Position numbers and translations under genes: made by a program
Source: Phycisphaerae bacterium
GTDB taxonomy: Bacteria; Planctomycetota; Phycisphaerae; SM23-33
Reading direction: 5' to 3'
Assembly (NCBI GenBank): GCA_041946855.1
Contig: JBHGBE010000005.1
Span: 11,108-75,107, forward strand
DNA length: 64,000 nt
Shown here: positions 1 through 64,000 of the stretch, one piece after another
How positions within the stretch are numbered: position 1 is the first letter of the stretch
How the letters are laid out: every line of letters begins with the position of its first letter
Notes under the pieces: model-generated
The model's input: the letters and a program-made list of their open reading frames with translations, nothing else
The model's database searches: none
Told to the model about the DNA's origin: nothing

Positions 1-613
1 CCAGGCGGGCGTCGTCGAGGTCGTTCTGCGCCTTGGTCAGCGCGTCGTTGGCCTCCTTTGCCTGCGCCTCGGTGAGCCTGCCGCTCTGGAGGTCCTTGCT
101 GGCCTTGTCGATGGCGGCCAGGTCCTTGTTTATCCGGTCGTTGATGTCCGCCAGCGCGGCCAGCTTCTCCTTGACCTGGGCGTTGGGCCCGGCGATGGCG
201 TCGATGGCCTTCTTGCGGTCCTCGCCGGTTGCATCCAGCACGGAGCGTATGCTCGACGACTGGATGTTGGTCTTCTCAAGGTCAACCAGCGCGTTCTGGT
301 AGGCCAGCTTGGCCTCCTGCGTCTCCTTGCGGGGAGCGGGCATGCGCACCTCGAAGCGGTTGCCCTTCAGCGGGCGCCATTCCAGCGAGTACAGGCCGCG
401 CGGGTCGATGCGCTTCTTGAGGACCGAGATGACCTGCGACGGCAGGTCGCTGGAGGTGCTCTCGCCCTCGCTTGTCTGTAGCGCGAAGATCATGCTGGTG
501 CCGCCGCGGAGGTCGATGCCCAGCTTGACTCCCGAGAAGAGCCAGATGCCCAGCGCCAACGCGATGAGCAGGACGACCAGGCCGAGTTTCACTGGCAGGT
601 ATTTTGCGTTCAT
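1..613 (-). CDS. secD: Protein translocase subunit SecD, N-terminal part. The gene continues past the window start (partial).
   Basis: Reverse-strand translation from ATG (complement of cat at about 611-613) gives MNAKYLPVKLGLVVLLIALALGIWLFSGVKLGIDLRGGTSMIFALQ... The LGIDLRGG motif and an N-terminal TM helix are typical of SecD. The reading frame is open to position 1. Confidence 0.6.
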   Translation of the reverse strand, partial: MNAKYLPVKLGLVVLLIALALGIWLFSGVKLGIDLRGGTSMIFALQTSEGESTSSDLPSQVISVLKKRIDPRGLYSLEWRPLKGNRFEVRMPAPRKETQEAKLAYQNALVDLEKTNIQSSSIRSVLDATGEDRKKAIDAIAGPNAQVKEKLAALADINDRINKDLAAIDKASKDLQSGRLTEAQAKEANDALTKAQNDLDDARL

Positions 614-805
614 TGTGGTCCTGAAAAAGTACTCAATTCCCGAACAGGGCAGCGCCTCGCGCCGGACTTCGGCGCACGCGCTCGAACCCGCGGCGGGCGC
701 ACGCCCGCTGCACCAACGGCGGGCGCGGCCGTCACCGCCGCGAAAACACAACATTCTCGCCCAAACCGCGGCGGCGGTCAAGCAAAACTGACAAGCGGGG
801 ACCAG

Positions 806-2443
806 TCAATGGTTGAAGTGCCTGGTTCCCGTGAAGACCATGGCCAGGCCCAGTTCGTCGGCGCGAGCGATCACGTCGGCGTCCTTCTTGCCGCCGCCAG
901 GCTCGATGACGGCCGTCGCGCCGGCGTCCGCCGCCCAGTCCAGGCTGTCGGGGAATGGGAAGAAGGCGTCGCTCGCCAGGGCGCAGCCTTTCAGATCGAG
1001 CTTGGGCGACTGCGGCGTGCCCCCGCCGTACTGTCTGGCCAGGTGCGTGGCGAGCATGGCCGAGTTGACGCGGCTCATCTGCCCGGCCCCCGCGCCCAGC
1101 AGCATCCTGCCCTTGGCCAGCACGATCGCGTTCGACTTGACGTGCTTGCACACCAGCCAGGCGAACCTCAGGTCGTCCATCTCGCCGGAGGTGGGCTTGC
1201 GCTTGGTGACGACCTTCCACTTGTCCTCGTTCAGGCCCACGAGGTCGCGGTCCTGCACTATCAGCCCGCCGACGACGTACTTGAGGAACTTCTCCCTGTT
1301 GTGCTTTCCCGGCGTCAGGGGCCCCGTCTCCAGCAGGCGAACCTCGCCGCCCCAGCCCTCGCGGGCGCGGATGATGGACAGCGCGTCGGGCTCGAATGAC
1401 GGGGCGATGATGATCTCGGCGAAGAACCCGCCCGCGCCGGCCGCCTTGCCCCACCGCTTGTAGCTCTCGACAATCGCCTGCGCCAGGCCGGCTGTCACGG
1501 GGCGGTTGACGGCGATGATGCCGCCCATCGCGGCGTTCACATCCGCCAGGTACGCCTTGCGGTAGGCCTCGACCAGGTCCTCGTCAACCGCGCACCCGGC
1601 CGGATTCGCGTGCTTTATGATGGCGATGGCCGGCTCCGCGAACTCCTTGACCAGCTCAAGCGCCCCGTTGGCGTCGAAATAGTTGTTGTAGGAAATCTCC
1701 TTGCCGCCCAGGAGCTTCGCGCGTGCGACGCAGGGCTCCGAGGCGTCCGGCGAGACGTAGAACGCCGCCTTCTGGTGCGGGTTCTCGCCGTAGCGGAGGC
1801 CGGCCGACTTGCGGTAGCTCATCACCAGGCGCTGCGGGAACTCCTGACAGAGCTGGCCGGCGAGGTACCCGCAGATGGCGCTGTCGTACGAGCCGGTGAG
1901 CTGGAATGCGGCCAGGGCGAGCTTGCGGCGGGTCTCGAAGCTCACCCCACCGCCGGAGCGCATCTCGGACAGGACCGTCTCGTACTGGCTCCTGTCGGTG
2001 ACGACGGTGACGAACTTGTGGTTCTTGGCGGCGGCGCGGACCATCGCGGGTCCGCCGATGTCGATCATCTCGACCGCCTCGGCCGGCGCGCAGCCCTCCC
2101 TGGCGATGGCCTGCTCGAAGGGATACAGCCCCACGCACACCAGGTCGATAGGCTCGATGCCGTACTTGGCCATGTCGGCCTGATGGGCTGGATCATCCCG
2201 CAGGGCGAGGATGCCGCCATGCACCTTGGGGTGCAGTGTGACGACGCGATGGCCGAGCATCTCCGGAAAGCCCGTCCACTCCTGGACGAAACGGACCTTC
2301 AGGCCGGCGGCCGCCAGGGCCTTGGCGGTGCCTCCGGAGGAGATGATCTCCGCGCCCATCCGCGCCAGCGCGCGGGCGAAGTCCTCGATTCCGGTCTTGT
2401 CGAATACGCTGATGAGGGCACGACGGATGACGACCTTGTCCAT
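806..2443 (-). CDS. purH: Bifunctional AICAR transformylase / IMP cyclohydrolase
   Basis: 545-aa ORF. An MGS-like N-terminal domain (VFDKTGIEDFARAL...GGTAKAL) and an AICARFT C-terminal domain are conserved throughout. Confidence 0.9.
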   Translation of the reverse strand: MDKVVIRRALISVFDKTGIEDFARALARMGAEIISSGGTAKALAAAGLKVRFVQEWTGFPEMLGHRVVTLHPKVHGGILALRDDPAHQADMAKYGIEPIDLVCVGLYPFEQAIAREGCAPAEAVEMIDIGGPAMVRAAAKNHKFVTVVTDRSQYETVLSEMRSGGGVSFETRRKLALAAFQLTGSYDSAICGYLAGQLCQEFPQRLVMSYRKSAGLRYGENPHQKAAFYVSPDASEPCVARAKLLGGKEISYNNYFDANGALELVKEFAEPAIAIIKHANPAGCAVDEDLVEAYRKAYLADVNAAMGGIIAVNRPVTAGLAQAIVESYKRWGKAAGAGGFFAEIIIAPSFEPDALSIIRAREGWGGEVRLLETGPLTPGKHNREKFLKYVVGGLIVQDRDLVGLNEDKWKVVTKRKPTSGEMDDLRFAWLVCKHVKSNAIVLAKGRMLLGAGAGQMSRVNSAMLATHLARQYGGGTPQSPKLDLKGCALASDAFFPFPDSLDWAADAGATAVIEPGGGKKDADVIARADELGLAMVFTGTRHFNH

Positions 2444-2648
2444 CTGGACTCCTTCCCAGGCTATCGCAATTTGCCGAGCGGAAGAGACCGGCGGCGACGG
2501 ACTAGTGACCAGGATGAAGGTGATTGGGCGCTTGCAGGGCGATCAAGCGAGCGTCTTGCTCACGAGGTCTTCGCCTTCCCAGTCCCTAGTCCCTGTTGCT
2601 CCGCCATGTTCCTTTTCAACTATTCAGGTTCCTGGAGACAGGGCGCGG

Positions 2649-3983
2649 CTACGGCGCCAGCGCCTTTGGCGCCGCGGGCGCTGACGTCGTGGTAGGCGCC
2701 GCGGCCCTCTTGGGCCTGAGCTTGCCCGGCTCCTGGAGCATGTCGACCGTCAGCTTGCCCAGGTCGGCGGGCGTGATGCAGAACACCCGCCCGTCGGACT
2801 TGGCGGTGTAGATGGCCGGCGCGGTGGTGTTTCCCGTGAACAGCTCGTGCCCCGTCAAGGCCACGGCGACCGATGGCTTGTTGGGCCCCATCATCTCGTC
2901 GAGGACTTGCAGGTTGCCCGTGCCATCCTTGAGGTAAACGTTCCCGCCGGCTATCGCGAGGACGAGCTGGCCGGTCTTGGAGGTCCATCGCAGGCGCCCC
3001 GTGGCCACGTCCAGCACGTAGAGCTTGTCCTGATCGGCGGCCTGGAATATCGAGCTTTCGCCCACCTGGATGGCCTGGGACAGTTGCCCCTGGCAGATGA
3101 ACGGCTCCCAGAGGCGGGCGCCCGTCATCGCGTCGAAGGCGTAGATGCGGTGGTCCACGCAGGGCACGAAGCACCCGCGCTGGTCGACGTAGATTCCGCC
3201 GCGGATGGGGCCGTCAAGCTTCTGGCTCCATTCCTGCCGTCCCTTGACGCCCAGGGACGTGGCGCAGAATATGCCTCCGCCCTCATTGGTCGCGTAGACC
3301 CTCCCGGCGAAGCACACCAGCGGGGCGGTGATCGGCTCCAACCTGGAGGTCGTGCTCATCGTCCAGACGAGCACGCCTTCCTGAAGCCGGATTGCCTCGT
3401 ACTCGCCCGTGGGCGAGCCGACATAGAACAGGACGCCATCGGTCGCGCCGCGGGTATTGGCGATGAACTTGCGGGGGCCCTGGGCGCTGAAGTCGATCAT
3501 GCCCGGCCGGCGCATGGCCTGCCCGGTGGCGCGGTTGTAGACGGCGACGTAGTTCATCGTGTTGAACATCACCGCGTCGAACGTCATCGCGTTGGTAAGG
3601 CGGGACGGCGTCAGAATCTCGCCCACGCCCGACATGGCCTCGGTCAGGGTCACGCCGTCGGCGTGAATGGGGCCGAAGACCGTGTCGCGTGGAGCGGCCA
3701 GCGTCGCCGCCCACTTCAGGCCGCCGCTGACGGCGTCCACCACGATCACCCTGTTCAGGTTGGTGATGCAGTAGACGTTCTCGTCAAGGCGGCTCAGCCT
3801 GACGACCCACTCGCCGGCCGAGAGCGGGATTGTGCAGTCCCAGTAGTATTGCAGGCCGGCCTTGGCCAGCACGCTGGGGTGAACTACGCCGGACCATTTG
3901 CCCCCGCCGGTGGCGGGCGTGGTCGTGCAGCCGGCCGCCGCACACAACGCGATCGCCGCCATGAACGTGATTGGACTACGCAT
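2649..3983 (-). CDS. PQQ-like beta-propeller repeat lipoprotein (BamB-like)
   Basis: 444 aa. Signal peptide with lipobox (LCAAAGC). Repeated ...YA.D..TG..LW... beta-propeller blades. Ala/Pro-rich C-terminal tail. Confidence 0.6.
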   Translation of the reverse strand: MRSPITFMAAIALCAAAGCTTTPATGGGKWSGVVHPSVLAKAGLQYYWDCTIPLSAGEWVVRLSRLDENVYCITNLNRVIVVDAVSGGLKWAATLAAPRDTVFGPIHADGVTLTEAMSGVGEILTPSRLTNAMTFDAVMFNTMNYVAVYNRATGQAMRRPGMIDFSAQGPRKFIANTRGATDGVLFYVGSPTGEYEAIRLQEGVLVWTMSTTSRLEPITAPLVCFAGRVYATNEGGGIFCATSLGVKGRQEWSQKLDGPIRGGIYVDQRGCFVPCVDHRIYAFDAMTGARLWEPFICQGQLSQAIQVGESSIFQAADQDKLYVLDVATGRLRWTSKTGQLVLAIAGGNVYLKDGTGNLQVLDEMMGPNKPSVAVALTGHELFTGNTTAPAIYTAKSDGRVFCITPADLGKLTVDMLQEPGKLRPKRAAAPTTTSAPAAPKALAP

Positions 3984-3999
3984 GCGTCACTCCTGTCGC

Positions 4000-4218
4000 T
4001 CAGGGTTCCTTGACGTATTCGGCCAGGTCGATTCCATGCTCCCGCTCGAAGGCCCGCAGCAGGTCGATCCGGTCCAGGTCGTCCACTATGCGGTGGGCCA
4101 GCTTGAAGATGTACGGCCGGCCCTCAAGCCGGGCCTTAAGGTCCTGGACCATCTCGTCCCAGCTTCCCTCGTACAACTCTCGCTTGAGAACTACGAGCAT
4201 CCGCTGCTCGCCTGTCAT
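4000..4218 (-). CDS. Small hypothetical protein (about 72 aa)
   Basis: Inner Met (MTGEQRMLVVLKRELYEGSW...) of ORF 4000..4368 chosen as start. The upstream part of the ORF overlaps a palindromic hairpin. Confidence 0.3.
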   Translation of the reverse strand: MTGEQRMLVVLKRELYEGSWDEMVQDLKARLEGRPYIFKLAHRIVDDLDRIDLLRAFEREHGIDLAEYVKEP

Positions 4219-4312
4219 CCGCTGGACGAACTGGCGAATCTGAGCCTGCTTGTCAGCCGTCGTGCCGGCCACAGAGGGTTCCTCGCGACCGCCTTCACGG
4301 TCGATGGCAGGG

Positions 4313-4349
4313 ATCCCCAAACGCGGGATACCGCGTTTGGGGGCCCCCA
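4313..4349 (-). terminator. Perfect hairpin CCCCAAACGCGG-GATA-CCGCGTTTGGGG downstream of the GGDEF/HD-GYP gene
   Basis: 12-bp perfect inverted repeat with a 4-nt loop, seen directly. No clear U-tract follows. Confidence 0.4.
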
Positions 4350-4432
4350 CCGCGCCAACTCGCCTCAAACGCCGGATAATCTACGGGAGGAACCAGAGGA
4401 ATGCAAACTGCAAATTGCGGCTCCAGGACATG

Positions 4433-6718
4433 TCAGCCGGCGTCATTCGGAATGGGGTCCGCAACGTTGTTCCCGTCGGGCACGGCTGCCGAGGGGGCTG
4501 GCTGTTCCGCCTGCCCGCCCCTGCGCGGCGGAAGCTCCATCAGGCCATCGCCCATGCGGGCTGCCACGCTCAGGAACGCCTCGACCACCGAGGGATCGAA
4601 CTGCGCGCCGGCGCCTTTCTCGATCTCGGCGCAGGCCTCCTGCCGGTTCTTGGCGGGGCGATAGGTGCGGCTGGAGGTCATCGCGTCGAACGCGTCGGCC
4701 ACCGCCAGGATGCGCGCGGTGAGCGGGATGGCCGCCCCGGAGATGCCCTCGGGGTAGCCCTTGCCGTCAAATCTCTCATGGTGGTAACGGACGGCCGGTA
4801 TCTCCTGCTCCAGGAACTCCATCCCTTCCATGACCTGCACCGACAGCAGCGTGTGCCGGCGCACGAACGCCTGCTGCTTGTCGCTGAGCGAGCCCGGGCT
4901 CAGCAGCACGGCGTCGGGCATCGCGATCATGCCGACATCGTGGAGCATGGCGGCTATCCGCAACTGCTTGACGACCCTGTCGGGAAGCCCCATCTCCCTG
5001 CCAATCAGGATCGAGTAGTGCTCCACCTTAAGCGTGTGGGCGGCCATGTGATGGTTGCGGTGCTCCAGGATGACGACCATTTCCTCTATGGCCCGCAGGA
5101 ACAGTTCCTTGAACTGGTTGTCCAGCCCGGCGAGCTTCTTGCACATCAAGCCGACCCTGTCGCCGGCCTCGCCGCACTGCCGCCAGTTCACGCCGGTCAA
5201 CTCGCGGGCCTGCACGACGCGGTTGCGGCCGCGCTCCTTGGCGGCGTACAGGGCGCGATCGGCCAGGGCCATCAGCGCGTCCGGGCTGTCCATCTCGCCG
5301 CTGTTGAGGTCCGCCACGCCGATTGAGGCCGTGATCGAGATGCGGGCGGACCCGACGCTTATGGGCAGGCCCGACACGCCCATGGAGATCCTCTCGGCCA
5401 CGGCCTGGGCGTCCGCCGCCGTCGTCTCCGGCAGCAGGACCGCGAACTCGTCGCCGCCTAAGCGGGCGGGCAGGTCGGCCTTGCGGCAGGCGGCCTCCAG
5501 CGCTCGCGTGACTTGCCTGAGCACGTCGTCGCCGGATGCGTGGCCGCCGGTGTCGTTGACGGCCTTGAAGAAGTCGACGTCCATCACCATCACCGACAGC
5601 GGTCGGTTGTACCGCCGGGCCTGGTTGTAGAAGGCCGCCAGGACCTGCTCGAAGTGCCTGCGGTTGGCCAGGCCCGTAAGCTGGTCGATCTTGGACATCT
5701 CCGCCAGGCGGTCGAACGCCGATTCCAGCCGCCTCGCCAGCAGCAGCGGCTCGCCGTGGAGGTCCCGGGTCAGTTCGGCGATACAGCCGCGGCCCGACTC
5801 CAGCCACTGGATCTTCTTCAGCAAGCGCATGGCCGGGCCGGTGACCAGCATGTGCGCGCCCATTATCACCATCAGCGACAGGCCTATGGACAGCGACAGG
5901 ACTATGAGGACTGTCCTTCGTCCGGCGGAAGACTGGAGGTTGGCCTGGGATATCGGCAGTGTGACCCGGAAGTAGCCCGCGGGCTTGCCCGACGCATCGT
6001 GTACCTGCCAGGCTCGCGCCAGGATGTCCTCACCGGATCGCCATGTCGAGCAGGTTGAGATGTCTTCGGTTGCCTCCCCCCGTGGAATCGTGCCATCTGC
6101 AACGAACACGACCTCACCCCCGGCGGCCTGACCCATCTTCGCGAGCACATCCGGGCCGACACCGCGGACAAGCCAGAGATGCCCTGCTATCCGCGAGTCC
6201 CGCCCGATCCTCGTGCGGCAGAACACGACCGGCCCGTCAGGCAGCTTCAGGAAGCCGATGAGACTGTCGCGATGGTCGCCTGGGGCGACGGCGGCTATGG
6301 CCTCCGCCAAAGCGCCACCTTCCGCCGGCCTGCTGTCGGTTGGGCCACGGCCTTCTGTCCAGAAGCCCGAGAGGCTTCCATGCGGATCAACCAGCCAGGC
6401 TTGGTCTGCCCCGGCGGATTCGAGCATCTGGTGCACTACGGCGGCGGTCATCGGTTCATCGGTCTTGTCCAGCATCATCTCGACGACTTCCGTTGACCGC
6501 AGCGCCGCGCGAGAGACGCGCCGCAGGCCTTCCTGCTGGCTGCTCAAGACGAGTTTGGCGGCGCTCTGTGCGCGACCGGCCTGCTCGCGGAGCGCCGACC
6601 ACTCCTGCACGCGGGCCCGCGGCCGCAGGTAGAACAGGTCCAGCAGGAAGATGCCGCCGGCGGCAGTCACGGCGAGGATCAGCAGGATGCCTGATGAAGT
6701 CAGTCGGGTCTTGTCCAC
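4433..6718 (-). CDS. Membrane sensor protein with a GGDEF diguanylate cyclase domain and an HD-GYP phosphodiesterase domain
   Basis: 761 aa. N-terminal TM helix plus a periplasmic region and a second TM helix. RLGGDEF motif. HD...HHERFDGKGYP motif. Confidence 0.85.
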   Translation of the reverse strand: MDKTRLTSSGILLILAVTAAGGIFLLDLFYLRPRARVQEWSALREQAGRAQSAAKLVLSSQQEGLRRVSRAALRSTEVVEMMLDKTDEPMTAAVVHQMLESAGADQAWLVDPHGSLSGFWTEGRGPTDSRPAEGGALAEAIAAVAPGDHRDSLIGFLKLPDGPVVFCRTRIGRDSRIAGHLWLVRGVGPDVLAKMGQAAGGEVVFVADGTIPRGEATEDISTCSTWRSGEDILARAWQVHDASGKPAGYFRVTLPISQANLQSSAGRRTVLIVLSLSIGLSLMVIMGAHMLVTGPAMRLLKKIQWLESGRGCIAELTRDLHGEPLLLARRLESAFDRLAEMSKIDQLTGLANRRHFEQVLAAFYNQARRYNRPLSVMVMDVDFFKAVNDTGGHASGDDVLRQVTRALEAACRKADLPARLGGDEFAVLLPETTAADAQAVAERISMGVSGLPISVGSARISITASIGVADLNSGEMDSPDALMALADRALYAAKERGRNRVVQARELTGVNWRQCGEAGDRVGLMCKKLAGLDNQFKELFLRAIEEMVVILEHRNHHMAAHTLKVEHYSILIGREMGLPDRVVKQLRIAAMLHDVGMIAMPDAVLLSPGSLSDKQQAFVRRHTLLSVQVMEGMEFLEQEIPAVRYHHERFDGKGYPEGISGAAIPLTARILAVADAFDAMTSSRTYRPAKNRQEACAEIEKGAGAQFDPSVVEAFLSVAARMGDGLMELPPRRGGQAEQPAPSAAVPDGNNVADPIPNDAG

Positions 6719-6828
6719 GTTCCCGTCCTGGAGACGAGTTTGTCAGGCGCCAGCGGGCGAGCGGCTGCACGACAGGCTTACGGGTGTGTTATCGGCTTGT
6801 GAAGACAAGACTTTAGCAGCAGGGCGAC

Positions 6829-7500
6829 CTAGCGCAGCGAGACCAGCCCCTTGCGGAGTGCGAACTTGACCAGCGTGGTCTGGTCGTGGATGTTGAGCTT
6901 GCGCATCAGGCGGGTGCGGTGAGTATCGACGGTCTTGACGGCCAGGTTCAGTTGCTCGGCGATCTCGCGGTTGGTCCTGCCTTCGGCGATCATCTTGAGC
7001 ACCTGGCGCTCCCGCGTCGTCAGGCTCTTGTACGGCCCGTCTCCCCCCTGGCCCAGCCGCTGGAGAACCGAGCGGCCGATCCCGGGCCCCAGGTACAGTT
7101 CGCCGCGGGCGACGCGCCTGACGGCCTCTGTCAGTTCCCCGGAGGCGGAGTCCTTGACGAGGTACCCCGACGCCCCGCTTTCAATCGCCGTGGCGACGAA
7201 CTCCTCGTCTTTGTGCATGCTGAGGATGAGCACGGCGGTGCCCTTGGCCTTCCTGACCAGCTCCCGGCAGACGTCCACGCCGTTCATGCCGGGCAGGGTG
7301 ATGTCCAGCACGACCACGTTCGGATGGGTCTGCTGGACCTCATCCACGATCTTCAGGCCGTCGCCGCACTGGCCCACCACGCGGAAGGAGGAATCCTTGG
7401 CGAACAGGGCCGCCAGACCCTCGCGGACCATCTCGTGGTCGTCGGCCAGGAAGACCGCGATCGGCTGTTGGCCGTCAGGCTCAGATGTTTCGCCGGCCAT
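6829..7500 (-). CDS. NarL/FixJ-family response regulator (REC + LuxR-type HTH)
   Basis: Receiver motifs (VFLADDHEMVREGL...VVVLDITLPGMNG). C-terminal LTTRERQVLKMIAEGRTNREIAEQLNLAVKTVDTHR helix-turn-helix. Start placed at the inner Met MAGETSEP. Confidence 0.85.
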   Translation of the reverse strand: MAGETSEPDGQQPIAVFLADDHEMVREGLAALFAKDSSFRVVGQCGDGLKIVDEVQQTHPNVVVLDITLPGMNGVDVCRELVRKAKGTAVLILSMHKDEEFVATAIESGASGYLVKDSASGELTEAVRRVARGELYLGPGIGRSVLQRLGQGGDGPYKSLTTRERQVLKMIAEGRTNREIAEQLNLAVKTVDTHRTRLMRKLNIHDQTTLVKFALRKGLVSLR

Positions 7501-7675
7501 ACCTGTGTCCCGCTGAATGCCGGTCAGATGTGCCCGTCCTTGACGGACTCGGACATCCAATATACACTATCGTCCAATGTCTACGCAAGGTTGAACTCGC
7601 TTCGAGGCAAGAAGACTCGGGTAAGTACCTCATTTTGGAAGCATAATCACCCGACGTATCCGTAGAGGTCAGCAG

Positions 7676-10600
7676 ATGGCTCCAGAAACACCGCTCCCTC
7701 CGCCTTCCGAAGATGCGGCCTCGCTTCGCTGGCGCGTGGCCCAGTTGGAGGAGGAACTGTTCCTGGTTGAGCGGTCCTACCGGCGCGCCCAAGAGACAAC
7801 CACGCTCCCGTCTTCCGGCGACGTGGCCGCGCTGCGACAGCGCGTGGCCCAGTTGGAGGAGCAGTTGTCCAGGGGGGAGCAATCATCCCGCGGCGCGGAG
7901 GACATAACGGCTGCCAGCCCAGCCGACGACGCGGCCGCCCTTCGCCGGCGCGTGGCCCAACTGGAGGGGGAACTGCTCCTCGTTGAGCGTTCCTATCGCC
8001 GGGCCGTGGAGCTTACGCAGCAGGTCGGCCAGGCCTTGCGGGACAGCGAGGAGCGGTACAGGGCCGTCGTCGAGAGCGCAGGCGAGGCAATCGCCGTGAT
8101 AGACCAGTCGGGCAAGTACCTGTTCATCAACACCACCGGTGCCGAGCGGCTCGGGCGGAAGGTCGAGCAGATGGTCGGCCGGACGGTCTGGGACTTCTTT
8201 CCCAAGGAGGCGGCCGACTACGAGGCTGGAATCGTGCGGGAGGTAATCAAGTCAGGCAGGGGACAGGCCGTCGAAGTCTGGATTCCCACTTCACGCGGCA
8301 AGAGGTTCTTCCGGACCACAGTCCAGCCGCTCAGAAGCGAGACGGGGCCGTCCACGGCCGCCATGGTGATCGCCCGTGATTCCACGGACCAGAAACTGGC
8401 CGAGGAGGAAAGCCGCAAGATCGACCAGTGGCTTCAGTTGATCCTTCGCCACAGCCAGGACGGCATAGTCGTTACCGAACGGGACATGAAGACCAGGAAG
8501 AGGCGGCTGATCCTGTGCAACGACCGCTATGCCCAGATGGCCGGGCGCAGCCGCGAGGAACTGATGGCCGCCGACGACCTCGACGTCTTCGTGAGGATTC
8601 ACAAGCGGCCTGACGAGGATGCGGAGGACTGGGAGAAGGTCATTCGCGGCGAGGCCATACGCGGGCGGGCATCATGGATTCGGCCCGACGGCAGGGAGAA
8701 CGTCTACGAATGGATGGCCGCCCCTATCCGTGTGCAGGACAGACTCTACCTGCTGGGCATCGACCGCGACATAACCGAGCAGATGCGCGCGGAGGCGGCC
8801 CTGCGAGAGAGCGAGCAGAGATACCGCGATCTGTTCGAGAACGCCCCCCTGTGCGTCTTCGAGTGCGACGGGCCGTTGGAGGCGCGGAGGATACTCCGGG
8901 CCAACCTGGCCGCCCAGCGGCGGTTCGGCTACTCGGAAGCGGAGTTCGCCAACATGCCGATGGCCCGCATCGTGCCCGAAGGGGCGCGCGGCGACATCGC
9001 GGCCGTGTTCGAGTCGCTCCGCCAGGGCAAGCGCGTGTCAATCGAGACCCCCCACATCTGCCGCGACGGAAGCATCTTTCCCAGCCGGCTGACCGCCACG
9101 ATCCTGCCGGGCACCGAGCCGCCCCGGACGATCGCCATGGTGGAGGACATCACCGAGCTGAAGCAAGCGGAGAAGGCGCTTCTGGCCAGCGAACGCGCGG
9201 AGCGCGACCTGCGATTGCGGCTCAAGGCTATGAACGAGGTAGGCACCGAGCTCTCGCTGGCCCCCTCTTTCGACGAGCTTTGCCGCCAGGCCGTGGTCCT
9301 GGGGACCGAGCGGCTTGGTTTTGAGCGCCTGGGCCTGTGGTTCTGGCAGGATGGGTGCTTTTTCGGGTCGTTCGGCACCGATGAGCGGGGAAATGTGCGC
9401 GACGAGAGGGGCTCACGAGGCGCGGAGGTATTCGACGAGGACCGAAGGGACCTGGTTGAGCGCCGCAAACACTTCATAATCAACCGCGACTGCCCGCTGC
9501 TGAACAGCGTGGGCGAAGTGGTGGGCAAGGGGACCCATATCACCGCCGCGCTGTGGGACGGGCAGAAGGTCATCGGCTTCTTCTCCGCCGACAATCTCCT
9601 GCGCGGCCGGGAGTACACGGAAGCGGACGGGGAGGTGTTGACCCTCTACGCGGCCGTTGTGGCCCGGCTCTGCTCCCGCCAGCGGGCCGAGGATGCGCTG
9701 CGAGAGAGCGAGCGGGCGGAGCGGCGGTTTGGCGAGCAGCTCGTGGCGCTGCACGAACTGGCGAACGAGTTGACGGAAACTTCCTCGTTCGACGAACTGT
9801 GCCGCAAGGCCGTCGAGGCGGGCCGCACGCGCCTGGGCTTTGACCGCCTTGGCCTGTGGTTCATCACGCCCAGGGATGGCGAGATGTCAGGCTCCTACGG
9901 CACCGACGAGAAGGGGCGGACCCGCGACGAACGGACCCACGTGGCTCGCCTGGTCGACGGCCTGGCCACGACCGAGATCGTCAGGAAGAAGACGCGGCTT
10001 GCCATCTGCGAGGGCGCGCCGCTGTACGACGGCGAGCGCCATATCGTGGGCCAGGGCTCCCACGCGGCCGCCGCGCTGTGGGACGGGCGCCAGATCATCG
10101 GCTGCCTGGCGGCCGATAACCTGTTGACCCATCGGCCTTTTTCCCACCAGGACGGCGTGATGCTGAGCCTGTACGCCACCGTGCTGGGGCACCTCTGCAC
10201 GCAGAAGCGGACCGGCGAGGCCGTCCAGGCGCTGCACGCCCAACTCATGAACGCCCGCGAGGAGGAGCGGAGGCGCCTGGCCAAGGAACTCCACGACTCC
10301 GTCGGCCAGCGGATGATCGCGATGAGCCTGGCGATCCAGAACGCCTTAGACTCCATGCCCAAGCCGCCGGCGTCGATCAGCGGACTTTCCCGCATGTGCA
10401 ACGAGATCGTCGACGAAATCCGCGATGCCTGCCACGGGCTTTACCCGCCGACGCTCGAGTCGCTGGGCCTGGGTCCCAGCCTCCGGCAGATAGCCGCGGA
10501 CCTCCGTCCGAAAATGAAGATGCGCGTGACCATCGACCCCGCCCTGGCCCGCAAGAGGCTTGGCGGCGAGATCGAGATCGCCCTGTTCCGCATCGCCCAG

Positions 10601-10870
10601 GAGGCGCTTAGCAACGCGGCACGACACAGCGGCTGCACCCGGGCGTCGGTGAGGTTCGCCCGTGTCAATGGATGCCTGTCCCTGGTCATCCAGGACAATG
10701 GCCGCGGCTTCGACCCGTCGGCCAAGGCCCGGGGCCTGGGCATCAGCACCATGCACGAGCGGGCCAGGGCCGTCGGCGCCAATCTGGAGGTGACCTCCCG
10801 CCCCGGCAGGACCCGCCTTGTGGTGACGCTGCCTGACCCGGCGAATGACGCCACGTCGAAGTCCAACTGA
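7676..10870 (+). CDS. Multi-domain PAS/GAF sensor histidine kinase (HisKA_3 / NarX-DesK type, HATPase_c)
   Basis: 1064 aa. Three N-terminal coiled-coil repeats. Multiple PAS and two near-duplicate GAF segments (SFDELCR[QK]AVE.G..RLGF[ED]RLGLWF...). ALHAQLMNAREEERRRLAKELHDSVGQ dimerisation/phosphoacceptor helix. C-terminal ATPase with GLGI motif. Confidence 0.85.
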   Translation: MAPETPLPPPSEDAASLRWRVAQLEEELFLVERSYRRAQETTTLPSSGDVAALRQRVAQLEEQLSRGEQSSRGAEDITAASPADDAAALRRRVAQLEGELLLVERSYRRAVELTQQVGQALRDSEERYRAVVESAGEAIAVIDQSGKYLFINTTGAERLGRKVEQMVGRTVWDFFPKEAADYEAGIVREVIKSGRGQAVEVWIPTSRGKRFFRTTVQPLRSETGPSTAAMVIARDSTDQKLAEEESRKIDQWLQLILRHSQDGIVVTERDMKTRKRRLILCNDRYAQMAGRSREELMAADDLDVFVRIHKRPDEDAEDWEKVIRGEAIRGRASWIRPDGRENVYEWMAAPIRVQDRLYLLGIDRDITEQMRAEAALRESEQRYRDLFENAPLCVFECDGPLEARRILRANLAAQRRFGYSEAEFANMPMARIVPEGARGDIAAVFESLRQGKRVSIETPHICRDGSIFPSRLTATILPGTEPPRTIAMVEDITELKQAEKALLASERAERDLRLRLKAMNEVGTELSLAPSFDELCRQAVVLGTERLGFERLGLWFWQDGCFFGSFGTDERGNVRDERGSRGAEVFDEDRRDLVERRKHFIINRDCPLLNSVGEVVGKGTHITAALWDGQKVIGFFSADNLLRGREYTEADGEVLTLYAAVVARLCSRQRAEDALRESERAERRFGEQLVALHELANELTETSSFDELCRKAVEAGRTRLGFDRLGLWFITPRDGEMSGSYGTDEKGRTRDERTHVARLVDGLATTEIVRKKTRLAICEGAPLYDGERHIVGQGSHAAAALWDGRQIIGCLAADNLLTHRPFSHQDGVMLSLYATVLGHLCTQKRTGEAVQALHAQLMNAREEERRRLAKELHDSVGQRMIAMSLAIQNALDSMPKPPASISGLSRMCNEIVDEIRDACHGLYPPTLESLGLGPSLRQIAADLRPKMKMRVTIDPALARKRLGGEIEIALFRIAQEALSNAARHSGCTRASVRFARVNGCLSLVIQDNGRGFDPSAKARGLGISTMHERARAVGANLEVTSRPGRTRLVVTLPDPANDATSKSN
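7715..8015 (+). repeat. Three tandem about-108-nt DNA repeats inside the kinase CDS
   Basis: They encode three AAL(R)xRVAQLEEELxLVERSYRRA copies. Near-identical nucleotide strings (gcgtggcccagttggaggag...) are seen directly. Confidence 0.7.
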
Positions 10871-10926
10871 ACGGCGCTGACCTTCTGCCGTTGCCATCGG
10901 GCCCCGAAACCGTTAGGTATCAGCGG

Positions 10927-11622
10927 ATGCAACCCATCCATAAGGTTCAGGCCCTCATCCTCGACTTCGACGGCGTGGTGGTCGACAGCGAACCGATCCA
11001 CCTGGCGTGTTTCCGCGAGGTGCTCGCCGGCATCGGCGTGCCGCTGGCGACGGAGGACTACTACGCCAGATACGTGGGCTTCGACGATCACGATTGCTTC
11101 GCGGCCGTGCTGCGGAACAACGGCCGTGAGGCGGCTGAATCGCTCATCCGCGAGCTTGTGGCCCGGAAGACCGCGCTCGTCCAGCAAGCATATACGCGCT
11201 CGGTACGAGCGATGCCAGGCGCAGTGGAGCTGATTCGCGGGGCGTCAGAAGCGGGCGTGCCGACGGCCGTCTGCTCCGGAGGGCTTCGCAAGGAGATCGA
11301 GATTGCCGCCCGCGCGGCCGGCGTGGCGAAACACCTGTTGACGGTCGTCACGGCCGAGGATGTCAGACACGGCAAGCCCGATCCGGAGGGCTACCGCCTG
11401 GCTCTGGCGAGGCTGTGCGCCATTACGGGCAAGGCCCTCACGCCGGGGCGATGCGTTGTGGTCGAGGACGCCCCCGCCGGCATCCAGGCGGCCAAAACGG
11501 CCGGGATGAAGGTGCTGGCCGTTACAAGCTCTTACCCGGCCGGGGCGCTCAATCTGGCCGACAGGATCGTAGCCTCGTTGACAGACGTGTCCCTCGGATC
11601 GCTCGCGGGCCTCGCGGAATAG
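10927..11622 (+). CDS. HAD-superfamily hydrolase (beta-phosphoglucomutase-like)
   Basis: LILDFDGVVVDSE motif I. Class IA motifs II and III (S/T...K...D) are also present. Start placed at the inner Met MQPIHKV. Confidence 0.8.
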   Translation: MQPIHKVQALILDFDGVVVDSEPIHLACFREVLAGIGVPLATEDYYARYVGFDDHDCFAAVLRNNGREAAESLIRELVARKTALVQQAYTRSVRAMPGAVELIRGASEAGVPTAVCSGGLRKEIEIAARAAGVAKHLLTVVTAEDVRHGKPDPEGYRLALARLCAITGKALTPGRCVVVEDAPAGIQAAKTAGMKVLAVTSSYPAGALNLADRIVASLTDVSLGSLAGLAE

Positions 11623-11808
11623 GGACGCGCTCTGTCCTTCGCGCGTGTGAGGTTGAGAACAGGGCGCGTCCCTATCTCTATCCGCATTTGACGTTTGCCC
11701 AAGGCGCCGCAAATCCTTGAACCGTCGGCCGGCCATCGCCATACTGGATATTCCGGCGGCGCGGCCGTCGCCGGATGCGTTAGGCTGGTCCCATCCGTCA
11801 ACAGGAGC

Positions 11809-14800
11809 ATGAACATGCGGTTGGCAAGTCTGGGTGCGATGTCGAGCGTGGCGATGGTTCTCACGTGGGCGGTCCTGACGACGCCGGTTCTGGCCCAGGA
11901 CAGCAGGAACATCGTCGAGAACCCTTCCTTCGAGGACAACAACCCCGGCGGCAAGACGGTCTTCCCCGGCTGGTCGTTCACGGCGCACGAGGGCCAGTGC
12001 GACCTCCGCGCAAGCGCCATCGCCCGCACCGGCAAGGCGTCCGCCATGCTCTGCGGGGCCAACGCCCCCAAGATGCGCCTGATGCAGACGCATGACCTTG
12101 AGCCCGGCAGGTATCGCATCACGGCCTTCCTCCGTGGCCTGGACATCGGCAAGGGCACGTGGGGCTGGACCACCGAGTTCATGTTCGACGGCTCCGACAA
12201 GGGCGGCTACTTCCAGCTTGACAAGAACGGGACGTTCGGCTGGACCAAGCTGACCTTCGTCGGCGAGATCAAGGAAAAGCACAAGGCCCAGGGGCCCTCC
12301 TTCGGCCTCTGCGCGCCGGGCTGGCTGTGGGTGGACGACGTGACGATGGAGAAGGTCGGCGACGACGTGGCCCTGACGCCCAAGCCGGTGCTGGATAAGG
12401 AAGAGGCCCCCATCGCCCCGCCGGGCAAGATCGACTCCACGGCCGTGCGCTGCCCGGAGTGCTCATACCGCAACATGCCCGCGTGGAAGAACTGCTACGC
12501 CTGCGGCACGAGCCTGGAGGTGAAGAAGGCCGTCGTCACCGGTCCGCCGGTAAAGCTCATCACGTCCTTCGAGGAGGCCAAGTGCCCATTCGAGGTGGGC
12601 GATGAAAAGGCGCAGGCAACCGTCGTCGAGGAGCACGCCACCGACGGCAAGAAGGCCCTGAAGCTCTCCCGGAGCTACGCCTCGATGTCGGCAAAGCAGG
12701 ACTGGGCGGGCTACGACTACCTCAAGGCCGACATGTACACGGACGCCACCGACCCGATGGAGATCACCGTCGAGGTCCGCGATATCGGGACTACCGACTA
12801 CTACACGCGAGTCAACTACACCACCATCGTCCCGCCGGGGGCCAGCACGCTGATCATCCCGATCAAGCAACTTTACGTCGGCGAGAAGTCCCGGCCGGGG
12901 CGGATGCTCGACGCGGGCAACGTCACCCGTCTGGTCTACGCCATCTCCGACAAGCCCCAGGCGCCGCTTTTCATCGACAACATCCGCGTCGAACGGGACG
13001 AGGACGCCGCGAAGGTCTTCTTCGACGGCCTGCTCGCATACGACTTCCAGCCCAACAACACCTGCCCGCTGATGGAGGGCTTCACGCCGGTCGTGCCGTC
13101 CACCATTTACAGCGAGGGCAAGGGCTACGGCCTCAAGAACGCCGGCAACCCGGCCGGCCAGAACGCCCTCCAGCCCGACCCGCTCTACCAGGACTACATC
13201 AATATCACTCAGGGCGGCATGGCCGTCGATGTGCCCAACGGAAAGTACCACGTCTGGGTCAACGTCAACCGGCCCAACCTCTACTGGGGCGAGGTGCAGC
13301 AGTGGACCAAGCGGACGATCAAGGCCAACGGCAAGGTCGTCGTGGATGAGACGCGGACGGCGGATGACCTCAAGAAGCAGCACTTCCGCTTCTGGAACAC
13401 CGACGACCTGCCGACGGACAACACGTTCGACAAGTACCAGAAGGTCTATGACGAGAAGGCGTTCGACGTCGACGTGACGGATGGGCAGCTCTTCATCGAG
13501 TTCGGCGGCCAGGGCTACGAGCCGTGCGCGGTGTCGGCCCTCGTGATCTACCCAGCCTCCAAGGCGGCCGAGGGCGAGAAGTTCCTCAAGTACGTCGAAT
13601 CGCGCCGGCGGTTCCACTTCGACAACTACTTCAAGCGGACGTTGCACAAGGCAACGGGGGACGCCCTGGCGCCAAACGACAACGACAAGAAGCTCGGCCT
13701 GGTCATCTTTGCGCCGAACTTCATGAAAGACGTGTACTACAACGACACGCCGCTCAAGTCGGAACTGGGCCAACCGGCAAAGGCGGACGCCTTCGCGGGC
13801 GAGATGGCCCCGCTGACCGTGGCAGTCGTTCCGCTGATGGACCTTGGTAGGGTGACGGCAACCGTCAGCGATTTGAGCGGCGATGCCGGCACGATCCCCG
13901 CCTCGGCCATCGAAGTCGGCTACGTCTCCTATCGCATCAATCGCGTCACGATGGAGGGATCGGTCTACACCATCGGCCCGCGTTTCGTCATGCCGACAAG
14001 CGCCGTGGAGATGCCCAAGGACATCACGCGGCAGTTTGTGGCGACGGTGAAGGTGCCGGCCGACGCGAAACCCGGCCTCTACACTGGGAAGATCAGCTTC
14101 AAGACCGAAAAGGGCGGCGACCAGGGCGCTGCCGCGGTCAAGAACAGCATCCTGGTCGAGCTTCGCGTTCGTAGCGGCGCGCTCGACGATGTTGACATCC
14201 CCGCCGGACCGTGGGGCATCGAAGCGCCGTACATCGGCGACCTCGTCTGCATGAAGAAGCTCCGCGAGTACGGCTTCACCGACTTTTCGAGCGGGCCGAA
14301 AGTGCGCTACAGCGGATTCAAGGACGGCAAGCCGCAGCTCGACTTCACGGCCGCCGACAAGCTGATGGCCACCGCCAAGGAACTGGGCTTCAGGGGCGTG
14401 GTCTTCTATAGCACGCTGGTGTACGGCTACAACGCGTACTTCAAGGATGACGCGGCGATGAAGGCCGCGGGCTTCAAGGACTACGCCGAGTTCATCAAGG
14501 CCCTCTACACGCCCATTCAGAAGCACGCCGAGGAGGCCGGCTGGATTCCGTACTTCATCAACCTCGGCGACGAGCCGGCCGGCGACGACGTTAACCGCGC
14601 GGCCGACAACTGCGAGGCCTATCGCAAGGCGTTCCCCAAGGGGCCGCCGTGGTTCTCCTTCGCGACAAGCTACTCCGGCACCGACACCAAGAGCCCGCAC
14701 GCGCGGCTGTGCAAGGCCGTCGAGATTCCCAACCTCAACGGCCATGACGAGGCCGCGATCAAGATACTGCACGACGCCGGCTGCCAGTGGGCCTTCTACA

Positions 14801-15222
14801 ACGGCGGCAGCCGCTGGACGTTCGGCGACTACATGTACAAGGCGGCGAAGCAGTTCGACATGAAGTTCCGCATCGCCTGGCACTGGAACTGCACGGCCGG
14901 CGATCCGTTCTACGCCCTGGACTGCCGCGAGGACGACTACGCCTGGGCGCAGTCGACGCCCGATGGCAAGCTGATGACCTGCCTTGACCTGTTCGAGCGG
15001 AAGCGCGAGGGCCTGGGCGATTACCGGCGACTGCTGACGCTGGCGCGATTGGCCAAGGAAAAAGCCGGCACGCCCGCGGCCGTCGCCGGCGAGAAGCTCA
15101 TCGACGCCCGCATGGCCAGCTTCAAGCTCGGCCAGCGCGACCACGACGCGCTCTTCGGCCTGGCCGACTGGGACGCCTTCCGCGCCAAGGTCAACGACGC
15201 CATCGAGGCGCTGAGGAAGTAA
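11809..15222 (+). CDS. Large secreted carbohydrate-active protein, putative glycoside hydrolase with an N-terminal CBM-like domain and a Zn-ribbon
   Basis: Signal peptide (MNMRLASLGAMSSVAMVLTWAVLTTPVLAQ) preceded by an AGGAG ribosome-binding site. CPECSYRNMPAWKNCYACG zinc ribbon. A TIM-barrel-like C-terminal region. The specific family is not recognised. Confidence 0.55.
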   Translation: MNMRLASLGAMSSVAMVLTWAVLTTPVLAQDSRNIVENPSFEDNNPGGKTVFPGWSFTAHEGQCDLRASAIARTGKASAMLCGANAPKMRLMQTHDLEPGRYRITAFLRGLDIGKGTWGWTTEFMFDGSDKGGYFQLDKNGTFGWTKLTFVGEIKEKHKAQGPSFGLCAPGWLWVDDVTMEKVGDDVALTPKPVLDKEEAPIAPPGKIDSTAVRCPECSYRNMPAWKNCYACGTSLEVKKAVVTGPPVKLITSFEEAKCPFEVGDEKAQATVVEEHATDGKKALKLSRSYASMSAKQDWAGYDYLKADMYTDATDPMEITVEVRDIGTTDYYTRVNYTTIVPPGASTLIIPIKQLYVGEKSRPGRMLDAGNVTRLVYAISDKPQAPLFIDNIRVERDEDAAKVFFDGLLAYDFQPNNTCPLMEGFTPVVPSTIYSEGKGYGLKNAGNPAGQNALQPDPLYQDYINITQGGMAVDVPNGKYHVWVNVNRPNLYWGEVQQWTKRTIKANGKVVVDETRTADDLKKQHFRFWNTDDLPTDNTFDKYQKVYDEKAFDVDVTDGQLFIEFGGQGYEPCAVSALVIYPASKAAEGEKFLKYVESRRRFHFDNYFKRTLHKATGDALAPNDNDKKLGLVIFAPNFMKDVYYNDTPLKSELGQPAKADAFAGEMAPLTVAVVPLMDLGRVTATVSDLSGDAGTIPASAIEVGYVSYRINRVTMEGSVYTIGPRFVMPTSAVEMPKDITRQFVATVKVPADAKPGLYTGKISFKTEKGGDQGAAAVKNSILVELRVRSGALDDVDIPAGPWGIEAPYIGDLVCMKKLREYGFTDFSSGPKVRYSGFKDGKPQLDFTAADKLMATAKELGFRGVVFYSTLVYGYNAYFKDDAAMKAAGFKDYAEFIKALYTPIQKHAEEAGWIPYFINLGDEPAGDDVNRAADNCEAYRKAFPKGPPWFSFATSYSGTDTKSPHARLCKAVEIPNLNGHDEAAIKILHDAGCQWAFYNGGSRWTFGDYMYKAAKQFDMKFRIAWHWNCTAGDPFYALDCREDDYAWAQSTPDGKLMTCLDLFERKREGLGDYRRLLTLARLAKEKAGTPAAVAGEKLIDARMASFKLGQRDHDALFGLADWDAFRAKVNDAIEALRK

Positions 15223-15260
15223 GCGGCAATCAGTGAGCAGTAATCGGTAAGCAGTCCTAT

Positions 15261-15374
15261 GGAGTGCGGCGGCAAAGTCCCGTAGGGACGCGACGCCGCT
15301 TTGGATGTCGTGCCAATCACCGACGGCGAGCCAAAGCGGCGTCGCATCGCTTCGCGATATTGCCGCCGCACTCC
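15261..15374. repeat. Nested about-115-nt palindrome between convergent genes (multi-branched hairpin; bidirectional terminator or structured RNA)
   Basis: Outer arms GGAGTGCGGCGGCAA / TTGCCGCCGCACTCC. Inner arms GCGACGCCGCTTTGG / CCAAAGCGGCGTCGC. Small hairpins GTCCCgtagGGGAC and ATCGCttcGCGAT. Confidence 0.6.
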
Positions 15375-15402
15375 ACAAGGTCGCCCTTAGTTCGGAATTC
15401 TC

Positions 15403-17991
15403 TCACTCCCGCGTTAGCAGGTACCACATCGTCTTGTACTTGGCGCTTGTCAGGACAAGTAGCTCTGAGTCTTGCCTCTTGAGGTCCACTTTCCCGTTGG
15501 CAGTCCCGTCTGGATTGAGCGCCTGACATTGCCACTTGGCAGACAAGTCCACTTCGCCCCAAGGCGGAACTCGTATCTCATCAGTTGTCGCCCCTATCCT
15601 CACAGGGGCCTTGCCCCATCGGGTCCCGACCGTGCGGCGGTCCTCGGAAAAGACCATGTCGGTGTTCTCACACCGCTCGCAGATGGTCAGGAGGATCTTC
15701 TTGGACTTCTTCAGGGAGAGACCGTCCATAGCTGTGGCCGTGAAGGCGCCGAAATGGTCTCTTGTCCCGCCGCCCAGCAGGTAACCATCAACCATCATGG
15801 CCTGCGTGCTGACAGCGAGCACAAAGTGGACCTGGGACATGCTCCAATTCCAACCGCTCCGAGCTTCGGTCAAGGGCCGGGTTGAGCTGCTTTGGCCATT
15901 GAGAGAGACAAGCGCTCGGCAGTTCTGACAGGTCAATGTCGACATTCTCTTGTCGAAGGCGGCCGCTGCGCCGAGCATGTCCATTCCGTGCTTGGCCTGA
16001 AGCTTCGCCAGGCTGGCCAGAGGATCCTCACCCTGGGACAGCGAGACCTCCACTTTGCCACTGAACGGTTCGAACCCTCCTTCACGGAAGATGATCGTCC
16101 CCGCCGGCATGAAGCCCCACTTGGCCGGGTTGCCGACGATGTCGAAGAAGCTGGAGAAGCGGTCTGTCGTCGTGCTGTCGCGTGAGTGGCTGTAGGCGAA
16201 GAGCCACACGCCGTCCCAGTCCTGCGCGGCGGCGAACGAGGCGATCATCGGCACGCACTCGGCCTGGTAGTCGTTTGGGGCCGGGTGGTTGTACTCGCTG
16301 ACGGTGTAGGGCTTGCCCGCCAGTCGCTCGCAGGCGAGGCGAAAAAGCGGCGACTGGTCGGGGTGGTCCACCATCGCCTTCTGCTCGACGAGCCAGTTCG
16401 CCCCGTCCCACGGCCGGCCGGGGAAGTGCGGGTGCTGCCAGTAGGCGTGGCCGTCGATGTAGTCCATGTCGCTCTGCGTCCACAGGCCAAGCGGGCCGAA
16501 CACGATCGTCCCGGTCACCAGCGACTTGCAGCCCAGGTCCTTCTTGATGAACTGGCGCATGTCGTCGAAGTAGGCCTTCTCCGTCTCGGCGAAGAAGCGC
16601 ATTCGGTCGGTCGTGCGGGCGGGCGATTCGGCCTGGCCGTAGAGGGCGACGTTGGCCTTGTCGATGGACTCATCCTTTGCCAGCCCCTCGATGCCGCCGG
16701 GGCGAAGTTCGACATCGGCGATCTCGACGGCCGTGTCGCTGCCTCCCAGGACAAAGCCCACGCGGGCGTTGTCGTCGGAGTCGCTGGCGGTGAAGCCGCA
16801 GCGGAAGGGCTTCCACCGGTCGCTCAGGCTCACGGTTCGCGACAGGCCCAGGCCTTTCCACGGATCGTGCGCCTGGCCGGCGGAGGCCGTGATCTGCCGC
16901 GGCTTGTCCGCGCGTGCCTTGAAGATGAACGTGTAGTAGCTGCCGGCCGTCAGCTTGATGCTGTTGAGGCTGAACTGGATGTGCCATGTTGTCTGGTTTG
17001 CCTTAGCGATGTCGATCCGCACTCCTTCGGACTTGACCTCGCCCGCCTTGGGCAGGTCGGCGGCCTTTGCCTGGCAGCCCTCGTGCTGCTCCAGGAACCA
17101 GACGCCCTTGTTGCCCTGCGCCTGACGCTTGGCGACGCCGGCGATCATGTTCTCACCCAGCGGCGCCGCCCCGGCCGACCACGCGGCCGTGAGCTTCTCG
17201 CCCGTGCCGTAGCGGGCCTTGAGCCATGCGTTGAACTTGCTCTCCAGGATCTTCGCGTAGTGCGGCGGGAGCGACTGGATCGTGTTGTCAGCGCCCCACA
17301 TGAACAGGCTGTCCTCGTTGTTGATCTCCACGAACGCGACGGCCGGGTCGTCGGCGTAGCGGACCTTGCGGTGGGCGTTGGTGTGCGTGAGCAGGTCGCG
17401 GGCGTACTTCTTCTGGGCGTCGATCAGCTCCGGCGTGAAGATGTCGATGATCTTGTCCATGCCGGGGGCCTTGTCGGCGTCGGGGAGCTTGAGGGCCTTG
17501 GCATGGCCGCGCGAGACGTGCAGGTTAATGTTCGCGCGGATGCCGTGGCGGGCGAGTTGGTCCAGAAAGTAGTCCAGCCGATCCAAAGCCTCGTCGGAAA
17601 GCTTGAGGCGGTCCTTGGGGTCCCAGATTCCGTCGGGGAAGGCCTGGCTGTCCATGTGGTGGTGGCGCGTGGCGTTGACGCCGAAGGCCTCCAGACGGCG
17701 GGCGATCTTCTGGGCATCGGCGTGCGTGGGGAAGTTCGCGCCGAAGCAGAAGTTGACGCCCCATGCCCGCCAGCGGTTCTTGCCGAGCCAGAAGTGGCCA
17801 TCGCGGGCCTCGACGCGGGCGGCGTCGGCCGGGACAGGCGCGGCCTTGAAGGCGATGAGCGACTTGTCGCTGACCTCCGACGGGATGACGAACGGGACGA
17901 AGTTCTTGTCGTTGCTGTCCGCATCATCGGCGGCCGTGAGTGTGTGGCACGTTGCGAGAATCCCCAGTAGCAGCATCGTGCGGAGGTTCAT
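15403..17991 (-). CDS. Secreted glycoside hydrolase family 5 (cellulase/mannanase-like) with an additional beta-sandwich domain
   Basis: Signal peptide. GH5 catalytic-acid context VAFVEINNEDS. Conserved aromatic/His residues. Confidence 0.75.
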   Translation of the reverse strand: MNLRTMLLLGILATCHTLTAADDADSNDKNFVPFVIPSEVSDKSLIAFKAAPVPADAARVEARDGHFWLGKNRWRAWGVNFCFGANFPTHADAQKIARRLEAFGVNATRHHHMDSQAFPDGIWDPKDRLKLSDEALDRLDYFLDQLARHGIRANINLHVSRGHAKALKLPDADKAPGMDKIIDIFTPELIDAQKKYARDLLTHTNAHRKVRYADDPAVAFVEINNEDSLFMWGADNTIQSLPPHYAKILESKFNAWLKARYGTGEKLTAAWSAGAAPLGENMIAGVAKRQAQGNKGVWFLEQHEGCQAKAADLPKAGEVKSEGVRIDIAKANQTTWHIQFSLNSIKLTAGSYYTFIFKARADKPRQITASAGQAHDPWKGLGLSRTVSLSDRWKPFRCGFTASDSDDNARVGFVLGGSDTAVEIADVELRPGGIEGLAKDESIDKANVALYGQAESPARTTDRMRFFAETEKAYFDDMRQFIKKDLGCKSLVTGTIVFGPLGLWTQSDMDYIDGHAYWQHPHFPGRPWDGANWLVEQKAMVDHPDQSPLFRLACERLAGKPYTVSEYNHPAPNDYQAECVPMIASFAAAQDWDGVWLFAYSHSRDSTTTDRFSSFFDIVGNPAKWGFMPAGTIIFREGGFEPFSGKVEVSLSQGEDPLASLAKLQAKHGMDMLGAAAAFDKRMSTLTCQNCRALVSLNGQSSSTRPLTEARSGWNWSMSQVHFVLAVSTQAMMVDGYLLGGGTRDHFGAFTATAMDGLSLKKSKKILLTICERCENTDMVFSEDRRTVGTRWGKAPVRIGATTDEIRVPPWGEVDLSAKWQCQALNPDGTANGKVDLKRQDSELLVLTSAKYKTMWYLLTRE

Positions 17992-18100
17992 GGTTCGGCC
18001 TTTCGAGGATGGCTCACATTGTCCGCCGGCGCGGCGGGGGCGGTCAACAGCCTATGTTGCAGTGCGGCCGGGCACACTCCTATCATACGTGCCAGGAGCA

Positions 18101-18769
18101 ATGGCCGACGACAGCGACAACCCCGATCCTCGTCCCATCCGCTGGGCGTCACGCGTCGAGCCGCGCCTGATCTGGCGGCTCTATCAGGCAGACGCCGCGG
18201 GGATTCACGATGGTGAACTGATGGACGAGGTCGCCTTCGCGCTCCTTGCGCGTTGCGAGTCGGTCCGTCGGGTCAGCGAGCGGCGATGCCCGCACTGCGG
18301 TGGCCTGCTGGCGGGCCAGCGCTCGGCCGATTCGGTCCTCACCTGCGAAGGCTGCTCCTGGCGGGTCCGCTGGCGGAGCTACCAGAACTCCTACAAGAAA
18401 CAGCGCCTCAACGGCCCACGGGCCATGCCGGCGTTCAGCGCGTTCATGGCCGGCTATCCGCAGGCGCGGGACTGGGCCGCGAAGATGCGGGCGGTCGACT
18501 CGCTCATCCACGCGGTACACGAGACGATCCGGCCGGGCTGCAACCCTTTTGTCGTGCCGGCGGCCGAGAACCTCATCGACGGCCCGCCGGAGGAGACCTT
18601 CGCCCTCCTTGAGTCGCTCGCCACCGGTCCCGGCGCGAGCATCGGCCTCGACAAGACGCGCCAGTCGTGGCTGGGGAAAGTAGCCGATTACAGGAAGCGC
18701 CTCGCCAGGGAGCTTCGCGAGCGCCAGAAGCAGCGCGAGCGCGCCAAGAGCAATACCGCGTCGCCATAG
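18101..18769 (+). CDS. Hypothetical protein with CxxC...CxxC zinc ribbon
   Basis: Start ATG at 18101 preceded by an AGGAG ribosome-binding site. The longer ORF 17603..18769 overlaps the convergent GH5 gene, so the inner start is preferred. Confidence 0.5.
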   Translation: MADDSDNPDPRPIRWASRVEPRLIWRLYQADAAGIHDGELMDEVAFALLARCESVRRVSERRCPHCGGLLAGQRSADSVLTCEGCSWRVRWRSYQNSYKKQRLNGPRAMPAFSAFMAGYPQARDWAAKMRAVDSLIHAVHETIRPGCNPFVVPAAENLIDGPPEETFALLESLATGPGASIGLDKTRQSWLGKVADYRKRLARELRERQKQRERAKSNTASP

Positions 18770-18773
18770 CAAC

Positions 18774-18804
18774 TGGGGACAGTCCCAAACTGCGGGACTG
18801 TCCC
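18774..18804 (+). terminator. Hairpin GGGGACAGTCCC-aaactgc-GGGACTGTCCCC
   Basis: 12-bp perfect stem directly after the stop of the 18101..18769 gene. Confidence 0.5.
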
Positions 18805-18894
18805 CAGCCACGGGCCGGAAAATGACCTTGCTATCCGCGTCATCCCTGCTAAACTACTTCGTTTCCGTTTCGTATAAGGACACGAGGTAGGACC

Positions 18895-19131
18895 ATGAAG
18901 GACAAGATACATCCCGACTATCACGAGGTGACCGTGACGTGCGCGTGCGGCAACACCTTCAAGACGCGCTCGACGGCCAAGAGCCTACAGGTTGACATCT
19001 GCTCGGCCTGCCACCCCTTCTATACCGGCAAGCAGAAGTTCGTTGACACGGCCGGGCGCGTCGAGAAGTTCACACGCAAGTTCGGCGGCGAATACTTCAA
19101 GAAGGCCGAGGAAAAGAAGACCAAGAAGTAG
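18895..19131 (+). CDS. rpmE: 50S ribosomal protein L31
   Basis: [30 protein letters not shown]...[13 protein letters not shown] matches the L31 signature. Confidence 0.9.
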
Positions 19132-19248
19132 CTGCGCGACGCCAATAGCGCCGACGGTGATTCCCTCGCTGGGGCCTGTCGGCGCTTCTGTTTGGCTGTG
19201 ACACCCCCAACGAAACGGCCGTTGGGGGTGCCACTGAGGCGATCATCC

Positions 19249-20355
19249 ATGCCTGCGAGCAATGACACACTGACGGCCAAGCTCGACGAACTGCACCGGC
19301 GCTACGCGCAGATCACGGAGCAGATGAACGACCCGGCCGTCGCGTCGGATGCGACGAAGATCGTCGCTCTGGCCAAGGAGCGGTCCAGGCTGGCCCGCAT
19401 AGTCGAGCCGTACATCAAGTACAAGGCCGTCGCCGCCCATCGTGACGAGGCGCAGGCAATACTCGACGATCCAGCCGGCGACGCGGACCTCAAGGCTATC
19501 GCGCGGGGCGAGGTCGATGACCTGAAGCACAAGGCCGAGGCGGCGCTGGACGAAATCAAGGGCCTCCTGGTCATGGTGGACGACGAGCAGATCGACTCGG
19601 TCGTGCTGGAGATCCGCGCGGGCACGGGCGGCGAGGAGGCGGCGCTATTCGCCGCGGACCTGGCCGGCATGTACAGGCGATACGCCGAGGGACACCGATG
19701 GAGCTTCGAGATACTCTCGGCCAGCCCGACGGACATGGGCGGCTTCCGCGAGCTCATCGCCAACATCAAAGGCCCCGGCGTATGGACCCACTTCGGTTAC
19801 GAGGGCGGCGGCCATCGCGTCCAGCGCGTGCCCAAGACCGAGGCTCAGGGGCGGATACACACTTCCGCCGCGACGGTGGCCGTCCTGCCCGAGCCGGAGG
19901 ACGTCGAGGTCAACATCAACTGGGAGAAGGACGTCGAGGAGTACACCAGCCGCGCCGGCGGCCCCGGCGGCCAGAACGTCAACAAGGTCGAGTCGGCCAT
20001 CCGCCTGGAGCACAAGCCCACCGGCATTACCGTGTCGATGCGCGATGAGAAGAGCCAGCACAAGAACCGCGCCAAGGCCAGGCGAATCCTGGCGGCCCGC
20101 GTGTACGAGCACATCCGCGGCCAGCAGTTGGCGGCCGAGGCCGCGGCCCGCAAGGCGATGATCGGCTCGGGCGACCGCTCGGAGCGCATCCGCACGTACA
20201 ACTTCCCGCAGAACCGCTGCACCGACCACCGGCTCAAGAGCGCCGGCTCCGAGGGCGCCAACTACAACCTCCAGCAGATAATGGCCGGCGACATGGACGA
20301 GCTGATCAACGCGCTGATCGCGCACGACAAGGCGCAGAGGCTGGCCAATCTCTGA
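19249..20355 (+). CDS. prfA: Peptide chain release factor 1
   Basis: GGQ motif ([24 protein letters not shown]). RF-1 PxT-type region. Start placed at the inner Met [11 protein letters not shown]. Confidence 0.9.
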
Positions 20356-20433
20356 TTGCAGATTGCGGATTGAACGCGCGCGAGCGGGTTGTGTCCTCCA
20401 ATCTGCAATCTACAATCTGCAATCTGCAATAGG
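20354..20433. repeat. Heptamer-arm inverted repeat element A (GATTGCAGATTGCGGATTG ... CAATCTGCAATCTACAATCTGCAATCTGCAAT)
   Basis: Starts on the prfA stop codon and ends 10 nt before the mazG-like start. Arms are tandem 7-mers. About 21-nt GC-rich loop. Confidence 0.7.
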
Positions 20434-20442
20434 ACCAATGCC

Positions 20443-20706
20443 ATGACCATCCGGGAGTTTCAGGACTTCATCTACAAACAGTACTACCCCACGGACTCCA
20501 ATCGCGGCACGCCCGCGACATTCCTGTGGTTCATGGAGGAGGTGGGCGAGCTGGCCTCAGCCCTGGCCGGCGACGATGAGCACAACAAGGAGGAAGAGTT
20601 CGCGGACGTCTTCGCGTGGCTTTGCACACTGGCCAACATCAACGGCGTGGACCTGGCCAAGGCCATCGAGAAATACACGGTGCGGGGGGTAGAAGGACAC
20701 AAGTGA
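20443..20706 (+). CDS. MazG-like nucleotide pyrophosphohydrolase (small MazG family)
   Basis: MTIREFQDFIYKQYY...FLWFMEEVGELASAL...EEEFADVFAWLCTLANINGVDL shows the EExxE/D MazG motifs. The ORF-track N-terminal extension (MCPPICNLQSAICN) is translated repeat DNA, so the inner Met is used. Confidence 0.75.
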   Translation: MTIREFQDFIYKQYYPTDSNRGTPATFLWFMEEVGELASALAGDDEHNKEEEFADVFAWLCTLANINGVDLAKAIEKYTVRGVEGHK

Positions 20707-20836
20707 TTTTCGATTGACGATTTCGATTGGCGATTGCTCAAAAAGAGAACCCGGCCCGTCTCTGGTTCACAAGACCAAAGACGGGCCGCGTCCTTGTAGT
20801 TCAATCGTCAATCGCCAATCGGCAATCGACAATCAG
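20705..20836. repeat. Heptamer-arm inverted repeat element B between convergent genes, with a nested GC hairpin
   Basis: Left arm gattttcgattgacgatttcgattggcgattgc. Right arm tcaatcgtcaatcgccaatcggcaatcgacaatcag. Centre contains CGGCCCGTCT...AGACGGGCCG. The arms overlap both stop codons. Confidence 0.7.
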
Positions 20837-23832
20837 CCTTTGAGGGCTTCTTCAATCATCTCCAGTATCTGCTTGCCCTGTCCTTCGGCGTCCTTCTCGA
20901 TTGACTTCTTGGCCGACTCCCTGGCCTTCTCCAGCAGCTTCTTGTCCCCGGTGGCCTTGCCGATCTTGTACTGGACCATGGCGGTCTTGTTCCACGAGTC
21001 GGCCAGTTCCGGATCGACCATGTTGATGTGGTCAGCCTGGCGGAGGGCCTCCTTGAAGTACTTGTCCTTGTCGGCCGGGGTCTCGGACTTGGCGGCCTTG
21101 CGGAGGTTGATGGAGGCCATCGCCTCGTAGGTGGAGGTCTCGTAGGGGTCGATGTAGAGCGTCTCGCGGTAGAACCGCAGGGCCTCGTCGTCCTGGTTGA
21201 GGGAGCGATAGATGTCGGCGATCTGCCGGGCGTAGTCGGGCTTGTTCATCGTGCGGCGGTGCAGCTCCAGCAGGTTGGGCAGGGCCTTGGCCGGCTGGCC
21301 GAGCTCCTTGTAGATCCTGGCGAGGTTCTCGTAGCTGTACGGGTCCAGCGGCTGGCGCTGCTTGTAGGTCTCGAGCGCAAGGATGGTCTCGGCCCAGGAG
21401 CGCTTCTCCATGTAGCACTGCGCCATCACACGCGGGGCGTAGATGGATGAGTGGTCCAGGTCCTCCAGGCGCTTGGCCATGCCGATGGCCTCGTCGTTCT
21501 TCTTGGCGGCGGCAAGGGCGGAGGCCATCGCGGCCAGGGCCTTGGTGCTGTTGGGGTCGATGTCCAGGGCCTTCTGCGCGTACTGCTGTGCGCGTGGCAG
21601 TTGGCCGATGGAAGCCAGCGCGATGGCCGCCTCGGACAGGGCGGCGGCGTCGTTGGGCCTGGCGTCCGCCTCGGCGACGGCCTTCTGCGCATCGGGCGGC
21701 GGATTGGGGTCGAAGTGCCACTCATCCTTCACCCACGCCTTGGCCCACTCGGCGAAGTCCTTGTCGAACTGCTCCTCGGTCGTGCCGAAGATGTCCTTGA
21801 TGACCTCCGCCTGGGTCTTGCCGGCGTTAAAGGCCTTGAGCATGTTGGCGACCGTGGGATGGTAGCCCTTCTTGACGTTGATGTACTCCAGTATCCACTC
21901 CGACTGTGCGTACGCCTGCTGGCGCTGCGCGGGCGTCTTGGGCCGGATGAATCCCCAGTCGAGGTCCTTGACGGGGATCAGCGTGTTCGTCCGCACCGCC
22001 TGCACCAGGAGCCTGACGTAGTTGTAGGCGGTCTTGTCGGGCTGCTGGGAGACGGCGCAGGCCTCGGTGAACCAGTGCGGGATGCGGTTCTGCGTGGCGG
22101 CCAGCGTGACCGAGTGCGTGTACTCGTGGCGGAGGACGACCGACCAGTTGTACGTCATGCTGTTGGCCACGTCCTTGCCGGGGGCGGCCAGGGCGATCAC
22201 GTTGCCGGTCGAGGCCCCCACCGTCGGCACCCACCCCTTTCCGCTGACCCGGACGGAGAACTGCGGCCCCGAGGGGAATATCTCGATGAGCGTCTTGTCC
22301 TTCAACTCGTAGTCGTAGTCGCCGCAGATTTCCTTGTAGATGCTCTCCATGTAGTCGCTGACCTGGTCCAGCAGGACCGAGTCGCGCTCGGTGTCGACCT
22401 TGACGATGAAGTGCTCGGTCTCCTTCACCGCGTACTTGGCCGGGTCGAGTATCTTCTCGACGAGGTTGTAGTAGTTGACCACGTCCTCGCGGAAGTCGTC
22501 GATGTCGTGGGCCTTCTTCAGCGCGACGGAGGCCTTGGCCTCATCGCCGGTCTGCATGTACATCAGGCCCAGGCCGGCCCACGGCTCGGCCAGCTCCGGC
22601 GCAAGCTCGGTGGCCTTGATGTAGTTCGGCTCTGCCTGCTTGAACTGCCGCCCGGCCACCAGCCAGTCGCCGATGGCCGTGTAGAGGCCGGCGTAGTTCC
22701 TGTTGATCTTATGCACCGCCTCGATATACGGCTTTGCCTTGTCGCCATGGCCCAGGCGCGTGTGGAGGGCCGCCATAAGGCTAAGCGCCTCCAGGTGGTT
22801 GGGGTTGACCTCCAGCGCCTTCTTAAGGACGCCCTCGACCTCGTCGAACTTGCGCCACTGCATCATGCACGTGGCCTTGAGCAGCATGGCCTCGACGTGG
22901 TTGGGGTTGATCGCCAGCGCCTGGTCGGACAGCTTGAGCACCGCCTCGAACTGGAACTGCGACAGGGCGGCCACGCCGTAGCCGACGAACACGTCGGGGA
23001 TCTTCTTGTTGAGGGCCTCGGCGAGCTTGAACTCGGCGATGGCCTGGTTTGGCCGGTGGTTGGACAGCAGGTACATGCCCGCCGCGACGTTGGCGGGCCA
23101 GTACTTCTTGTCCACGTTCATGTACGCTTCCTGGAGGTAGTTCTGGAGGATGTTCTCGGCCTGGTTGGAGGCCTTCTTGCCGCCAAGGACCACGTCGCGG
23201 TCCATGATCTGGCCGAGGGCCACAAGGCTCCGCGGGTCGCGGCGATAGGCGTCGGTGCGGATGACCTTGTCAATCGACTTGTAGACGGCCTTGGCCTCCT
23301 CTTTCCTGCCGACGACCTCCAGGGCCTGGCCGTGGGCGAAGATGGCCGGGGCCCAGTCGGGCTTCATCTCGTGGGCCTTTGTGGCGTGGTCCAGCGCCTC
23401 GTCGTACTTGCCGACGGCGCTGGTCAGCTCGTACATCAGGACATGCCAGGCGGCGTCCTTTGCGCCTTCGCCCTCGACGGCCTTGAGTGCCTCGATGGCC
23501 TCCTTGTACTTGCCCTCGATGGCCAGCGCCTCGGCCATGCCGATGGCGGCGCCCAGCGGCGACTTGGCCGCAAGCTTCTTGTACCCATCGACGGCCGCCG
23601 AGTAATCGCCCTTGGCATATAGGTCGTGGCAGGCATCGAGCGTGTCGGCCTTGGCGGTGGTGGGCGCGGGTTTGGTGGCCGGGGCGGATGATGTCGCCGG
23701 CGCCATGCCGGGGCCGGGCACGACAACGACCTTCGGCGTGGGCGCCGGGTCATCGGCAAGGCCGGCAGCGGGCCGGGAAAGCAGCATCGCCAGGGACAGA
23801 ACGGCGGCGGCAAGGAAGTGGCTGGTCTTCAT
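20833..23832 (-). CDS. Secreted TPR-repeat protein with embedded HExxH zinc-metallopeptidase-like motif
   Basis: Signal peptide MKTSHFLAAAVLSLAMLLSRPAAG. Many TPR units. VVLRHEYTHSV...HWFTEACA (HExxH plus a downstream Glu). Confidence 0.7.
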   Translation of the reverse strand: MKTSHFLAAAVLSLAMLLSRPAAGLADDPAPTPKVVVVPGPGMAPATSSAPATKPAPTTAKADTLDACHDLYAKGDYSAAVDGYKKLAAKSPLGAAIGMAEALAIEGKYKEAIEALKAVEGEGAKDAAWHVLMYELTSAVGKYDEALDHATKAHEMKPDWAPAIFAHGQALEVVGRKEEAKAVYKSIDKVIRTDAYRRDPRSLVALGQIMDRDVVLGGKKASNQAENILQNYLQEAYMNVDKKYWPANVAAGMYLLSNHRPNQAIAEFKLAEALNKKIPDVFVGYGVAALSQFQFEAVLKLSDQALAINPNHVEAMLLKATCMMQWRKFDEVEGVLKKALEVNPNHLEALSLMAALHTRLGHGDKAKPYIEAVHKINRNYAGLYTAIGDWLVAGRQFKQAEPNYIKATELAPELAEPWAGLGLMYMQTGDEAKASVALKKAHDIDDFREDVVNYYNLVEKILDPAKYAVKETEHFIVKVDTERDSVLLDQVSDYMESIYKEICGDYDYELKDKTLIEIFPSGPQFSVRVSGKGWVPTVGASTGNVIALAAPGKDVANSMTYNWSVVLRHEYTHSVTLAATQNRIPHWFTEACAVSQQPDKTAYNYVRLLVQAVRTNTLIPVKDLDWGFIRPKTPAQRQQAYAQSEWILEYINVKKGYHPTVANMLKAFNAGKTQAEVIKDIFGTTEEQFDKDFAEWAKAWVKDEWHFDPNPPPDAQKAVAEADARPNDAAALSEAAIALASIGQLPRAQQYAQKALDIDPNSTKALAAMASALAAAKKNDEAIGMAKRLEDLDHSSIYAPRVMAQCYMEKRSWAETILALETYKQRQPLDPYSYENLARIYKELGQPAKALPNLLELHRRTMNKPDYARQIADIYRSLNQDDEALRFYRETLYIDPYETSTYEAMASINLRKAAKSETPADKDKYFKEALRQADHINMVDPELADSWNKTAMVQYKIGKATGDKKLLEKARESAKKSIEKDAEGQGKQILEMIEEALKG

Positions 23833-24035
23833 GAGTTTCGATCCTCGTGTCAGTCTGCGCAACACCCAACCCGGGCGCATGGCCGCGCCCGCGGAATATT
23901 GTAACCCATCCTGAAGCATTCAACCAAGATTAACCGCCGCAAAGGGCGGCTATTGCAGGGAAATGCGCAAGACCGCGGGCCGCAGCCCGCCGGCGGCGAG
24001 CCACGGCCCGCTGTCCTGAAAGATGCGATCAGGCG

Positions 24036-24206
24036 TCAGCCTTCGCTGATCGCCTTGGAGGGGCACTGCTCGGCGCACTGCCCGCAGTCCACGCACGCAT
24101 CCGGGTCAATCGAGTACTTCTTCTCGCCTTCCTTGATCGCCTCGGACGGACAGACGTCCTTGCACGACCCGCAGGCGGTACACTCATCGCCGATCTTGTA
24201 GGCCAT
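24036..24206 (-). CDS. 2x[4Fe-4S] ferredoxin (56 aa). Not in the supplied ORF track.
   Basis: Reverse translation gives MAYKIGDECTACGSCKDVCPSEAIKEGEKKYSIDPDACVDCGQCAEQCPSKAISEG, with two CxxCxxCxxxCP motifs. Confidence 0.75.
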   Translation of the reverse strand: MAYKIGDECTACGSCKDVCPSEAIKEGEKKYSIDPDACVDCGQCAEQCPSKAISEG

Positions 24207-24330
24207 CGCTAGCTCCTTTGTGGTTGTTCAACGAAACGGGCCGGGCTGGCGTTCCCGGCCGGCTCGCTCTTCCGACATATTACGATTTTCCGGCCGAGCG
24301 GTTCAAGGCCATTTGTCGGCCCTCGCGCGG

Positions 24331-24376
24331 TCAATTTACAATCTGCAATCTGCAATCTACAATCGCCGAATCAATG
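24331..24376. repeat. Heptamer repeat half-element C (caatttacaatctgcaatctgcaatctacaatcgccgaatcaatgg)
   Basis: Same CAATCTG/CAATCTA units as element A. Sits in the divergent ferredoxin/thiF-like promoter region and contains the thiF-like ATG. A weak partner (acgattttccgg) lies about 50 nt upstream. Confidence 0.6.
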
Positions 24377-25162
24377 GCGAAAGACGGTCACAATCTCGGC
24401 CGGTACGAGCGGCAGATGGTCTTCGGCGGCTGGGGCCTGGCCCTTCAGAAGGAACTGGCGGCCAGGCGAGCGCTGATTGTGGGCGTTGGCGGGCTGGGGA
24501 GCTGGGCGGCGGAGCTGCTGGCGCGGGCGGGCGTGGGCTTCCTGCGGCTGGTGGATGATGACAAGGCCGCGCTGAACAATCTCCATCGCCAGGCGCTCTA
24601 CGACGAGGCGGATGCGGCCGAGGGCCTGCCCAAGGTCTTCGCGGCCGCCCGGCGGCTCAAGCGGATCAACTCGCAGGTGACAATCGAGCCTCGCGAGGAG
24701 CGGCTGGATAGGGACAACGTCGAGGAGCTTGCGGCCGGGGCGGATGTGATACTCGACGGCACGGATAACTTCGCCTCGCGGTTCATCATCAACGACTACG
24801 CGGTGAAGACCGGCCGGCCGTGGGTGTTCGCGGGCGTGGTCGGCGCCGAGGCGCAGACGATGACGATCATCCCCGGTCGCACGCCGTGCCTCCGGTGCAT
24901 CAGCGAGACGCCGCCGCCGCCGTGCGTCGATCCGTCATGCCGCGTGGCGGGGGCGCTCGGGCCGGCGGTAATGGCCGTTGCCGCGATTCAGGCGATGGAG
25001 GCCATCAAGATCCTCGCCGGGAAGCTCGACGAGGTAAGCCCGTACCTGGTCAAGTTCGACCTGTGGACCAACGGGTTCCAGCGGATCGACGCGGCCCGCG
25101 CGTGCGCCGGCGTGGATTGCCCATGCTGCAAACAGAGGCACTTCGAGTACCTGGAAAGTTGA
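24374..25162 (+). CDS. ThiF/MoeB-family E1-like adenylyltransferase
   Basis: Rossmann GVGGLGSWAAELLARAGVG. Conserved Asp/Arg residues. C-terminal Cys cluster (CxxC...CPCC). Confidence 0.8.
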   Translation: MAKDGHNLGRYERQMVFGGWGLALQKELAARRALIVGVGGLGSWAAELLARAGVGFLRLVDDDKAALNNLHRQALYDEADAAEGLPKVFAAARRLKRINSQVTIEPREERLDRDNVEELAAGADVILDGTDNFASRFIINDYAVKTGRPWVFAGVVGAEAQTMTIIPGRTPCLRCISETPPPPCVDPSCRVAGALGPAVMAVAAIQAMEAIKILAGKLDEVSPYLVKFDLWTNGFQRIDAARACAGVDCPCCKQRHFEYLES

Positions 25163-25186
25163 GGTAGTCAGTCTGAGGACAGTTCC

Positions 25187-25501
25187 ATGGGGGACGGGTA
25201 CAATACAGGAATGATGACCCAGGAAGATATCCGTCAAAGACGAGACGCAATCCTTGAGATTGCCCGCCGTTACGGAGCGCACGATGTGCGGATCTTCGGG
25301 TCGGTGGCGCGGGGGGACGTAACGGCAGAATCAGACTTGGATCTGATTGTCAGGTTCGAGGCAGGCCGTTCACTTCTGGACCACGGCGGGCTCGTCATGG
25401 ACCTGCGCGAACTTCTCGGAATCAGGGTTGATGTGATTGACGAAGACGGAATGCGGGAGAGATTCAGAAACCATGTCTTGAAGGAGGCGGTTCCTCTATG
25501 A
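25187..25501 (+). CDS. mntA: MNT nucleotidyltransferase antitoxin (HepT/MNT type VII toxin-antitoxin)
   Basis: IFGSVARGDVTAESDLDLIV matches the minimal nucleotidyltransferase GS...DxD motif. 4-nt overlap with the downstream HEPN gene. Confidence 0.8.
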   Translation: MGDGYNTGMMTQEDIRQRRDAILEIARRYGAHDVRIFGSVARGDVTAESDLDLIVRFEAGRSLLDHGGLVMDLRELLGIRVDVIDEDGMRERFRNHVLKEAVPL

Positions 25502-25845
25502 GGCCAGATCGCCTGCTGCTTCAGGACATCCTCGAAGCAATCAACGAGGTGATCGACGCCACACCCGCCGATATGGCCGCGTTCGATGCCAACAAATTCG
25601 TTCGCTCGCACGTCCTGCGTCATATACAAATCATCGGGGAAGCGACTTGGCGGCTTTCCTCGCAGGTCAAGGACAAGCACCTGGAAGTGCCTTGGAAGAA
25701 GATCGTTGGCATGCGCCATGTGCTGGTCCACGATTACTTCGAGGTCAACTGGGCGCGTGTCTATGAAACCGCTAAGGTGCATGTGCCGCCGCTCAAACCG
25801 ATCATTGAGTCAATACTGGCATCTCTCGGGCCGGAACCAGAATGA
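25498..25845 (+). CDS. hepT: HepT HEPN-domain toxin (DUF86)
   Basis: RHVLVHDY Rx4HxY HEPN motif. DUF86 size and layout. ATGA overlaps on both ends. Confidence 0.8.
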   Translation: MRPDRLLLQDILEAINEVIDATPADMAAFDANKFVRSHVLRHIQIIGEATWRLSSQVKDKHLEVPWKKIVGMRHVLVHDYFEVNWARVYETAKVHVPPLKPIIESILASLGPEPE

Positions 25846-26726
25846 GTGGATCCAGGCGTCGGTTCGTCGACCTTCACACCCACAGCACCGCATCCGACGG
25901 CCAGCTCCGGCCGGCGGAACTGATCGCCCTGGCGGAGCGGAAGCACCTGGCGATGGTCGCCCTGACCGACCATGACACGATGGACGGCCTGGCCGAGGCG
26001 CGGGCGGCAGCCGCGGGGTTTCCGGGCCTGCGGTTCGTGGGCGGCATCGAGGTCTCGGCCAGGTTCCCCACGGGCACGCTTCACATACTCGGCCTGGGCG
26101 TCGATGAGCGCTCGCCGGCCATCGCGAGCCTTTGCCGGCAGCTTGTGGCCGCACGTGATTCACGCAACCCCAGGATCATCGCGCGCCTGCGCGAGCTGGG
26201 CATAGCCATCGAGATGGAGGATGTGCGGGCCGTCGCGGGCCACGGCCGTATCGTCGGCCGGCTGCACATCGCCGAGGCCCTGCGGCGCAAAGGGCATGTC
26301 AAAACGACGCAGGAGGCGTTCGACACTCTTATCGGCAATGGCCGCGCGGCTTACGTTGACAAGGAACGGCTTTGGCCGCGCCAAGCCATCGAGGCGATCC
26401 GCGCGGGCGGTGGAGTTGCGGCCCTGGCTCATCCGCCCCAGCTTCGGTGCGCGAACCGCGCGGAGCTTGAGCGTGTCCTCCGCTCGCTAATCCGCGACGG
26501 CCTGGGCGGCATCGAGGTCTACCACAGCGAGAACACGCCTGAGCAGACCCGCCTCTACCTCGACCTGGCCCGACGGTTCAGGCTGGCCGTCACGGGCGGC
26601 TCGGACTTCCACGGCCCCGCCAAGCCCGAGGCCCGCCTGGGCATTCCCCGCGTGCCCCTGGCGGCCATCGCGGAGCGCATCGCCTTCCCGCGGGCCGGTG
26701 GCGACGCGAAAGGCCGTGTCACCTAA
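25842..26726 (+). CDS. PHP-domain phosphoesterase (TrpH/YciV-like)
   Basis: VDLHTHSTASDG...ALTDHDTM...GGSDFHG PHP metal-binding motifs. Confidence 0.8.
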   Translation: MSGSRRRFVDLHTHSTASDGQLRPAELIALAERKHLAMVALTDHDTMDGLAEARAAAAGFPGLRFVGGIEVSARFPTGTLHILGLGVDERSPAIASLCRQLVAARDSRNPRIIARLRELGIAIEMEDVRAVAGHGRIVGRLHIAEALRRKGHVKTTQEAFDTLIGNGRAAYVDKERLWPRQAIEAIRAGGGVAALAHPPQLRCANRAELERVLRSLIRDGLGGIEVYHSENTPEQTRLYLDLARRFRLAVTGGSDFHGPAKPEARLGIPRVPLAAIAERIAFPRAGGDAKGRVT

Positions 26727-26750
26727 GGCCCAAAAAACCGCGAGCGCGCC

Positions 26751-26783
26751 CTTGCCGAAACGGTTGGGCGCGTTATAATAACG
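26751..26783 (+). promoter_or_regulatory. Candidate sigma-70-like promoter (TTGCCG-N16-TATAAT) with palindrome CGTTAT-A-ATAACG overlapping the -10 box
   Basis: Seen directly. Located about 180 nt upstream of the PEP-CTERM gene start. Confidence 0.4.
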
Positions 26784-26958
26784 ACGCTTCGACCTCCGCT
26801 CTGGAAGCGGCGGATTTCGTTGCAAGTCGGCGGATTCGGGACGTCCGCTCACGCTCCCGGGTCTGCAAGCCCGCCCGGGCGAGTTTCCCTGACAACCATT
26901 TCTTTCTATCGAGCGCCCTTTCTTGATTCGTTCGCTGGGCCAGCGAAAGGAGAGCCCT

Positions 26959-27849
26959 ATGAAGGCTACTGCCCTGATCCTGTGTGTCTGTGCGTTCTTT
27001 CTGTGCGGTCCTGCCGTTGCCGATGTGGTAATCAAGACGGTGCCAGACTGGAACCAGCCGGATTTCTACGCCCCAGGGACTGCTGGACTGAACGTGGGCG
27101 ACTACCCCAACTGGTGCTCGCCTACGGCCGCCTCCGCACTGATGGGCTACTGGGAAGACCAGTTGGCTTGCGCCGGGCTGACCGACAGGCAAGTCGGCCT
27201 AGGCGCGTCAGCCCCCTACCCCAATCCGGTCAACCCCATGACCTACCAGCAGGGCCTATGGCACGATGGCGTGGTCGAGCTTGGGTGGTTCATGGACACC
27301 GGTGGGTGGAAAACGGCCGGCGGCCCATTCCCACCCAGAGGCATCGGCAACACTATCTTGGCCAACATCAGCCCCGGGGCACAGACTTACGCGCGGACGG
27401 CGTGGCTCGACCCCGGCGGGCTACAGAAAGTCGCGTTCCCCAACGCCGTCGCCATTCGGGACAACAATCTTGCCACGATGTTCGCCACCTACAAGGCTGA
27501 GATTGATGCCGGCCGGCCCGTGCTTGTCTCGTGGACCGGCTGGGTCAATCTCGCTATGGGGTTCAACACTGTGAGCGTGGACGGCGTTGACGTACAGGTC
27601 TACAACCAACTCCAGAATGTGTCCGAAGGACACACCACCTGCGGCGTTGGATATCGAGACAATCCCGCCGTGCAGGGCGATGAACTGATTATCGTCCAGG
27701 ACAACTGGTTCCAGACCGGCCAGTATGTGGGCGTCAGCCCCGGCAGCGGATTCTGGTCGCAGAACGACTACGTTACCATCCCCGAGCCGGCCACGCTGGT
27801 GCTGCTGGCCCTCGGAGGCCTGGCGATCCTGCGCAGGCGGCATCGCTGA
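26959..27849 (+). CDS. PEP-CTERM sorting-domain protein with a papain-like (C39-like) peptidase-type N-terminal domain
   Basis: Signal peptide. NWCSPTAASALMGYW Cys. EGHTTCGVGY His. C-terminal PEPATLVLLALGGLAILRRRHR (PEP motif + TM helix + basic tail). Confidence 0.75.
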   Translation: MKATALILCVCAFFLCGPAVADVVIKTVPDWNQPDFYAPGTAGLNVGDYPNWCSPTAASALMGYWEDQLACAGLTDRQVGLGASAPYPNPVNPMTYQQGLWHDGVVELGWFMDTGGWKTAGGPFPPRGIGNTILANISPGAQTYARTAWLDPGGLQKVAFPNAVAIRDNNLATMFATYKAEIDAGRPVLVSWTGWVNLAMGFNTVSVDGVDVQVYNQLQNVSEGHTTCGVGYRDNPAVQGDELIIVQDNWFQTGQYVGVSPGSGFWSQNDYVTIPEPATLVLLALGGLAILRRRHR

Positions 27850-27950
27850 GACACGGAAGGTGACCACCTTCCGCGCGGCAAGAACCCAGTCCCGGCTGGC
27901 CGGGACTGGGTTGGGAAGGAAGCGGCAGCGCCTCTGATTCTGTCGGTCGG

Positions 27951-28565
27951 CTACATCTTGCGGACGACCCCCACGACGACGCCTTGTATGTTGATCTGGC
28001 CCGGCTCGACGTAGATCGGCTTGAACTCCGGGTTGGCCGGCTGGAGGCGGATGCGGTCCTTCTCCTTGAAGAACCGCTTAAGTGTGGCCTCGCCGTTGGC
28101 CAGCAGGGCGACCACGGTGTCGCCGTTCTTCGGGTTGCTGCGCTTCTCGCAGATGACCAGGTCGCCGTCGCGGATGTGGTCGTCGATCATGCTCTGGCCG
28201 GTCACCTGGAGCGTGAACTTCTCGCCCTGTCCCGCGAACATCTCCTCAAGGTCGAGCATCTGGTGCTGCTCGATGGCCTCTATGGGCTGTCCGGCCGCGA
28301 TCCGGCCGACAAGCGGGAACCTCGTCGCACGCTCATCCTCAAACTTGAAGCTGGGCGACACCCGCAAAGAGCGCGCCTTGTGCTTGCCGCCGCGAAGGAT
28401 GAGGCCCTTTCTTTCGAGCGCCCCGACGTGCTCGAACACGGTGACCTTGGTAAGGCCGAGATGATCGCCCATCTCCTGCATCGTCGGCGAATAGCCGTAG
28501 CGATGGCGGGTATCCCGTATGAACCGAAGGATCTCCAATTGCCTGGGCGTAACCGTAATCTCCAT
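27951..28565 (-). CDS. lexA: LexA repressor
   Basis: wHTH N-terminus. S24 peptidase Ala-Gly cleavage site (RIAAGQP). Ser...Lys dyad (VTGQSM...LKRF). Start placed at MEITVTP. Confidence 0.85.
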   Translation of the reverse strand: MEITVTPRQLEILRFIRDTRHRYGYSPTMQEMGDHLGLTKVTVFEHVGALERKGLILRGGKHKARSLRVSPSFKFEDERATRFPLVGRIAAGQPIEAIEQHQMLDLEEMFAGQGEKFTLQVTGQSMIDDHIRDGDLVICEKRSNPKNGDTVVALLANGEATLKRFFKEKDRIRLQPANPEFKPIYVEPGQINIQGVVVGVVRKM

Positions 28566-29314
28566 CTTCGTTCTCCCGCGGCGGACCAAGCGCCGCCAGC
28601 GCACAAGCCCTGCACGCCGCCATCGGCCGCAGGGCCGAGGCCGGCATCGCGATTTCCCTGACGCTGACCGACCGCTCCCGGACCACTCGCGCCCGTTTCC
28701 GCATCAACCAGGCGACAAGCCCGGAGGGTCTTGCGGCCGCCGGCTCGGCCTCCGCGCCAACCGGCGACCACTCGATACCATCCGGCCCCAAGCTCACCAG
28801 GGGCGTTTCCATTCCGTGCGGCGGCTGTGGCGTGGGGCTCGCGGCCGGACCGGCCGCCACCGACAGGGGCCGACAGTCCGGCGGCCATGGATACACGTAA
28901 TCGCCGCCGGGACCAAACTGGCACAAAGGATACTCAGTCATACCACACCTACTTTGGCATCTGTTAGCCTATCCTATCCTAACTTCGGCCGAACGTCAAC
29001 AGGAACATGAATCTTTTTTTTCAAGTTTCACGCGACTGGCCAGGGATCGCCCATCGACAGCCGGCAGCCGCTCGCCTTTCTACAATACCTGCGGGACCGC
29101 GGTGCATCGGCCCCTACCTATCGTAGACAGACTATCGGCAATGGGCTGGCGGTTTCCTGAGCCAAATGCGGGATGATTCACGCGCCGCTGAGGTAAGCGG
29201 CGGAAAAATGTGGCATGACGGGCTTGGCCCGCCATGCCGCTTTTGCATCCGGCTCCATCGGCCTGTGAGAAGCATGGTGACTTGCGACGGAGGCGCGGAT
29301 ATGTGGGTGTCTAT

Positions 29315-29599
29315 CTACAGAACCGGCGGCTCGTCCTTGGGCTCATCCTCGCGCGGGGGGCGATGGCGACTTTCCAGCATCTGCCGCAGGTAGCGGTTCT
29401 CCCGACGCGTGGCCTCCAGGTCGAACAGCAGATACCTGAGCTGTAGCCTCAGGTTGTTCAAGATCTCCTCTATTGGCATGTTCCGCTGTGCCTCCGACAC
29501 GTAGACGCCCTCGGCCGCCGCCTTGCCGGCGCGGAGGTGCGTGGCGTTCATCACGTCGTTCAGCTCCGCCAGCCTTTCCTTGATCGTCGCCTCATTCAT
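29315..29599 (-). CDS. Small coiled-coil hypothetical protein (ZapB-like leucine-zipper character, speculative)
   Basis: MNEATIKERLAELNDVMNATH...LRLQLRYLLFDLEATRRENRYLRQMLE shows a heptad Leu pattern. Lies in the same orientation as lexA, upstream of it. Confidence 0.35.
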   Translation of the reverse strand: MNEATIKERLAELNDVMNATHLRAGKAAAEGVYVSEAQRNMPIEEILNNLRLQLRYLLFDLEATRRENRYLRQMLESRHRPPREDEPKDEPPVL

Positions 29600-30057
29600 G
29601 GCAACACTCCAACAAAACGCCATCATGATACCGGTATGAGTCCAGCTACGTTAGACGATGCAATGGCGGTGCCAAGGGTGGTGCGAAGGAGTCCGCGGCG
29701 CGCAGCGCGCCTAACACCCTTGCAAAGAGGACGTTACGGGTATGGGAAACGGCGAGAAGACACGTCAAGTGTGCCGTTTATGCCGGAATGATTGCTGCCG
29801 GCAACATAGCAGCAGACCACAACCGCCCGACGAGCCCTGCCTAAGCGGTCTCGCGAGCGGCCTGGCTGCGGAATGTTGAAGGCCGGCAACATGTTTACAA
29901 CCGGCAACGTCAAGGTAGCCTGCCCTCGCGCCGCAGCGTTTGCACCGGGAACATACGATTCCCTCGGCCGAGCGGCAAATCCCGCAATTCGATTCCGCGG
30001 TTGGCAATCCTCTTGTGGCAAACGCGATATCGCCCGCTTACAATTACGCGGAGAAAT

Positions 30058-30711
30058 ATGGCCGTACAGGAGCAGCCCGTGGCTCAGCGGCAATTCGAAT
30101 TCGTGCTGGCCTCCTCCAGTCCACGGCGGCAGGCGCTGTTGCGCGATGCCGGCTACAGCTTCAAGGTGATCGCCCCGCCGATCCAGGAGCCCGACGAGAT
30201 CATCGGCAAACTGCCGCCGGCGCAGCAGGCGGAGTCGCTGGCGTACTTCAAGGCGCGCTCGGTGGCGGATGCGCATCCAGGCGTCTGGGTCCTCGCCGCC
30301 GACACGATCGTCACGCTGGCCGGCAAGGTGATGGGCAAGGCGGCCGACGCCGACGCGGCCCGCGCGATGCTCCGCACCCTCTCCGGCACGCGCCACACGG
30401 TCGTCACCGGCGTGGCCCTGCTTGGGCCAGACGAGGAGCGGCTCATCGCCTCCGACGTCACCCACGTTACCATGCGCAAGATGTCGCCGCTGGAGATCGA
30501 GTCGTACATCGCATCGGGCGAGTGGATCGGCAAGGCCGGCGCCTACGCCATCCAGGAGACGGCCGACCGCTTCGTCCAGAAGGTCGAGGGGAGCTTCTCG
30601 AACGTCGTCGGTCTTCCCGTCGAGCTGGTCGGGAGGATGATCGCCGAGATGCGCTCGCACCCGCAGATGCATAAGGCCGGCATGCCCATCACCCAGCAGG
30701 TTTCGCCATGA
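30058..30711 (+). CDS. maf: Maf-like nucleoside triphosphate pyrophosphatase
   Basis: FVLASSSPRRQALL...ADTIVTL...TRHTVVTGVAL...YIASGEW.GKAGAYAIQE. Confidence 0.85.
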   Translation: MAVQEQPVAQRQFEFVLASSSPRRQALLRDAGYSFKVIAPPIQEPDEIIGKLPPAQQAESLAYFKARSVADAHPGVWVLAADTIVTLAGKVMGKAADADAARAMLRTLSGTRHTVVTGVALLGPDEERLIASDVTHVTMRKMSPLEIESYIASGEWIGKAGAYAIQETADRFVQKVEGSFSNVVGLPVELVGRMIAEMRSHPQMHKAGMPITQQVSP

Positions 30712-31193
30712 GGCACATTCCCACGTTCCTTGCGGCCGTACTGCTCGCCGCGGCGCTGGCCGCCGCCGACGGCTGTTCCGAAAGGTCGCCCGTTACTCCG
30801 CGCGTCACCATCAACGGCCACACGTGGACCGTCGACCTGGCCACGACGCGCAAGCAGCGTTACGACGGCCTGTCCGGCCGGACGTACCTCGCGCCGGGCT
30901 ACGGGATGCTGTTCGTCTATCCCACGCCTCGGCCGCTTGAGTTCTGCATGCGCGGTTGCCCGGTGCCCATCGACATCGCCTTCATCGGCGCCGACATGCG
31001 CGTCATCAAGACATATCAGATGCACGTCGAGCCGAACCTTGAGGAGAAGGACATCTATCCCTCCGACCGGCCGGCGCAGTTCGCCCTGGAGGTGGCCGGC
31101 GGGACGCTCGTGCGGGCCGGCGTGAAGGAGGGAGACGTCGTCACCTTCTCCGCCGACATGCCCCCGCCAGCTAAAGCCGAGGACGAGCCTTGA
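30708..31193 (+). CDS. DUF192 (COG1430) secreted protein
   Basis: Signal peptide with lipobox. GLSGRTYLAPGYGMLFVY...PIDIAFIGADMRVI matches the DUF192 pattern. ATGA overlap with maf. Confidence 0.7.
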   Translation: MRHIPTFLAAVLLAAALAAADGCSERSPVTPRVTINGHTWTVDLATTRKQRYDGLSGRTYLAPGYGMLFVYPTPRPLEFCMRGCPVPIDIAFIGADMRVIKTYQMHVEPNLEEKDIYPSDRPAQFALEVAGGTLVRAGVKEGDVVTFSADMPPPAKAEDEP

Positions 31194-31314
31194 CGATGAA
31201 GAACCAGGAAATGAAGAATGCAGAATGATGAATGCAGAATGTAGAAGTCAGACGGGTACGTAATGGCTGTCACTTCATCATTTTACTTTGAACATTTTGC
31301 ATTCTGCATTTCCA
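31194..31314. repeat. Heptamer-arm inverted repeat element D (GAATGCA type)
   Basis: Left arm gatgaagaaccaggaaatgaagaatgcagaatgatgaatgcagaatgtagaag directly after the DUF192 stop. Right arm ttcatcattttactttgaacattttgcattctgcatttcc. Confidence 0.7.
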
Positions 31315-31345
31315 GTGGGTCAAGGCCCCACGTCTTCCGGGCGCT

Positions 31346-32596
31346 GTGCAGGAGCCTTGTCCCCTGGAGATCGACTTGCCGTCCAAGCGAAAGCTCCTGT
31401 GGATATCCGACGCCTCCGTGCCGCCCAACCTGCGCAAGGCGCTGGGCGACGAGTGGGAGCTCGCGCCCTGCGCGTTCGGCCAGACGCTTGAGGCCCAGCT
31501 TGCCGAGGCGGGCCTGGCGGTCATCTACCCCAACGGCCGGCGCGACGATCCACTGCACCTGGGCATGATCCTCGGCGCACTGGAGCGGACGCCGGCCGTC
31601 GCGCTGCTCATGCTCGACGGGCCGCGGCGCACGCGCGGCAGCGGCGCCTCACACGGCGCGCGCCCGGCCGTCGCGGGAAGGTCCGGCCAGTTCCTCTGCG
31701 CCGCCGCCGACAGCACGCCGCGCGAGCTTGCCGCCAAGCTCACGGCCGCCGCCGCCCTCCAGCCGGCCATCCGCGAACTCCACGCGGAGCTCGCCTCCGC
31801 GCGCAAGCTCGCCGCCACGGCCGGCGCGATGGAGGAACTCGACGAGGAGCTGCGCCTGGCCGCGCGGCTCCAGCGCGACTTCCTGCCGCGGCGGATGCCC
31901 GAGGTCGGCCCGGTGCGCTTCGGCGTGCTCTACCGCCCGGCGAGCTGGCTGTCGGGCGACATCTACGACGTGACGCGCCTCGACGAACGGCACGTGGGCT
32001 TCTACGTCGCCGACGCCGTCGGCCACGGCATGCCCGCGGCGCTGCTGACCATGTTCATCAAGCACGCCCTCCAGACCAAGCGGATCGTCGGCAGCACATA
32101 CCAGATCGTCCCGCCGGAGGTCTCGCTGGCCGAACTGAACGCCGACATCTGCCGGCAGAACCTGACGAGCTGCCAGTTCTGCACGGCCGTCTACGCGGTG
32201 CTCGACACCGAAACGCTCACGCTCACCTACTGCCGCGCCGGCCACCCGCCGCCGATCATATTCCGCAATCCGAATTCGACAATCGGCAATCTCCAATCTA
32301 CAATCCTCGACGCTCCCGGCAGCCTGCTGGGCGTCTTCCCGGAGGAGACCTACCAGTCGCGCACGGCCGTGCTCGCTCCCGGCGACCGCCTGGTTCTCTA
32401 CACCGACGGGGCGGAAGAGGCGCTTCGCCGCGCCGACGGCAAGGGCGGCCTGGAAAAGCTGCTCGCGCCCCTGGCGGCCGCGCCGCGGGATGAGATGCTC
32501 CTGCGCCTGGCCGCGATGCTCGACGACGCCGCCGGCAACCCCAACAGCCGGGATGACATCACCGTCATGGTTGTGGATGTCCAGCGCGAATCATAG
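31346..32596 (+). CDS. PP2C-family (SpoIIE/RsbU-like) serine phosphatase with an N-terminal regulatory domain
   Basis: VADAVGHGMPAALLT...YCRAGHPPP...LYTDG...D motifs. The exact start is uncertain. Confidence 0.8.
   Translation: MQEPCPLEIDLPSKRKLLWISDASVPPNLRKALGDEWELAPCAFGQTLEAQLAEAGLAVIYPNGRRDDPLHLGMILGALERTPAVALLMLDGPRRTRGSGASHGARPAVAGRSGQFLCAAADSTPRELAAKLTAAAALQPAIRELHAELASARKLAATAGAMEELDEELRLAARLQRDFLPRRMPEVGPVRFGVLYRPASWLSGDIYDVTRLDERHVGFYVADAVGHGMPAALLTMFIKHALQTKRIVGSTYQIVPPEVSLAELNADICRQNLTSCQFCTAVYAVLDTETLTLTYCRAGHPPPIIFRNPNSTIGNLQSTILDAPGSLLGVFPEETYQSRTAVLAPGDRLVLYTDGAEEALRRADGKGGLEKLLAPLAAAPRDEMLLRLAAMLDDAAGNPNSRDDITVMVVDVQRES
32262..32310 (+). repeat. Heptamer repeat block E (6-7 x CAATCNN) lying in frame inside the PP2C phosphatase CDS
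   Basis: ccgcaatccgaattcgacaatcggcaatctccaatctacaatcctcgac encodes RNPNSTIGNLQSTIL. It shares caatctacaatc with elements A and C. Confidence 0.65.
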
Positions 32597-32785
32597 CCGC
32601 GCCCGCCCGCCAACCGGCCCCGAGGCAGGTTTTACCCAGATTACCCAGTCGCATATAAGTTCGGGTTCGTTTCGGGATCTTGCCTTCTTTGGCGGGCCGG
32701 AAATGTTGATTTCAGGCAACTTTGGCTTTGTCTTGCAGAACGGCCCTTTTTGGCGAAGGCGGTTCTTGGGCGGTCTGCGGGTCGC

Positions 32786-32816
32786 ATATAACATATTGTA
32801 ACAACTAATGTTATAT
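32786..32816. promoter_or_regulatory. 9-bp inverted repeat ATATAACAT-N13-ATGTTATAT in an AT-rich island upstream of the 33033 cluster
   Basis: Seen directly. The surrounding 32597..33032 region is markedly AT-richer than the genome and non-coding. Confidence 0.4.
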
Positions 32817-33032
32817 CACAAACGCGAAATGTCTAAATCCCCCAGATTAACACTTTACGTATGTTGTGTATTCTGCGTATCCTTTTCAGCCAGCGCCCTT
32901 TAACTCTGCCTGCCTTACCCAATCTGTGCAATTCATGGGCACACCACGAGCCGCAGGGCCGACGGCCGTGGAATCGGATTGACGCCGATGGACGCCGCCA
33001 TGAGAATCTCCCAGCGGAATTGAGGACTACCC

Positions 33033-34025
33033 GTGAAGGCGTCGCTCCTGGATTATCTCGCATGCCCCTTCTGCCATTCCCCTCTGCGCCTGGAGGTCAG
33101 CGCTCGGGCAGGTGACATCATCGAGGCGGGCGCGGTCCAATGCCCATCCTGCGGCGATTCGTACCCCATCCGCGGCGGCATCCCCGACATGCTCTGCCCT
33201 CGCCTGGCCGGCATCGACCTCAAGCTGCGCGAGGTCCGCGGCTGGGTTGCGATGGCCTCCAAGGACGGTTGGTACGAGCCGGATGACCGCGTCGACCTGG
33301 CCCTCCCGTACGTGGTGGAGAAGCTGGGATGGGACCCCAGGGGCGCGGCCGTGTGGGTCGCCACGCGGACATCCTTCGAGCGCCTGCTGAACTGTTACGT
33401 GCGGCCGGGCATGCGCGTGCTGGAGGTCGGCGCGGCCAAGACGTGGGCCGGCCGTTACTTCATCCAGCGCGGCTGCCGGTACACCGCCTGCGACCTCGTG
33501 GGCGACGCCAACATCGGCGTCGGCCGGTCGCGCTTCTTCACGGAGCGTTTCGGCCATTACGAGGCGGTGGTGGCCGACGCCGAGCAACTGCCCTTCGCGG
33601 ATGGGAGCTTCGACCTGGTCTATGGCGTCGCCGCGCTTCACCACGCGCTGGACCTGCGCAGGATGGTCGGCCAGATGGCCCGCGTGGCCCGGCGCGGCGC
33701 TGTCGTCGCCGGCCTGAACGAGGGGGTGCGCTCCTACCGCGCCGGCGCCGAGGCCGGCGTGCAGGGCAAGGAGAAGCAGTTCGGCATAAACGAGCACGTC
33801 CACACGTTGGGGGACTACCGCGCCGCGTTCCGTCGCGGCGGCCTGAGGATCGCGGAGATGACCCTCGGCCTGGACCGCGCCGGCGCCGGCCCCAAAGGCA
33901 AACTCGGGCGGCTGATCGACGCCCTCCAGCGCATCCCCCGCATCGGCGGACCGATGGCGACATGGCTGACGTTGGGCCTGCTGCTGCCCTACGGCGGCGT
34001 CACGATCTTCGCGCGCAAACCGTGA
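33033..34025 (+). CDS. SAM-dependent methyltransferase with N-terminal Trm112-like zinc-ribbon domain
   Basis: LDYLACPFCHSPL...CPSCGDSYPIRGGIPDML (Trm112 fold). VLEVGAAKTWAG class-I methyltransferase motif I. Confidence 0.7.
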   Translation: MKASLLDYLACPFCHSPLRLEVSARAGDIIEAGAVQCPSCGDSYPIRGGIPDMLCPRLAGIDLKLREVRGWVAMASKDGWYEPDDRVDLALPYVVEKLGWDPRGAAVWVATRTSFERLLNCYVRPGMRVLEVGAAKTWAGRYFIQRGCRYTACDLVGDANIGVGRSRFFTERFGHYEAVVADAEQLPFADGSFDLVYGVAALHHALDLRRMVGQMARVARRGAVVAGLNEGVRSYRAGAEAGVQGKEKQFGINEHVHTLGDYRAAFRRGGLRIAEMTLGLDRAGAGPKGKLGRLIDALQRIPRIGGPMATWLTLGLLLPYGGVTIFARKP

Positions 34026-34476
34026 GGCGGCGGCGGGCGGCAGGGCTTGCGCGGCGCAGCAGAGCAGCCACGTATCGTTCGTGTTGAAGGGCGGCGGGCA
34101 GAGCGCGGCGGGCGACGAGAATTTTTTTTCGCCTTTGGCCGGTGACAGTGGACTTGGGGCCGAAGCGGACCGTAATATGGAAGGCTGAAGACCGAGCGTG
34201 CAACGGCGCCTGTTGCGCGTCGGTCCCAAGGGTGCGGCAGTACAGTGCTGTCGTAGGTGTTCGGGCAGGTCGGGCCGCCTCCCGGAGAATGGACTGCGGA
34301 GAGCGGCATGGACAAGCTCGAGCGCACGGCCATTTCCACCAATCAGGCCAGCGGCGCCGGCTGTGTTTTGCGCCTTGGCCGCACGCTGTTCCGCGGCGCG
34401 ACGCCGCCGGCGGCCCGCCCGGCCGCGCGGGGCGCGGCGCGCGCCGTGGCCTGGGCCGCGGGGTAGGAGGTGGTCC

Positions 34477-36084
34477 GTGAAGATCACCAACATCCTGACC
34501 CCGGAGACTGTCATCACGGGCCTATCGGCGGCCAGCCGGGATGAGGCAATCCGCGCGCTGATAGACCTCCTGGGCAAGTCCAGGTGCGTTGACGGCGAGA
34601 GGGCCGGGCTGGACGTCGCGGCCAGGGACCGAAGCGGCCTGACCCTCATGTCCATGCGGGGGCCGGTCGTGGCGGTTCCCCACGCCCGCACCAGCGCGTG
34701 CAACCAGTTGGTCATGGCGCTGGGAACATCGCCCGAGGGCGTGCCGTGGGACGGCCCCACCCGCGCGAACCTGGCCGTGCTCATCCTTTGCCCGCCCCAG
34801 GCGCACGCGCTGTACCTGCGGGTCCTGGGCCGCATCGCCCGGATGTTCGAGGCCAGGGACCTGCTCGAATCGATGCTTCGCGCCTCCACCGGCAGGGAGG
34901 TCATGGCCCTGCTGGCGGCGGCCGAGGAGCCGCTGGGCGAGATGGTCGCCGGCGACGGGCTCCCGACCTTCTGCGTCCTGGGCGCGGGCCATGGGGGCCT
35001 GGCGATGGCCGCCCATCTTGCCCTGAACGGGTGCAAGGTGAACGTCTTCAACAGGACCGACGCGCACATAGAACTGGTCCGCACAAGGGGCGGCATTGAC
35101 GCCGAGGGAGAGGTGAACGGATTCGCGACCCTCAATGTCGTCAGTTCCAACCCGGCGGAGGCAATAAATGATTGCGACGTGCTGATGGCGGTCGTGCCGG
35201 CGACCGCGCATCGCGACATCGCCAGGATCATCGCCCCGCACATCAAGGACGGGCAGACCCTCGTTCTGAACCCGGGGCGGACCGGCGGGGCCCTGGAGGT
35301 CGCCAGGATCATACGCCAGGGCAATCCCAACGTCCGGCCGTATATAGCCGAGGCGCAGACGCTGCTCTACGCCGCCCGCGCGACGAACCCCGGCCAGGTG
35401 CGGGTGTTCGGGGTCAAGAACTCCGTGCCGCTGGCGACGCTGCCGGCGTACAGCGTCACCGACGTGCTGCCCGTCATTCGCAAGGCCCTGCCGCAGTTCG
35501 TCCCCGGCGACAACGTGCTGAAGACCAGCCTGGACAATATCGGCGCGGTCTTCCATCCCGCCATCACCATCCTCAACGCCGCCCGCATAGAGGACACGCA
35601 CGGCGACTTCGAGTACTACGTGGAGGGGGTCACGCCCGCGGTGGCGAGGGTCCTGGAGGAGATCGACAAGGAGCGGGTGGCCGTGGCCGCCGCGCTGGGC
35701 ATCCGCGCCAACACGGCCCGCGAATGGCTGTACCTCGCGTACGACGCGCCCGGCAAGACGCTCCTCGACGCCATGAGGGCCAACGCCGGGTACGCGGGCA
35801 TCAAGGCCCCCGGCACCATGGAGCACAGGTACATCTCGGAGGATGTGCCCTGTAGCCTCGTGCCCATAGCGTCCATAGGCGAGATGCTTGGCGTCCGCAC
35901 GCCGACTATCCGCTCGATCATCCGCCTTGCCTCCGCGATGCACGGCGTGGACTACTGGGCCGAGGGCAGGACGGTGGAGCGGCTGGGGATCAACGGGATG
36001 TCCGTAAAGGAGATTCGTTTCCTGGTGGTGGGGGCTGAAGGGGCCGCCGAGCCGCCGGCGCCGGCGCCTCCCGCGGAAGAATGA
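34477..36084 (+). CDS. PTS EIIA(Ntr)-type domain fused to an NAD(P)-binding opine-dehydrogenase-like domain
   Basis: GTG start with an AGGAGG ribosome-binding site. ITNILTPETVITGL...VVAVPHARTS (EIIA-2 with phosphorylatable His). FCVLGAGHGGLAMAAHLALNGCKV Rossmann fold. Octopine/nopaline-dehydrogenase-like C-terminal helical domain. Confidence 0.65.
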   Translation: MKITNILTPETVITGLSAASRDEAIRALIDLLGKSRCVDGERAGLDVAARDRSGLTLMSMRGPVVAVPHARTSACNQLVMALGTSPEGVPWDGPTRANLAVLILCPPQAHALYLRVLGRIARMFEARDLLESMLRASTGREVMALLAAAEEPLGEMVAGDGLPTFCVLGAGHGGLAMAAHLALNGCKVNVFNRTDAHIELVRTRGGIDAEGEVNGFATLNVVSSNPAEAINDCDVLMAVVPATAHRDIARIIAPHIKDGQTLVLNPGRTGGALEVARIIRQGNPNVRPYIAEAQTLLYAARATNPGQVRVFGVKNSVPLATLPAYSVTDVLPVIRKALPQFVPGDNVLKTSLDNIGAVFHPAITILNAARIEDTHGDFEYYVEGVTPAVARVLEEIDKERVAVAAALGIRANTAREWLYLAYDAPGKTLLDAMRANAGYAGIKAPGTMEHRYISEDVPCSLVPIASIGEMLGVRTPTIRSIIRLASAMHGVDYWAEGRTVERLGINGMSVKEIRFLVVGAEGAAEPPAPAPPAEE

Positions 36085-36098
36085 GTGGAGATGCCGAT

Positions 36099-37586
36099 AT
36101 GTGTGGAATACTTGGAGTCTCCCGCGGGCGCGAAGCACGCACCGTCGCGCCCCTGCTGAAGCTGCTTGAGCATCGCGGCCCCGACGGCAAGGGCCTCTGG
36201 CACGACGACCATCACACGTTCGGGCACACTCGCCTGAGCATCATCGACCTGGAGGGGGGCGGCCAGCCGATGAGCGGCGCCGACGGCCGGATGCATGTGA
36301 CCTTCAACGGCGAGATATACAACTATCAGCAGCTCCGCCAGGCCATGGGCGAAGGGGTGTTTCGCACTCACAGCGATACGGAAGCCATCCTGGGTCTTGC
36401 CCAGACCGGCAGTCTCCCTGAAGTGTGGGTGAGGAAGCTGGATGGCATGTTCGCCTTCGCCCTGGCCGACGGGGCCGACCTCATGCTGGCGCGTGACCCG
36501 CTGGGGATCAAGCCGCTCTACATCGGCCAGGTCAAGGGCGCGATGGCGTTCGCGTCGGAGCTCAAGGCCCTGGTGGGAAGGGCGAGCCACATCTCGGAGT
36601 TCCCGCCCGGACACGTCTTTCACGTCAAGAGCGGCCTGAAGTGCTACTGGCGCTTGGAGAGGGCGGCCAAGGACATCCAGGACGCCCGGGAGGCGAAGGC
36701 CGGCCTGCGCGAGCGGCTGGAGCGAGCGGTCAGGACAAGGCTGATCGCGGATGTGCCGGTGGGCGTGTTCCTCAGCGGCGGGCTGGACAGCAGCCTTATC
36801 GCGGCGCTGGCCCGGAGGCACAAGCATCCCCTGGACACGTTCTCCGTCGGCACGGAGGGCAGTCCCGACCGGCTGCTGGCCTGGCAGGTGGCGGCGTTCC
36901 TGGGGACGCGCCATCACGAGCGCGTCTATGACATCGAGGAGGCCATTGAGGCGCTGCCGGAGGTGATCTACCACCTGGAGTCCTTCGACTGCGCGCTGGT
37001 CCGCAGCGCAGTCCCCAACTTCTTCCTGGCCAAGCTGGCGAGCCAGCACGTCAAGGTGTCGCTGTCCGGCGAGGGGGCGGATGAACTCTTCGCGGGCTAC
37101 GAGTACCTCAAGGACATTCCGGCCGACGCCCTCGACGCGGAACTGCTGAACATCACCTCCGCCCTGCACAATACGAACCTCCAGCGGTGCGACCGCATGA
37201 GCATGGCGCACGGCCTGGAGGTCCGCGTGCCGTTCCTGGACGACCTGGAGGTGGTGCAGTACGCCTTCCGGATTCCCGCGCGGCTGAAGCGCTATGGCAC
37301 GGAGGGAATTGAGAAATGGATACTCCGCATGGTCGCCCAGGACGTGCTGCCGGAGAACATCGCCTGGCGGAAGAAGATGAAGTTCGCCGCCGGCGCCGGG
37401 CTTGGCGACAAGCTGGCGGTCTTCGCGGACAAACAGATCAGCGACGGCGACTTCCGCCGCCAGCGCGAGATCGCGGATGGCACGTTCCTGGGCTCCAAGG
37501 AGGAACTGCTGTACTACCGCATCTTCAGGCAGATGTACCCGCGCGACGAGCTGATTCCACTGGTGGGGCGAAGCCGGAGCGTTTGA
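36099..37586 (+). CDS. Asparagine synthase (glutamine-hydrolysing) family amidotransferase
   Basis: MCGILG N-terminal nucleophile Cys. SGGLDSS PP-loop. Start set at the Met immediately preceding the Cys. Confidence 0.85.
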   Translation: MCGILGVSRGREARTVAPLLKLLEHRGPDGKGLWHDDHHTFGHTRLSIIDLEGGGQPMSGADGRMHVTFNGEIYNYQQLRQAMGEGVFRTHSDTEAILGLAQTGSLPEVWVRKLDGMFAFALADGADLMLARDPLGIKPLYIGQVKGAMAFASELKALVGRASHISEFPPGHVFHVKSGLKCYWRLERAAKDIQDAREAKAGLRERLERAVRTRLIADVPVGVFLSGGLDSSLIAALARRHKHPLDTFSVGTEGSPDRLLAWQVAAFLGTRHHERVYDIEEAIEALPEVIYHLESFDCALVRSAVPNFFLAKLASQHVKVSLSGEGADELFAGYEYLKDIPADALDAELLNITSALHNTNLQRCDRMSMAHGLEVRVPFLDDLEVVQYAFRIPARLKRYGTEGIEKWILRMVAQDVLPENIAWRKKMKFAAGAGLGDKLAVFADKQISDGDFRRQREIADGTFLGSKEELLYYRIFRQMYPRDELIPLVGRSRSV

Positions 37587-37616
37587 CCGGTCCGGGGATG
37601 CAATAGCGAGGCCAAG

Positions 37617-39506
37617 GTGAAGCACGCGTTGACAAAGGACGACTGCTTCGGGCTGGCGCGGCCGGTCGTGGACTCCCACACGCTGGGGATAAGCTCCGTC
37701 GAGCAATCGCTGCGCGACTGCGGCGTGAAGACGGTCGTGGCGGACGCCGCGACGTGCGAGGCGTTCGGCGCGCCGCAGGCGCCGGCCTGCATGGCGGCCA
37801 TCGAGCGCTGGATCCGCGAGAACCGAATCACGGCCCTTGGCTTCAGCTACCGGCTGGACCCGGAGGAGGGCTCGGCGATCTTCGAGAGGCTGGTCCACGA
37901 ACTGAAGGCCAGGCGTTTCCTGTCCGCGCAGGGAGGCGTGCTCAAGTCCCTGTTCTTCGCCGGCCTCCCGGCCGCGTGCGGGATAGTGGAGCGGCGGGTG
38001 CCGGAGGTCAGCGGGACCTTCCGCGGCGACGAAACGCCGGCTCAGACGCTGGCGATATTGGGCGTCAGCCCGAAGGCCATCCCAAGCGAGATGGCCGGAG
38101 GCATGGCCTATGACGAGGACCGGCTCGCCTTCGGCAGGGACCTGATTCGCAAGGGGGAATACCTGGCGGTCAAGCCGGTTGACCGCGGCGGCTACAAGGA
38201 CTTCGGCTCCGAGGCGGACACGCTGGCCGCCAGGATCGCCGACGGGCGCAAGCGCAGGCTGCCCCCCATCATGCGGGCCCACGTCGGGCCTTATCTTCCC
38301 GACCGCCTCGCGGCCGTCCGCCTGTTCATGGAGTGGGCGCGGCGGCTTGCCGCCTCCGGGCACCTGGACGTGCTGTCCATCGGCACGTCGCAGTTGACGC
38401 AGTCGAACTTCGGGGACGACTGGGCCGGCAAGCCCAACGGCGGCGGCGTGCCGCTGAATTCGCCCGGGGAGTTCGCGGATGCGTGGCGGGCCGCCAGGCC
38501 AATGCTGGTCCGCGCCTACGCGGGGACGCGCGATGTACCCGCCCTGGCGCGGATGTACGAGCGGACGATTCACATCGCCTGGCACGCGCTGTCGCTGTGG
38601 TGGTTCTGCCGCATAGACGGGCGCGGGCCGTACACGCTCCGCGAGAACCTCCAGCAGCACGTCCGTGCGCTCAAGTGCATCGCCTCGACGGGCAAGCCCT
38701 TCGAGCCCAACGTGCCGCACCACTTCGCCTTCCGGGGCGCGGATGACGTGACCTACGTGGTTTCCGCCGTCCTCGCGGCGACCCTGGCGAAGGTGCTGGG
38801 CATCCGCTGCCTGGTCCTCCAGAACATGCTCAACACGCCCAAGTACACCTGGGGCATCCAGGACCTGGCCAAATCGCGCGCGATGCTCCGCCTTGTGCGC
38901 GAGCTGGAGGGCCCGCGGTTCCGCGTGTTGCTACAGCCGCGGGGAGGGCTGGACTACTTCTCGCCGGACCTGGACAAGGCCCGCGCCCAACTGGCGGCCG
39001 TCACGGCCCTGATGGACGACATCGAGCCGCACAACGGCCGGAGCCCCGAGCTGATCCACGTCGTGAGCTACTCGGAGGCGACACGGTTGGCGGACCCGGA
39101 TGTCGTCGACGAGAGCATCAAGATCACCCGTCACGCGCTGGCGGAGTACCGAAGGCTCCGGTCCACGGGCCAGGTCGACGACATGTCCCGCCATCCGGAC
39201 GTCGCCGAAAGGACCGAGCAACTGGTGGCCCAGGCGAGGACGGTCCTGGCGTTCATAAAGTCGACAGTCCCGGGGCCCTTCACGCCGGAGGGCCTGTATC
39301 AAGTGTTCGCGGCGGGGTTTCTTCCCGTGCCGTACCTGTGGGAATGCAGGCAGGAGTTCAAGCCGGCCGTCTGCTGGCAGACAAGGGTCATCGGCGGATC
39401 GGTCAAGGTCGTGGACGAGCGCGGCGTCCCCATGCCGGTCATAGAGCGGATGCGCCGGACGTGCGCATCCGCCGGGCTGGGCATGTTGAGAGGAAGGGAC
39501 AAGTGA
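37617..39506 (+). CDS. Hypothetical 629-aa protein with an N-terminal cobalamin(B12)-binding-like domain (DxHxxG ... GG)
   Basis: PVVDSHTLGISSVEQSLRDCGVKTVV ... AQGGVL. The remainder is unrecognised. Confidence 0.45.
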   Translation: MKHALTKDDCFGLARPVVDSHTLGISSVEQSLRDCGVKTVVADAATCEAFGAPQAPACMAAIERWIRENRITALGFSYRLDPEEGSAIFERLVHELKARRFLSAQGGVLKSLFFAGLPAACGIVERRVPEVSGTFRGDETPAQTLAILGVSPKAIPSEMAGGMAYDEDRLAFGRDLIRKGEYLAVKPVDRGGYKDFGSEADTLAARIADGRKRRLPPIMRAHVGPYLPDRLAAVRLFMEWARRLAASGHLDVLSIGTSQLTQSNFGDDWAGKPNGGGVPLNSPGEFADAWRAARPMLVRAYAGTRDVPALARMYERTIHIAWHALSLWWFCRIDGRGPYTLRENLQQHVRALKCIASTGKPFEPNVPHHFAFRGADDVTYVVSAVLAATLAKVLGIRCLVLQNMLNTPKYTWGIQDLAKSRAMLRLVRELEGPRFRVLLQPRGGLDYFSPDLDKARAQLAAVTALMDDIEPHNGRSPELIHVVSYSEATRLADPDVVDESIKITRHALAEYRRLRSTGQVDDMSRHPDVAERTEQLVAQARTVLAFIKSTVPGPFTPEGLYQVFAAGFLPVPYLWECRQEFKPAVCWQTRVIGGSVKVVDERGVPMPVIERMRRTCASAGLGMLRGRDK

Positions 39507-39572
39507 CTGAATGAGGACTTTGGGAACGAACACACCGATACCGCGGCGCAAACCACGGCGATGGAGGCGCGA

Positions 39573-39761
39573 TCAGGCAGCGGTTGTGACCACGACATCG
39601 GCGCGGATCGTGGGTTCCGGGATCGGCTCGCCATCCTCGGCCAGCCCCTTGAGGTGCATGTCTATGGCCTCGGCAATGGATTGCCGCGCCTCTTCCTGAG
39701 TGGCATAGCCCACAACGGCGCAGCCCGGCAGATCGGGCACGTAGGCCCCTCGTGTTTTCAC
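39573..39761 (-). CDS. hicB: HicB-family antitoxin-like protein (orphan)
   Basis: YVPDLPGCAVVGYATQEEARQSIAEAIDMHLKGLAEDGEP matches the HicB/UPF0150 pattern. Putative GTG start overlaps (GTGA) the stop of the upstream TPR-hydrolase gene. No HicA partner seen. Confidence 0.55.
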   Translation of the reverse strand: MKTRGAYVPDLPGCAVVGYATQEEARQSIAEAIDMHLKGLAEDGEPIPEPTIRADVVVTTAA

Positions 39762-41236
39762 CGTGTCGCGGCTGCGGAGATCGGATCTGACGCCGGCTGG
39801 CTGGCGGGCCTGCTCGCGGGCAGCTTGCCTTGGGCGACCTCGTCCAGCCACTTTTCCAGGACGGCAAGGTTGGCCTTGTCCGACGGCCGTAGGAGCCAGC
39901 CGTGGCCCGCGCCCTGGACGTACTCAATGGTCAGCGGCACGCCCGCGTCGGTCCAGGGCTTCTCGACCTTGCGCCACATCTCGCAGAGCGGCTTGATGCC
40001 CCGCGCCTTGGCGGCGGCCGCGTTGCCGCCCGCGCCGAAGTCCTCCGTGCCGACGACCACGAGGATGGGCGTCTTCCTGACATCCTTGCCCTTGGGGGGC
40101 TCAAGCGGCTTGGCGACGAGGCGGCCGCCCTCGACGGTCTGGCTGACCGGGTATGCGGCGTCGATGATGAGCCCGCCGAACTTGTCGGCGTTGTCGGCCC
40201 AGAGCGACAGGGCCATCTGCCCGCCGGCCGAGAAGCCCATCAGGATCGGCCGCCGAACGTCGATGCCTTCGATCTTCCCAACCTCAGGCAATGTCTTGTT
40301 GAGCAGCTTGACGGCGTCCTCGCCGCTCCAGCCCATCCAGTTCTTGCGCGTCAGCACGAGCAGCGCGAAGCCTTTCTTGACCATCATGGGCGAGAGGGCC
40401 TCGGCGAAGATGTTGGCCGAGCCGCCGGATGGGTGCATCCAGATGATGAGCCTGTCGGGCTTGTCCCTGGCGGCGTCGGGGCCCATCCGCAGGCGGTATC
40501 GCAGGCCGCCGGTGGGGAAACCCTCGACCGTCTTGACGCCCTCGATGTCCTTGCCCTTCTCATAAGGGGCCTTCTTCTCGTTCTCATCCGCCTTGGCGGC
40601 AAGCTCGTCGAACTGCTTGTCCTTGCGAAGCTCGGCCAGGTCGGGATCGCTGCGCATGTGCTCGGGATTGTCCCAGCCGAGATCGACCGCCTTGGCCAGG
40701 GCGGCCATCGCCTCATCCTTCCTGCCCAGGAGCGCCAGTGCGCACGCCAGGTTGTAGCGGGAATTGGCGTTATTGGGATTGTTTTTCACATCCGCGGACC
40801 ACTTGTCGAGTTCCTTTGTGGCGATGGCGGAGATCAGGTCCTTGAAGGCCTGCCTGTCGCGAAGGGCGGCCAGGTCGTCGTCGGCCCTGATATGGGAGAT
40901 GTCGGTGTAGCCAAGCTCGACTGACTTGGTGAGACTGGCCATGGCCTCCTCGTTCTTGCCTAGGCGGGCCTGGGCGCAGGCGAGGTTGTAATAGCCCATC
41001 GGGTCCTTGGGCGTCAGGTCGATCACCTGCCGGCATAGGGCGGCCGCCTTTTCGTAATCCTTGCTGGCGAATAGTCTTATAAGGTCCTGCTGGAGGGCCG
41101 CGGCCTTGGCGGTGCGCTGTTGAGGCGACATGGCCGGCCCGGTGGCCGGCTCGGAGGCGGGGTCTTCCGCGAGCGACAGGCCGTGACCCGCGGCCAGTGT
41201 CAGGATTGCACAGGCGATCAGTCGAGTGATACGCAT
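39758..41236 (-). CDS. Secreted TPR-repeat protein fused to an alpha/beta-hydrolase (esterase/dienelactone-hydrolase-like) domain
   Basis: Signal peptide MRITRLIACAILTLAAG. TPR units. GFSAGG nucleophile elbow. Downstream Asp/His. Confidence 0.7.
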   Translation of the reverse strand: MRITRLIACAILTLAAGHGLSLAEDPASEPATGPAMSPQQRTAKAAALQQDLIRLFASKDYEKAAALCRQVIDLTPKDPMGYYNLACAQARLGKNEEAMASLTKSVELGYTDISHIRADDDLAALRDRQAFKDLISAIATKELDKWSADVKNNPNNANSRYNLACALALLGRKDEAMAALAKAVDLGWDNPEHMRSDPDLAELRKDKQFDELAAKADENEKKAPYEKGKDIEGVKTVEGFPTGGLRYRLRMGPDAARDKPDRLIIWMHPSGGSANIFAEALSPMMVKKGFALLVLTRKNWMGWSGEDAVKLLNKTLPEVGKIEGIDVRRPILMGFSAGGQMALSLWADNADKFGGLIIDAAYPVSQTVEGGRLVAKPLEPPKGKDVRKTPILVVVGTEDFGAGGNAAAAKARGIKPLCEMWRKVEKPWTDAGVPLTIEYVQGAGHGWLLRPSDKANLAVLEKWLDEVAQGKLPASRPASQPASDPISAAATR

Positions 41237-41358
41237 TGGCTTGCACCTCGTTTTGCTGCCGGAAGCGGCTTGCCGGACCGTCCGAAAGGCTGCCCCGGCG
41301 GGCGGATTTCGCGGCCAAGACCCTACATGGCAACTATTTCCGGGGCAAGATGTTTTTG

Positions 41359-41389
41359 GTTGACGCGGCTGTGGCACGCTCTATAATTT
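41359..41389 (+). promoter_or_regulatory. Strong sigma-70-like promoter TTGACG-N16-TATAAT
   Basis: Seen directly. About 470 nt upstream of nusA. Confidence 0.5.
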
Positions 41390-41747
41390 AGCGTCAACTT
41401 GTGTACGGACTGTTTGTCGCCTGCCATGCCCAGGAGGCAACGGGCTGTGTGCAGGCGGCACTGTTTATTCGTGCGGACGGCAGTTGGCTGTTTGAGAGCG
41501 GCTAATGTTGTCGTTTTTTGCCAAAGAGAACTTTTCAGGCCGGGAGCGAACGAGTATGCGCCCCAGCAAGGTCCACGCCGGTGTTACGGCTTAGGCCCAT
41601 GGCGGTTGTGCCCCGCCGGGCCTGCGGAGGAACAGGTCCGCCCGGATAGTTTGCGGGGCGGCGCGCCATCGGCGCCGGAGGCGGTGAGCCAAACCGCCGA
41701 CGGCCGGCGGCACGCCCCCTGACAAGGCGAGGCTTGCGGCTTGAAAG

Positions 41748-41781
41748 TGGGCAGAGGCGACCCACTTTTTTTGTCGCCTTC
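41748..41781 (+). terminator. Rho-independent terminator (AGTGGG-cagaggcga-CCCACT + TTTTTTT)
   Basis: Stem-loop followed by a T7 run, seen directly. Located about 55 nt upstream of nusA. Confidence 0.6.
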
Positions 41782-41833
41782 GCGGCGGCCCCGGCGGCGC
41801 CGCGGGATACGGACATAAGAATAAGGGAAAAGA

Positions 41834-43270
41834 ATGAACCAGGAACTTCTACGCATAGTCGAAGGACTGGCCCGGGACCGCAACATCGATGCGGAAACGC
41901 TGTTCGAGGACCTTGAGGCCGCGATAATCTCGGCCATTCGCAAGGCCAATCCGGGCACTGAGGACGTGGCCGCCAACGTCGATCGAAAGACGGGCGACAT
42001 CACCGCGTCGCTGAACGGCCAGCCCATCAGCCAGCGAGACCTGGGCCGCATAGCCGCACAGACGGCCAAGCAGGTGCTGATCCAGCGCGTTCGCGAGGCC
42101 GAGCGCGGCAGCATCTACGAGCAGTACCTGGAGTTGCGCGGCACGATCGTCACCGGCCGTGTCGCGCGGTGGGAGGGCGGCAGCCTGATCGTTGACCTGG
42201 GACGGGTGGAGGCCATCCTGCCCAAGAGCGAGCAGATCCCCGGCGAGCAGGCCCAGCCGGAGGAGCGAGTCCGCGCGATGGTCCTGGAGGTCAAGGAAAG
42301 CCCAAGCCAGGTGCGGATCATCCTGTCGCGGACGCACCCGGACTTCATCAGGGCGCTGTTCGAGCTGGAAGTGCCCGAGGTGGCCGAGAAGATCATCGAG
42401 ATCAAGGCCCTCGCCCGCGAGGCGGGATACCGCACGAAGGTGGCCGTCACGAGCCTTGACCCGAAGGTGGACGCGGTGGGCGCGTGCGTGGGCATCCGCG
42501 GCAGCCGGATCAAGAACATCGTCGATGAGCTGGGCGGCGAGAAGATCGACATCGTCAGGTGGAACGACTCGTCCAAGATACTCATCGCCAACGCGCTCAA
42601 GCCGGCGGAGGTCGCCGAGATCGCACTGTGCTTCGAGCTCGGGCGGGCGACGGTGGTGGTGACGGATGACCAGCTTTCGCTGGCCATCGGGAAGCGCGGG
42701 CAGAACGTCCGCCTGGCTGCCCGGCTGACCGGCTGGGACATCGACATACTGACGCCCAACGAGTTCAACGCGGGCCTCGATACGCTGGAGAAGGCGCTGC
42801 GGTCGGTCGAGGGCGTGGAGTCGACAGTGGTGGACCAGATCGTGGCGATGGGCATGGTGAACGTGCTGGACGTGGAAGAGGTCGGCCCCGATCCGCTGGT
42901 CAACGAGCTGAACATGGACCGCACGCTGGCCCAGAAGATCGTGGTCCGCTGCGCCGAGGAGGCCAAGCGCGTTGCCGCGGAGCAGCAGGCCAACAAGGAA
43001 AAGAAGGCCGCCGCGGCGCAGGCTCCCGCACAGGCCCCCGTGCCGGCTGAGGCGCCGGCCGCTCCGGCCCCGGCAGAGGGCGCAGCCGCCGTTGCGCCGA
43101 CGGAGGGCGCAGCGCCGGCCGCGGCGCCGCCCGAAAACCAGCCTCCGCCCGCTGCTCCGGTGGAAGGCTCGCAGCCGCCTCCGCCGGCGGAGGTTGCCCC
43201 TGGCGATGCGCCAACCCAACCGCCCGCCGCCACGCCGGCCCAGGATGCGCCGGCCGATACGCGGACGTGA
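41834..43270 (+). CDS. nusA: Transcription termination/antitermination factor NusA
   Basis: N-terminal domain, S1 and KH domains. Acidic/Pro-Ala-rich C-terminal extension. Confidence 0.9.
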   Translation: MNQELLRIVEGLARDRNIDAETLFEDLEAAIISAIRKANPGTEDVAANVDRKTGDITASLNGQPISQRDLGRIAAQTAKQVLIQRVREAERGSIYEQYLELRGTIVTGRVARWEGGSLIVDLGRVEAILPKSEQIPGEQAQPEERVRAMVLEVKESPSQVRIILSRTHPDFIRALFELEVPEVAEKIIEIKALAREAGYRTKVAVTSLDPKVDAVGACVGIRGSRIKNIVDELGGEKIDIVRWNDSSKILIANALKPAEVAEIALCFELGRATVVVTDDQLSLAIGKRGQNVRLAARLTGWDIDILTPNEFNAGLDTLEKALRSVEGVESTVVDQIVAMGMVNVLDVEEVGPDPLVNELNMDRTLAQKIVVRCAEEAKRVAAEQQANKEKKAAAAQAPAQAPVPAEAPAAPAPAEGAAAVAPTEGAAPAAAPPENQPPPAAPVEGSQPPPPAEVAPGDAPTQPPAATPAQDAPADTRT

Positions 43271-43315
43271 AGGACAGTACGAACACGCCTCGGCTGAGCG
43301 TTTCAGCCGGGCGAT

Positions 43316-46108
43316 TTGATAGATGAGTGGTTGCCGGGAGGTTTTTCCTTGGCAAAGTTACGTATATCTGATCTGGCCAAAGAGCTCGGCGTGATGAGCA
43401 AGACGGTGCTGGCCAAGTGCCGCGCCGAGGGGATCGACGTCAAGAACCACATGGCCACGGTGTCGGCCGGCCTGGAGGCCACGATCCGCGAGTGGTTCGC
43501 GGAGGGCGGCCTCAAGACAGCCGTCGAGACCACCAAGCACGTTGACCTGGCCAAGGAGCATGAGAAGGCCAGGAAGCAGCGCCGCAAGGGCAAGAAGGAA
43601 GAGCCTGCCGCCGCGCCCGCTGCCGCTGATGTGGCAGCCGTGGCCGTCGAAGAGGCCCCGCCCGTTGAGAAGGTTCCAGTTGTTGAAGCACCGCCGGTCG
43701 AAGAGGTCCCCGCGCCGACGGCCGCGCCTGTCGCGCCGCCGGCCGAAGTCGCCAAGCCCACGGCAGCCCCCGCCGAACCAGCGCCGCCTGCTGCCCCTGC
43801 GCAGCCCGCTCAAGTCGCGGCGAGCGTCGAGCCGCCGCCGGCCGCGCCGGCCAAGCCCGCGCCGCCCGCCGCCCCTGTTCAGCCGGCGGCCGCGACGCCT
43901 CCGGCGGCCGAGCCCCCCAAGCCGGCGCCGCCGAAGGTTCCCATCAAGCCGGCCGGACCGCAACTTGTCCCAAGGCCGGCTCGTCTTCAGGGGCCGCGGG
44001 TCGTCCGCGTGGAAAGGCCCGACTACGTCCAGGCCCCGCGCCGCAGGCCGCCCGCGGCTCCGGCCGCGCCCGAGCCGGCTGCGCCGACGGGCGCCGGCAG
44101 AAGGGGCAGGAAGCCGGCCGTCGTCGTCGAGGAAGAGGAGGAAGGCGCCGGCAAGAAGGGCGCCGCCAAGAAGCGCAGCCCGCGCCGCCGTGGCGGCCGC
44201 AGCGCCGACAGCGGCGAGGTCATCAAGGAATGGCGCGACCAGGACTTGCAGGAGCGCACCGAGCGGATCACGGCCGCGACAGGCGGCCTTCGCCGCCACC
44301 GCGCCGCCGTCACGCAAAAATCCGCCGAGGGCGGCCCGGCCGTCAAGAGCCCGCAGGTCGAGGTCGAGGAGCCCATCACGATAAAGAACCTGTCGGCCGC
44401 CTCAGGCATCAAGGCCGGCGAGTTCATTCGCAAGCTGATGGACCAGGGCACGATGGCGACCGTCAACCAGGTCATCTCGCGCGAGACCGCCGAGTCGCTC
44501 CTGATCGACTACAACGTCGAGCTGATCGTCAAGCGGGCCAGGACCGCCGAGGAGGAGCTGCTCGAGGAGATCCGGAATCGCCCCAAGGGCCCGCTGACCA
44601 CCCGGGCGCCGGTGGTCACGTTCCTGGGCCACGTGGACCACGGCAAGACGTCGCTGTTGGACCGGATCCGCCAGGCCCGCGTGGCCGAGGGCGAGGCCGG
44701 CGGCATCACGCAGCACATCGGCGCGTACCGGTTCGACCGCGGCAAGAGCCACGTGGTCTTCCTTGACACGCCCGGGCACGAGGCGTTCACGGCCATGCGT
44801 GCCCGCGGCGCCAACATGACCGACGTGGTCGTGCTGGTCGTGGCCGCCGACGACGGCGTCATGCCCCAGACCGTCGAGGCCCTCAGCCACGCCAAGGCCG
44901 CCAACGTCCCGATCGTCGTGGCGCTCAACAAGATCGACCTGCCCAACGCCAACGAGCAGAAGGTGCTGGGGCAACTGGCCGAGCACGGCCTCCAGCCCCG
45001 CGAGTGGGGAGGCAACGTCGAGGTCATCCGCACCAGCGCCACCACCGGCCAGGGCATCGACGCGCTTGTCGAGACCCTCAGCCTGGAGGCGGAGCTGCTG
45101 GAGCTGAAGGCCGACAGCGCGGCCCCGGCCAGCGGGTTCGTGATCGAGAGCAAGATGGACAGCGGGCTGGGCGTGCTGGCCCGCCTGCTGGTCCGGGATG
45201 GAACGCTCAGGGCCGGCGACATCTTGCTGGCCGGCGCTGGCTACGGGCGGGTCCGCCTCATGGTCGACGACCGGGGCAGGCCCATCGGCGAGGCCGGGCC
45301 CTCCACGCCGGTCGAAGTGGCCGGGCTGGACGAGATCCCCGAGGCCGGCGACCGGTTCTACGTGCTGGACGACCTGGACAGGGCCCGCGCGGTGGCCGAA
45401 GACCGCCGCCAGAGGTCCAGGGCCGCCGACCTGGCGACCGTCCCCGAGCGCACGCTGGACGCCATGCTGAAGCGGATCGAGGCGGGCCAGGCGACCGAGC
45501 TGAACCTGATTATCAAGGCCGACGTGCAGGGCTCGATAGAGGCCATCACAGGCTCCATCGAGAAGCTGAGCACCGACGAGGTGCGCGTGAAGGTGCTCCA
45601 TGCGGCCGTCGGCGGCATTACGGCCGGCGACGTGGCCCTGGCCGAGGCGTCCGACGCCCTCATCATCGGTTTCAACGCCGTGCCCGACGCGGCCGCGAGG
45701 CAGTTGGCCGAGGCCGCCGGCGTCGATATCCGGCTCTACCGGATCATCTACGACATCATCGAGGACATCCGCAAGGCCCTGGAAGAAGGCCTGGCGCCGG
45801 AAATCCGCATGGAGACGCTGGGGCGGGCGGAGGTCCGCCAGACGTTCAAGGTGTCGCGAGTCGGCACGATCGCCGGCTGCTACGTCACCGACGGCGTGGT
45901 CACGCGCAGCTCGAAGGTCCGCATCACGCGGAACAACGTGGTCGTCGAGGACGAGCGTACGCTGGAGAGCCTCAAGCGGTTCAAGGACGACGCCCGCGAG
46001 GTCCGGGCCGGGCTGGAGTGCGGCATCAAGATCGCCGGCTACGACGACATCAAGGAGGGCGACATACTGGAGTTCTACCAGCGGGTCGAGGTGACAAGGA
46101 AGCTGTAG
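43316..46108 (+). CDS. infB: Translation initiation factor IF-2
   Basis: [13 protein letters not shown]1 motif. [12 protein letters not shown]. Ala/Pro-rich N-terminal linker. The start could be a few codons downstream. Confidence 0.9.
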
Positions 46109-46153
46109 GCAGGGCCTGGACAACGCGAGGCCCTGCCCTGAGGAGCATCGGCT

Positions 46154-46462
46154 ATGGCAGTGAAACCAGTCAATCCGGTGGCCGAGAAGCAAGCCAAGCT
46201 TCTGGCTCTGGATAATCGTAAGGCGGAGCCGGACGTCACTAGAGTATTCTGGTTCCCCGACGACCAGGAAGTCAGGCTGGTCGAGTTGACGGAGGTCGTG
46301 CCGATCAACCCTGACGACGATCTCCATCCGTTCTACTTTCGCCCATCGCCAAGGGACGACATGCCATTGCCAACGGCCTTGGCAATGATCCGACCTGACG
46401 AGTTCGGCAAGCTGAAACCGCCTTCGGAATGGGGCAACTGGTCCGACGCCGTGGAATTGTGA
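46154..46462 (+). CDS. Hypothetical protein (102 aa), first of a two-gene insertion in the nusA-infB-rbfA operon
   Basis: ORF with a plausible start 45 nt after infB. No recognisable family. Confidence 0.45.
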   Translation: MAVKPVNPVAEKQAKLLALDNRKAEPDVTRVFWFPDDQEVRLVELTEVVPINPDDDLHPFYFRPSPRDDMPLPTALAMIRPDEFGKLKPPSEWGNWSDAVEL

Positions 46463-46469
46463 GGACGGA

Positions 46470-46958
46470 ATGGGCTGGCACGAGGCTTATCTGGTCCAGG
46501 CGCGCAGCGAATATGCCGTGCTGAAGAAACTCGGCGACCTTAACGTGGAATACTCCCACCGGCTTCACTACTTGCAGATGCTGACCGAGAAGCTTTCCAA
46601 GGCGATGCAGACGCCCCCTGGCAAACGGGCGCCCGCGCCCATGACGCACGTGATGTTCGTGCAGATGCTTCAGGCGCTCATCAACTGGCCCGAGATGCGG
46701 CGCAGACTGGGCTATGATAGGCCGTCTGTCTTCAGAGAGTACACTAGGTCGCTTCTGGACGTCGCGAGGAGCATCGAACGGCTCTCGCCGGATATCGCGG
46801 GTTTGACCCAGCCCAATCCGGAGTACCCGTGGGAAGACCGTGGCGCCAACCGCGTGTGGGCCCCGGCTGAATTCGATTTCCAGCAGTTCGACCCCAAGGC
46901 TCCGCGGATGGCCAAGATCGCCAAGCTTGTGGATGACTTGATTGTGGCGGCTTACTGA
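46470..46958 (+). CDS. Hypothetical protein (162 aa), second of the two-gene insertion
   Basis: Starts 8 nt after the previous stop. Helical N-terminus. No recognisable family. Confidence 0.45.
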   Translation: MGWHEAYLVQARSEYAVLKKLGDLNVEYSHRLHYLQMLTEKLSKAMQTPPGKRAPAPMTHVMFVQMLQALINWPEMRRRLGYDRPSVFREYTRSLLDVARSIERLSPDIAGLTQPNPEYPWEDRGANRVWAPAEFDFQQFDPKAPRMAKIAKLVDDLIVAAY

Positions 46959-46984
46959 ATGCCTTATGCAGTTGGGCATTACGT

Positions 46985-47317
46985 GTGGCATGCATGAACT
47001 TGTTGTCTGAATCTCCTGGCAAGAGGACCTCGCCGACTGTGGTCGGCCTGGTCCATCTGAAGCTCCACGTCGCCCAGGCGGCGAGCCTCAAGGACAAGCG
47101 CCGGGTGATAAAGGGCTTCAAGGACCGCGTGGCCCACGCGTTCAACGTGTCCATCGCCGAGGTGGACTACCTGGACAACCACCGGATGGCCCTGCTGGCG
47201 GTGGCGATGGTCGGCAACGACAGGGCATACGTCGATGGCGCGCTGCAAGAGGTCATCAACCTGGCCGCGATGCACCGGGACATGGTCCTGCTGGAAAGCG
47301 AGATTCAGTGGCTATGA
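46985..47317 (+). CDS. DUF503 (YlxP-like) protein
   Basis: LKLHVAQAASLKDKRRVIKGFKDRVAHAFNVSIAEVD matches the DUF503 pattern. Canonical position immediately upstream of rbfA, overlapping it. Confidence 0.7.
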   Translation: MACMNLLSESPGKRTSPTVVGLVHLKLHVAQAASLKDKRRVIKGFKDRVAHAFNVSIAEVDYLDNHRMALLAVAMVGNDRAYVDGALQEVINLAAMHRDMVLLESEIQWL

Positions 47318-47739
47318 CGCGAAGGCTCGAGCGGATAAACAACCTGATCCGCAACACCATCGGCGAGCTGGTGCTGTCGAAGCTCTCCGACCCGCGTATC
47401 GACCCCGCGCGCGTGTCGGTGACGCGGGTGCAGACGGCCGACGACTTCCTTTCGGCCACGGTGTTCGTGTCGGTGCTGGGCGAGGAAAAGCAGCAGAAGC
47501 TGGCCCTGGCGGCCCTTCAGCACGCGGCCGGGCACGTCCAGGAGCTGATGATGCGGCAGATCGACCTCCGCAACACGCCCGTGCTGACGTTCAGGCTGGA
47601 CAAGCAGTTCAAGAAGACGCTCCAGACGCTCCAGATCCTCCAGAAGGTCTCGGAGGAGATACGGCGGAAGGACCAGGCGCGGGCCGCCGCTGGTTTCGAT
47701 GCCTCGGACCCGCCACGCGCCGGCGAGGACCGTGGCTGA
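47308..47739 (+). CDS. rbfA: Ribosome-binding factor A
   Basis: RRLERINNLIRNTIGELVL...DPRI...VSVTRVQTADDFLSATVFVSVLG. Confidence 0.85.
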   Translation: MAMTRRLERINNLIRNTIGELVLSKLSDPRIDPARVSVTRVQTADDFLSATVFVSVLGEEKQQKLALAALQHAAGHVQELMMRQIDLRNTPVLTFRLDKQFKKTLQTLQILQKVSEEIRRKDQARAAAGFDASDPPRAGEDRG

Positions 47740-47951
47740 GAATTCGGAATTAGAAATGTCGAATGCCGAAATGACTCCAAATGAGGAATGCCGGAAGAAC
47801 GGCTTGGGCCGCCATTTCTCTTTCGAGCGGCCCCAGCGCGTTGCTGTCCCGCCCGCACGTCAAGCCGGATGCCGACACGGCGCCTTAGGGCATTCTGCAT
47901 TTGTCGTTTGGAATTCCTTCGTCATTCAGGCATTCCGCATTTTGCATTCGC
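47740..47951. repeat. Heptamer-arm inverted repeat element F (GAATTCG/GAATGCC type) with about-90-nt GC-rich centre
   Basis: Left arm gaattcggaattagaaatgtcgaatgccgaaatgactccaaatgaggaatgccggaag starts on the rbfA stop. Right arm ggcattctgcatttgtcgtttggaattccttcgtcattcaggcattccgcattttgcattcgc. Confidence 0.7.
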
Positions 47952-48020
47952 TACCGGAGCGATTGCCGCTTGGCGAACCAACGCGAGTGCCTGCCGCGGG
48001 CGACGAAAACGGATAGAGCC

Positions 48021-48851
48021 ATGAAGAACGCCACCAGCTACGAGAAGAAGATCAGGAAGCTGCTGTCGGGCATGGGCAAGGGCCCCGCCGACGAGCCGCC
48101 GACGGGCGTGGACGCCTTCACGTTCATGCTCCAGGCGATCCTGGAGTCCGATGCGCCGCGCAAGGAGGCACAGAGGGCCATCCAGGCCTTCCAGCGGGAG
48201 TTTGTCGACTACAACGAGCTCCGCGTCGCGCCGACCAAGGACATCGTCGACGTGATCGGCCGCGATTTCCCGGGCGTCCGCGAGAAGGCCGAGGCCATCG
48301 TCAAGGCCCTCAACACCATCTTCGACCGCAGCTCCCGCCTCTCGATGGAATACATGCACAAGATGCCCAAGCGCGAACTCCGAAAGCATCTGCTGGAGAT
48401 GGGCATGACGCCGTACTCGGCCGCGCTGGTGACTATGGGCGTCTTCTCGGGCCACGCGGTGCCGGTCGATAAGAGCCTGGTGATCGCGCTGAAGGCCAAC
48501 GGGTACGTCCATCCCAGCAGCGACCTGGACGACATACAGGGCTTCCTGGAGCGGATAGTTGCGCAGAAGGACGGCCCGGCGGCGCATGAGCTGTTCCGCG
48601 ACTTCGTGGAGAAGAACGCCAAGGTGGTCGCCAAGCGTCTGAAAGAAGAGGCGGCGGCCGCCGCCGCGGCCAAGGCGCAAGCTGAGGCGGCCGCACGAGC
48701 GGCCGCCGCTGAGGCCGCCAAGGAGAAAGCCAAGGCCCAACAAGCGCCTGCTCCCGCCCCACAGCAGGCCGCAAAGCCGGCCAAGGCGCACAAGGCGGCG
48801 AAGATCGCCGCCGGCCGGAAGAGGGCCGGCCCTGCCGGCAAGAAAGCGTAG
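48021..48851 (+). CDS. Hypothetical protein with C-terminal Ala/Lys-rich histone-H1-like tail
   Basis: Inner Met [10 protein letters not shown] chosen as start. C-terminus [60 protein letters not shown]. Confidence 0.5.
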
Positions 48852-48898
48852 CCGGGGGCGTTTTGCCTGATGCATTGCGCTGCATGACGAGGAACTGG

Positions 48899-49786
48899 AT
48901 GGCACACAAGACGCCCGACGACAAGCTGGTGCTGGGCATACCCAAAGGCTCACTCCAGGACAGCACCCTGGACCTGCTGGCCCGCGCGGGCTACTGGGTC
49001 ACGATCTCCGCCCGCAGCTACGCCCCGTCCATCGACGACGAACAGATCAGCGTCATCATGTTCCGCGCGCAGGAGATGAGCCGCTACGTCGAGGACGGCG
49101 TCATCGACGCGGGGCTGACCGGCCACGACTGGATTTGTGAGAACGGCTCCGACGTGCAGGAGATCGCCGAGCTCGTCTACGCCAAGCAGAACCTTCGCCC
49201 GGTGCGGTGGGTGCTGGCGGTGCCGGAGGAAAGCCCCGTCCGCAAGGTCGAGGACCTCGAAGGCGGGATCATCGCCACGGAGCTGGTCAACGTGACCAGG
49301 AGATTCTTCCAGGACCGGGGCGTACACGTGAAGGTCGAGTTCAGTTGGGGCGCCACCGAGGTCAAGGCCCGCCTGCTGGACGCCATCGTGGACGTCACCG
49401 AGACCGGCTCCAGCCTTCGCGCCAACAAGCTCCGCGAGGTGGCCACGCTGCTTACCTCCACGACGCGCCTGGTGGCCAACAAGGACGCACTCAAGATCGC
49501 CTGGAAGCGCAACAAGATCGAGAACATCGCCCTGCTCCTGAAGGGGGCGATCGAGGCCCGAGAGAAGGTCGGGCTGAAGATGAACGTGCCAAGGGCCGCG
49601 CTGGACGCGGTGACGCGGGCTCTTCCCGCGGAGAAGAGCCCCACCGTCTCCGCGCTGGCCGACCCGGACTGGGTGGCCGTAGAGGTCATCGTGCCGGAGC
49701 GCATCGAGCGGGAACTGGTCCCGCGGCTCAAGCGGGCCGGCGCGACGGGAATCATCACCTATCCGCTGAACAAGGTCATACCATAG
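48899..49786 (+). CDS. hisG: ATP phosphoribosyltransferase (long form)
   Basis: [22 protein letters not shown]-terminal regulatory domain. Confidence 0.85.
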
Positions 49787-52700
49787 TGACTACTCGACAT
49801 TCGCCGTGGATCGGACTTGTGGCGGCAGTCGTTCTCTGCGCCGCCTGCGGGTGCTCGGCGCAGGGCCAGGGCCAGACTGCGCAGGCCGGCCCGGGCACGT
49901 CGGCCCAGCCGACGCCCGCGCCGCTGCCCGCCAAGGCGCTGCTCAAGCTCGATGAGCTCAAGCCGCCCCTCGCCACGCGCCCGACGGCCACCAGCGCACC
50001 GACGACCAGGCCGCTGTCGCCCCAGGCCGCCGCCGCCCTTGCCGAGGCCGAGAAGTGCCTGGCCGCCAAGCCCACCCCCGACACGATGGAGGCCATCCGC
50101 TACCTGGAGCGGGCCATCAGCTTCGACCCCGACAGCGTCAAGATTCGCCGCACCCTCGGCCTGGCCTACGCGAGCATCCAGGACTACGGCAAGGCCGTCA
50201 ACCACCTCCGCTACGCAGTCAAGGCGGCGCCGGATGACCTCGAATCGCACCTGCTCCTGGCAAACGTGCTGATGTTCCAGAAGGCCAACGAGGACGCCAT
50301 CGCCGCCTTCCGCACCGCCCTGGCCTGTTCCGACGCCCGGCCGGAGAATCCGTTGACCGCCGAGGCGCTGCTGCACCTGGGCGAGTTGCTCCAAAAGGAA
50401 GGCTACTACACCGCCGCGCTTGAGTGCTTCACCCGCCTGGAGGGCATGATCGAGAAATACGGCAGCGCCTACACATCCCGCGCGGCGCTGAAGGAGCTGG
50501 TGCTCCGCCCCGAAAGGCTCCAGACGGTCCGCGGCCAGTTGCTCACCGACCTCCGCCGCCCGTCGGAGGCCATCGACCCGCTCCAGAAGGCCTACGACAG
50601 CAACCACACCGACCTGACGGCCGCCAGGCTGCTTCTGGAGGCCCTGATCGCCGTCAAGCAGTACGACCGCGCGGAGAAGCTGCTGGTTGAGCTTGCCGGC
50701 GAAGGCTCGCAAGGCCCACAGCTTTCGATGCTGGCCCAGTCGCTCTGCCGCGCGGCGGGCGACCCCGCGATGCCCAACCGCATCTGGGAGGCGTTCCGCA
50801 AGAAGAACGCGGTCAACGCGCCGCTGGCCGTCGCGCTGGCGGCAATCTCAGAGCGGCTCGGGCGGGACGACCAGGCGCGGGCGATCCTTCAGGCTGTCGC
50901 CGAGCAGATGCCCGGCAACATGAGCGTCGCTTCCGCGCTGGCGGGCCTGCTGGCGCGCCAGGGCAAGCCCGAGGCGGCCCTGGACGTGCTGGTGAAGGCC
51001 GTCGCGGCCAGCCCCCGGAACGTCACCGGCGTCGGCGAGGGCGTCCGCCAGGTCCTGGCAGCCAGCCTGACCGATGCGAAGGAGAAGGAGTTCATTGACT
51101 CCGCCCGCGCATCGGCCGGGGCGGACAAGTACGCGATGCTCTATGTGGCGGGCATGATCGCCCAGGCCCGCGGCCAGTACGACCAGGCCGTCGACCTGTT
51201 CGGGCAGACCATCGACGCCCGCAGGGACTTCCTGCCGGCGTACGAGGGGATCGTCGACGTCGACCTGGCGCAGGACCTCTATGACAAGGCCGCCAACGCC
51301 GTCGCGGGACTGCCCAGGCAGGATTACTTCGCCAGCTACCTGCTGGGCAAGATCAAGCTCGCTCGCGGACAGACCGCCGCGGCGATCAAGGACCTGGAGG
51401 CCTGCCGCAAGGCAGACGAGAAGTTCGTGCCCGCGTGCCTGGCGCTGGCCGAGGCGTACGTCCGCGAGCGGCGCGGCGACACGGCCGCCAGCGTGCTCAA
51501 GTCGGTGCTGAACACCGAGGACCCGCGAGTCTACCGCCTTCTGTTCCAGACCTACCTCGCCGGGAGGCAGTACCGCGACGCCCAGGCGGTCATCGGCATG
51601 TCCATCGAGCGCTCGCCGCAGAGCCTCCAGGGACTGATCATGCTGGCGGAGCTGAACATGGCCATCGGCCAGCACCTGGCCGCGCGGAGCATCGTCGCGC
51701 AGCTCCTGGAGCAGGCGCCCGACAGCGTGGATGTGAACCTGCTGGCGGCGCGTGAGGAAGTTGCGGCGGCCGGCGGGCTTGTCTCCAAGCCGCAGTACGA
51801 CGTTGCGATGAAGCGCCTCGACGCAGTCCTGCGCCTGGACCCGCGCAACATAGACGCCCAGCGCTTCAAGGCGCAGCTCGCCGGCCAGCCGGGCCTGTTC
51901 GCCCAGGCCGCCGAGACCTGGAAGAACCTCCGCCAGCAGTACCCCGCCGAGACCGAGTTCGGCGTCAACTACGCCATGGCGCTCATGCTGGCCAGGAAGT
52001 ACGACCTGGCGGCGCAGACGGCCGAGGAGCTCCTTGCCGGCATGACCACCGACACGCCGGACCGCCAGGCCCTGCGCACCACCTTCATCGAGCTTCAGCT
52101 TAAGCTCAAGAACTATGCCAAGGCCGAGGAGCTCGTCCAGAAGTGGATCAACGAGGAGAATGCCAAGGCGGACAATGCCAAGGACCTCGCGCGAATCCGC
52201 GGCTATCAGGGCCTCCTGCTGACGATTTACGAGGCGGCCAAGGACCCGGCCTCCTGCGAGAAGGCGGTCAAGGCCATTGACGAATGGCTCCCGAAGGCCG
52301 ACGCCAGGGCCAAGGCGCGGCTCTACCAGCAGAAGGTCCAGTTCCTGTGCCTGGCCAAGCAGTACGACAAGGCCGTCGAGTACGTCAACGGCCTGATCAA
52401 GCAGAAGGTCAAGCCGGAGACGGACATCCCGCGCGGCGCGCTGATCGTCGAGCTGAGAGAGGCCAAGCAGTTCGACAAGGCCCAGGCGGCGCTGGATGAG
52501 TGGATCAAGGCGGGCGGCAGCGCGGACCTCCTCGAAAGCTACCGGGTGCTGAAGATCGAGTTGTACGGCCAGGCCGGCAAGCTCGACGAGGCCCAGAAGG
52601 TTGCGGACGCCTGCATCGCCCAGGCGCCGACCGCCGTCGCGCCGCGGCAGGCGCTGATCGACGTCCTTGCCGACCCCGCTCACAAGAAGTACGACCAGGC

Positions 52701-53523
52701 GCTGGCGCTGGTCGATGGATGGTTGGCAAAGGTCCCCGCCAGCGCGCCGGCCACCGCCCCCGCGACAAAGCCCGCGCCCACGCCGACTCCCCGGCCGCCC
52801 ATCAGGCCATTCCCGGGCCCGGGTCCCGGTCCCGGCCCAGGTCCGGCGACAGCCCCGGCGAAGGTCGTCATCGAGCTTGGTCCCTGGCTGCGCCAGACGA
52901 AGGTCTGGGTACTCCTCAAGGCGGGCAAGTTCGGCGACGCCCTGGTGACGGCCGACAAGTACCTCAAGGATGATCCCAAGGACGTCCGCCTGCTCAACCT
53001 CAAGAGCTCCTGCCTGTCGGAACTGAAGCGGCCGAAGGAGTCGATGGCCGTCCTGGAGGAAGTGTACAAGCTCAACCCCAACGACAGCATGGCCAACAAC
53101 AACCTCGGCTACGTCTATGCCGAGCAGGGCGTGAATCTCGACAAGGCCCACGAGATGCTCCGCAGGGCCCTGGGTGAGAAGCCCTCCGACCCGTCGTTCC
53201 TGGACTCGCTGGGCTGGATCCTCTACCGGCAGGGCCGGTTCAACGAGGCCGGCAGCGTCTTCCGCGAGCTGCTGACGCTGCTGGAGGGCCGCGAGGCGGA
53301 TGAGGGCCGCGCGGTCATCTACGACCACGCGGGCGACGCGTACTGGCGGCTGGGCTGGGCCCAGAAGGCCGTGGAGCTTTGGAACAAGGCCGTCGAGCTG
53401 GCCGGCAAGGACAAGTCGCCGACCCCGGAGGACAAGCAGGTGCAGTCCTCGGCGCAGGCGAAGGTCAAGGCCGCCCAGTCGGGCAAGGCCCCGGCCGTGA
53501 TGCTGACGGCCGAAGGAAAGTAG
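49786..53523 (+). CDS. Very large TPR-repeat lipoprotein with PGPGPGPGPGP linker
   Basis: Putative GTG start overlapping the hisG stop. N-terminal LVAAVVLCAACGCS lipoprotein-type signal. TPR units throughout. Confidence 0.65.
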   Translation: MTTRHSPWIGLVAAVVLCAACGCSAQGQGQTAQAGPGTSAQPTPAPLPAKALLKLDELKPPLATRPTATSAPTTRPLSPQAAAALAEAEKCLAAKPTPDTMEAIRYLERAISFDPDSVKIRRTLGLAYASIQDYGKAVNHLRYAVKAAPDDLESHLLLANVLMFQKANEDAIAAFRTALACSDARPENPLTAEALLHLGELLQKEGYYTAALECFTRLEGMIEKYGSAYTSRAALKELVLRPERLQTVRGQLLTDLRRPSEAIDPLQKAYDSNHTDLTAARLLLEALIAVKQYDRAEKLLVELAGEGSQGPQLSMLAQSLCRAAGDPAMPNRIWEAFRKKNAVNAPLAVALAAISERLGRDDQARAILQAVAEQMPGNMSVASALAGLLARQGKPEAALDVLVKAVAASPRNVTGVGEGVRQVLAASLTDAKEKEFIDSARASAGADKYAMLYVAGMIAQARGQYDQAVDLFGQTIDARRDFLPAYEGIVDVDLAQDLYDKAANAVAGLPRQDYFASYLLGKIKLARGQTAAAIKDLEACRKADEKFVPACLALAEAYVRERRGDTAASVLKSVLNTEDPRVYRLLFQTYLAGRQYRDAQAVIGMSIERSPQSLQGLIMLAELNMAIGQHLAARSIVAQLLEQAPDSVDVNLLAAREEVAAAGGLVSKPQYDVAMKRLDAVLRLDPRNIDAQRFKAQLAGQPGLFAQAAETWKNLRQQYPAETEFGVNYAMALMLARKYDLAAQTAEELLAGMTTDTPDRQALRTTFIELQLKLKNYAKAEELVQKWINEENAKADNAKDLARIRGYQGLLLTIYEAAKDPASCEKAVKAIDEWLPKADARAKARLYQQKVQFLCLAKQYDKAVEYVNGLIKQKVKPETDIPRGALIVELREAKQFDKAQAALDEWIKAGGSADLLESYRVLKIELYGQAGKLDEAQKVADACIAQAPTAVAPRQALIDVLADPAHKKYDQALALVDGWLAKVPASAPATAPATKPAPTPTPRPPIRPFPGPGPGPGPGPATAPAKVVIELGPWLRQTKVWVLLKAGKFGDALVTADKYLKDDPKDVRLLNLKSSCLSELKRPKESMAVLEEVYKLNPNDSMANNNLGYVYAEQGVNLDKAHEMLRRALGEKPSDPSFLDSLGWILYRQGRFNEAGSVFRELLTLLEGREADEGRAVIYDHAGDAYWRLGWAQKAVELWNKAVELAGKDKSPTPEDKQVQSSAQAKVKAAQSGKAPAVMLTAEGK

Positions 53524-53708
53524 CGGAAAGAAAAAACTTGCAGGGATGCAAGGGATACAAAGGATGATGAAGTTGAAGAGACAGGCAGTGCAATGCGGCC
53601 CGGCGGCCGAATCGCGACACCGGGCGCCTGTGGGGCGCTGCCGCGGCTTGCTTGCTTTCAATTGTCTGAATCCCCTGCATCCCCTTTATCCCTGCTGAGT
53701 TTCTGTTG
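53524..53708. repeat. Heptamer-arm inverted repeat element G (GCAGGGA/TGCAAGG type)
   Basis: Left arm cttgcagggatgcaagggatacaaaggatgatgaag immediately after the TPR-lipoprotein stop. Right arm aatcccctgcatcccctttatccctgc. GC-rich centre with its own hairpin. Confidence 0.7.
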
Positions 53709-53719
53709 GAGAAGGAAGC

Positions 53720-54472
53720 ATGTCAGGCCATTCTCACTGGGCTAAGATCAAGCGTTACAAGTCGGCCACGGACGCCAAGCGCGGCCGCGCGTGGAGCAAG
53801 CTCGCGCGCCGCATCATCGTGGCCGCCAAGCACGGCGGCGGCAACCCCGACGACAACCTTTCCCTGCGCTATGCCATCGACGACGCCCGCGCGGAGAACA
53901 TGCCCAACGACACGATCAAGAACGCCATCAAGAAGGGCACGGGCGAGCTCGGGGCGGTCAACTACGAGAACATCACCTACGAGGGCTACGGCCCCGGCGG
54001 CGTGGCGTACCTGGTCGAGTGCCTCACCGACAACCGCAGCCGGACCGCGCCGGAGATGCGCAAGATATTCGAGCGGGCCGGCGGCCAGATGGGCCCGGTC
54101 AACTGCGTGGCCTGGATGTTCGACAAGAAGGGCGTCTTCGCCATCACCTCCGACAAGGCCGACGAGGACACGCTGATGGAGATCGCGCTTGAAGCCGGGG
54201 CCGACGACGTGACGCGCGATGGCGACCTCTTCGAGATCACCTGCTCGCCGGCCGCGTTCAACAAGGTCAAGGAGGCGCTGGCCGCCCGCAAGATCGAGAC
54301 CGTCTCCGCGCAGATCGCCATGCAGCCCAGGAACACGGTCCCCGTCGGCCCCGACAAGGCCGCTCAGGTCCTGGGCCTGGTCGAGGCGCTGGAAGAGCAC
54401 GAGGACGTGCAGAACGTCTACGCCAACTTCGACATACCCGAGGAGGTGCTGGCGAAGGTGGGAGAGAAGTAG
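53720..54472 (+). CDS. yebC: YebC/PmpR-family transcriptional regulator
   Basis: MSGHSHWAKIKRYKSATDAKRG...KHGGGNPDDNLSLRYAIDDARAENMPNDTI. Confidence 0.9.
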   Translation: MSGHSHWAKIKRYKSATDAKRGRAWSKLARRIIVAAKHGGGNPDDNLSLRYAIDDARAENMPNDTIKNAIKKGTGELGAVNYENITYEGYGPGGVAYLVECLTDNRSRTAPEMRKIFERAGGQMGPVNCVAWMFDKKGVFAITSDKADEDTLMEIALEAGADDVTRDGDLFEITCSPAAFNKVKEALAARKIETVSAQIAMQPRNTVPVGPDKAAQVLGLVEALEEHEDVQNVYANFDIPEEVLAKVGEK

Positions 54473-54516
54473 CGCGACTGGCACCTGGTCCGTGCGACGG
54501 AGGCGAGACTGACGCC

Positions 54517-55185
54517 ATGCGTCATCTGGCAGTAGGAGACGTTCACGGATGCTTCACAGCCCTCAGGACCTTGGCAGCCTTTGTCCCTCTTGGGTCGTCA
54601 GACGTTCTTGTCATGCTCGGAGACTACGTTGACCGAGGCCCTGACTCCTGCGCTGTTCTGGACTGGCTGATAGACCGTGAGCGCCGCGGCACCTTGGTCG
54701 CCTTGCGCGGCAATCACGAGTTGATGATGCTCAACGCGAGGGAGGATCCGGAAGCCTTTCGACGATGGATGGAGTACGGCGCGGCGCCGGCCCCGGCTTC
54801 ATATTCACCGGTGAGCGACAGCGGGCGATTGCAGGACGTGCCGGACTCGCACTGGAAGTTCCTGGAGGAACGAACACGGCCGTGGTATCAAACAGATGCG
54901 CACTTCTTCGTACACGCGAATGCTTTTCCAGGTGTCCCTTTGGAGGAACAGCCTGATCTAATGCTGTACTGGGAGCTTTGGGGCGACCCTTCGCCGCACG
55001 AATCAGGCAAGGTCATGGTCTGCGGCCACACGCCTCAGAGATCAGGCGTTCCGAAGGACATCGGTCATGCCGTCTGCATCGACACGTTGGCATGGGACGG
55101 CGGTTGGCTGACGTGTCTTGATGCTGCATCGGGCGCATACTGGCAGGCCAACCAGAAGGGCGAGACTCGTCGATCCCGACTGTAG
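54517..55185 (+). CDS. Calcineurin-like metallophosphoesterase (PrpE/ApaH-like Ser/Thr phosphatase)
   Basis: GDVHGC, GDYVDRG and GNHE motifs. Confidence 0.8.
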   Translation: MRHLAVGDVHGCFTALRTLAAFVPLGSSDVLVMLGDYVDRGPDSCAVLDWLIDRERRGTLVALRGNHELMMLNAREDPEAFRRWMEYGAAPAPASYSPVSDSGRLQDVPDSHWKFLEERTRPWYQTDAHFFVHANAFPGVPLEEQPDLMLYWELWGDPSPHESGKVMVCGHTPQRSGVPKDIGHAVCIDTLAWDGGWLTCLDAASGAYWQANQKGETRRSRL

Positions 55186-55348
55186 TGGCTCCGGCCTCAC
55201 TGACCTTGTGACGGAGGATTCGGCGCTCACGACAGTTCGCACGCCGATTCAGGCATCAAGAACAACAGCACACCTTATTTTCGATTTCCGGCAAAATCGC
55301 AAATAACGCCCTTGCTTATTTTCGCGGCTGTAGGTAGGCTTTCCAGGC

Positions 55349-56509
55349 ATGACGACGCGCCAACAACCGCCCGGCAGGTTCGTGCGTTGCGCGGGAGGGG
55401 TCCAGGCGTTCGTTCCGGCCCCCTTGCCTCCCGAGGTCAACTGGACGCCCAGGCTGATGAGAGCGCTCTCCGACGCCGACCGCCTCCTGGGGCAGCTTGC
55501 CGGGGAAGGCCGGGGGCTGCCCAACCCGCACCTGCTCATGCGGCCGTTCGTCAAGCGCGAGGCCGTGCTTTCCAGCCGGATCGAGGGCACTCAGGCCACG
55601 CTGGGCGAGCTGCTTGCCGCCGACGCCGGGGCCGCCGTGGACCGCAGCCCCGAGGACCTGCGCGAGGTCGCCAACTACGTGGCCGCCCTGGACCACGGGA
55701 TCAAGCGGCTCAAGAACCTTCCGCTCTCGCTGCGCCTGGTAAAAGAGCTCCACGCCAAGCTCATGCACGGCGTTCGGGGCGGCGTGGCGACGCCCGGCGA
55801 GTTCCGCCGCAGCCAGAACTGGATCGGCCCGCCCGGCTGCACGCTGAGCAACGCCAGCTATGTGCCTCCGCCGCCGGATGAACTGATGGTGTGCCTTGGC
55901 GACTGGGAGAAGTTCCTGCACGATCGCTCGCTGCCGCCGTTGGCGCAGGTGGCCCTGATGCACTACCAGTTCGAGGCCATTCACCCGTTCCTGGACGGCA
56001 ACGGGCGCATCGGCCGGTTGCTGATCACGCTCTTTCTTGTCGAGCGCGGGATACTGCCCACCCCGCTGCTCTGCCTCAGCGCGTTCTTCGAGGCGACCCG
56101 GCGCGAGTACTACGACAGGCTGTCCGCTGTTACCGCACGGGCGGCCTGGGGCGGCTGGGTTGAGTACTTCCTTAACGGCGTCGCGCGAATGTCCGAGGAC
56201 GCCCTGGCGAGGGCCGAGAGGATCAACGCCTTGACCGTTCAGTGGCGCCGGAAGGTGGCAGGCGCGGCGTCCAGGACGCCCTCGCAACTGGTTGACCTGC
56301 TGGCCGAGAACCCATATTGGACCATCAACAAGGCGGCCCAGCGCCTCGGCGTGGCGTTCACGACAGCCCAGAGGGCCGTGGAGCGGCTGGAGAGTCTGGG
56401 CATCCTGAAGCGCGCGACCGATTCCAGGCGGGGACGAGTGTTCTGCGCGGCGGCGATAATGGACATACTGGACGAGCCCGCGAACCTTACGCCCCTGCCA
56501 CCCCTGTAG
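55349..56509 (+). CDS. Fic-family protein (AMPylation/Doc-like) with C-terminal winged-helix domain
   Basis: HPFLDGNGRIGR canonical Fic motif. Typical N-terminal alpha-inhibitory/adaptor region. Confidence 0.85.
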   Translation: MTTRQQPPGRFVRCAGGVQAFVPAPLPPEVNWTPRLMRALSDADRLLGQLAGEGRGLPNPHLLMRPFVKREAVLSSRIEGTQATLGELLAADAGAAVDRSPEDLREVANYVAALDHGIKRLKNLPLSLRLVKELHAKLMHGVRGGVATPGEFRRSQNWIGPPGCTLSNASYVPPPPDELMVCLGDWEKFLHDRSLPPLAQVALMHYQFEAIHPFLDGNGRIGRLLITLFLVERGILPTPLLCLSAFFEATRREYYDRLSAVTARAAWGGWVEYFLNGVARMSEDALARAERINALTVQWRRKVAGAASRTPSQLVDLLAENPYWTINKAAQRLGVAFTTAQRAVERLESLGILKRATDSRRGRVFCAAAIMDILDEPANLTPLPPL

Positions 56510-56536
56510 AACGCGGTCGGGCAGCGTCGACCGAGC

Positions 56537-57535
56537 CTAGTCGTTCCTTCTGACCGCCAGGGCCGTGGGGTATCCGATCATCTCGCCCAGGCTCACATCC
56601 GCGTCGGTGAACGGCTGTTCGCCCTTGCGGTAGAGGATGACCACGCCGATGAGTTCGCGGTCGGCCGGCACGAGCGGGATGGCCAGGATGCTCACGCCCA
56701 CGAGGCGCCGGCGGATGGCCTCGGCGAACAGGTGCGCATCCTCCGTGGCGTCCATGAGCAGGCACTTGGGGGCGGCAAGCAGCATGTCGACGACGGGCTT
56801 GGACAGGGCCTCGCAGAACTCCAGCGAGTCTGGCACGGGCACGCCGAACCGCCCGGCGATGCGGAGGCGGGCGCTGGCGTCGCAGACCATCGCCACGCCG
56901 AAGACCGTGCCCGACTGCTTGACGAACAGGCGGAAGACTGCCTTGAAGACGTCGTCGTCGTTGGCCGCGCGGACGAGCTCGTTCTGGAAGGCCATCGCCT
57001 GCTTCTGGATGGCGAACTGGCCGCTGAGGTCGCGGAAGGCGGCCGTCAGGTCGGCGCACGCGCCGGAGACCTGGCGGGCGAGTGTCTTCTTCTGGATGTT
57101 CGACTGGCGGGCGAGGCCTCGCAGGCGGCGGGCGCGCGCGGCCCTTCGGCGGCGCGTGCGGCCGTGCGCGATCTCCGCGCGGATGGCGGCCGTCAGGCGG
57201 TCGAGGTCCAGCGGCTTGGTCATCAGCTCCACGGGCCGCCGGCGCGACGCCTCGGCCATGCTCGCCGGGTCGCCCCGCCCGGTTATCACGACGGCCGGGA
57301 CATCCGCGCCGCTGTCGCGAAGGCGGTCGATCACGTCCAGCCCCGTGCAGTCGCCCAGGCGCAGGTCGGTCACGAGGAAGTCCGGGCGCTGGCGTGCGGA
57401 GATGTCCAGGGCGGCCTGCCCGCTGCCGGCGGCCGTCACGCGAAGGCCGCTCGCGCCCAGCGCATCCGTCAGCAGCTCGCGGATGTCGGGCTCATCGTCC
57501 ACGACGAGCACGTGTGGTTGGGCAGTCTCGCTCAT
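56537..57535 (-). CDS. Response regulator (REC) with C-terminal GAF-like domain
   Basis: VLVVDDEPDIRELL...FLVTDLRLGD receiver motifs. Confidence 0.7.
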   Translation of the reverse strand: MSETAQPHVLVVDDEPDIRELLTDALGASGLRVTAAGSGQAALDISARQRPDFLVTDLRLGDCTGLDVIDRLRDSGADVPAVVITGRGDPASMAEASRRRPVELMTKPLDLDRLTAAIRAEIAHGRTRRRRAARARRLRGLARQSNIQKKTLARQVSGACADLTAAFRDLSGQFAIQKQAMAFQNELVRAANDDDVFKAVFRLFVKQSGTVFGVAMVCDASARLRIAGRFGVPVPDSLEFCEALSKPVVDMLLAAPKCLLMDATEDAHLFAEAIRRRLVGVSILAIPLVPADRELIGVVILYRKGEQPFTDADVSLGEMIGYPTALAVRRND

Positions 57536-59868
57536 CGGTCCTGTTCCTTCTTCGATGGCTCATCGGCCGCGGGCATCGCGACGAAGACCTCTGTTCCCGC
57601 GCCGGGGGCGGATGTCACGCGTATCGTGCCGCCGTTGATCTCGACGAGCCGCTTGGCCTTCGCCAGGCCCAGGCCCCTGCGCCGCCCGGCAGGCCGGTTG
57701 GAGTAGAACGGCGTAAAGGCGCTGGCCAGCGTCTGCTCGTCCATCCCGGCGCCGTTGTCCTCGACGCACAGCACGACATGTCCCTTGGCCCGGTCCGCCG
57801 CGGCGGACAGGCGAATCTTCGGCTCGGGCCCGCCCGCGGCGGCCGCGTTGCGAAGAAGCTCGACTAACACCGTCTCAAGCTGGCCGCGGTCAGCACGAAT
57901 CGGCGGCGCGGCCTCCTCTATATCTATATCGACCGACGCGGACGCGGCTTGAGCATCGCCGCCCGCCGCGAGGGACGCCGCGGCCGACCGGAGAAGCTCG
58001 CGCGGGTCTATGGACTGCGGCGATGGCGCCGCGGGCGCCGCGCATTCCATCAGCTCCGAGATGATGTCGCTGATCCGCTGCGCCTGCTCGACGATGATCG
58101 CCCAGACCTTCTTCTGCTCGGGCTGGTCCGCACGCTGGGCCATCAACTGCGCCCGCCCTGAGATGATCGCCAGCGGGTTATTGAGCTCGTGGGCCGCGCC
58201 GGCGGCCATCTCGCCGATGGCCGTCAGCGTCTTTGCCTCGGCCAGCGCGTCGCCGGCGGCCGCCAGGACCTGCGACGCACCCGTGAGCTGCTCGTTCAGG
58301 CGAACGGCCCGCGACCGCGCCTGCACCAGCGACAGCGCCATGGCCATCGCCGCGACGATCCTCGCCCATGAATCATCCGCGCACCGCGCCGGCCCCTGGG
58401 CGGCCGACGGAATCAGGACGCCGCCCGCCCACTCGCCGGCGCAGATCAAGGGCTGGTGAACGCACGCGGCCAGGTCGATCCAGTCGGCCATGTCCTCCCC
58501 GCCGGCAAGCAGCGCGGCCATCGCATCGGGGGCCGGACCGGCCGTCCGCGGCGCTGTCAGCGAATCTCGCGGCCCGGCGCACGCCAGCGTCCGCCAGGAT
58601 GGATTCTCGCCGCCGTCGTGCCGCACGGCCAGGATGACCGGCTCGCCGGTATCGTCGAACGCGTAGGCGACGACCGGCGAGGCGAGGGAGGGCCGCAGGT
58701 CCAGCGCGGCCGCCGTCGCGGCGGCGATCCGGCCGACGACCTCGGCCACGCTCGACTGGCCCGTGAGCGACGAGGCGAACTCGCCCAGCTCTCGAAACGC
58801 CTTGGCCTCGGCGGCCGCGCGGGCGGCGCCGCGGCGGAGATGCTCGTTCATCCGTACTAACTCCGCCGAGGCGCGGGCGATCAACTTTTCGCGTCCTTGC
58901 GGCGCGGCCTCGATGTGCCCCAGGCGCTCGGCCGCCTCGGCGACGGCCGCGGCCGCGGATGCCCGGATTTCGTCCACTTCGCCAGGCTCCATGCCCAGCG
59001 CCTTCGCCCATTCATCGACGGCGCGAGGGAAAGTGTAGTTGCCGGAGAAGCCGATCCCCGCCCGACGGGCGATGGCGTCCGCCAGGGCGATCACATCGAC
59101 CAGGCGGCGATCAGCGACGGAGCCGGGAACCCCATCCGCCGGCTGGTGGTGCAGCCATATCACCGCCTCGAGGGCCGCGCCGAGCCGCCACATCTCGGCC
59201 AGGCGCCGCCCGAAGACGCAGTGGTCCGCGCCGATGATCTTCCGCTCGCTGTCCGCGATGGCCTGGCACTGCTGGGCGTCGGCGGCGATCGCGCGGGCGT
59301 AGCTCTTGGGCATCAGCTCATCCATCGCCAGCTTGCCGACGTCGTGCAGCAGGCCGCAGGTGAACGCCTCCATCGGGTCGATCGGCAGGCCGATCCGCTC
59401 GGCGAGCAGCTTCGCGGCGTGGGCCGTCGCAAGGCAATGCTTCCAGAACTCCACGCGGTCAAGGCGGCTTCCGGGCGGGGAGGCATTATCGAGGCCGGAC
59501 AGGCCGGCCGTCAGCGCGGCCGCTCGCACGGCTTCAGGTCCGAGTTTCGAGGCTGCATCGGCGGCGGTGCGGGCCGAGTCGGGAGCGGCCTGATTGGCCT
59601 GCCGGACCAATCCGGCCGTCATGGCCATATCCAGTACCGCAAGCTCGACAGTCTGTCGCGCGGCCGTGCCTTCGGCGGCCCAATCCCCTTCCGGCCGCAG
59701 CGCAAGTTCCAGCAGCCGGCCAGCGATTGCGGGCAGCACGGGAAGGCGGTCCAGCCGGCGCAGGGCGAGGTCCAACTGCCCGTCGCTGATGGACCCTCCG
59801 ACGCGGGCCGCCGCGCCTGGGGCCCGCGGCCCGGCACGCGCGGCTTGGTTAGCCTTCCTCCGGCTCAT
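57532..59868 (-). CDS. HDOD-domain sensor histidine kinase
   Basis: HDOD (GLLHDVGKLAM). GAF-like middle region. HisKA (AAHELNNPLAIISGRAQL). HATPase_c (DNGAGM...GLGL). ATGA overlaps with both neighbouring genes. Confidence 0.8.
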   Translation of the reverse strand: MSRRKANQAARAGPRAPGAAARVGGSISDGQLDLALRRLDRLPVLPAIAGRLLELALRPEGDWAAEGTAARQTVELAVLDMAMTAGLVRQANQAAPDSARTAADAASKLGPEAVRAAALTAGLSGLDNASPPGSRLDRVEFWKHCLATAHAAKLLAERIGLPIDPMEAFTCGLLHDVGKLAMDELMPKSYARAIAADAQQCQAIADSERKIIGADHCVFGRRLAEMWRLGAALEAVIWLHHQPADGVPGSVADRRLVDVIALADAIARRAGIGFSGNYTFPRAVDEWAKALGMEPGEVDEIRASAAAAVAEAAERLGHIEAAPQGREKLIARASAELVRMNEHLRRGAARAAAEAKAFRELGEFASSLTGQSSVAEVVGRIAAATAAALDLRPSLASPVVAYAFDDTGEPVILAVRHDGGENPSWRTLACAGPRDSLTAPRTAGPAPDAMAALLAGGEDMADWIDLAACVHQPLICAGEWAGGVLIPSAAQGPARCADDSWARIVAAMAMALSLVQARSRAVRLNEQLTGASQVLAAAGDALAEAKTLTAIGEMAAGAAHELNNPLAIISGRAQLMAQRADQPEQKKVWAIIVEQAQRISDIISELMECAAPAAPSPQSIDPRELLRSAAASLAAGGDAQAASASVDIDIEEAAPPIRADRGQLETVLVELLRNAAAAGGPEPKIRLSAAADRAKGHVVLCVEDNGAGMDEQTLASAFTPFYSNRPAGRRRGLGLAKAKRLVEINGGTIRVTSAPGAGTEVFVAMPAADEPSKKEQDR

Positions 59869-60434
59869 TTCCTGATGAGTTTCAAGATGCGCTCGATGAC
59901 GGTGGCGATGTTGAACGGCTTGCGGATGAAGTCATCCGCGCCGGCCTTCTTCAGGTCCTCAATCTCCGCGGGGCTGGCCACGCCGGAGATGATGATCACC
60001 TTCGTGCGGGACAGGTCCGGGTTCGCGCGGATGGTCCGGCACACCTCGTTGCCGTTGATGTCAGGCAGCTTGAAGTCGAGGATGACCACGTCGGGCAGCA
60101 GCTTCTCCGTCAGTATGCCCGCCTGGTAGCCGCTCTGCGCGGTGGCGACCTCGAACCGTCCATCGCTCGTCAGGGCGTCGACGAAGATCTCGACGATCTG
60201 CTTCTCGTCGTCCACCACCAGCACGCTGATCTTGCTGTTCTCCAGCCCGCCGGTGGGGATGTTGTGCTCCTTCATGAACTTCACAAGGGCGTCGTACGGA
60301 ATCCTGCGGAACTTGCTGCCCGGCACGCGGAAACCGCCGATCTTCCCGTCGTCGAAGCACCGGATGATGGTCTGCTGCGAAAGTTTGCACATCTCCGCCG
60401 CCTCGCCCGTCGTGTACACGGCCTTGTGACGCAC
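59865..60434 (-). CDS. Excisionase/MerR-type HTH fused to a receiver domain (DNA-binding response regulator)
   Basis: YTTGEAAEMCKLSQQTIIRCFDDGKI (HTH_17-like). ISVLVVDDEK...VVILDFKLPDINGNEV receiver. Confidence 0.7.
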   Translation of the reverse strand: MRHKAVYTTGEAAEMCKLSQQTIIRCFDDGKIGGFRVPGSKFRRIPYDALVKFMKEHNIPTGGLENSKISVLVVDDEKQIVEIFVDALTSDGRFEVATAQSGYQAGILTEKLLPDVVILDFKLPDINGNEVCRTIRANPDLSRTKVIIISGVASPAEIEDLKKAGADDFIRKPFNIATVIERILKLIRK

Positions 60435-60610
60435 GTTTGTGCTCCTTTTCTGTTAGTCCCGGCAGCGCCGAGACTTGACCCGCATCTCTAATCGACCCAT
60501 TCTCAAGCCGACTTAATTTACCTAATCGCTACAGTTTACCACATCTGCGCAAATTAACACGTGAAAAGAGAGATAAAGTAGGAGATTTGGGACCGGAATC
60601 AAGAACTACA

Positions 60611-60750
60611 GCGTTGCTTCGTTACTTCGTTAACTCGTTACTTCGTACATGTGTGGCCCCAGGAGTAACCGTGCGGGCCGAACAGAGCCGGGCGAGCCAC
60701 GAATCAGCCAAGTAACGAAGCTACGAAGCAACGAGGCAACGAGTCAACGC
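60611..60750. repeat. Heptamer-arm inverted repeat element H (CGTTACTT type)
   Basis: Left arm gcgttgcttcgttacttcgttaactcgttacttcgtac. Right arm caagtaacgaagctacgaagcaacgaggcaacgagtcaacgc, ending 1 nt before the stop of the 60752..63442 gene. Confidence 0.7.
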
Positions 60751-60751
60751 C

Positions 60752-63442
60752 TCACTTGGCCGGCTCGGGAACCTTCTCGTTGGGCAGGGCCAGCCTGATG
60801 TCGAACGGATCGTACTTGATGAAGTCCATCGCCTGGACCTCGGTGATCACCATGCCGTGGCCGGGCGTCACCTTGTAGCGGACGTATCGGCAATCGACCG
60901 GCTTGGGGAGGATCAGCTCGAAGTTGTAGCCGGTGAGCTGCTCGTTATCGGGCAGCATGTAGTTGATGGCGATGTCCTTGTACCACAGGCCCAGGTTGAA
61001 CATGCCCTGCGAGGCGTACTCCTTGCCGTCGGCGCTTGTGAGCAACTCGACCTTGTCGGGGAAGTCGCCGCGGAGGACTGCCTCCGGCCACGGCCAGCCG
61101 GAGGTGATCTGGATGCGGAACGCGCCGCACTTGTGGGATTCGCCCAGGTCCAGGTCGATGTTGTGGTCCACCTTGGCATCCGGGTTCCAGAGGATGCCCC
61201 ACGACGGCGCCGGGCCGCCGCAGTAGTTGGCGCCCACGACGCCGTCGGTGAGCTTCTTGCCCTCCTTGTCGCCGGCGCCCCAGGCGTCGGCCGACGGCGT
61301 GGAGAGCGTGTACTTCTTGCCTTCGGCGAAGTTCTTGCCGTACGTCACCCAGCGATGGACGTACTTCTTCGCATCCGCGTTGTCCTTCCCGTCGCTGTAG
61401 CCGTACTTGACCGGCTGCGTGGCGGCGGATGAGCCCTTGAGGTTGACCGTCAGCGAGTCCATCACCGGGTGGTCCGCGCCGCCGACGTTGATCTCGTACG
61501 TGGCCGGCAGGCTCTCGACTAATTGCGTGTGGCTCCGCTTGACGAGCGTTCGGTCCGCCTGGCGCTCGTTCCACGCGAACGTGACCTCAACCGGCTTGAA
61601 CGTCGTGTCTGCGGGCTTGTAGTCGGCCTCCATGCGCATCGAGTGTATGCTCGACCCGCCCGTCATCAGATACTTGAACAGGACCGACTTCGGCCCGCCG
61701 CTGATGGCGATCCTCTCCTGGTGGATGGTGTCGAACGGCGGCTCGATGCTCGTCAGCGACCAGGCCTGCGTCCAGTTCCTGCCGCCGTCGATGCTGTAGA
61801 GCATGTCGACGTGGTTGCCGCTGCCGCGGTTGGAGAACCGTCCGCCCATCGTGACGGCCGTGATCTCGCCGGGGGCGTCTATCTTGTAGACGAGGTACGC
61901 CTCCGACTTGCCGTCGGCCGGGTGGAGGTTGCCGTAGTAGGCCCAGTTCGAGAACCCGCAGGCGATGTTCTTTTCCTCGAAGACGAGTTCCTTGTACGTC
62001 TTGTCGCTGGCGTTGTTGGGCCACAGGACGATGGACTCTGTCTGGTCTCCCGCGCCGACGTAGATGGTGTTCTTGCCGATGTTGAGCTTCGGCTGGGTCT
62101 TGGCGTTGACCTGCGTGACGAGTTCGGCGTCGAGGGACTTGAGCAACGCGCCGCCCGATGGGCTGCGGTTGAGCTTGCCCGCCGCCATCCGCACCTTGAT
62201 CAGGAGCTCATACGCGCCGTTGACCTCCTTGAGAAGCAGATAGGTCCTCTTGCCATGCTCGTTCACCTGGTCGACCTCATTCTCGGCGGTCTTGGTCCAC
62301 GTGATGCCGTTGTTCGTGCTGATCTCGACATCGGCCTTTCCGAAGAACTCGGTCTGAATGCGAGCGCTGGTGACGACGTTGGCGGCGTTGACCTTGAAGA
62401 CGACTTCCGCTTCCTTGGACGTATCCACCGCCATCAGCCCGCAGCCGGCCGCCGGCGCGATGTTCGTCTCGCTGATGATGGCCTTCTTGTACGCATCTGC
62501 CGTCAGGGGCGGGCGGAAGGTCCAGACGCCATTTCCGCGGATGTTGAAGCCGCGCTCGGGGTCGAACGGCTTGGCCTTGGGGTCTTCGCCCGTGTTGGGG
62601 ATGTAGAACCGTTCGGTCTGCACCTCCTGGCCGGTGATCGCGTTGAGGAACTTGCCGCCCTTGACCGGTTGGCCGTCCTTGCCGATCTCCGGCTTGTCCA
62701 GCCGGTAGTAATAGCGCGTGTAGCTGTCTCCGTCGCGGAGGTTGAGGATGTAGCGGTGGCCGTCTTCCCAGCCGCACTCGTAGTTGCGGTACTTCAGGCC
62801 GTTGGGGTTGAAGCAGATGTACTCCTGCTGTAGGTCTCGCGGGCAGTCGGCCCCGGTCAGGAAGCCGTTGTTGCTGGTCGCGTACAGGCAGTGGTACTTG
62901 GCGATGTGGCCCGGCTCCTTCCTGCCGCCGGATGCCTCGCACGCCCCCTCCTTGCCCACATCCTGCACGCCGGCCACCGTCTTGCCGTCGCAGAGCGTGT
63001 AGATGGCCGACATGGAGTTGTCGTAGATGTGCCAGCGGTCGTCGTAGAAGCACTCGCTGACCGTGTGCATGGAGATGTCCCAGAACTTGACCGGCAGGCC
63101 CATGTTGTGCCAGATGGCGCAGTTGACGCCGGCCACCGTCGAGCACATCGTGTAGCCGTAGTCGTTGAACTGGCGAATGGGGTCGCCAAGCTCACGGCCG
63201 TGAAGGACCATCGGCGAGGTCTGGCGGCGGGCGATGTGCGTCCAGTAGTACATCGCCCAGCATTTCTCCCTGGTCGTGGGCCACTTGGCGGTGATCGACC
63301 GGATCATGCTCGCCATGTCGCTGTAGTCGGGGTTGGCGTCGGTGACGACCTTCAGGTTGTACACCTCGGCCGGGGCGGGCAGGACCGCCAGGGCCAGCAA
63401 GACCAGCAGGGCCAGGGCGCTGATGACGGGTAGTCGAGTCAT
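60752..63442 (-). CDS. Large secreted hypothetical protein with C-terminal discoidin/F5-8-type-C-like carbohydrate-binding domain
   Basis: Signal peptide MTRLPVISALALLVLLALAVLPAPA. No catalytic family recognised. Confidence 0.55.
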   Translation of the reverse strand: MTRLPVISALALLVLLALAVLPAPAEVYNLKVVTDANPDYSDMASMIRSITAKWPTTREKCWAMYYWTHIARRQTSPMVLHGRELGDPIRQFNDYGYTMCSTVAGVNCAIWHNMGLPVKFWDISMHTVSECFYDDRWHIYDNSMSAIYTLCDGKTVAGVQDVGKEGACEASGGRKEPGHIAKYHCLYATSNNGFLTGADCPRDLQQEYICFNPNGLKYRNYECGWEDGHRYILNLRDGDSYTRYYYRLDKPEIGKDGQPVKGGKFLNAITGQEVQTERFYIPNTGEDPKAKPFDPERGFNIRGNGVWTFRPPLTADAYKKAIISETNIAPAAGCGLMAVDTSKEAEVVFKVNAANVVTSARIQTEFFGKADVEISTNNGITWTKTAENEVDQVNEHGKRTYLLLKEVNGAYELLIKVRMAAGKLNRSPSGGALLKSLDAELVTQVNAKTQPKLNIGKNTIYVGAGDQTESIVLWPNNASDKTYKELVFEEKNIACGFSNWAYYGNLHPADGKSEAYLVYKIDAPGEITAVTMGGRFSNRGSGNHVDMLYSIDGGRNWTQAWSLTSIEPPFDTIHQERIAISGGPKSVLFKYLMTGGSSIHSMRMEADYKPADTTFKPVEVTFAWNERQADRTLVKRSHTQLVESLPATYEINVGGADHPVMDSLTVNLKGSSAATQPVKYGYSDGKDNADAKKYVHRWVTYGKNFAEGKKYTLSTPSADAWGAGDKEGKKLTDGVVGANYCGGPAPSWGILWNPDAKVDHNIDLDLGESHKCGAFRIQITSGWPWPEAVLRGDFPDKVELLTSADGKEYASQGMFNLGLWYKDIAINYMLPDNEQLTGYNFELILPKPVDCRYVRYKVTPGHGMVITEVQAMDFIKYDPFDIRLALPNEKVPEPAK

Positions 63443-63500
63443 CTTATTTCTCCTCTAAACGGCGCTCGATCGCTAATCCGTTAATCGGTGAATCGTCCAA

Positions 63501-64000
63501 TCAGTTCCGCGTCGCCGGTTGGCCCGATTGCCCGTTCCTCGGCGTCATCTGCGGCCGGAACAGCGTATCGACCACGTTGCGGACGTACTGCTCGTCGCTT
63601 AGCCCATCCGTCGCGGCCTGGGGGAACTCGACGACGGCGCGGAAGTGCTCCGCCAGGTCGGCAAAGAGCCTCACGCGTGCATCCGCGTCGAGCCGGTCGC
63701 GCCGCAGGACGGCCGCCAGGGCCACGCGGGCCTCATCGGGCGAGACGCGCTGCCGCAGGCGGGCCTCGATGTGCCCGTAGGCGCGGAAGGAGTTGAACTT
63801 GTCGGCGACGGCCATCGACAGGTCCGGCTGAACGTCCCGCGGGATGCGCACCACCACCGTGCCGGCCGCCAGGTCGCCAAGCCGCTGGCAGCGCCGGGTG
63901 AGCATGCACGCCGCGCCGCCGACCATGTACAGCAGCGGCAGCATGTCCGCGATCCGCAGCAGGTTGCGGACCACCACCTGGCTGAACCGCAGGCGCAGGC
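63501..64000 (-). CDS. RDD-family membrane protein. Probably partial, with the N-terminus beyond the window end.
   Basis: RLGDLAAGTVVVR is an RDD-domain hallmark, preceded by a TM helix. The frame is open to the window edge. Confidence 0.45.
   Translation of the reverse strand, partial: LRLRFSQVVVRNLLRIADMLPLLYMVGGAACMLTRRCQRLGDLAAGTVVVRIPRDVQPDLSMAVADKFNSFRAYGHIEARLRQRVSPDEARVALAAVLRRDRLDADARVRLFADLAEHFRAVVEFPQAATDGLSDEQYVRNVVDTLFRPQMTPRNGQSGQPATRN

Follow-up and report, generated by a model that had tools for sequence, protein, structure and literature searches.

Inverted pairs of degenerate 7-9-nt tandem arrays at gene 3' ends in a Phycisphaerae genome

In the Phycisphaerae clade sampled here, the non-coding DNA from stop codons onward carries degenerate tandem arrays. 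Where such a spacer holds a hairpin, one unit family lies inverted on both of its flanks, and the spacer forms a single imperfect stem, 80-210 nt long, whose base is AT-rich and repetitive and whose top is GC-rich. These elements were studied in a 64-kb stretch of one genome (64,000 nt, hereafter the window) and in loci fetched from relatives. The reading we favor, to which we give an even chance, is that they are long simple-sequence repeats typical of the lineage, with units of 7-9 nt, that extend 3' hairpins, and not a discrete mobile element.

Eight tandem arrays of period 7 were observed in the window, against 0.68 +/- 0.88 expected from 40 second-order Markov simulations (simulation maximum 3), an excess of about 12-fold. 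Arrays of period 8 numbered four, with 1.2 expected from the Markov simulations. Tandem Repeats Finder returned an array in each named arm of the elements except both arms of element F, which are too degenerate to be listed. Sixteen of the 17 window arrays are non-coding, and 12 of the 17 pair up in inverted orientation at six loci (A, B, D, F, G and H), each of which folds to one long imperfect hairpin with a z-score of -4 to -10 against mononucleotide shuffles. The array excess and the six folding loci confirm the recurrent inverted-repeat elements with tandem-unit arms described in the original prediction. The elements and their arms are as follows.

20354-20433, plus strand: element A, fills the prfA-mazG spacer
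20354-20372: A left arm, GATTGCA GATTGCG GATTG
20373-20398: A centre, 26 nt
20399-20433: A right arm, (CAATCTG/A) x4.6
20705-20836, no strand assigned: element B, between the convergent stops of mazG and TPR gene 20833-23919 (minus strand)
20705-20736: B left arm, (GATTGNC) x4-5, after the mazG TGA stop
20801-20835: B right arm, (NCAATCG) x5, reaching the TCA (= TGA) stop of the TPR gene at 20833-20835
31194-31314, plus strand: element D, starts right after the DUF192 TGA stop
47740-47951, plus strand: element F, starts at the rbfA TGA stop
47740-47797: F left arm, degenerate GAATKNN units
47889-47951: F right arm, CATTC-type units
53524-53708, plus strand: element G, between a TPR gene stop (TAG, 53521-53523) and yebC (53720)
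60611-60750, minus strand: element H, 8-nt CGTTNCTT units on both arms

The first unit of A overlaps the prfA TGA stop (20353-20355), and the mazG Shine-Dalgarno AGGA follows A directly; the ribosome-binding site of the next gene lies within 0-15 nt after both A and G. The arms of A are unequal (2.7 vs 4.6 units) and its fold has an MFE of -35.5 (z -5.2). Element B does touch two convergent stops, as had been claimed, and its fold has a z of about -10; the variable positions of its two arms do not covary. The B centre contains a GC-rich hairpin of 15 bp (20752-20788) and, behind it on the minus strand, a T-tract; with these features it is a terminator-like site of canonical form for the minus-strand TPR gene (20833-23919). 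Element D is a continuous quasi-palindrome with GAATGNN units of a 14-nt higher-order period on the left and CATTNTG units on the right, and it folds better on the plus strand (-43.2 kcal/mol) than on the minus strand (-33.5 kcal/mol). The centre of F is GC-rich, about 90 nt long and contains a hairpin of its own (z of the whole fold -5.1). In G, 8-9-nt GCAGGGAT units (53540-53585) and reverse-complement units (53660-53693) enclose a GC-rich centre; the layout runs from an A-tract through the hairpin to a T-rich tail, and a T-rich tail is present on both strands (z -5.4/-6.1). In H (z -4.1), only 1-2 nt separate the end of the right arm from the stop codon (60752-60754) of gene 60752-63442, which is on the minus strand.

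Five additional single arrays were found beyond the full elements of the original prediction, one of them in frame in a PP2C gene. The single arrays and minor copies are as follows.

24332-24366, plus strand: array C, single CAATCTR array without a partner arm, in a divergent spacer
32266-32305, plus strand: PP2C array, in-frame CAATCNN units inside the PP2C/SpoIIE phosphatase gene 31346-32596
15219-15255, plus strand: single array, GTAAGCG GCAATCA GTGAGCA GTAATCG GTAAGCA, 7/14-nt period
63470-63500, minus strand: single array, period 8, TGA TTGGAC GATTCACC GATTAACG GATTAGC
46956-46981, plus strand: single-unit hairpin, TGAATGCC-loop-GGCATTA, at the stop of gene 46470-46958
4398-4418, minus strand: three heptamers, GCAATTT GCAGTTT GCATTCC

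Array C had been described as a half-element. It is indeed a lone array, located not at a stop but before a start codon, ending 8-10 nt upstream of the ThiF/MoeB ATG (24374). The PP2C array, which is probably the element "E" named without coordinates in the original prediction, is translated as ...STIGNLQSTI... and forms a loop insertion of 6-7 residues, close in length to three heptamer units and missing in 14 of the 15 closest homologues. Sequence matching placed one unit in A, C and the PP2C array, in agreement with the claim that units are common to several copies.

At least five unit families are present in the window: GATTGNN, GAATGNN, GCAGGGAT, CGTTNCTT and GTAAGCA, with the GATTG core at five loci. 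Units are 7 nt long in A, B, D and F, 8-9 nt in G and 8 nt in H; some arrays also have higher-order periods of 13-14 nt (Tandem Repeats Finder). Within a unit, a core of 4-5 nt is kept and variation is concentrated at 1-3 positions, as in the conserved core R-A-T-T-G followed by a hypervariable position. A single hypervariable position per unit is suggestive only, as per-array tests were mostly non-significant and the combined p was ~0.03. Most array arms have a GC content of 32-54% and lack G-tracts. The AT-rich arrays stand out from the background, which measures 65-66% GC and not ~68% as stated originally.

Of approximately 35 window gene 3' ends that are followed by 15 nt or more of spacer, 11 have an array, which starts 0-17 nt from the stop. 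The stop is TGA at 9/11 array-bearing ends vs 9/24 array-free ends (Fisher p = 0.027, with classes defined post hoc), and the TGA forms part of the first unit, as in TGATTG, TGAATG and TGAGAAT. The full elements had been placed within 0-3 nt of a stop codon; the G arrays begin 17 nt past the TAG, and it is the predicted stem of G that begins at the stop. The long stems and their contact with stops bear out the prediction of structured 3'-end features. Most other window 3' ends have plain GC-rich hairpins right behind the stop, and 3' hairpins are therefore the local norm. A canonical terminator lies elsewhere in the window, after rpmE (19167-19190). Searches with Rfam at the gathering threshold gave no match at the elements, the sole window hit being nhaA-I at 34230-34283. 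The sense strand gives the better fold in four of five elements, and wobble-type mismatches, which bear on selection at the RNA or DNA level, number 18 on the sense strand vs 12 on the antisense strand.

The nearest relative shares 80% RF1 identity with the window, and comparisons are at family-level distance. A scan of metagenomes with RF1 gave only three loci above 65% identity, and in a ThiF scan the nearest representative genomes were 58-66% identical. The same architecture, built from other units, occurs in the relatives' loci L168 (1911-2028, 5558-5707 and 6423-6560), L083 (17065-17177), L170 (19546-19800) and L084. GAATG and GATTG cores were also found in L082 and L168. At the orthologous prfA-mazG spacer, GATTG/AATTG arrays are present in the window, L082 and L168, persisting across genomes whose RF1 is 77-79% identical to the window's. 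Arrays at orthologous loci differ in length and unit between relatives: the TPR-yebC spacer has GCAGGGAT in the window, GATTCGC/AATCCGA in L170 and a plain hairpin with a T-rich array in L169. A presence/absence difference at an orthologous spacer was found for F, which is missing at the rbfA-hyp junction in L169, L170 and L171. Arrays without a fold also exist; the L082 array has no significant fold (z 0.0) and L095 has ~30 copies of ACACAGG with an MFE of 0. In L168 and L083, arrays occur also in divergent or 5' spacers, including a single array just upstream of a start codon (L083, 4579-4644).

The closest described thing to the window arrays is the heptameric repeats of Xanthomonas and Nostoc; heptamers called STRR are reportedly found in cyanobacteria (Mazel et al. 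1990). In Xanthomonas (GGGAATC) and Nostoc PCC 7120 (GGGGAYT), the architecture is known (Rehm et al. 2015, PMC4692102), so the statement that the elements are not recognised as a described repeat family holds only in part. For Planctomycetota, literature searches on heptamer or simple-sequence repeats found nothing. Xanthomonas has about 185-186 arrays, 89-93% of them intergenic, with a mean distance of 28 nt to the upstream ORF and a much greater one to the downstream ORF; most arrays belong to convergent inverted pairs, 70-75 in number, that are capable of forming stem-loops, and repeats at the same loci vary in length and sequence between species (PMC4692102). The window arrays are alike in having tandem units of 7 nt in which a core is conserved and other positions vary, there (GGGANTN)n, in lying outside coding sequence close to the stop (0-17 nt), and in the frequency of convergent inverted pairs. 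They differ in that a single G-rich, quadruplex-capable unit dominates in each Xanthomonas genome, whereas the window families are mostly AT-rich and not quadruplex-prone, with G in the window and L097 in a relative as G-rich exceptions. Further differences are that the first unit in the window often includes the TGA stop codon, that the arms flank a GC-rich hairpin, and that the window belongs to the phylum Planctomycetota, class Phycisphaerae.

More generally, bacteria have an excess of heptamers, for which polymerase slippage has been proposed as the source (Mrazek 2007, as quoted in PMC4679880), and prokaryotic long simple-sequence repeats have 5-11-nt units with heptamers favored (Mrazek et al. 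2007, as quoted in PMC4679880 and PMC4060949). The window arrays share with these, as quoted, the preference for heptamers, a sporadic distribution across lineages and an intergenic bias. The surveys describe direct arrays and no stop-abutting inverted pairs, unlike the window, and in the tables quoted from them Planctomycetes do not stand out for tandem repeats. The TAACTGA repeats of marine Beggiatoaceae occur in 2-6 copies at many intergenic sites and inside some ORFs, and a post-transcriptional role is suspected (MacGregor 2015, PMC4679880). They comprise one unit, almost all direct (one inverted set) and just upstream of start codons, whereas the window has many units, mostly in inverted pairs and mostly just downstream of stops.

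Like REP, BIME and REPIN sequences (PMC3116915, PMC3733652), the elements are imperfect palindromes outside genes, probably transcribed, that lie at 3' ends or separate cistrons. REP roles that have been proposed include mRNA stabilisation and termination (PMC3733652), and the window elements most probably work in the same ways. A REP is a conserved palindromic sequence of 20-40 nt in many near-identical copies, has a GTAG/CGTC head and comes with its own RAYT transposase; the window elements have no conserved full-length sequence and have arms of tandem 7-8-mers, and the 40 window proteins scanned included no RAYT. With Rho-independent terminators the elements share a GC-rich stem-loop directly downstream of the stop and, in the B centre and G, a U-rich tail. 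They differ in having stems of 25-60 bp with periodic mismatches, in the lack of a U-tract in four of six elements, and in the intercistronic position of several.

Under the favored reading, replication slippage or short tandem duplication would make the arrays, heptamers being the unit size that such events may favor in many bacteria. Duplications would work independently on each arm and could extend the arrays to the coding boundary, with the result that the stop codon would join the first unit. Transcribed together with the upstream gene, the arms would pair into a stem that may tolerate gain or loss of units because pairing is possible in several registers. We infer that this stem could act as a 3'-end barrier to exonucleases, and as a partial terminator where a U-rich tail follows. 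The unequal arms, 13-14-nt periods, PP2C insertion and single-unit hairpin are signs of stepwise tandem duplication. Plain local slippage, however, predicts neither the recurrence of one core at unlinked loci and across genomes nor the concentration of variation at 1-3 unit positions. At F, ~210 nt have been gained, among them a unique centre of 90 nt that slippage alone does not explain, and some arrays are without a hairpin (L082, L095) or away from stops (C, L168, L083), which counts against the reading.

A possible but somewhat doubtful alternative is that a high rate of 7-11-nt tandem duplication leaves neutral arrays wherever selection is weak, namely in spacers, right to the stop codon, and in permissive loops of proteins. 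Inverted pairs would then be by-products of hairpin-stem duplication or fold-back template switching, and would add no function to a pre-existing hairpin. The presence of arrays in all spacer types and even coding loops is consistent with this, as are the arrays without any fold, the turnover of unit and architecture at orthologous spacers such as TPR-yebC, and the lack of covariation in B; no regulatory role was found for the Xanthomonas repeats (PMC4692102). Neutral accumulation fits poorly with the grouping of most window arrays in inverted pairs, with the kept core, with the retention of one core family at prfA-mazG, and with the conspicuousness of AT-rich arrays in a 66% GC background. 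The absence of F from three relatives, the recurrence of one unit at the unlinked loci A, C and PP2C, and the adjoining TGA stops could also be taken to indicate a family of miniature mobile elements (MITE, REP/REPIN or ERIC-like) with stop codons as their targets and the arms as terminal inverted repeats. The element centres, though, showed no similarity to one another or to other sequence in the window and in those fetched loci that were compared (blastn-short), and searches with centres and full elements returned arm-unit matches only. In addition, arm units differ from element to element, the arms have unequal unit numbers, no flanking direct repeats or target-site duplications were seen on reading element ends by eye, and a Pfam scan of 40 window proteins, within 64 kb of genome, had no hit to a transposase-type or RAYT family. 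We rejected the MITE/REP reading because the centres are unique, so the REP/BIME- or RPE-like selfish family proposed originally is highly unlikely.

The least probable reading in our estimate is that the elements are ordinary Rho-independent terminators with incidentally long stems. Canonical terminators are used in the window, as after rpmE, and the suggestion of intrinsic termination does suit B, with stem and T-tract in its centre, and roughly G, with a T-rich tail on both strands. It does not suit A, D, F and H, which have no U-tract behind their stems; A and G leave no room for a promoter before the next ribosome-binding site, and terminator-like hits showed no enrichment when 15000-34999 and 45000-64000 were scanned. 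Arrays of sites for a sequence-specific DNA- or RNA-binding protein, modelled on heptad iterons, with one subunit per unit and inverted blocks bracketing the site, could function in regulation, in organising the nucleoid or in coupling to termination. The R-A-T-T-G core with its hypervariable position, its occurrence in several genomes and the single arrays close upstream of start codons (C and L083) agree with such binding, and binders of contiguous heptads, direct or inverted, are known from pSM19035 omega/parS (PMC9499535) and SARP regulators (PMC5930380). We nevertheless consider it unlikely: the window has at least five unrelated cores (GATTG, GAATG, GCAGGGA, CGTTNCTT and GTAAGCA) and many binding proteins would therefore be needed, no candidate protein is linked to the arrays, and variation at one position is only marginally significant. 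Two bolder proposals, improbable even when taken together, are that a dedicated factor reads the arrays as a cis-acting code common to the whole clade, or that a specific error-prone slippage process produces them. In the former, G-A-W-T-G-core heptads would be phased from the UGA stop codon, and the factor, protein or RNA, would link translation termination to mRNA 3'-end formation or decay; in the latter, one hypervariable junction position would be left per unit. Either would explain the recurrence of cores at unlinked loci and in genomes with 77-80% RF1 identity, the confinement of variation to 1-3 unit positions, and the over-representation of TGA at array-bearing ends.

Several bacterial lineages abound in heptamer simple-sequence repeats, to which the window adds a distant phylum with the same habits: intergenic, beside the end of the upstream gene, and in convergent pairs. 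Also useful for testing hypotheses are its multiple unit families within a single genome, the stop codon inside the first unit, the canonical terminator between arms (B), the lineage-specific gain (F) and the in-frame coding insertion. If the stems are 3'-end barriers or terminators, they would explain how transcript ends are marked in a GC-rich genome with few U-tract terminators; if the arrays are neutral, they would mark an unusual replication-slippage regime. The arrays are also a practical hazard for the assembly and gene-calling of planctomycete MAGs, because they reach into stop codons and coding loops.

Some minor copies and neighboring features were also observed. Array C can be read as TTTACA-N17-TACAAT (a promoter-like match of 10/12) and the PP2C array as TCGACA-N17-TACAAT; we set this promoter reading aside because AT-rich arrays in a GC-rich genome score in such scans anyway. 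The traces predicted at 29975, 55283 and 18838 are weak. The three heptamers at 4398-4418 lie 14 nt after the TGA stop of a GGDEF/HD gene (4433-6718, minus strand), and the array at 63470-63500 begins with the stop codon of gene 63501-63977 on the minus strand. The hairpin at 46956-46981 shares its GAATGCC unit with F. The array at 15219-15255 overlaps the TAA stop of gene 11695-15222; behind it comes an inverted repeat (15260-15375) that is unrelated to it and has arms of 45 nt.

The arrays of tandem 7-9-nt units are genuine, statistically supported and over-represented, and most of them are paired and start at stop codons. By one fixed detector, with forty second-order Markov simulations as the null, the window contains 8 period-7 arrays (0.68 +/- 0.88 simulated, maximum 3) and 4 period-8 arrays (1.2 simulated). 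Base-by-base reading of all named loci bore out the predicted architecture of inverted arms built from tandem units around a centre. Tandem Repeats Finder reported an array in every named arm apart from the two of F, which are too degenerate, and an inverted-repeat search recovered A, the centre of B, D and H. The total is 17 arrays, 12 as six inverted pairs and 5 single. The stop-abutting elements (A, B, D, F, G, H), the single array C and the added copies are:

A, 20354-20433: GATTGCA GATTGCG GATTG, a 26-nt GC-rich centre, CAATCTG CAATCTA CAATCTG CAATCTG CAAT
B, 20705-20836: GATTGNC units behind the stop (TGA) of a small MazG-like gene, with reverse-complement units reaching the stop of the convergent TPR gene
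D and F: units GAATGNN / CATTC
G: 8-9-nt units, GCAGGGAT
H: 8-nt units, CGTTNCTT
C, 24332-24366: single array before ThiF/MoeB
15219-15255: added copy, 7/14-nt array spanning a TAA stop
63470-63500 (-): added copy, period-8 array beginning at a TGA stop
4398-4418 (-): added copy, three heptamers
46956-46981: added copy, TGAATGCC-loop-GGCATTA, a single-unit hairpin with the unit of F
32266-32305: added copy, CAATCNN array in frame within the PP2C gene (the PP2C array)

All six elements are predicted to fold as single long hairpins, with z of -4 to -10 relative to mononucleotide shuffles. Their arms (about 32-54% GC) are AT-richer than the background, as originally stated, although that background is 65-66% GC and not roughly 68%. 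In the protein, the PP2C array shows up as a loop insertion of 6-7 residues, missing in 14 of the 15 closest homologues and also in one solved homologue. Next to the 15219-15255 array, an inverted repeat (15260-15375; 45-nt arms, 87% complementarity, 26-nt loop) lies between convergent glycoside-hydrolase-like genes; it has GGGACGCG-type motifs in common with the stop-abutting hairpin 11619-11675 and could represent a GC-rich palindrome family of its own.

The window comes from the ordinary chromosome of a MAG in the Phycisphaerae (Planctomycetota). Its RF1 matches a protein of an NCBI Phycisphaerae MAG at 100% identity, and for ThiF the best representative genomes reach just 58-66% identity. 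Genes flanking the elements have housekeeping or regulatory functions (rpmE, prfA, mazG, a TPR protein, thiF/moeB, maf, DUF192, PP2C phosphatase, nusA, infB, DUF503, rbfA, hisG, a large TPR protein and yebC). Counting all gene 3' ends in the window whose spacer is 15 nt or longer, 11 bear arrays, and at nine of these a TGA stop lies inside the first unit (TGATTG..., TGAATG..., TGAGAAT...). TGA is the stop at 9/24 array-free ends (Fisher p = 0.027, with classes set after inspection). At most ends that lack arrays, a plain GC-rich hairpin comes immediately 3' of the stop (10891, 18104, 43316, 26923/27951, 55349/56537); hairpins next to a stop are therefore usual in this stretch and not specific to arrays. 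Elsewhere, an Rfam nhaA-I riboswitch match (34230-34283, +; 47 bits, gathering score 37) lies at the 5' end of ORF 34198-36084 (PTS EIIA-2 and octopine dehydrogenase domains), to which the crude gene caller preferred an opposite-strand ORF, 33027-35330, that has no Pfam match and is probably spurious.

When centres and entire elements were searched by short-word BLAST against the window and the loci retrieved up to that stage, only the 7-nt units matched (A to both C and the PP2C array; B to arrays in the prfA loci L082 and L168 of related genomes), which speaks against a copy-and-paste element family. Left and right arms differ in unit number, no flanking direct repeats were seen on reading the element ends, Rfam has no match at any element, and no transposase or RAYT family matched among the 40 window proteins scanned. 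The elements are neither copies of one element nor a new mobile-element class, and the REP/BIME/RPE-like selfish family originally proposed as one option finds no support here.

Sequence comparison shows the array habit to be common to related genomes, with turnover of unit, length and presence. The prfA 3' region was compared in relatives with RF1 identities of 56-80%. Synteny of prfA and mazG is retained in L082 (79%) and L168 (77%), where GATTG/AATTG/GAATG arrays begin at or within the stop. In L082 the last three prfA codons and the stop come from the array, indicating that arrays can remodel protein C-termini; RF1 usually ends in ...LANL*, and L082 (1655-1669) and L168 (11104-11119) have three extra residues (TID*, TLE*). 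Other prfA 3' ends and further loci in relatives are:

L084 (74%): inverted 8-9-nt arms flanking a 170-nt centre
L085 (71%): arms GGGGAT/ATCCCC
L095 (56%): about 30 copies of ACACAGG/ACACAAG directly 3' of the prfA stop
L081 and L083: other palindromes at the prfA 3' end, in L083 with an 11-nt x3 array
L168, 1911-2028: inverted GGCATTAN pair filling a co-directional spacer
L168, 5558-5707: inverted GAATGAC pair behind an ECF sigma gene
L168, 6423-6560: inverted ATCGGTTG pair in a divergent spacer
L083, 17065-17177: TCAATGN pair precisely between the stops of two convergent genes
L083: 10-unit CGGTCNNN array with a start codon just downstream

The L095 array alternates with a higher-order period of 14 nt and has no predicted structure (folding energy 0). 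By eye, the translation of the gene after it reads like a four-helix-bundle protein of the 23S rRNA intervening-sequence type, and 3' of that gene lies a CTTGAGT array, oriented roughly as the reverse complement. These L095 features are at 9094-9282 and 9695-9721.

Gene order nusA-infB-DUF503-rbfA-hyp-hisG-TPR-yebC is kept in L169 and L170, and up to hyp in L171, which is shorter at that end. The TPR-yebC spacer holds an inverted pair with other units (GATTCGC ... AATCCGA) in L170; in L169 it has a simple hairpin and a T-rich array. Homology breaks exactly around F, which has no counterpart at the rbfA-hyp junction of these relatives (64-nt spacer in L169, overlapping genes in L171). Perfect heptamer arrays occur also in Pirellulales MAGs, two of them apparently within uvrA (CACTCTC; L005, 7580-7601 and 7767-7801), so the habit is not confined to one planctomycete order; most non-planctomycete loci examined have none. 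In L005, an inverted AGTGGAG ... CACTCTC pair also flanks GAGGGGN arrays (15903-16071).

The original suggestion of intrinsic terminators fits the centre of B and roughly fits G (A-tract, long stem, T-rich tail), but a U-tract is lacking in A, D, F and H. The centre of B (20752-20788), a 15-bp GC-rich stem followed by a T-tract on the minus strand, has the classic form of a terminator serving the TPR gene, with arms on either side. Directly behind A and G comes the following gene's ribosome-binding site; both elements appear to behave as intercistronic stems, not operon ends. Three evenly spaced AGGGA/AAGGA motifs occur in the left arm of G (53540-53585); CsrA/RsmA-type proteins bind GGA motifs of this kind. 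C ends 8-10 nt upstream of the ThiF/MoeB ATG and scores as a near-consensus sigma-70 promoter (24335-24363, TTTACA-N17-TACAAT, 10/12), as does the PP2C array (32276-32304, TCGACA-N17-TACAAT, 10/12). A promoter at C, about 10 nt from the ATG, would yield a nearly leaderless mRNA.

In 4/5 elements folding is better for the sense strand of the upstream gene, and wobble-type mismatches are split only 18 to 12, making selection at the RNA level no more than plausible. No covariation was found between arms at variable unit positions, and the mismatches of B sit at the N of GATTGNC; arm complementarity thus comes from the shared core, not from compensatory change. Thirty aligned GATTG-type units give the consensus R-A-T-T-G-N-[A/C] (position 6: C12 T9 A5 G4), although core invariance is partly circular because units were anchored on the core, and in an unanchored test for variation concentrated at one position the combined p is only about 0.03.

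Four signs suggest that the arrays arose from slippage or short tandem duplication in each arm of 3' hairpins independently: the arms differ in unit number, higher-order periods of 13-14 nt occur, a hairpin with just one unit lies at 46956-46981, and the PP2C gene holds an in-frame insertion of close to three units. Once transcribed, the arrays would form a register-tolerant stem that may protect the 3' end of the upstream mRNA and sometimes terminate transcription; a purely neutral origin is a serious rival. Slippage and a 3' stem do not explain why one core recurs at loci that are unlinked and in different genomes, why variation is limited to a few unit positions, or where the unique 90-nt centre of F came from. 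These observations keep alive the readings of the units as binding sites and of the elements as insertions, both of low probability.

Xanthomonas genomes carry about 186 arrays of GGGAATC repeats each, 89-93% intergenic, at a mean of 28 nt to the upstream and 160 nt to the downstream ORF; the unit, (GGGANTN)n, combines a conserved core with positions that vary, stem-loops can form from 70-75 convergent inverted pairs, two species have identical loci with different array lengths, and no function was found; several Nostoc heptamer families are likewise unexplained (Rehm et al., PMC4692102). Beggiatoaceae have TAACTGA arrays 5' of start codons (PMC4679880), and Mrazek's survey, as summarised there, names the heptamer as the commonest long simple-sequence-repeat unit and proposes polymerase slippage. 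Convergent heptamer pairs at gene ends are thus already described (PMC4692102), and the original view of an undescribed family stands for Planctomycetota, for which our literature search found no report of heptamer or simple-sequence repeats; the sole related remark concerns over-represented G-patterns in Isosphaera. The feature would best be filed with bacterial heptamer simple-sequence repeats in convergent gene-end pairs, themselves unexplained, in a new phylum. Unlike Xanthomonas-type repeats, the window has multiple AT-rich unit families, and arrays integrated with the stop codon.

Planctomycete units (L011, 1-72; L012, 1114-1133; L004, 1979-2003; L097, 5800-5834) partly resemble those of other phyla, which may reflect coincidence or a shared sequence preference. 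GTGGTCA resembles TTGGTCA, reportedly the Calothrix STRR unit. AGGGATT resembles Xanthomonas/Nostoc GGGAATC/GGGGATT, and AGATAGG, which is GATAGGA rotated, is similar to Chloroflexus GATAGRA (PMC6749651). GC-rich palindromes with the motifs GCAGGCGAGACGCCTGC, GGCATGGTCAKCC and GGGCGCCGTGGTTGC...GCAACCACGCCC are repeated at gene ends of the relatives (L081, 4375-4445; L083, 11105-11330; L168, 9880-9975; L169, 7595-7700), and look like genome-specific REP-like families, sharing their niche with the heptamer-armed stems.

Follow-up and report, generated by a model that had tools for sequence, protein, structure and literature searches.

A CAATCNN heptamer array read in frame within a PP2C phosphatase gene of a Phycisphaerae genome

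How does a short tandem repeat of the kind that lies between genes come to be translated in the middle of a conserved catalytic domain? The question is raised by a 64-kb stretch of a metagenome-assembled genome from Phycisphaerae (Planctomycetota), here called the window, in which a first-pass annotation made from the sequence alone had described CAATCNN heptamers both between genes and within the coding sequence of a PP2C phosphatase. We compared the array with its intergenic relatives, with the orthologues of its host gene and with similar arrays in other genomes. The features concerned are collected in Table 1.

Table 1. Host gene, in-frame array and intergenic arrays, in window coordinates
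Feature	Start	End	Strand	Description
Host gene	31346	32596	+	416 aa; RssB-like PP2C (SpoIIE family) phosphatase with receiver-like N-domain, long helix and PP2C domain
In-CDS heptamer array	32266	32305	+	CAATC cg AATTC ga CAATC gg CAATC tc CAATC ta CAATC; sense strand is CAATC
Array-encoded codons R307–L321	32264	32308	+	RNPNSTIGNLQSTIL; beta-hairpin tip in the PP2C domain
Element A, left arm	20354	20372	-	(GATTGNN)3 on the + strand; begins at the TGA stop of a release-factor gene
Element A, right arm	20399	20430	+	(CAATCTR)4.6; ends 12 nt before the MazG ATG (20443); pairs with the left arm
Element B, left arm	20708	20736	-	(CGATTGN)4; directly after the MazG stop
Element B, right arm	20801	20834	+	(CAATCGN)5; overlaps the TGA stop of a minus-strand TPR gene
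Element C	24331	24364	+	single-armed (CAATCTR)5; ends 9 nt before the ThiF ATG (24374)

A heptamer array within a phosphatase gene

The product of the host gene matches the SpoIIE family (Pfam PF07228, E=3.8e-41), and a block of heptamers does lie in frame within it, as the first-pass annotation had claimed. The array (sequence of 32262–32310, ccgCAATCcgAATTCgaCAATCggCAATCtcCAATCtaCAATCctcgac) comprises six NNCAATC units of 7 nt, with an exact CAATC core in five and a degenerate one (AATTC, a 3/5 match) in the sixth, and Tandem Repeats Finder reports a period of 7 at 32279–32305. Adjacent units share 5–6 of 7 bases, differing at one or two, and at most four units are contiguous; the core falls in all three codon phases, and the variation is mostly in the NN positions. 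The array is 40 nt long, single-armed and not palindromic, and it is unpaired in the predicted RNA fold.

Repeats of this kind are far above chance expectation. The pattern CAATCNNCAATC has 16 matches in the 64-kb window against 0.07 expected from dinucleotide shuffles (shuffle maximum 1), and three of the 16 overlap one another at 32280–32305. An unbiased lag-7 scan of the same 64 kb, at a threshold of at least 17 of 21 matches, returned only four arrays, all of the CAATC type (three intergenic ones and the in-CDS array), with none in block shuffles. The composition of the array is foreign to its gene: GC3 and GC of the array stretch are 0.50 and 0.43, against 0.91 and 0.71 for the PP2C gene, which makes it the gene's lowest 14-codon stretch and the third lowest in GC among 17,245 such stretches from 41 CDSs. 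Another low-GC candidate, at 40751–40792 on the minus strand (encoding NNPNNANSRYN), was rejected as a second in-CDS array because its motifs (CAATCC...CAATAA...CCAATTC) are out of 7-nt register and lie within a TPR-like NLACAL motif.

Kinship with intergenic arrays

Five intergenic arrays with the CAATC core lie at 20.3–24.4 kb of the window, all abutting stops or starts; the remaining CAATCNNCAATC matches are at 20354–20372(-), 20399–20424(+), 20725–20736(-), 20802–20834(+) and 24339–24364(+). The string said to be shared with elements A and C was recovered: the 12-mer CAATCTACAATC of the in-CDS array is identical at 20406–20417 and 24353–24364. On the sense strand, intergenic copies read GATTG after stops and CAATC before starts. 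Element A folds at -43.4 kcal/mol (z=-4.2), and element B, whose arms flank a GC-rich hairpin, at -68.4 kcal/mol (z=-9.5); element C is unstructured (fold z=0.16). In the right arm of element B, CAATCG is followed in turn by T, C, G and A, so that the core is constant and the last position variable. Upstream of the MazG and ThiF starts the repeat DNA can indeed be read in frame as ICNLQSAICN and ICNLQSTIAE, respectively, the spurious N-terminal extensions named in the first-pass annotation.

The in-CDS array has no inverted partner, as there is no GATTG array in the PP2C gene or its flanks. Neither terminal inverted repeats (TIRs) nor a target-site duplication was seen in those flanks (...atcatattccg before the array and ctcgacgct... 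after it), which excludes a MITE or transposon-derived identity; transposase, TIRs and target-site duplication are not involved. No GGG run occurs in the complement of the array (…GATTGTAGATTGGAGATTGCCGATTG…), which excludes a G-quadruplex repeat, a type that needs four or more G-tracts of at least 3 G. At the gathering threshold, Rfam gave no match on any of the window's arrays.

A permissive loop, altered in one lineage

The array is translated as R307-NPNSTIGNLQSTIL-321, between RAGHPPP and GSLLGV, where the first-pass annotation had placed it. The AF2 model has strands at 304–307 and 317–320 (pLDDT 83–92), and alignment with Pseudomonas aeruginosa RssB (PDB 3es2, 3eq2) opens a 7-aa gap exactly at NSTIGNL. 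The catalytic residues are all intact and the invariant D205, D208, D223, D354, D403 and D404 are present; the host is a genuine, unbroken SpoIIE/PP2C gene. None of the 16 variants of CAATCNN contains a stop in any sense frame, and the repeat, since 7 and 3 have no common factor, always encodes the heptapeptide Q-S-x-I-x-N-x. Literature searches for this heptapeptide, for example as NPQSAIR or NLQSAIC, gave no relevant match.

Among the 114 orthologues with both motifs (AGHP and GxLLG), the loop between them is 17 residues long in 103, against 23 in the window protein, so the spacing is indeed longer than usual. Sampled orthologues share the Maf–DUF192–PP2C gene order, a synteny that supports orthology. 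The sequence NSTIGNLQSTI is absent from all 113 other orthologues and the loop DNA of the closest one is GC-rich and non-repetitive; none, therefore, carries the segment in non-repetitive codons, the pattern that the first-pass annotation had linked to an ancestral loop. Its estimate of size needs trimming. Some 42 nt are repeat-like and the frame is kept, but relative to orthologues the loop has gained only 6 aa (18 nt), and relative to the RssB PP2C domain 7 aa; the segment is absent from orthologues, but the net gain is thus 6–7 aa and not about 14.

Other lineages carry independent and unrelated insertions at the same loop: +33 aa in P0003, +39 aa in P0092, +7 aa in P0075, P0081 and P0093, and +12 to +65 aa in the clade of P0105, P0115 and P0083. 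The AGHP–GxLLG loop is therefore permissive. In P0083 the loop carries a 30-nt tandem repeat in five copies. We rejected the idea that this repeat (L002) belongs to the intergenic 30-nt repeat family of L003, because the alignment score of 14 falls inside the shuffle range (mean 12.4, 95th percentile 16).

These comparisons bear on whether the array is an insertion at all. Loop length does vary in the PP2C family, as would be expected of an ancestral loop under protein-level selection whose resemblance to the intergenic repeat is coincidental. That reading is barely credible, given three overlapping CAATCNNCAATC matches where 0.07 were expected in the whole window, a 12-mer identical in two intergenic arrays and an atypical GC3 of 0.50 in a gene at 0.91; the orthologue alignment, in which the sequence occurs nowhere else, effectively refutes it. 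We also regard as highly improbable an assembly artefact in which the contig wrongly took up repeat sequence. The source is a metagenome-assembled genome and repeats can mislead assemblers, but a single read is longer than the 40-nt array, the conserved domain runs on in one frame on both sides of it, and a frame kept by chance is improbable.

A unit of 7 nt is not a multiple of three, so the gain or loss of one unit by slipped-strand mispairing would shift the frame and toggle the phosphatase, as at a contingency (phase-variation) locus; copy-number variation is known for heptamer simple-sequence repeats (PMC4692102). The array lacks the near-perfect tract that such a switch would call for, its units being imperfect and only four of them contiguous; it sits at codons 307–321 of 416, away from the 5′ end, and its host gene encodes a signalling phosphatase of the cytoplasm rather than a surface structure. 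Scanning metagenomes with the exact flanks as anchors and a gap of variable length gave no variant from a strain or a closer relative. Taken together, these points make phase variation very unlikely.

Origin of the in-frame array

We favour, with a probability of roughly 0.75, a lineage-specific in-frame insertion of a heptanucleotide simple-sequence repeat, probably neutral. The genome's own CAATCNN repeat would have arisen or landed within the PP2C coding sequence in this lineage, presumably by slippage, template switching or recombination from another array. Its survival would be explained by a net change that is a multiple of three (+18 nt relative to orthologues; 21 nt, or three units, relative to the solved RssB homologue), by a repeat that has no stop in any sense frame and encodes a polar heptapeptide, and by a site, the tip of a beta-hairpin, that tolerates insertions. 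Most likely its sole effect is to lengthen a surface loop slightly, which would make it a passenger with little or no effect on fitness, and we infer that it is both neutral and recent.

Against this reading, the net 18 nt relative to orthologues does not divide evenly into 7-nt units. A simple insertion of three or six units would need a loss of 3 or 24 nt as well, which is beyond reconstruction because the nearest relative in the protein database is only 68% identical, with none between 100% and 68%. Either the repeat replaced about eight ancestral codons, or three units would have been inserted beside sequence that was already repeat-like.

Similar arrays in other genomes

In-frame CAATCNN arrays are not peculiar to this gene. 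They recur inside bona fide genes of other phyla, in 10 of 10 cases tested by Pfam (Pkinase, PBP1A, Nuo/Mrp, FtsX, helicase, UvrA, DnaE, Mo-hydroxylase, DUF7948 and DUF4175). Compared with PknB, the kinase has 28 inserted residues (84 nt, 12 units) separating its catalytic loop from DFG. Where arrays have the CAATC orientation they lie, across genomes, directly ahead of starts.

The core is not a uniquely recognised motif. In viral contigs, 4-unit heptamer arrays of the control cores CTAAC and ACATC, which have the same composition as CAATC, number at least 120 and 116, respectively, against at least 120 for CAATC itself. A CAATC-specific machinery was rejected because the control cores form arrays about as often.

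The same result weighs on the idea that the in-CDS array is an embedded cis-element, kept by a factor or structure that also uses the intergenic arrays and acts on the PP2C mRNA or DNA; an example would be a putative protein that recognises CAAUC repeats at 7-nt spacing in single-stranded RNA or DNA. The CDS copy and the intergenic arrays alike have a conserved core and a variable NN, the in-CDS array has not drifted towards the genome's GC3, and the position of CAATC-orientation arrays just upstream of starts suggests that intergenic copies have a role at the level of RNA. The CDS copy, however, is followed by neither a start codon nor a gene boundary and is single-armed and unstructured, and its absence from all 113 other orthologues indicates that the regulation of the PP2C gene in general does not need it. 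We consider a retained cis-element distinctly unlikely. A core intact in five of six units, despite falling in all three codon phases, with variation concentrated at NN, is what either a very recent event or selection for the DNA or RNA motif itself would leave; such selection would count against a purely neutral array.

Where two arrays are inverted, their order is strictly 5′-(GATTGNN)n...(NNCAATC)n-3′, by 35 to 0 among genomes and by 19 to 1 among viral contigs. This GATTG...CAATC polarity recurs in paired elements inside a kinase core and a PBP, and the paired in-CDS copies in L042 and L030 show neither TIRs nor a target-site duplication.

This polarity, its recurrence in the paired coding elements and a constant core beside variable NN positions are compatible with a reading in which heptamer arrays are more than products of slippage.

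On that reading an active, polar process may make the arrays, for instance by fold-back copying or by extending both 3′ ends of a DNA break with templated G/T-rich units. Such a process, which we hold to be unlikely, would seed hairpin-forming inverted arrays between genes and, where the length is a multiple of three units, inside coding loops, in many phyla.

Relation to known repeat families

The first-pass annotation had likened the array to Rickettsia palindromic elements, reportedly described by Ogata and colleagues in 2000 as palindromic elements of 100–150 bp with family consensus sequences, restricted to Rickettsia. The comparison holds by analogy: in both cases genome-specific repeat DNA lies in frame in conserved protein genes, at tolerant surface positions and with function apparently retained. 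It does not extend to kind, as a 40-nt, single-armed tandem heptamer has no palindrome and a 7-nt tandem unit is another type of repeat. Similar in form are the cyanobacterial STRR heptamers, tandem heptanucleotide families that Mazel and colleagues are said to have reported in 1990 as scattered in intergenic DNA. Cyanobacterial genomes are among the matches for CAATCNN x4; the STRR families nevertheless belong to another phylum and have been described as intergenic markers for genomic fingerprinting rather than as insertions read in frame.

Heptamers are the commonest class of long simple-sequence repeats, mostly intergenic with some in ORFs (PMC4679880, PMC4692102, PMC2700814; 'long simple sequence repeats', Mrazek et al. 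2007, as cited in PMC4679880). Among the closest descriptions is that of the Xanthomonas and Nostoc heptamers GGGNATC and GGGGA(C/T)T (Rehm et al. 2015, PMC4692102). These too have 7-nt units, typically about 4–5 of them, in many mostly intergenic copies per genome, often as tandemly inverted pairs and with a minority in coding regions, and they follow the orientation rule seen in the window, with the G-rich strand sense after stops and antisense before starts (PMC4692102). The Nostoc unit GGGGATT is, moreover, the CAATCCC variant of CAATCNN. The window units (CAATCTG, CAATCGN and so on) differ in having no G-tracts, and thus cannot form the G-quadruplexes proposed for the GGGNATC type; the host, too, belongs to Phycisphaerae rather than to Xanthomonas or Nostoc. 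The papers on GGGNATC-type repeats and on long simple-sequence repeats, the latter as represented in PMC4679880, excluded coding copies and contain no analysis of them as protein insertions.

TAACTGA direct repeats of marine Beggiatoaceae, cyanobacteria and Bacteroidetes (MacGregor 2015, PMC4679880) likewise comprise 2–6 units lying a few nucleotides upstream of starts or overlapping the stop of the upstream gene, and some are read through in ORFs as a repeat of the heptapeptide LSVISYQ, chiefly near the termini of proteins. Every forward frame of TAACTGA runs into a stop; no sense frame of CAATCNN does, and this repeat can therefore sit in the middle of a catalytic domain. The multicopy elements of Geobacter metallireducens (Aklujkar et al. 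2009, PMC2700814), each of about four tandem heptanucleotides, occur in 49 copies between and within genes; their unit is GC-rich (GGGACCG), and a regulatory RNA element was proposed, with no analysis at the level of protein loops. The in-CDS array is an ordinary example of this known class of bacterial simple repeats: six head-to-tail 7-nt units, where at least 3–4 define the class, above chance expectation, from a multicopy, mainly intergenic family near gene ends.

Meaning for annotation and protein evolution

The single array copy in the PP2C gene most likely has no functional consequence. For annotation, gene callers read through CAATCNN arrays because these are open in all sense frames; the outcome is spurious extension at the N terminus, of which MazG and ThiF are cases, and odd loops of low complexity within genuine proteins. 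In RsbU/RssB-type PP2C phosphatases the AGHP–GxLLG hairpin tolerates insertions, which may be of use in tagging or engineering. For evolution, the locus is a clean case of non-coding repeat DNA turned coding in the middle of a catalytic domain. The recurrence across phyla, in kinase, PBP1A, UvrA, DnaE and other genes, together with the arm polarity, suggests that the origin of heptamer repeats merits a census; if a polar process did create them, it would be a general generator of protein loop insertions.

The phosphatase gene carries a heptamer array of foreign composition

The plus-strand ORF at 31346–32596 (416 aa) matches the Pfam SpoIIE/PP2C family (E = 3.8e-41), and its product is 100% identical to an annotated protein of a Phycisphaerae metagenome-assembled genome. 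An AlphaFold model built from 38 orthologues (mean pLDDT 87.8) predicts a receiver-like N-domain, a long helix and a PP2C domain; among solved structures, P. aeruginosa RssB, Rv1364c, SiaA and SpoIIE come nearest. The protein keeps all positions that are invariant in the orthologue alignment, including the metal-binding D205, D208, D223, D354, D403 and D404. Because the Maf–DUF192–PP2C gene order of the window is also present in four orthologue contigs, the compared proteins are true orthologues. The 152-nt DUF192/PP2C spacer holds an inverted pair of a second heptamer family, predicted to form a long hairpin (−52.8 kcal/mol, z = −5.1).

The first-pass annotation had placed a heptamer repeat inside this coding sequence, and the repeat is real. 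The block (ccgCAATCcgAATTCgaCAATCggCAATCtcCAATCtaCAATCctcgac) has six 7-nt units, with the CAATC core exact in five and degenerate in one (AATTC), and Tandem Repeats Finder calls period 7 at 32279–32305. The 64-kb window contains 16 matches to CAATCNNCAATC, where shuffling that preserves dinucleotides predicts 0.07; all are confined to 20354–20430, 20725–20834, 24339–24364 and 32280–32305. An unbiased lag-7 scan of the window returned exactly four strong arrays, each of the CAATC type (three intergenic, plus the CDS block), and none in shuffled sequence. The string said to be common to the block and intergenic elements A and C is the 12-mer CAATCTACAATC, found again in the arrays at 20406 and 24353. 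With a GC3 of 0.50 and a GC content of 0.43, the array is the lowest 14-codon stretch of its gene (means 0.91 and 0.71) and, of the 17,245 stretches of this length across the window's 41 CDSs, only two are lower in GC.

The array lengthens a permissive hairpin loop

The array codons specify R307-NPNSTIGNLQSTIL-321, between RAGHPPP and GSLLGV, a segment within a β-hairpin that AlphaFold predicts (strands 304–307 and 317–320). The loop had been suspected of being longer than usual, and it is: among 114 orthologues in which both motifs could be parsed, 103 have 17 residues here and one each has 16 and 18, versus 23 in the window protein. No loop of the other orthologues in this set contains a QSxIxNx-type sequence. 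The nearest orthologue (68% identity; no relative is closer) has GC-rich, non-repetitive loop codons (cgc gcg ggc ggc tcc atc gag tcg ctg aac gcg). The alignment, set beforehand as the test, thus leaves the insertion reading standing. In the HMMER alignment to the solved PP2C domain of RssB, a gap of 7 residues falls exactly at NSTIGNL, equal to 21 nt or three units. The proposed insertion of about 14 residues describes the repeat-encoded stretch (around 14–15 residues), whereas the net loop gain is just 6–7. Either about eight ancestral codons may have been overwritten or three units may have been added beside already repeat-like sequence.

This loop has been struck independently in other lineages of the orthologous family. 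Unrelated insertions occupy it in P0003 (+33 aa, Ala-rich), P0092 (+39 aa) and P0075, P0081 and P0093 (+7 aa each). In the related orthologues P0105, P0115 and P0083, copies of a 10-aa unit, GEPRTEVSGL, rise from about one to three to five, encoded in P0083 by a 30-nt tandem repeat with 98% identity between copies. The hairpin tip tolerates extra sequence, which is why the insertion survives in the window protein.

The repeat itself can also serve as coding sequence. Since 7 shares no factor with 3, each frame is used once over three units, so that every frame yields one and the same cyclic heptapeptide, Q-S-x-I-x-N-x. On the sense strand, none of the 16 CAATCNN variants has a stop; on the antisense strand, only 8 of 16 are free of stops. 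Sense arrays are therefore tolerated in coding sequences and read through by ORF callers.

Intergenic arrays adjoin gene ends

The intergenic CAATC-type copies of the window adjoin gene ends (Table). With TGA stops lying in TGATTG, or 5 nt from the first unit, arrays begin at the stop or no more than a few bases from it. Elements A and B are inverted pairs predicted to form long hairpins (−43 kcal/mol, z = −4.2, and −68 kcal/mol, z = −9.5, respectively); element C and the CDS copy each have a single arm and are predicted to be unstructured. The N-terminal extensions ICNLQSAICN and ICNLQSTIAE, which the first-pass annotation had called spurious, are indeed arrays translated in the reading frame of the gene that follows; from ATG 24374, ThiF has 262 aa, equal to its length in an orthologous contig. 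No Rfam family covers any array.

Other short tandem arrays occur in the window. Around the same genes, related Phycisphaerae contigs have different ones of their own, with units of 7, 21 and 30 nt, and some of these are called as genes or N-terminal extensions. Separately, an Rfam nhaA-I riboswitch match (47 bits; gathering score 37) falls within the mechanically called ORF 34198–36084, whose true start must therefore be farther downstream.

Repeat arrays and associated features. Positions are in the window unless a contig (L number) is given.
Feature	Position	Units	Context
PP2C block	32262–32310 (+)	CAATCNN, six units	PP2C CDS
Element A, left arm		(GATTGNN)3	Starts at release-factor gene TGA (20353–20355), part of TGATTG
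Element A, right arm		(CAATCTR)4.6	Ends 12 nt before MazG ATG
Element B, left arm		(CGATTGN)4	Just past MazG stop; TGA (20704–20706) 5 nt upstream of first GATTG unit
Element B, right arm		(CAATCGN)5	Overlaps TGA of convergent minus-strand TPR gene (20833–20835), part of TGATTG
Element C, single array		(CAATCTR)5	Ends 9 nt before ThiF ATG
Second heptamer family	31207–31313		Inverted pair, DUF192/PP2C spacer
Its left arm	31210–31246	(GAATGNA)5	DUF192/PP2C spacer
Its right arm	~31273–31312	(TNCATTC)n	DUF192/PP2C spacer
7/14-nt array	15218–15255	AGTAAGC/AGTAATC, one GGCAATC	Directly after stop of gene 11695–15222
GC-rich inverted repeat, long	~15265–15375		Downstream of 15218–15255 array
nhaA-I riboswitch match	34230–34283 (+)		Within ORF 34198–36084
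~9-nt inverted pair	53541–53575; 53659–53695	GGGATGCAA-like; ATCCCCTGC-like	Intergenic, stop 53523 to ATG 53720; G-rich arm first likewise
8-nt inverted arrays	60612–60646; 60695–60749	(CGTTACTT)4; (AAGYAACG)5–6	Between two minus-strand genes
P0083 loop repeat	L002 10838–10986	30 nt, five copies	PP2C loop
Arrays of related contigs	L001 368–401, 482–521, 1047–1063, 2359–2382, 3059–3085; L003 2968–3274		L003 3093–3377 'gene' is a 30-nt ×6 repeat
In-frame CAATCNN arrays, other phyla	L042 6846–6946; L030 1154–1215; L024, L035, L040, L017, L022, L041, L104, L065		Conserved proteins

In-frame arrays recur in conserved proteins

A scan for four consecutive CAATCNN units, with one genome per species, gave at least 120 loci (L004–L123). 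The matches listed come from Acidobacteriota, Planctomycetota (including another Phycisphaerae genome), Chloroflexota, Cyanobacteria, Verrucomicrobiota, Bacteroidota, Desulfobacterota, Xanthomonadales and others. Among the matches listed, an ORF spans the array with at least 150 nt on either side in 62 of 134 cases. Ten arrays, drawn from the candidates with the longest ORF flanks, were tested for a real host gene, and all ten lie inside one: a Ser/Thr kinase, PBP1A, a Nuo/Mrp antiporter subunit, an FtsX permease, a helicase, UvrA, DnaE, a molybdenum hydroxylase, DUF7948 and DUF4175. All ten encode Q-S-x-I-x-N-x peptides, and some are inverted pairs. Compared with PknB, the Phycisphaerae kinase (L042) has 28 additional aa (84 nt, 12 units) between its catalytic loop and DFG, owing to an inverted pair of five GATTG and five CAATC units spaced 29 nt apart; in an Anaerolineae PBP1A (L030), a palindrome without spacer follows the SxxK motif. 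Conserved proteins thus contain in-frame heptamer arrays repeatedly, and the window phosphatase is no special case. Nor is CAATC uniquely privileged: in viral contigs, four-unit arrays are about as frequent for control cores that match it in composition.

Paired arrays follow a fixed arm order. With a partner defined as lying within 200 nt of the CAATC array, the order 5′-(GATTGNN)n…(NNCAATC)n-3′ prevails among the matches listed by 35 to 0 in genomes (L004–L123) and by 19 to 1 in viral contigs (L124–L243), and elements A and B share it. For the control cores CTAAC and ACATC, the G/T-rich arm comes first by 6 to 1 and 6 to 2. This order means that CAATC-orientation arrays precede ORF starts and GATTG-orientation arrays come after stops: among the matches listed, a long-ORF start follows the array in 58 of 119 cases in the CAATC orientation (21 of 119 in the opposite one), and a long-ORF stop precedes it in 28 of 119 in the GATTG orientation (10 of 119 in the opposite one). 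This regularity could stem from selection that keeps the leaders ahead of starts poor in G, or from a polar generating mechanism.

Class and origin of the insertion

The PP2C block belongs with the known heptanucleotide simple-sequence repeats, in many bacteria the most abundant class among long simple-sequence repeats, according to Mrazek 2007 as cited in PMC4679880. GGGNATC and GGGGAYT arrays of Xanthomonas and Nostoc prefer four units, are over-represented in intergenic DNA, form tandemly inverted pairs and obey the same orientation rule relative to genes as the CAATC arrays (Rehm et al. 2015, PMC4692102). TAACTGA arrays lie just upstream of starts, overlap stops and now and then fall in ORFs (MacGregor 2015, PMC4679880), and Geobacter metallireducens has four-heptamer elements between and within genes (PMC2700814).

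The likeness to a Rickettsia palindromic element proposed in the first-pass annotation extends to an in-frame insertion absent from orthologues, but size and palindrome features failed, and we rejected this class. A MITE was rejected as well (neither terminal inverted repeats nor a target-site duplication), as was a G-quadruplex repeat (no G-tracts). The block is also a poor candidate for phase variation, because its units are imperfect and it lies late in a cytoplasmic enzyme.

The CAATC core is kept and variation falls on the NN positions, and this is so even for the CDS copy, whose cores occupy every codon phase. This leaves room for a role of the array at the DNA or RNA level, which we consider improbable. 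We favour, at a probability of roughly three in four, a lineage-specific and probably recent event in which the heptamer array would have been inserted or expanded in frame at the permissive PP2C hairpin, giving the protein a slightly longer polar loop that is presumably neutral for function. The original interpretation was thus essentially right. The finding is real and modest in significance, an example of an already known class of repeats.

What the first reader, a model, noticed from the sequence alone, without database searches (positions are those of the whole stretch)
32597..39506. Uncharacterised four-gene cluster preceded by an AT-rich control region
A roughly 430-nt AT-rich, non-coding island (32597-33032) contains the inverted repeat ATATAACAT-N13-ATGTTATAT. 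It precedes four co-directional genes:
- a Trm112-like zinc-ribbon methyltransferase;
- an EIIA(Ntr)-domain fused to an opine-dehydrogenase-like NAD(P) enzyme;
- an AsnB-family amidotransferase, starting with the catalytic MCGILG;
- a 629-aa protein with an N-terminal B12-binding-like DxHxxG...GG domain.

The genes are tightly spaced (36084/36099 and 37586/37617). The combination of amidotransferase, dehydrogenase, methyltransferase and putative cobalamin protein looks like a small-molecule modification or biosynthesis pathway. The PTS-Ntr regulatory domain hints at control by nitrogen/carbon status. I cannot assign a known pathway.
Basis: partly seen in the sequence, partly recalled or inferred. 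Interest (0 to 1): 0.6.

Follow-up and report, generated by a model that had tools for sequence, protein, structure and literature searches.

The report
Riboswitch-led B12 mutase and opine-dehydrogenase operon
The real unit is a three-enzyme operon (regulated opine-type dehydrogenase, asparagine-synthetase-type amidating enzyme, and an uncharacterised vitamin-B12 mutase) led by a lithium/sodium-sensing riboswitch. Its core is conserved across more than a dozen phyla and probably makes an unknown salt-stress metabolite.

Summary
The sequence features are real, but the unit was drawn wrongly. The methyltransferase (33033-34025) and the AT-rich region with its 9-bp inverted repeat are not part of the conserved system. 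No homologue of the methyltransferase lies near the B12 gene in 80 related genome loci.

It is followed by a deleted remnant of a small membrane-protein gene and then three genes:
- EIIA-fused opine dehydrogenase (true start 34477);
- AsnB;
- a 629-aa protein.

The 629-aa protein models as a B12-binding Rossmann domain fused to a TIM barrel like the glutamate mutase E subunit. Its family is 50-78% identical across more than 12 phyla, has no Pfam or NCBIfam model, and I found no paper on it.

It sits next to the opine-dehydrogenase gene in 67 of 80 loci. It usually also has a Cys-less AsnB-like or ATP-grasp ligase and MscS-type channel genes nearby. The same aptamer heads the operon in five other phyla, and NhaR or NhaA genes adjoin it in some planctomycete loci.

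Best reading: an alkali-cation-induced pathway to an unidentified compatible solute that uses a new adenosylcobalamin mutase. The chemistry is inferred, not shown.

The parts
32597..33032 (.). AT-rich intergenic region with the inverted repeat ATATAACAT-N13-ATGTTATAT (32786-32816) and sigma-70-like hexamers. It is the upstream region of the methyltransferase gene only and is not part of the conserved module.
   Evidence: The inverted repeat appears in 7% of simulations. No relative carries this region upstream of the module.
33033..34025 (+). Gene 1: Trm112-like zinc ribbon fused to a class I SAM methyltransferase (330 aa). It is a neighbour, not a member of the conserved module.
   Evidence: Pfam Trm112p 35.7 bits and Methyltransf_11 50.3 bits. 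tblastn finds no homologue within the 80 related loci. No methyltransferase lies upstream in L081 or L082.
34228..34285 (+). nhaA-I RNA aptamer (Rfam RF03057; Li+-I riboswitch class, rare variants of which are Na+-II). It is the 5' leader of the operon. It carries the U before CGGGCC that is typical of Li+-I.
   Evidence: Rfam 47 bits against a gathering score of 37, E 6.7e-7, full length 1-55/55. My own covariance model R1 gives 62.7 bits. On 12 aptamers, 7 of 13 pairs show compensatory changes and 93.6% of cells are paired, reached by 0 of 500 shuffles. Discriminator nucleotide taken from PMC9646797 Supplementary Table II.
34308..34466 (+). Internally deleted remnant (52 codons) of the small 114-aa membrane-protein gene ('smp') that follows this aptamer in relatives. 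Its stop codon TAG (34464-34466) adjoins and shares its last base with the Shine-Dalgarno GGAGG (34466-34470) of gene 2.
   Evidence: The DNA alignment with L081 and L082 shows the aptamer, the smp start and the junction TAGGAGGTGGTCCGTGAAGATCACCAA conserved, with the central part of smp deleted in the window. BLASTP of the N-terminal 28 aa gives 39% identity, E 7e-6. smp homologues follow aptamers in L001, L002, L004, L018, L081 and L082.
34477..36084 (+). Gene 2 (535 aa): PTS EIIA type-2 domain, with His retained in AVPHA, fused to a CENDH-type opine dehydrogenase.
   Evidence: Pfam PTS_EIIA_2 64.9 bits and Octopine_DH 175 bits. PDB 1bg6, N-(1-D-carboxyethyl)-L-norvaline dehydrogenase, E 3.8e-78 over 352 aa, with the residue aligned to His202 conserved. 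Start site.
36099..37586 (+). Gene 3 (495 aa): full-length glutamine-hydrolysing asparagine synthetase B type enzyme with the Cys1 nucleophile (MCGILG). It occupies the slot held in most relatives by a Cys-less AsnB-like synthetase or an ATP-grasp ligase.
   Evidence: NCBIfam AsnB equivalog 531 bits against a cutoff of 499. 45% identity to the operon AsnB' of L082, over the synthetase domain only. N-terminus census.
37617..39506 (+). Gene 4 (629 aa): fused B12-binding Rossmann domain (about 1-135; D19-x-H21-x-x-G24), an eight-strand TIM barrel of glutamate mutase E type (about 218-483) and a C-terminal helical/beta region. It is a putative adenosylcobalamin-dependent isomerase of an uncharacterised family.
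   Evidence: AF2 pLDDT 82.5, pTM 0.86. Foldseek hits 1cb7_B E 5e-11, 6h9e_B and 3kow_B. N-terminal domain matches B12-binding domains. H21 and G24 are invariant in the 16-sequence alignment. No Pfam hit above cutoff, no NCBIfam hit and no PDB sequence hit. Distant paralogues hit Met_asp_mut_E and B12-binding or are fused to MutL.

Best explanation
Shown:
- The functional unit is 34228-39506. It consists of an nhaA-I (Li+/Na+ class) riboswitch aptamer, a decayed small-membrane-protein leader ORF, and three co-directional, closely spaced (probably co-transcribed) genes: EIIA-fused opine dehydrogenase, an AsnB-type amidotransferase, and a fused GlmS/GlmE-like B12 protein.
- The dehydrogenase + mutase pair, usually with an amide-forming enzyme and an MscS-type channel, is an operon conserved across more than 12 phyla.

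Inferred:
- When intracellular alkali cation rises (Li+, or Na+ under salt stress), the aptamer folds and allows expression.
- The mutase uses adenosylcobalamin, bound base-off/His-on through H21, to rearrange the carbon skeleton of a glutamate-like amino acid, by analogy to glutamate to 3-methylaspartate.
- The opine dehydrogenase uses NAD(P)H to join an amino group to a 2-oxo acid such as pyruvate, giving an N-(carboxyalkyl) amino acid.
- The AsnB-type enzyme (an ATP-grasp ligase in spirochaetes) uses ATP to convert a carboxylate into an amide and so lowers net charge.
- The product is an unidentified compatible solute or ion-stress metabolite derived from the glutamate pool. The MscS-like proteins co-encoded in relatives would act as release valves.
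- The EIIA domain adds a phosphorylation-dependent switch on the dehydrogenase.

The order of the steps and the identity of the product are not known.
For: Riboswitch:
- Rfam hit above the gathering score.
- The same aptamer lies directly 5' of the first operon gene in L018 (Verrucomicrobia), L019 (Kiritimatiellia), L029 (Lentisphaerae), L038 (Holophaga), L052 (Spirochaetaceae), L081 and L082. Covariation supports the fold.
- The class is experimentally validated as Li+-sensing with Na+-sensing variants. Its known gene associations include nhaA, otsA, mscS and trkA (PMC9646797).

Other salt links:
- A regulator passing the NhaR equivalog cutoff (230 vs 219 bits) is divergent from the operon in L002; its cluster is present near the operon in 5 loci.
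- NhaA lies at the end of the L081 operon.
- MscS-domain genes lie inside the operon: cluster 5 in 25 loci and cluster 12 in 7 loci.

Precedent: Na+-I riboswitches control the aminomutase genes ablA and eam for beta-amino-acid osmolytes (PMC9337991).

Enzymes:
- Fold and motif evidence for a GlmS+GlmE-like B12 enzyme.
- Paralogues fused to the MutL/GlmL domain.
- The dehydrogenase matches CENDH 1bg6 at E 3.8e-78.
- AsnB or AsnB' occurs in 26 of 80 loci and an ATP-grasp ligase in 13 more.

Co-conservation: the ODH gene is adjacent on the same strand in 67 of 80 loci.
Against: - No product, substrate or expression data exist; the chemistry rests on analogy only.
- Only about 8 of 83 loci show the aptamer at the operon head, and many loci have no recognisable salt-linked regulator.
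- The aptamer has the U typical of Li+-selective members, so the physiological signal could be Li+ rather than Na+ or osmotic stress.
- In about 10 Tissierellia/Clostridium loci the mutase stands alone, next to amino-acid ABC transporter, M20 amidohydrolase or S8 peptidase genes. That context looks catabolic.
- The window's AsnB passes the housekeeping AsnB equivalog model, so it could simply be the cell's asparagine synthetase.
- The window itself has no MscS, NhaA or NhaR gene next to the operon.
- B12 binding and radical chemistry are predicted, not demonstrated.
Confidence: 0.5

Rival explanations
1. It is a catabolic (fermentative) route. The B12 mutase and the dehydrogenase degrade an amino acid or an opine-like imino acid, as in glutamate, ornithine or lysine fermentation, where a B12 mutase is followed by a dehydrogenase.
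For: - Most carriers are anaerobes.
- Ornithine 4,5-aminomutase is the third-best fold hit.
- The stand-alone mutase in Tissierellia and Clostridium ultunense-type loci sits beside amino-acid ABC transporter, M20 amidohydrolase and S8 peptidase genes.
- Treponemataceae loci add an aminotransferase, a Glu/Asp symporter and ArgG/ArgH.
- Opine dehydrogenases are reversible.
Against: - No methylaspartase, thiolase or CoA-transferase type partner is conserved.
- ATP-consuming amide-forming enzymes (AsnB', ATP-grasp) and MscS channels are unusual in a fermentation operon.
- A Li+/Na+ riboswitch and NhaR/NhaA neighbours are not expected for substrate-induced catabolism.
- No Lys is invariant in the Rossmann domain, which argues against a PLP-dependent aminomutase of the OAM/LAM type.
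Confidence: 0.15
2. It is a lithium-specific response unrelated to osmoprotection. The operon makes a metabolite that bypasses or protects a Li+-sensitive target, or an aminopolycarboxylate (opine-type) chelator.
For: - All 12 aptamers have GGUCGGGCC, the U variant of the validated Li+-I class.
- The authors of PMC9646797 note that non-nhaA genes behind Li+ riboswitches may point to Li+ toxicity targets.
- Opine dehydrogenases (CntM) do make metallophores (my own knowledge).
Against: - MscS channels and NhaR (a Na+-responsive activator) fit salt or osmotic stress better.
- The C54U mutant of the Na+-II aptamer responds to Li+, Na+ and NH4+, so the U alone does not exclude Na+ sensing.
- No CntL-like or metal-transport genes are conserved in the operon.
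Confidence: 0.12
3. It is cell-envelope remodelling. The module makes or ligates an unusual (D- or branched) amino acid for peptidoglycan or another envelope polymer under ionic stress.
For: - The ATP-grasp partner is closest to D-Ala-D-Ala ligases.
- Alanine-racemase-like genes occur in L003 and L007. An ORF with an Asp/Glu-racemase-like N-terminal sequence (assignment from my reading of the sequence only, not family-searched) lies next to Treponemataceae operons.
- One paralogue of the mutase is fused to a Peptidase_M15_3 domain, another to a RimK/GshB-type ATP-grasp.
- AsnB homologues amidate peptidoglycan diaminopimelate in some bacteria (my own knowledge).
Against: - These extra genes occur in few loci.
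- No Mur ligase, flippase or transpeptidase genes are conserved nearby.
- An NAD(P)H opine dehydrogenase has no known role in envelope synthesis.
- MscS co-location is better explained by a soluble cytoplasmic product.
Confidence: 0.1
4. One reading: a four-gene small-molecule pathway (methyltransferase, dehydrogenase, amidotransferase, B12 protein) controlled from the AT-rich region and its inverted repeat, and tuned by nitrogen/carbon status through the EIIA(Ntr) domain.
For: - The four genes are co-directional, and promoter-like hexamers lie next to the inverted repeat.
- The EIIA domain keeps its His (sequence).
- A lineage-specific tailoring methylation cannot be excluded.
Against: - The methyltransferase is absent from all 80 related loci and is not upstream of the operon in the two closest relatives.
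- A separate riboswitch leader, homologous to that of the relatives, lies between gene 1 and gene 2.
- The inverted repeat is weakly significant.
- The EIIA fusion occurs in only about a quarter of the loci.
Confidence: 0.08

Closest known systems
Adenosylcobalamin-dependent glutamate mutase (GlmS/MutS + GlmE/MutE, EC 5.4.99.1; PDB 1cb7, 6h9e)
   Same: - A B12-binding Rossmann domain with the DxHxxG motif close to the N-terminus and no cap domain.
- A TIM barrel that is the best fold match, E 5e-11.
- Distant paralogues reach the Pfam MutE model or are fused to the MutL/GlmL domain.
   Different: - S and E parts are fused in one 629-aa chain.
- There is no sequence-level hit to Pfam MutE or to any PDB chain.
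- No GlmL or methylaspartase partner is present.
- The obligate partner is an opine dehydrogenase.
- The substrate is unknown.
N-(1-D-carboxyethyl)-L-norvaline dehydrogenase of Arthrobacter sp. 1C (CENDH, PDB 1bg6), opine dehydrogenase family
   Same: Alignment over 352 aa at E 3.8e-78. It has a Rossmann domain plus the Octopine_DH helical domain, and the residue aligned to the catalytic His202 is conserved.
   Different: - Here it is fused to an N-terminal PTS EIIA type-2 domain, in planctomycete, Syntrophales, Acidobacteria and some Lentisphaeria loci.
- It is encoded in an operon with a B12 mutase.
- The physiological substrates of both enzymes are unknown.
Li+-I / Na+-II riboswitches (nhaA-I motif, RF03057; PMC9646797)
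   Same: Full-length aptamer above the Rfam gathering score. Two hairpins with the conserved GGUCGGGCCGCC loop region. It lies 5' of genes on the same strand.
   Different: The published associations list nhaA, otsA, nhaD, trkA, mscS and oadG. A dehydrogenase/B12-mutase operon and the small membrane protein are not named there. Ligand preference of these members is untested.
Alkali-ion-riboswitch-controlled osmolyte aminomutase genes (Na+-I riboswitch with ablA, eam; PMC9337991), and osmolyte gene clusters carrying an mscS gene
   Same: An alkali-ion riboswitch lies in front of a radical isomerase acting on an amino acid. A mechanosensitive channel gene sits in the same operon in relatives.
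   Different: Those mutases are radical-SAM/PLP 2,3-aminomutases with known products (beta-lysine, beta-glutamate). Here the enzyme is B12-type, is partnered with an opine dehydrogenase, and has an unknown product.
Asparagine synthetase B and its Cys-less relatives (beta-lactam synthetase 1jgt, CarA 1q15)
   Same: The window enzyme passes the AsnB equivalog model. The operon-typical AsnB' proteins keep the ATP-dependent synthetase domain (1ct9 E 4.6e-47).
   Different: Most operon copies start M[P/A/S]GIAG, lack the Cys1 nucleophile and have a shortened N-terminal domain. They therefore cannot hydrolyse glutamine as AsnB does. They are much closer to AsnB than to beta-lactam synthetase.

Membership tests
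Glutamate mutase (AdoCbl carbon-skeleton isomerase) | B12-binding Rossmann domain with the base-off/His-on motif DxHxxG | tested here: met
   H21 and G24 are invariant and position 19 is D or E in 16 sequences. The domain model's top hits are 4r3u_C, 8dpb_D, MetH, 2yxb and MttC. Pfam B12-binding is only 16.5 bits in the window protein but 34 bits, above the cutoff, in paralogue P0173.
Glutamate mutase (AdoCbl carbon-skeleton isomerase) | GlmE-type TIM-barrel catalytic domain | tested here: met
   Fold level only. Foldseek 1cb7_B E 5e-11 with TM 0.48/0.61, and 6h9e_B E 4e-10.
Glutamate mutase (AdoCbl carbon-skeleton isomerase) | Sequence membership in Pfam PF06368 (Met_asp_mut_E), or a detectable match to solved GlmE chains | tested here: not met
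   No Pfam hit for the window protein. phmmer and profile searches of the PDB find no GlmE. Only distant paralogues reach PF06368, for example P0163 at 27.5 bits against a 26.6 cutoff.
Glutamate mutase (AdoCbl carbon-skeleton isomerase) | Genomic partners GlmL/MutL and methylaspartate ammonia-lyase | tested here: not met
   Neither is among the conserved neighbours in 80 loci. MutL occurs only as a fusion in distant paralogues.
Glutamate mutase (AdoCbl carbon-skeleton isomerase) | Substrate-binding residues of GlmE (the arginine triad and Glu171) and actual glutamate to 3-methylaspartate activity | not testable with these tools
Opine dehydrogenase (PF02317; CENDH type) | NAD(P)-binding Rossmann domain plus Octopine_DH helical domain, with the catalytic His | tested here: met
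   Octopine_DH 175 bits against a cutoff of 30. 1bg6 E 3.8e-78, with His aligned to His202.
PTS EIIA(Ntr) / PtsN | EIIA type-2 fold with a phosphorylatable His | tested here: met
   PTS_EIIA_2 64.9 bits against a cutoff of 27. The His lies in ...VVAVPHA... (sequence).
PTS EIIA(Ntr) / PtsN | Orthology to the stand-alone nitrogen regulatory protein PtsN (TIGR01419) | tested here: not met
   36.9 bits against a cutoff of 138.7. It is a fused domain, not PtsN itself.
Asparagine synthetase B | N-terminal Cys nucleophile with a GATase domain, plus the Asn_synthase domain, at equivalog score | tested here: met
   The protein starts MCGILG. NF006949 scores 531 bits against a cutoff of 499. Most operon homologues elsewhere lack Cys1.
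nhaA-I RNA (Li+-I / Na+-II riboswitch, RF03057) | Covariance-model score at or above the gathering threshold, with both hairpins | tested here: met
   47 bits against 37, model positions 1-55 of 55. Compensatory changes in 7 of 13 pairs across 12 related aptamers.
nhaA-I RNA (Li+-I / Na+-II riboswitch, RF03057) | Position 5' of, and on the same strand as, the regulated gene | tested here: met
   The aptamer ends 22 nt before the smp remnant's ATG and 191 nt before gene 2. The same layout is seen in 7 other loci.
nhaA-I RNA (Li+-I / Na+-II riboswitch, RF03057) | Selective binding of Li+ (or Na+) and ligand-dependent gene activation | not testable with these tools
   Only the discriminator nucleotide could be read: U as in Li+-I, not C as in the D. 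propionicus Na+-II aptamer.
Compatible-solute biosynthesis operon | Salt-induced expression and accumulation of the product | not testable with these tools
   Only indirect genomic links are available: the riboswitch, NhaR, NhaA and MscS genes.

The most novel reading that the evidence does not exclude
The 629-aa protein founds a new class of adenosylcobalamin-dependent carbon-skeleton mutase. Together with a dedicated opine dehydrogenase and an amide synthetase, it makes a previously unknown amidated N-carboxyalkyl (opine-type) branched amino-acid compatible solute. Its synthesis is switched on directly by intracellular Li+/Na+ through a riboswitch. The pathway is widespread in anaerobic Planctomycetota, Verrucomicrobiota, Spirochaetota, Desulfobacterota-type, Acidobacteriota and other lineages.
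Probability: 0.3. Interest if true: 0.85.

Novelty: new variant of a known kind. Interest (0 to 1): 0.72.

Why it matters
- The list of reactions catalysed by adenosylcobalamin isomerases is short and has grown rarely. Here is a very conserved family (50-78% identity across phyla, at least 401 species-level genomes and more than 2,900 sequence clusters). It has no Pfam or NCBIfam model and no solved relative detectable by sequence, yet it has a fixed enzymatic partner and a sensory RNA that indicates when it is used.
- That combination makes the function directly testable: induce with salt or Li+, look for the new solute, and reconstitute three enzymes.
- It would also give the Li+/Na+ riboswitch class its first multi-enzyme metabolic target and add a B12 demand to salt adaptation in anaerobes.
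- It shows that ORF callers extend the dehydrogenase gene over the riboswitch, which hides the riboswitch.

Tried and rejected
- Sequence searches of the 629-aa protein and of its 16-sequence profile against the PDB gave only noise. The same search with paralogue P0163 matched only its ATP-grasp part. I therefore could not map GlmE active-site residues.
- Seven of eight full-text literature searches found no paper on this gene pair. They combined glutamate mutase, opine or octopine dehydrogenase, cobalamin, mechanosensitive, osmolyte, compatible solute, methylaspartate and riboswitch. The nhaA-I search did return the riboswitch papers used here.
- A Rfam scan of seven loci at gathering threshold found only one further aptamer. 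A purpose-built model was needed to find the rest.
- I considered a cobalamin riboswitch or another known RNA in the AT-rich region. None was found at E <= 1 in 30000-42000.
- I considered a PLP-dependent aminomutase (OAM/LAM type). I rejected it as the leading idea because no Lys is invariant in the Rossmann domain.
- I considered a methylcobalamin methyltransferase. It is disfavoured because no cap domain precedes DxHxxG, GlmE and OAM are the top barrel matches, and paralogues carry MutL fusions.
- I considered a beta-lactam-synthetase-like cyclase role for the Cys-less AsnB'. It is much closer to AsnB (E 4.6e-47) than to BLS or CarA (E 1.9e-16 and 1.4e-11).
- A Pfam census of 90 other same-strand neighbours gave no further conserved partner.

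Full report
**What is in the sequence**

The window is high-GC (0.66) and comes from a Phycisphaerae metagenome-assembled genome. The 629-aa protein is 100% identical to an NCBI 'cobalamin-binding protein' from such a genome.

Region 32597-33032 is a genuine low-GC intergenic island. It carries the perfect inverted repeat ATATAACAT-N13-ATGTTATAT at 32786-32816 and promoter-like hexamers next to it. The repeat alone is weak evidence: 7% of Markov-1 simulations of the region contain an equivalent repeat.

| Gene | Domains |
|---|---|
| 1 | Trm112p + Methyltransf_11 |
| 2 | PTS_EIIA_2 + Octopine_DH |
| 3 | AsnB, above the NCBIfam equivalog cutoff, starting MCGILG |
| 4 | 629 aa, with only a sub-threshold B12-binding hit |

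**The B12 protein**

An AlphaFold model built on 16 homologues is confident (pLDDT 82.5, pTM 0.86). It shows three parts:
- an N-terminal alpha/beta domain;
- an eight-stranded TIM barrel;
- a C-terminal helical/beta part.

Foldseek against the PDB puts the glutamate mutase E chain first (1cb7_B, E 5e-11; 6h9e_B), followed by ornithine 4,5-aminomutase.

The N-terminal 147 residues, modelled alone (pLDDT 89.8), best match B12-binding domains: the 2-hydroxyisobutyryl-CoA mutase small subunit, the MeaB-bound mutase domain, MetH, methylmalonyl-CoA mutase and MttC. H21 and G24 of the D/E-x-H-x-x-G motif are invariant. The motif starts at residue 19 with no cap domain before it, as in GlmS (my own knowledge of the GlmS sequence).

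A profile search of 1.8 billion representatives finds only 559 clusters. Among the distant ones, some reach Pfam Met_asp_mut_E and B12-binding. Others are fused to MutL/GlmL, to an ATP-grasp or to a Peptidase_M15_3 domain.

I conclude that gene 4 encodes a fused GlmS+GlmE-like, probably adenosylcobalamin-dependent isomerase. It is not a sequence-level member of the glutamate mutase family, because there is no Pfam, NCBIfam or PDB sequence hit. Its substrate is unknown.

**Conservation and context**

The family is strikingly conserved. The listed top 120 hits are 63-78% identical, and more than 2,900 clusters were found.

A genome scan gave 401 species-level hits. I fetched the best 80 loci, which are 51-70% identical. 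They come from Planctomycetota, Verrucomicrobiota, Kiritimatiellia, Lentisphaerae, Omnitrophota, WOR-3, Syntrophales, Acidobacteriota, Armatimonadota, Spirochaetota, Atribacteria, Clostridia/Tissierellia and one Aenigmatarchaeota record.

Results from tblastn and all-against-all clustering of neighbouring ORFs:
- The opine-dehydrogenase gene is adjacent on the same strand in 67 of 80 loci.
- An AsnB-type gene is present in 26 loci.
- A D-Ala-D-Ala-ligase-like ATP-grasp is present in 13 loci, mostly spirochaetes. Three more loci have other ATP-grasp genes.
- MscS-domain membrane proteins lie inside the operon in 25 + 7 loci.
- The methyltransferase is found in none of the 80.
- The EIIA fusion occurs in about 20 loci (Planctomycetota, Syntrophales, Acidobacteriota, one Lentisphaeria).

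Most operon AsnB-like proteins are 436-470 aa and start M[P/A/S]GIAG, so they have no Cys1 nucleophile. They still resemble the AsnB synthetase domain far more than beta-lactam synthetase. The window, L005 and a few others instead have a Cys-containing full-length AsnB. The window copy is 45% identical to the L082 AsnB-like protein, over the synthetase domain only.

About ten Tissierellia/Clostridium loci have the mutase without the dehydrogenase, next to amino-acid transport and peptidase genes.

**The real control region**

An Rfam scan of 30000-42000 found a full-length nhaA-I RNA at 34230-34283 (47 bits against a gathering score of 37, E 6.7e-7). It lies between gene 1 and gene 2, inside what the ORF list shows as the N-terminal extension of gene 2.

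The true start of gene 2 is GTG 34477, behind GGAGG.

A covariance model built from nine instances finds the aptamer directly 5' of the first operon gene in these loci:

| Locus | Lineage |
|---|---|
| Window | Phycisphaerae |
| L018 | Verrucomicrobia |
| L019 | Kiritimatiellia |
| L029 | Lentisphaerae |
| L038 | Holophaga |
| L052 | Spirochaetaceae |
| L081, L082 | The two closest relatives |

It also lies within a few kb of the operon in three Planctomycetales loci (L001, L002, L004). Across 12 aptamers, 7 of 13 pairs show compensatory changes.

In L081, L082, L018, L002, L004 and L001 the aptamer is followed by a small (about 114 aa) membrane protein with no known family. The window retains only its two ends: a 52-codon ORF at 34308-34466. 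The junction TAGGAGGTGGTCCGTGAAGATCACC is the same in L081, so the leader, the remnant and gene 2 belong to one inherited unit.

Further ion links:
- A regulator that passes the NhaR equivalog cutoff is divergent from the operon in L002. Its cluster is found near the operon in 5 loci.
- An NhaA gene ends the L081 operon.

**What the riboswitch senses**

The nhaA-I motif was validated as a Li+-selective 'ON' riboswitch (Li+-I). Rare Deltaproteobacteria variants respond to Na+ (Na+-II). A single C-to-U change at the nucleotide before CGGGCC broadens the response to Li+, Na+ and NH4+ (PMC9646797).

All aptamers found here have the U. By that one criterion they are Li+-I-like, but Na+ sensing under salt stress is not excluded.

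The published associations are nhaA, otsA, nhaD, trkA, mscS and oadG. A dehydrogenase/B12-mutase operon is not named. Na+-I riboswitches are known to control the osmolyte aminomutase genes ablA and eam (PMC9337991), which is a close functional precedent.

**How it most likely works**

Shown: the anatomy of the unit, its conservation, the folds and the riboswitch.

Inferred:
- Cation binding to the aptamer permits expression.
- The mutase rearranges a glutamate-like amino acid by B12 radical chemistry.
- The CENDH-type dehydrogenase (1bg6, E 3.8e-78, catalytic His conserved) forms or reduces an imine between an amino acid and a 2-oxo acid.
- The AsnB-type or ATP-grasp enzyme amidates a carboxylate.
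- The product is a low-charge organic solute drawn from the glutamate pool, which cells build up early in salt stress (my own knowledge).
- MscS-like proteins in relatives would release it on down-shock.
- The EIIA domain, with its His intact, would add PTS(Ntr)-type phosphorylation control. In enterobacteria that system is tied to K+ homeostasis (my own knowledge).

I rate this at 0.5.

**Novelty**

I found no paper on this gene pair in the searchable library. The pieces belong to known superfamilies, so I class it as a new variant of a known kind. However, the mutase family, its obligate pairing with an opine dehydrogenase and its riboswitch control are undescribed as far as these tools can tell.

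Noticed in passing
window 34198-34476: The mechanical ORF 34198-36084 extends gene 2 by 93 codons over the riboswitch aptamer and the smp remnant. The same artefact appears in L029, L038 and L052, where ORFs run over the aptamer. Automated annotation may hide this riboswitch.
   Followed up: yes
L002 5539-5596 and 6382-6439; L001 896-951 (-); L004 6832-6887 (-): Planctomycetales loci carry one or two (tandem in L002) nhaA-I aptamers in front of the small membrane-protein gene. That gene lies next to an NhaR-type regulator that is divergent from the EIIA-ODH operon.
   Followed up: partly
L081 5945-6289; L082 4523-4867; L002 6451-6810; L018 7778-8116: A conserved membrane protein of about 114 aa with no Pfam family is the gene most often found immediately after these aptamers. 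Its function is unknown. It may be an ion-related membrane protein.
   Followed up: partly
P0185, P0225, P0206, P0163, P0201 (distant paralogues): Distant relatives of the mutase are fused to MutL/GlmL-like domains (1,226-1,266 aa), to a glutathione-synthetase/RimK-type ATP-grasp (863 aa) or to a Peptidase_M15_3 domain (732 aa). This suggests a wider, unexplored radiation of fused GlmSE-like enzymes.
   Followed up: no
L078 9974-11866 (CP070801.1, Aenigmatarchaeota MAG): The only archaeal locus has the mutase split into two ORFs (253 + 343 aa) and no dehydrogenase neighbour. This could be a pseudogene, a sequencing error or a recent transfer.
   Followed up: no
L081 12455-13644: The NhaA (Na_H_antiport_1) gene at the end of the L081 operon is called as two ORFs (143 + 253 aa). 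This is probably a frameshift or an assembly error.
   Followed up: no
L041, L045, L047, L048, L051, L059, L066, L075: In Tissierellia, Clostridium ultunense and Schnuerera loci the mutase has no opine-dehydrogenase neighbour. It sits by amino-acid ABC transporter, M20 amidohydrolase or subtilisin-like peptidase genes, which may indicate a different (catabolic) use of the same enzyme.
   Followed up: partly
window 31346-32596: Upstream of the AT-rich region lies a SpoIIE/PP2C-type phosphatase with a long N-terminal region (416 aa; Pfam SpoIIE 141 bits). It is not conserved next to the module.
   Followed up: no
window 20701-20901, 31151-31401, 60401-60751: Three other low-GC islands (GC 0.45-0.51 in 200-nt windows) exist in the 64-kb window, so AT-rich intergenic spacers are a recurrent feature of this genome.
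   Followed up: no
L006 1223-1285 (-): An Rfam int-alpA RNA hit just above the gathering score (37.5 vs 35.8 bits) in a Deltaproteobacteria locus, unrelated to the operon.
   Followed up: no
L003 and L007 (about 11964-13283 in L007); L020 5329-5964; L022: Some operons carry extra genes: alanine-racemase-like genes (L003, L007) and arylformamidase/cyclase-like genes (L020, L022). These may be lineage-specific tailoring or precursor-supply steps.
   Followed up: partly
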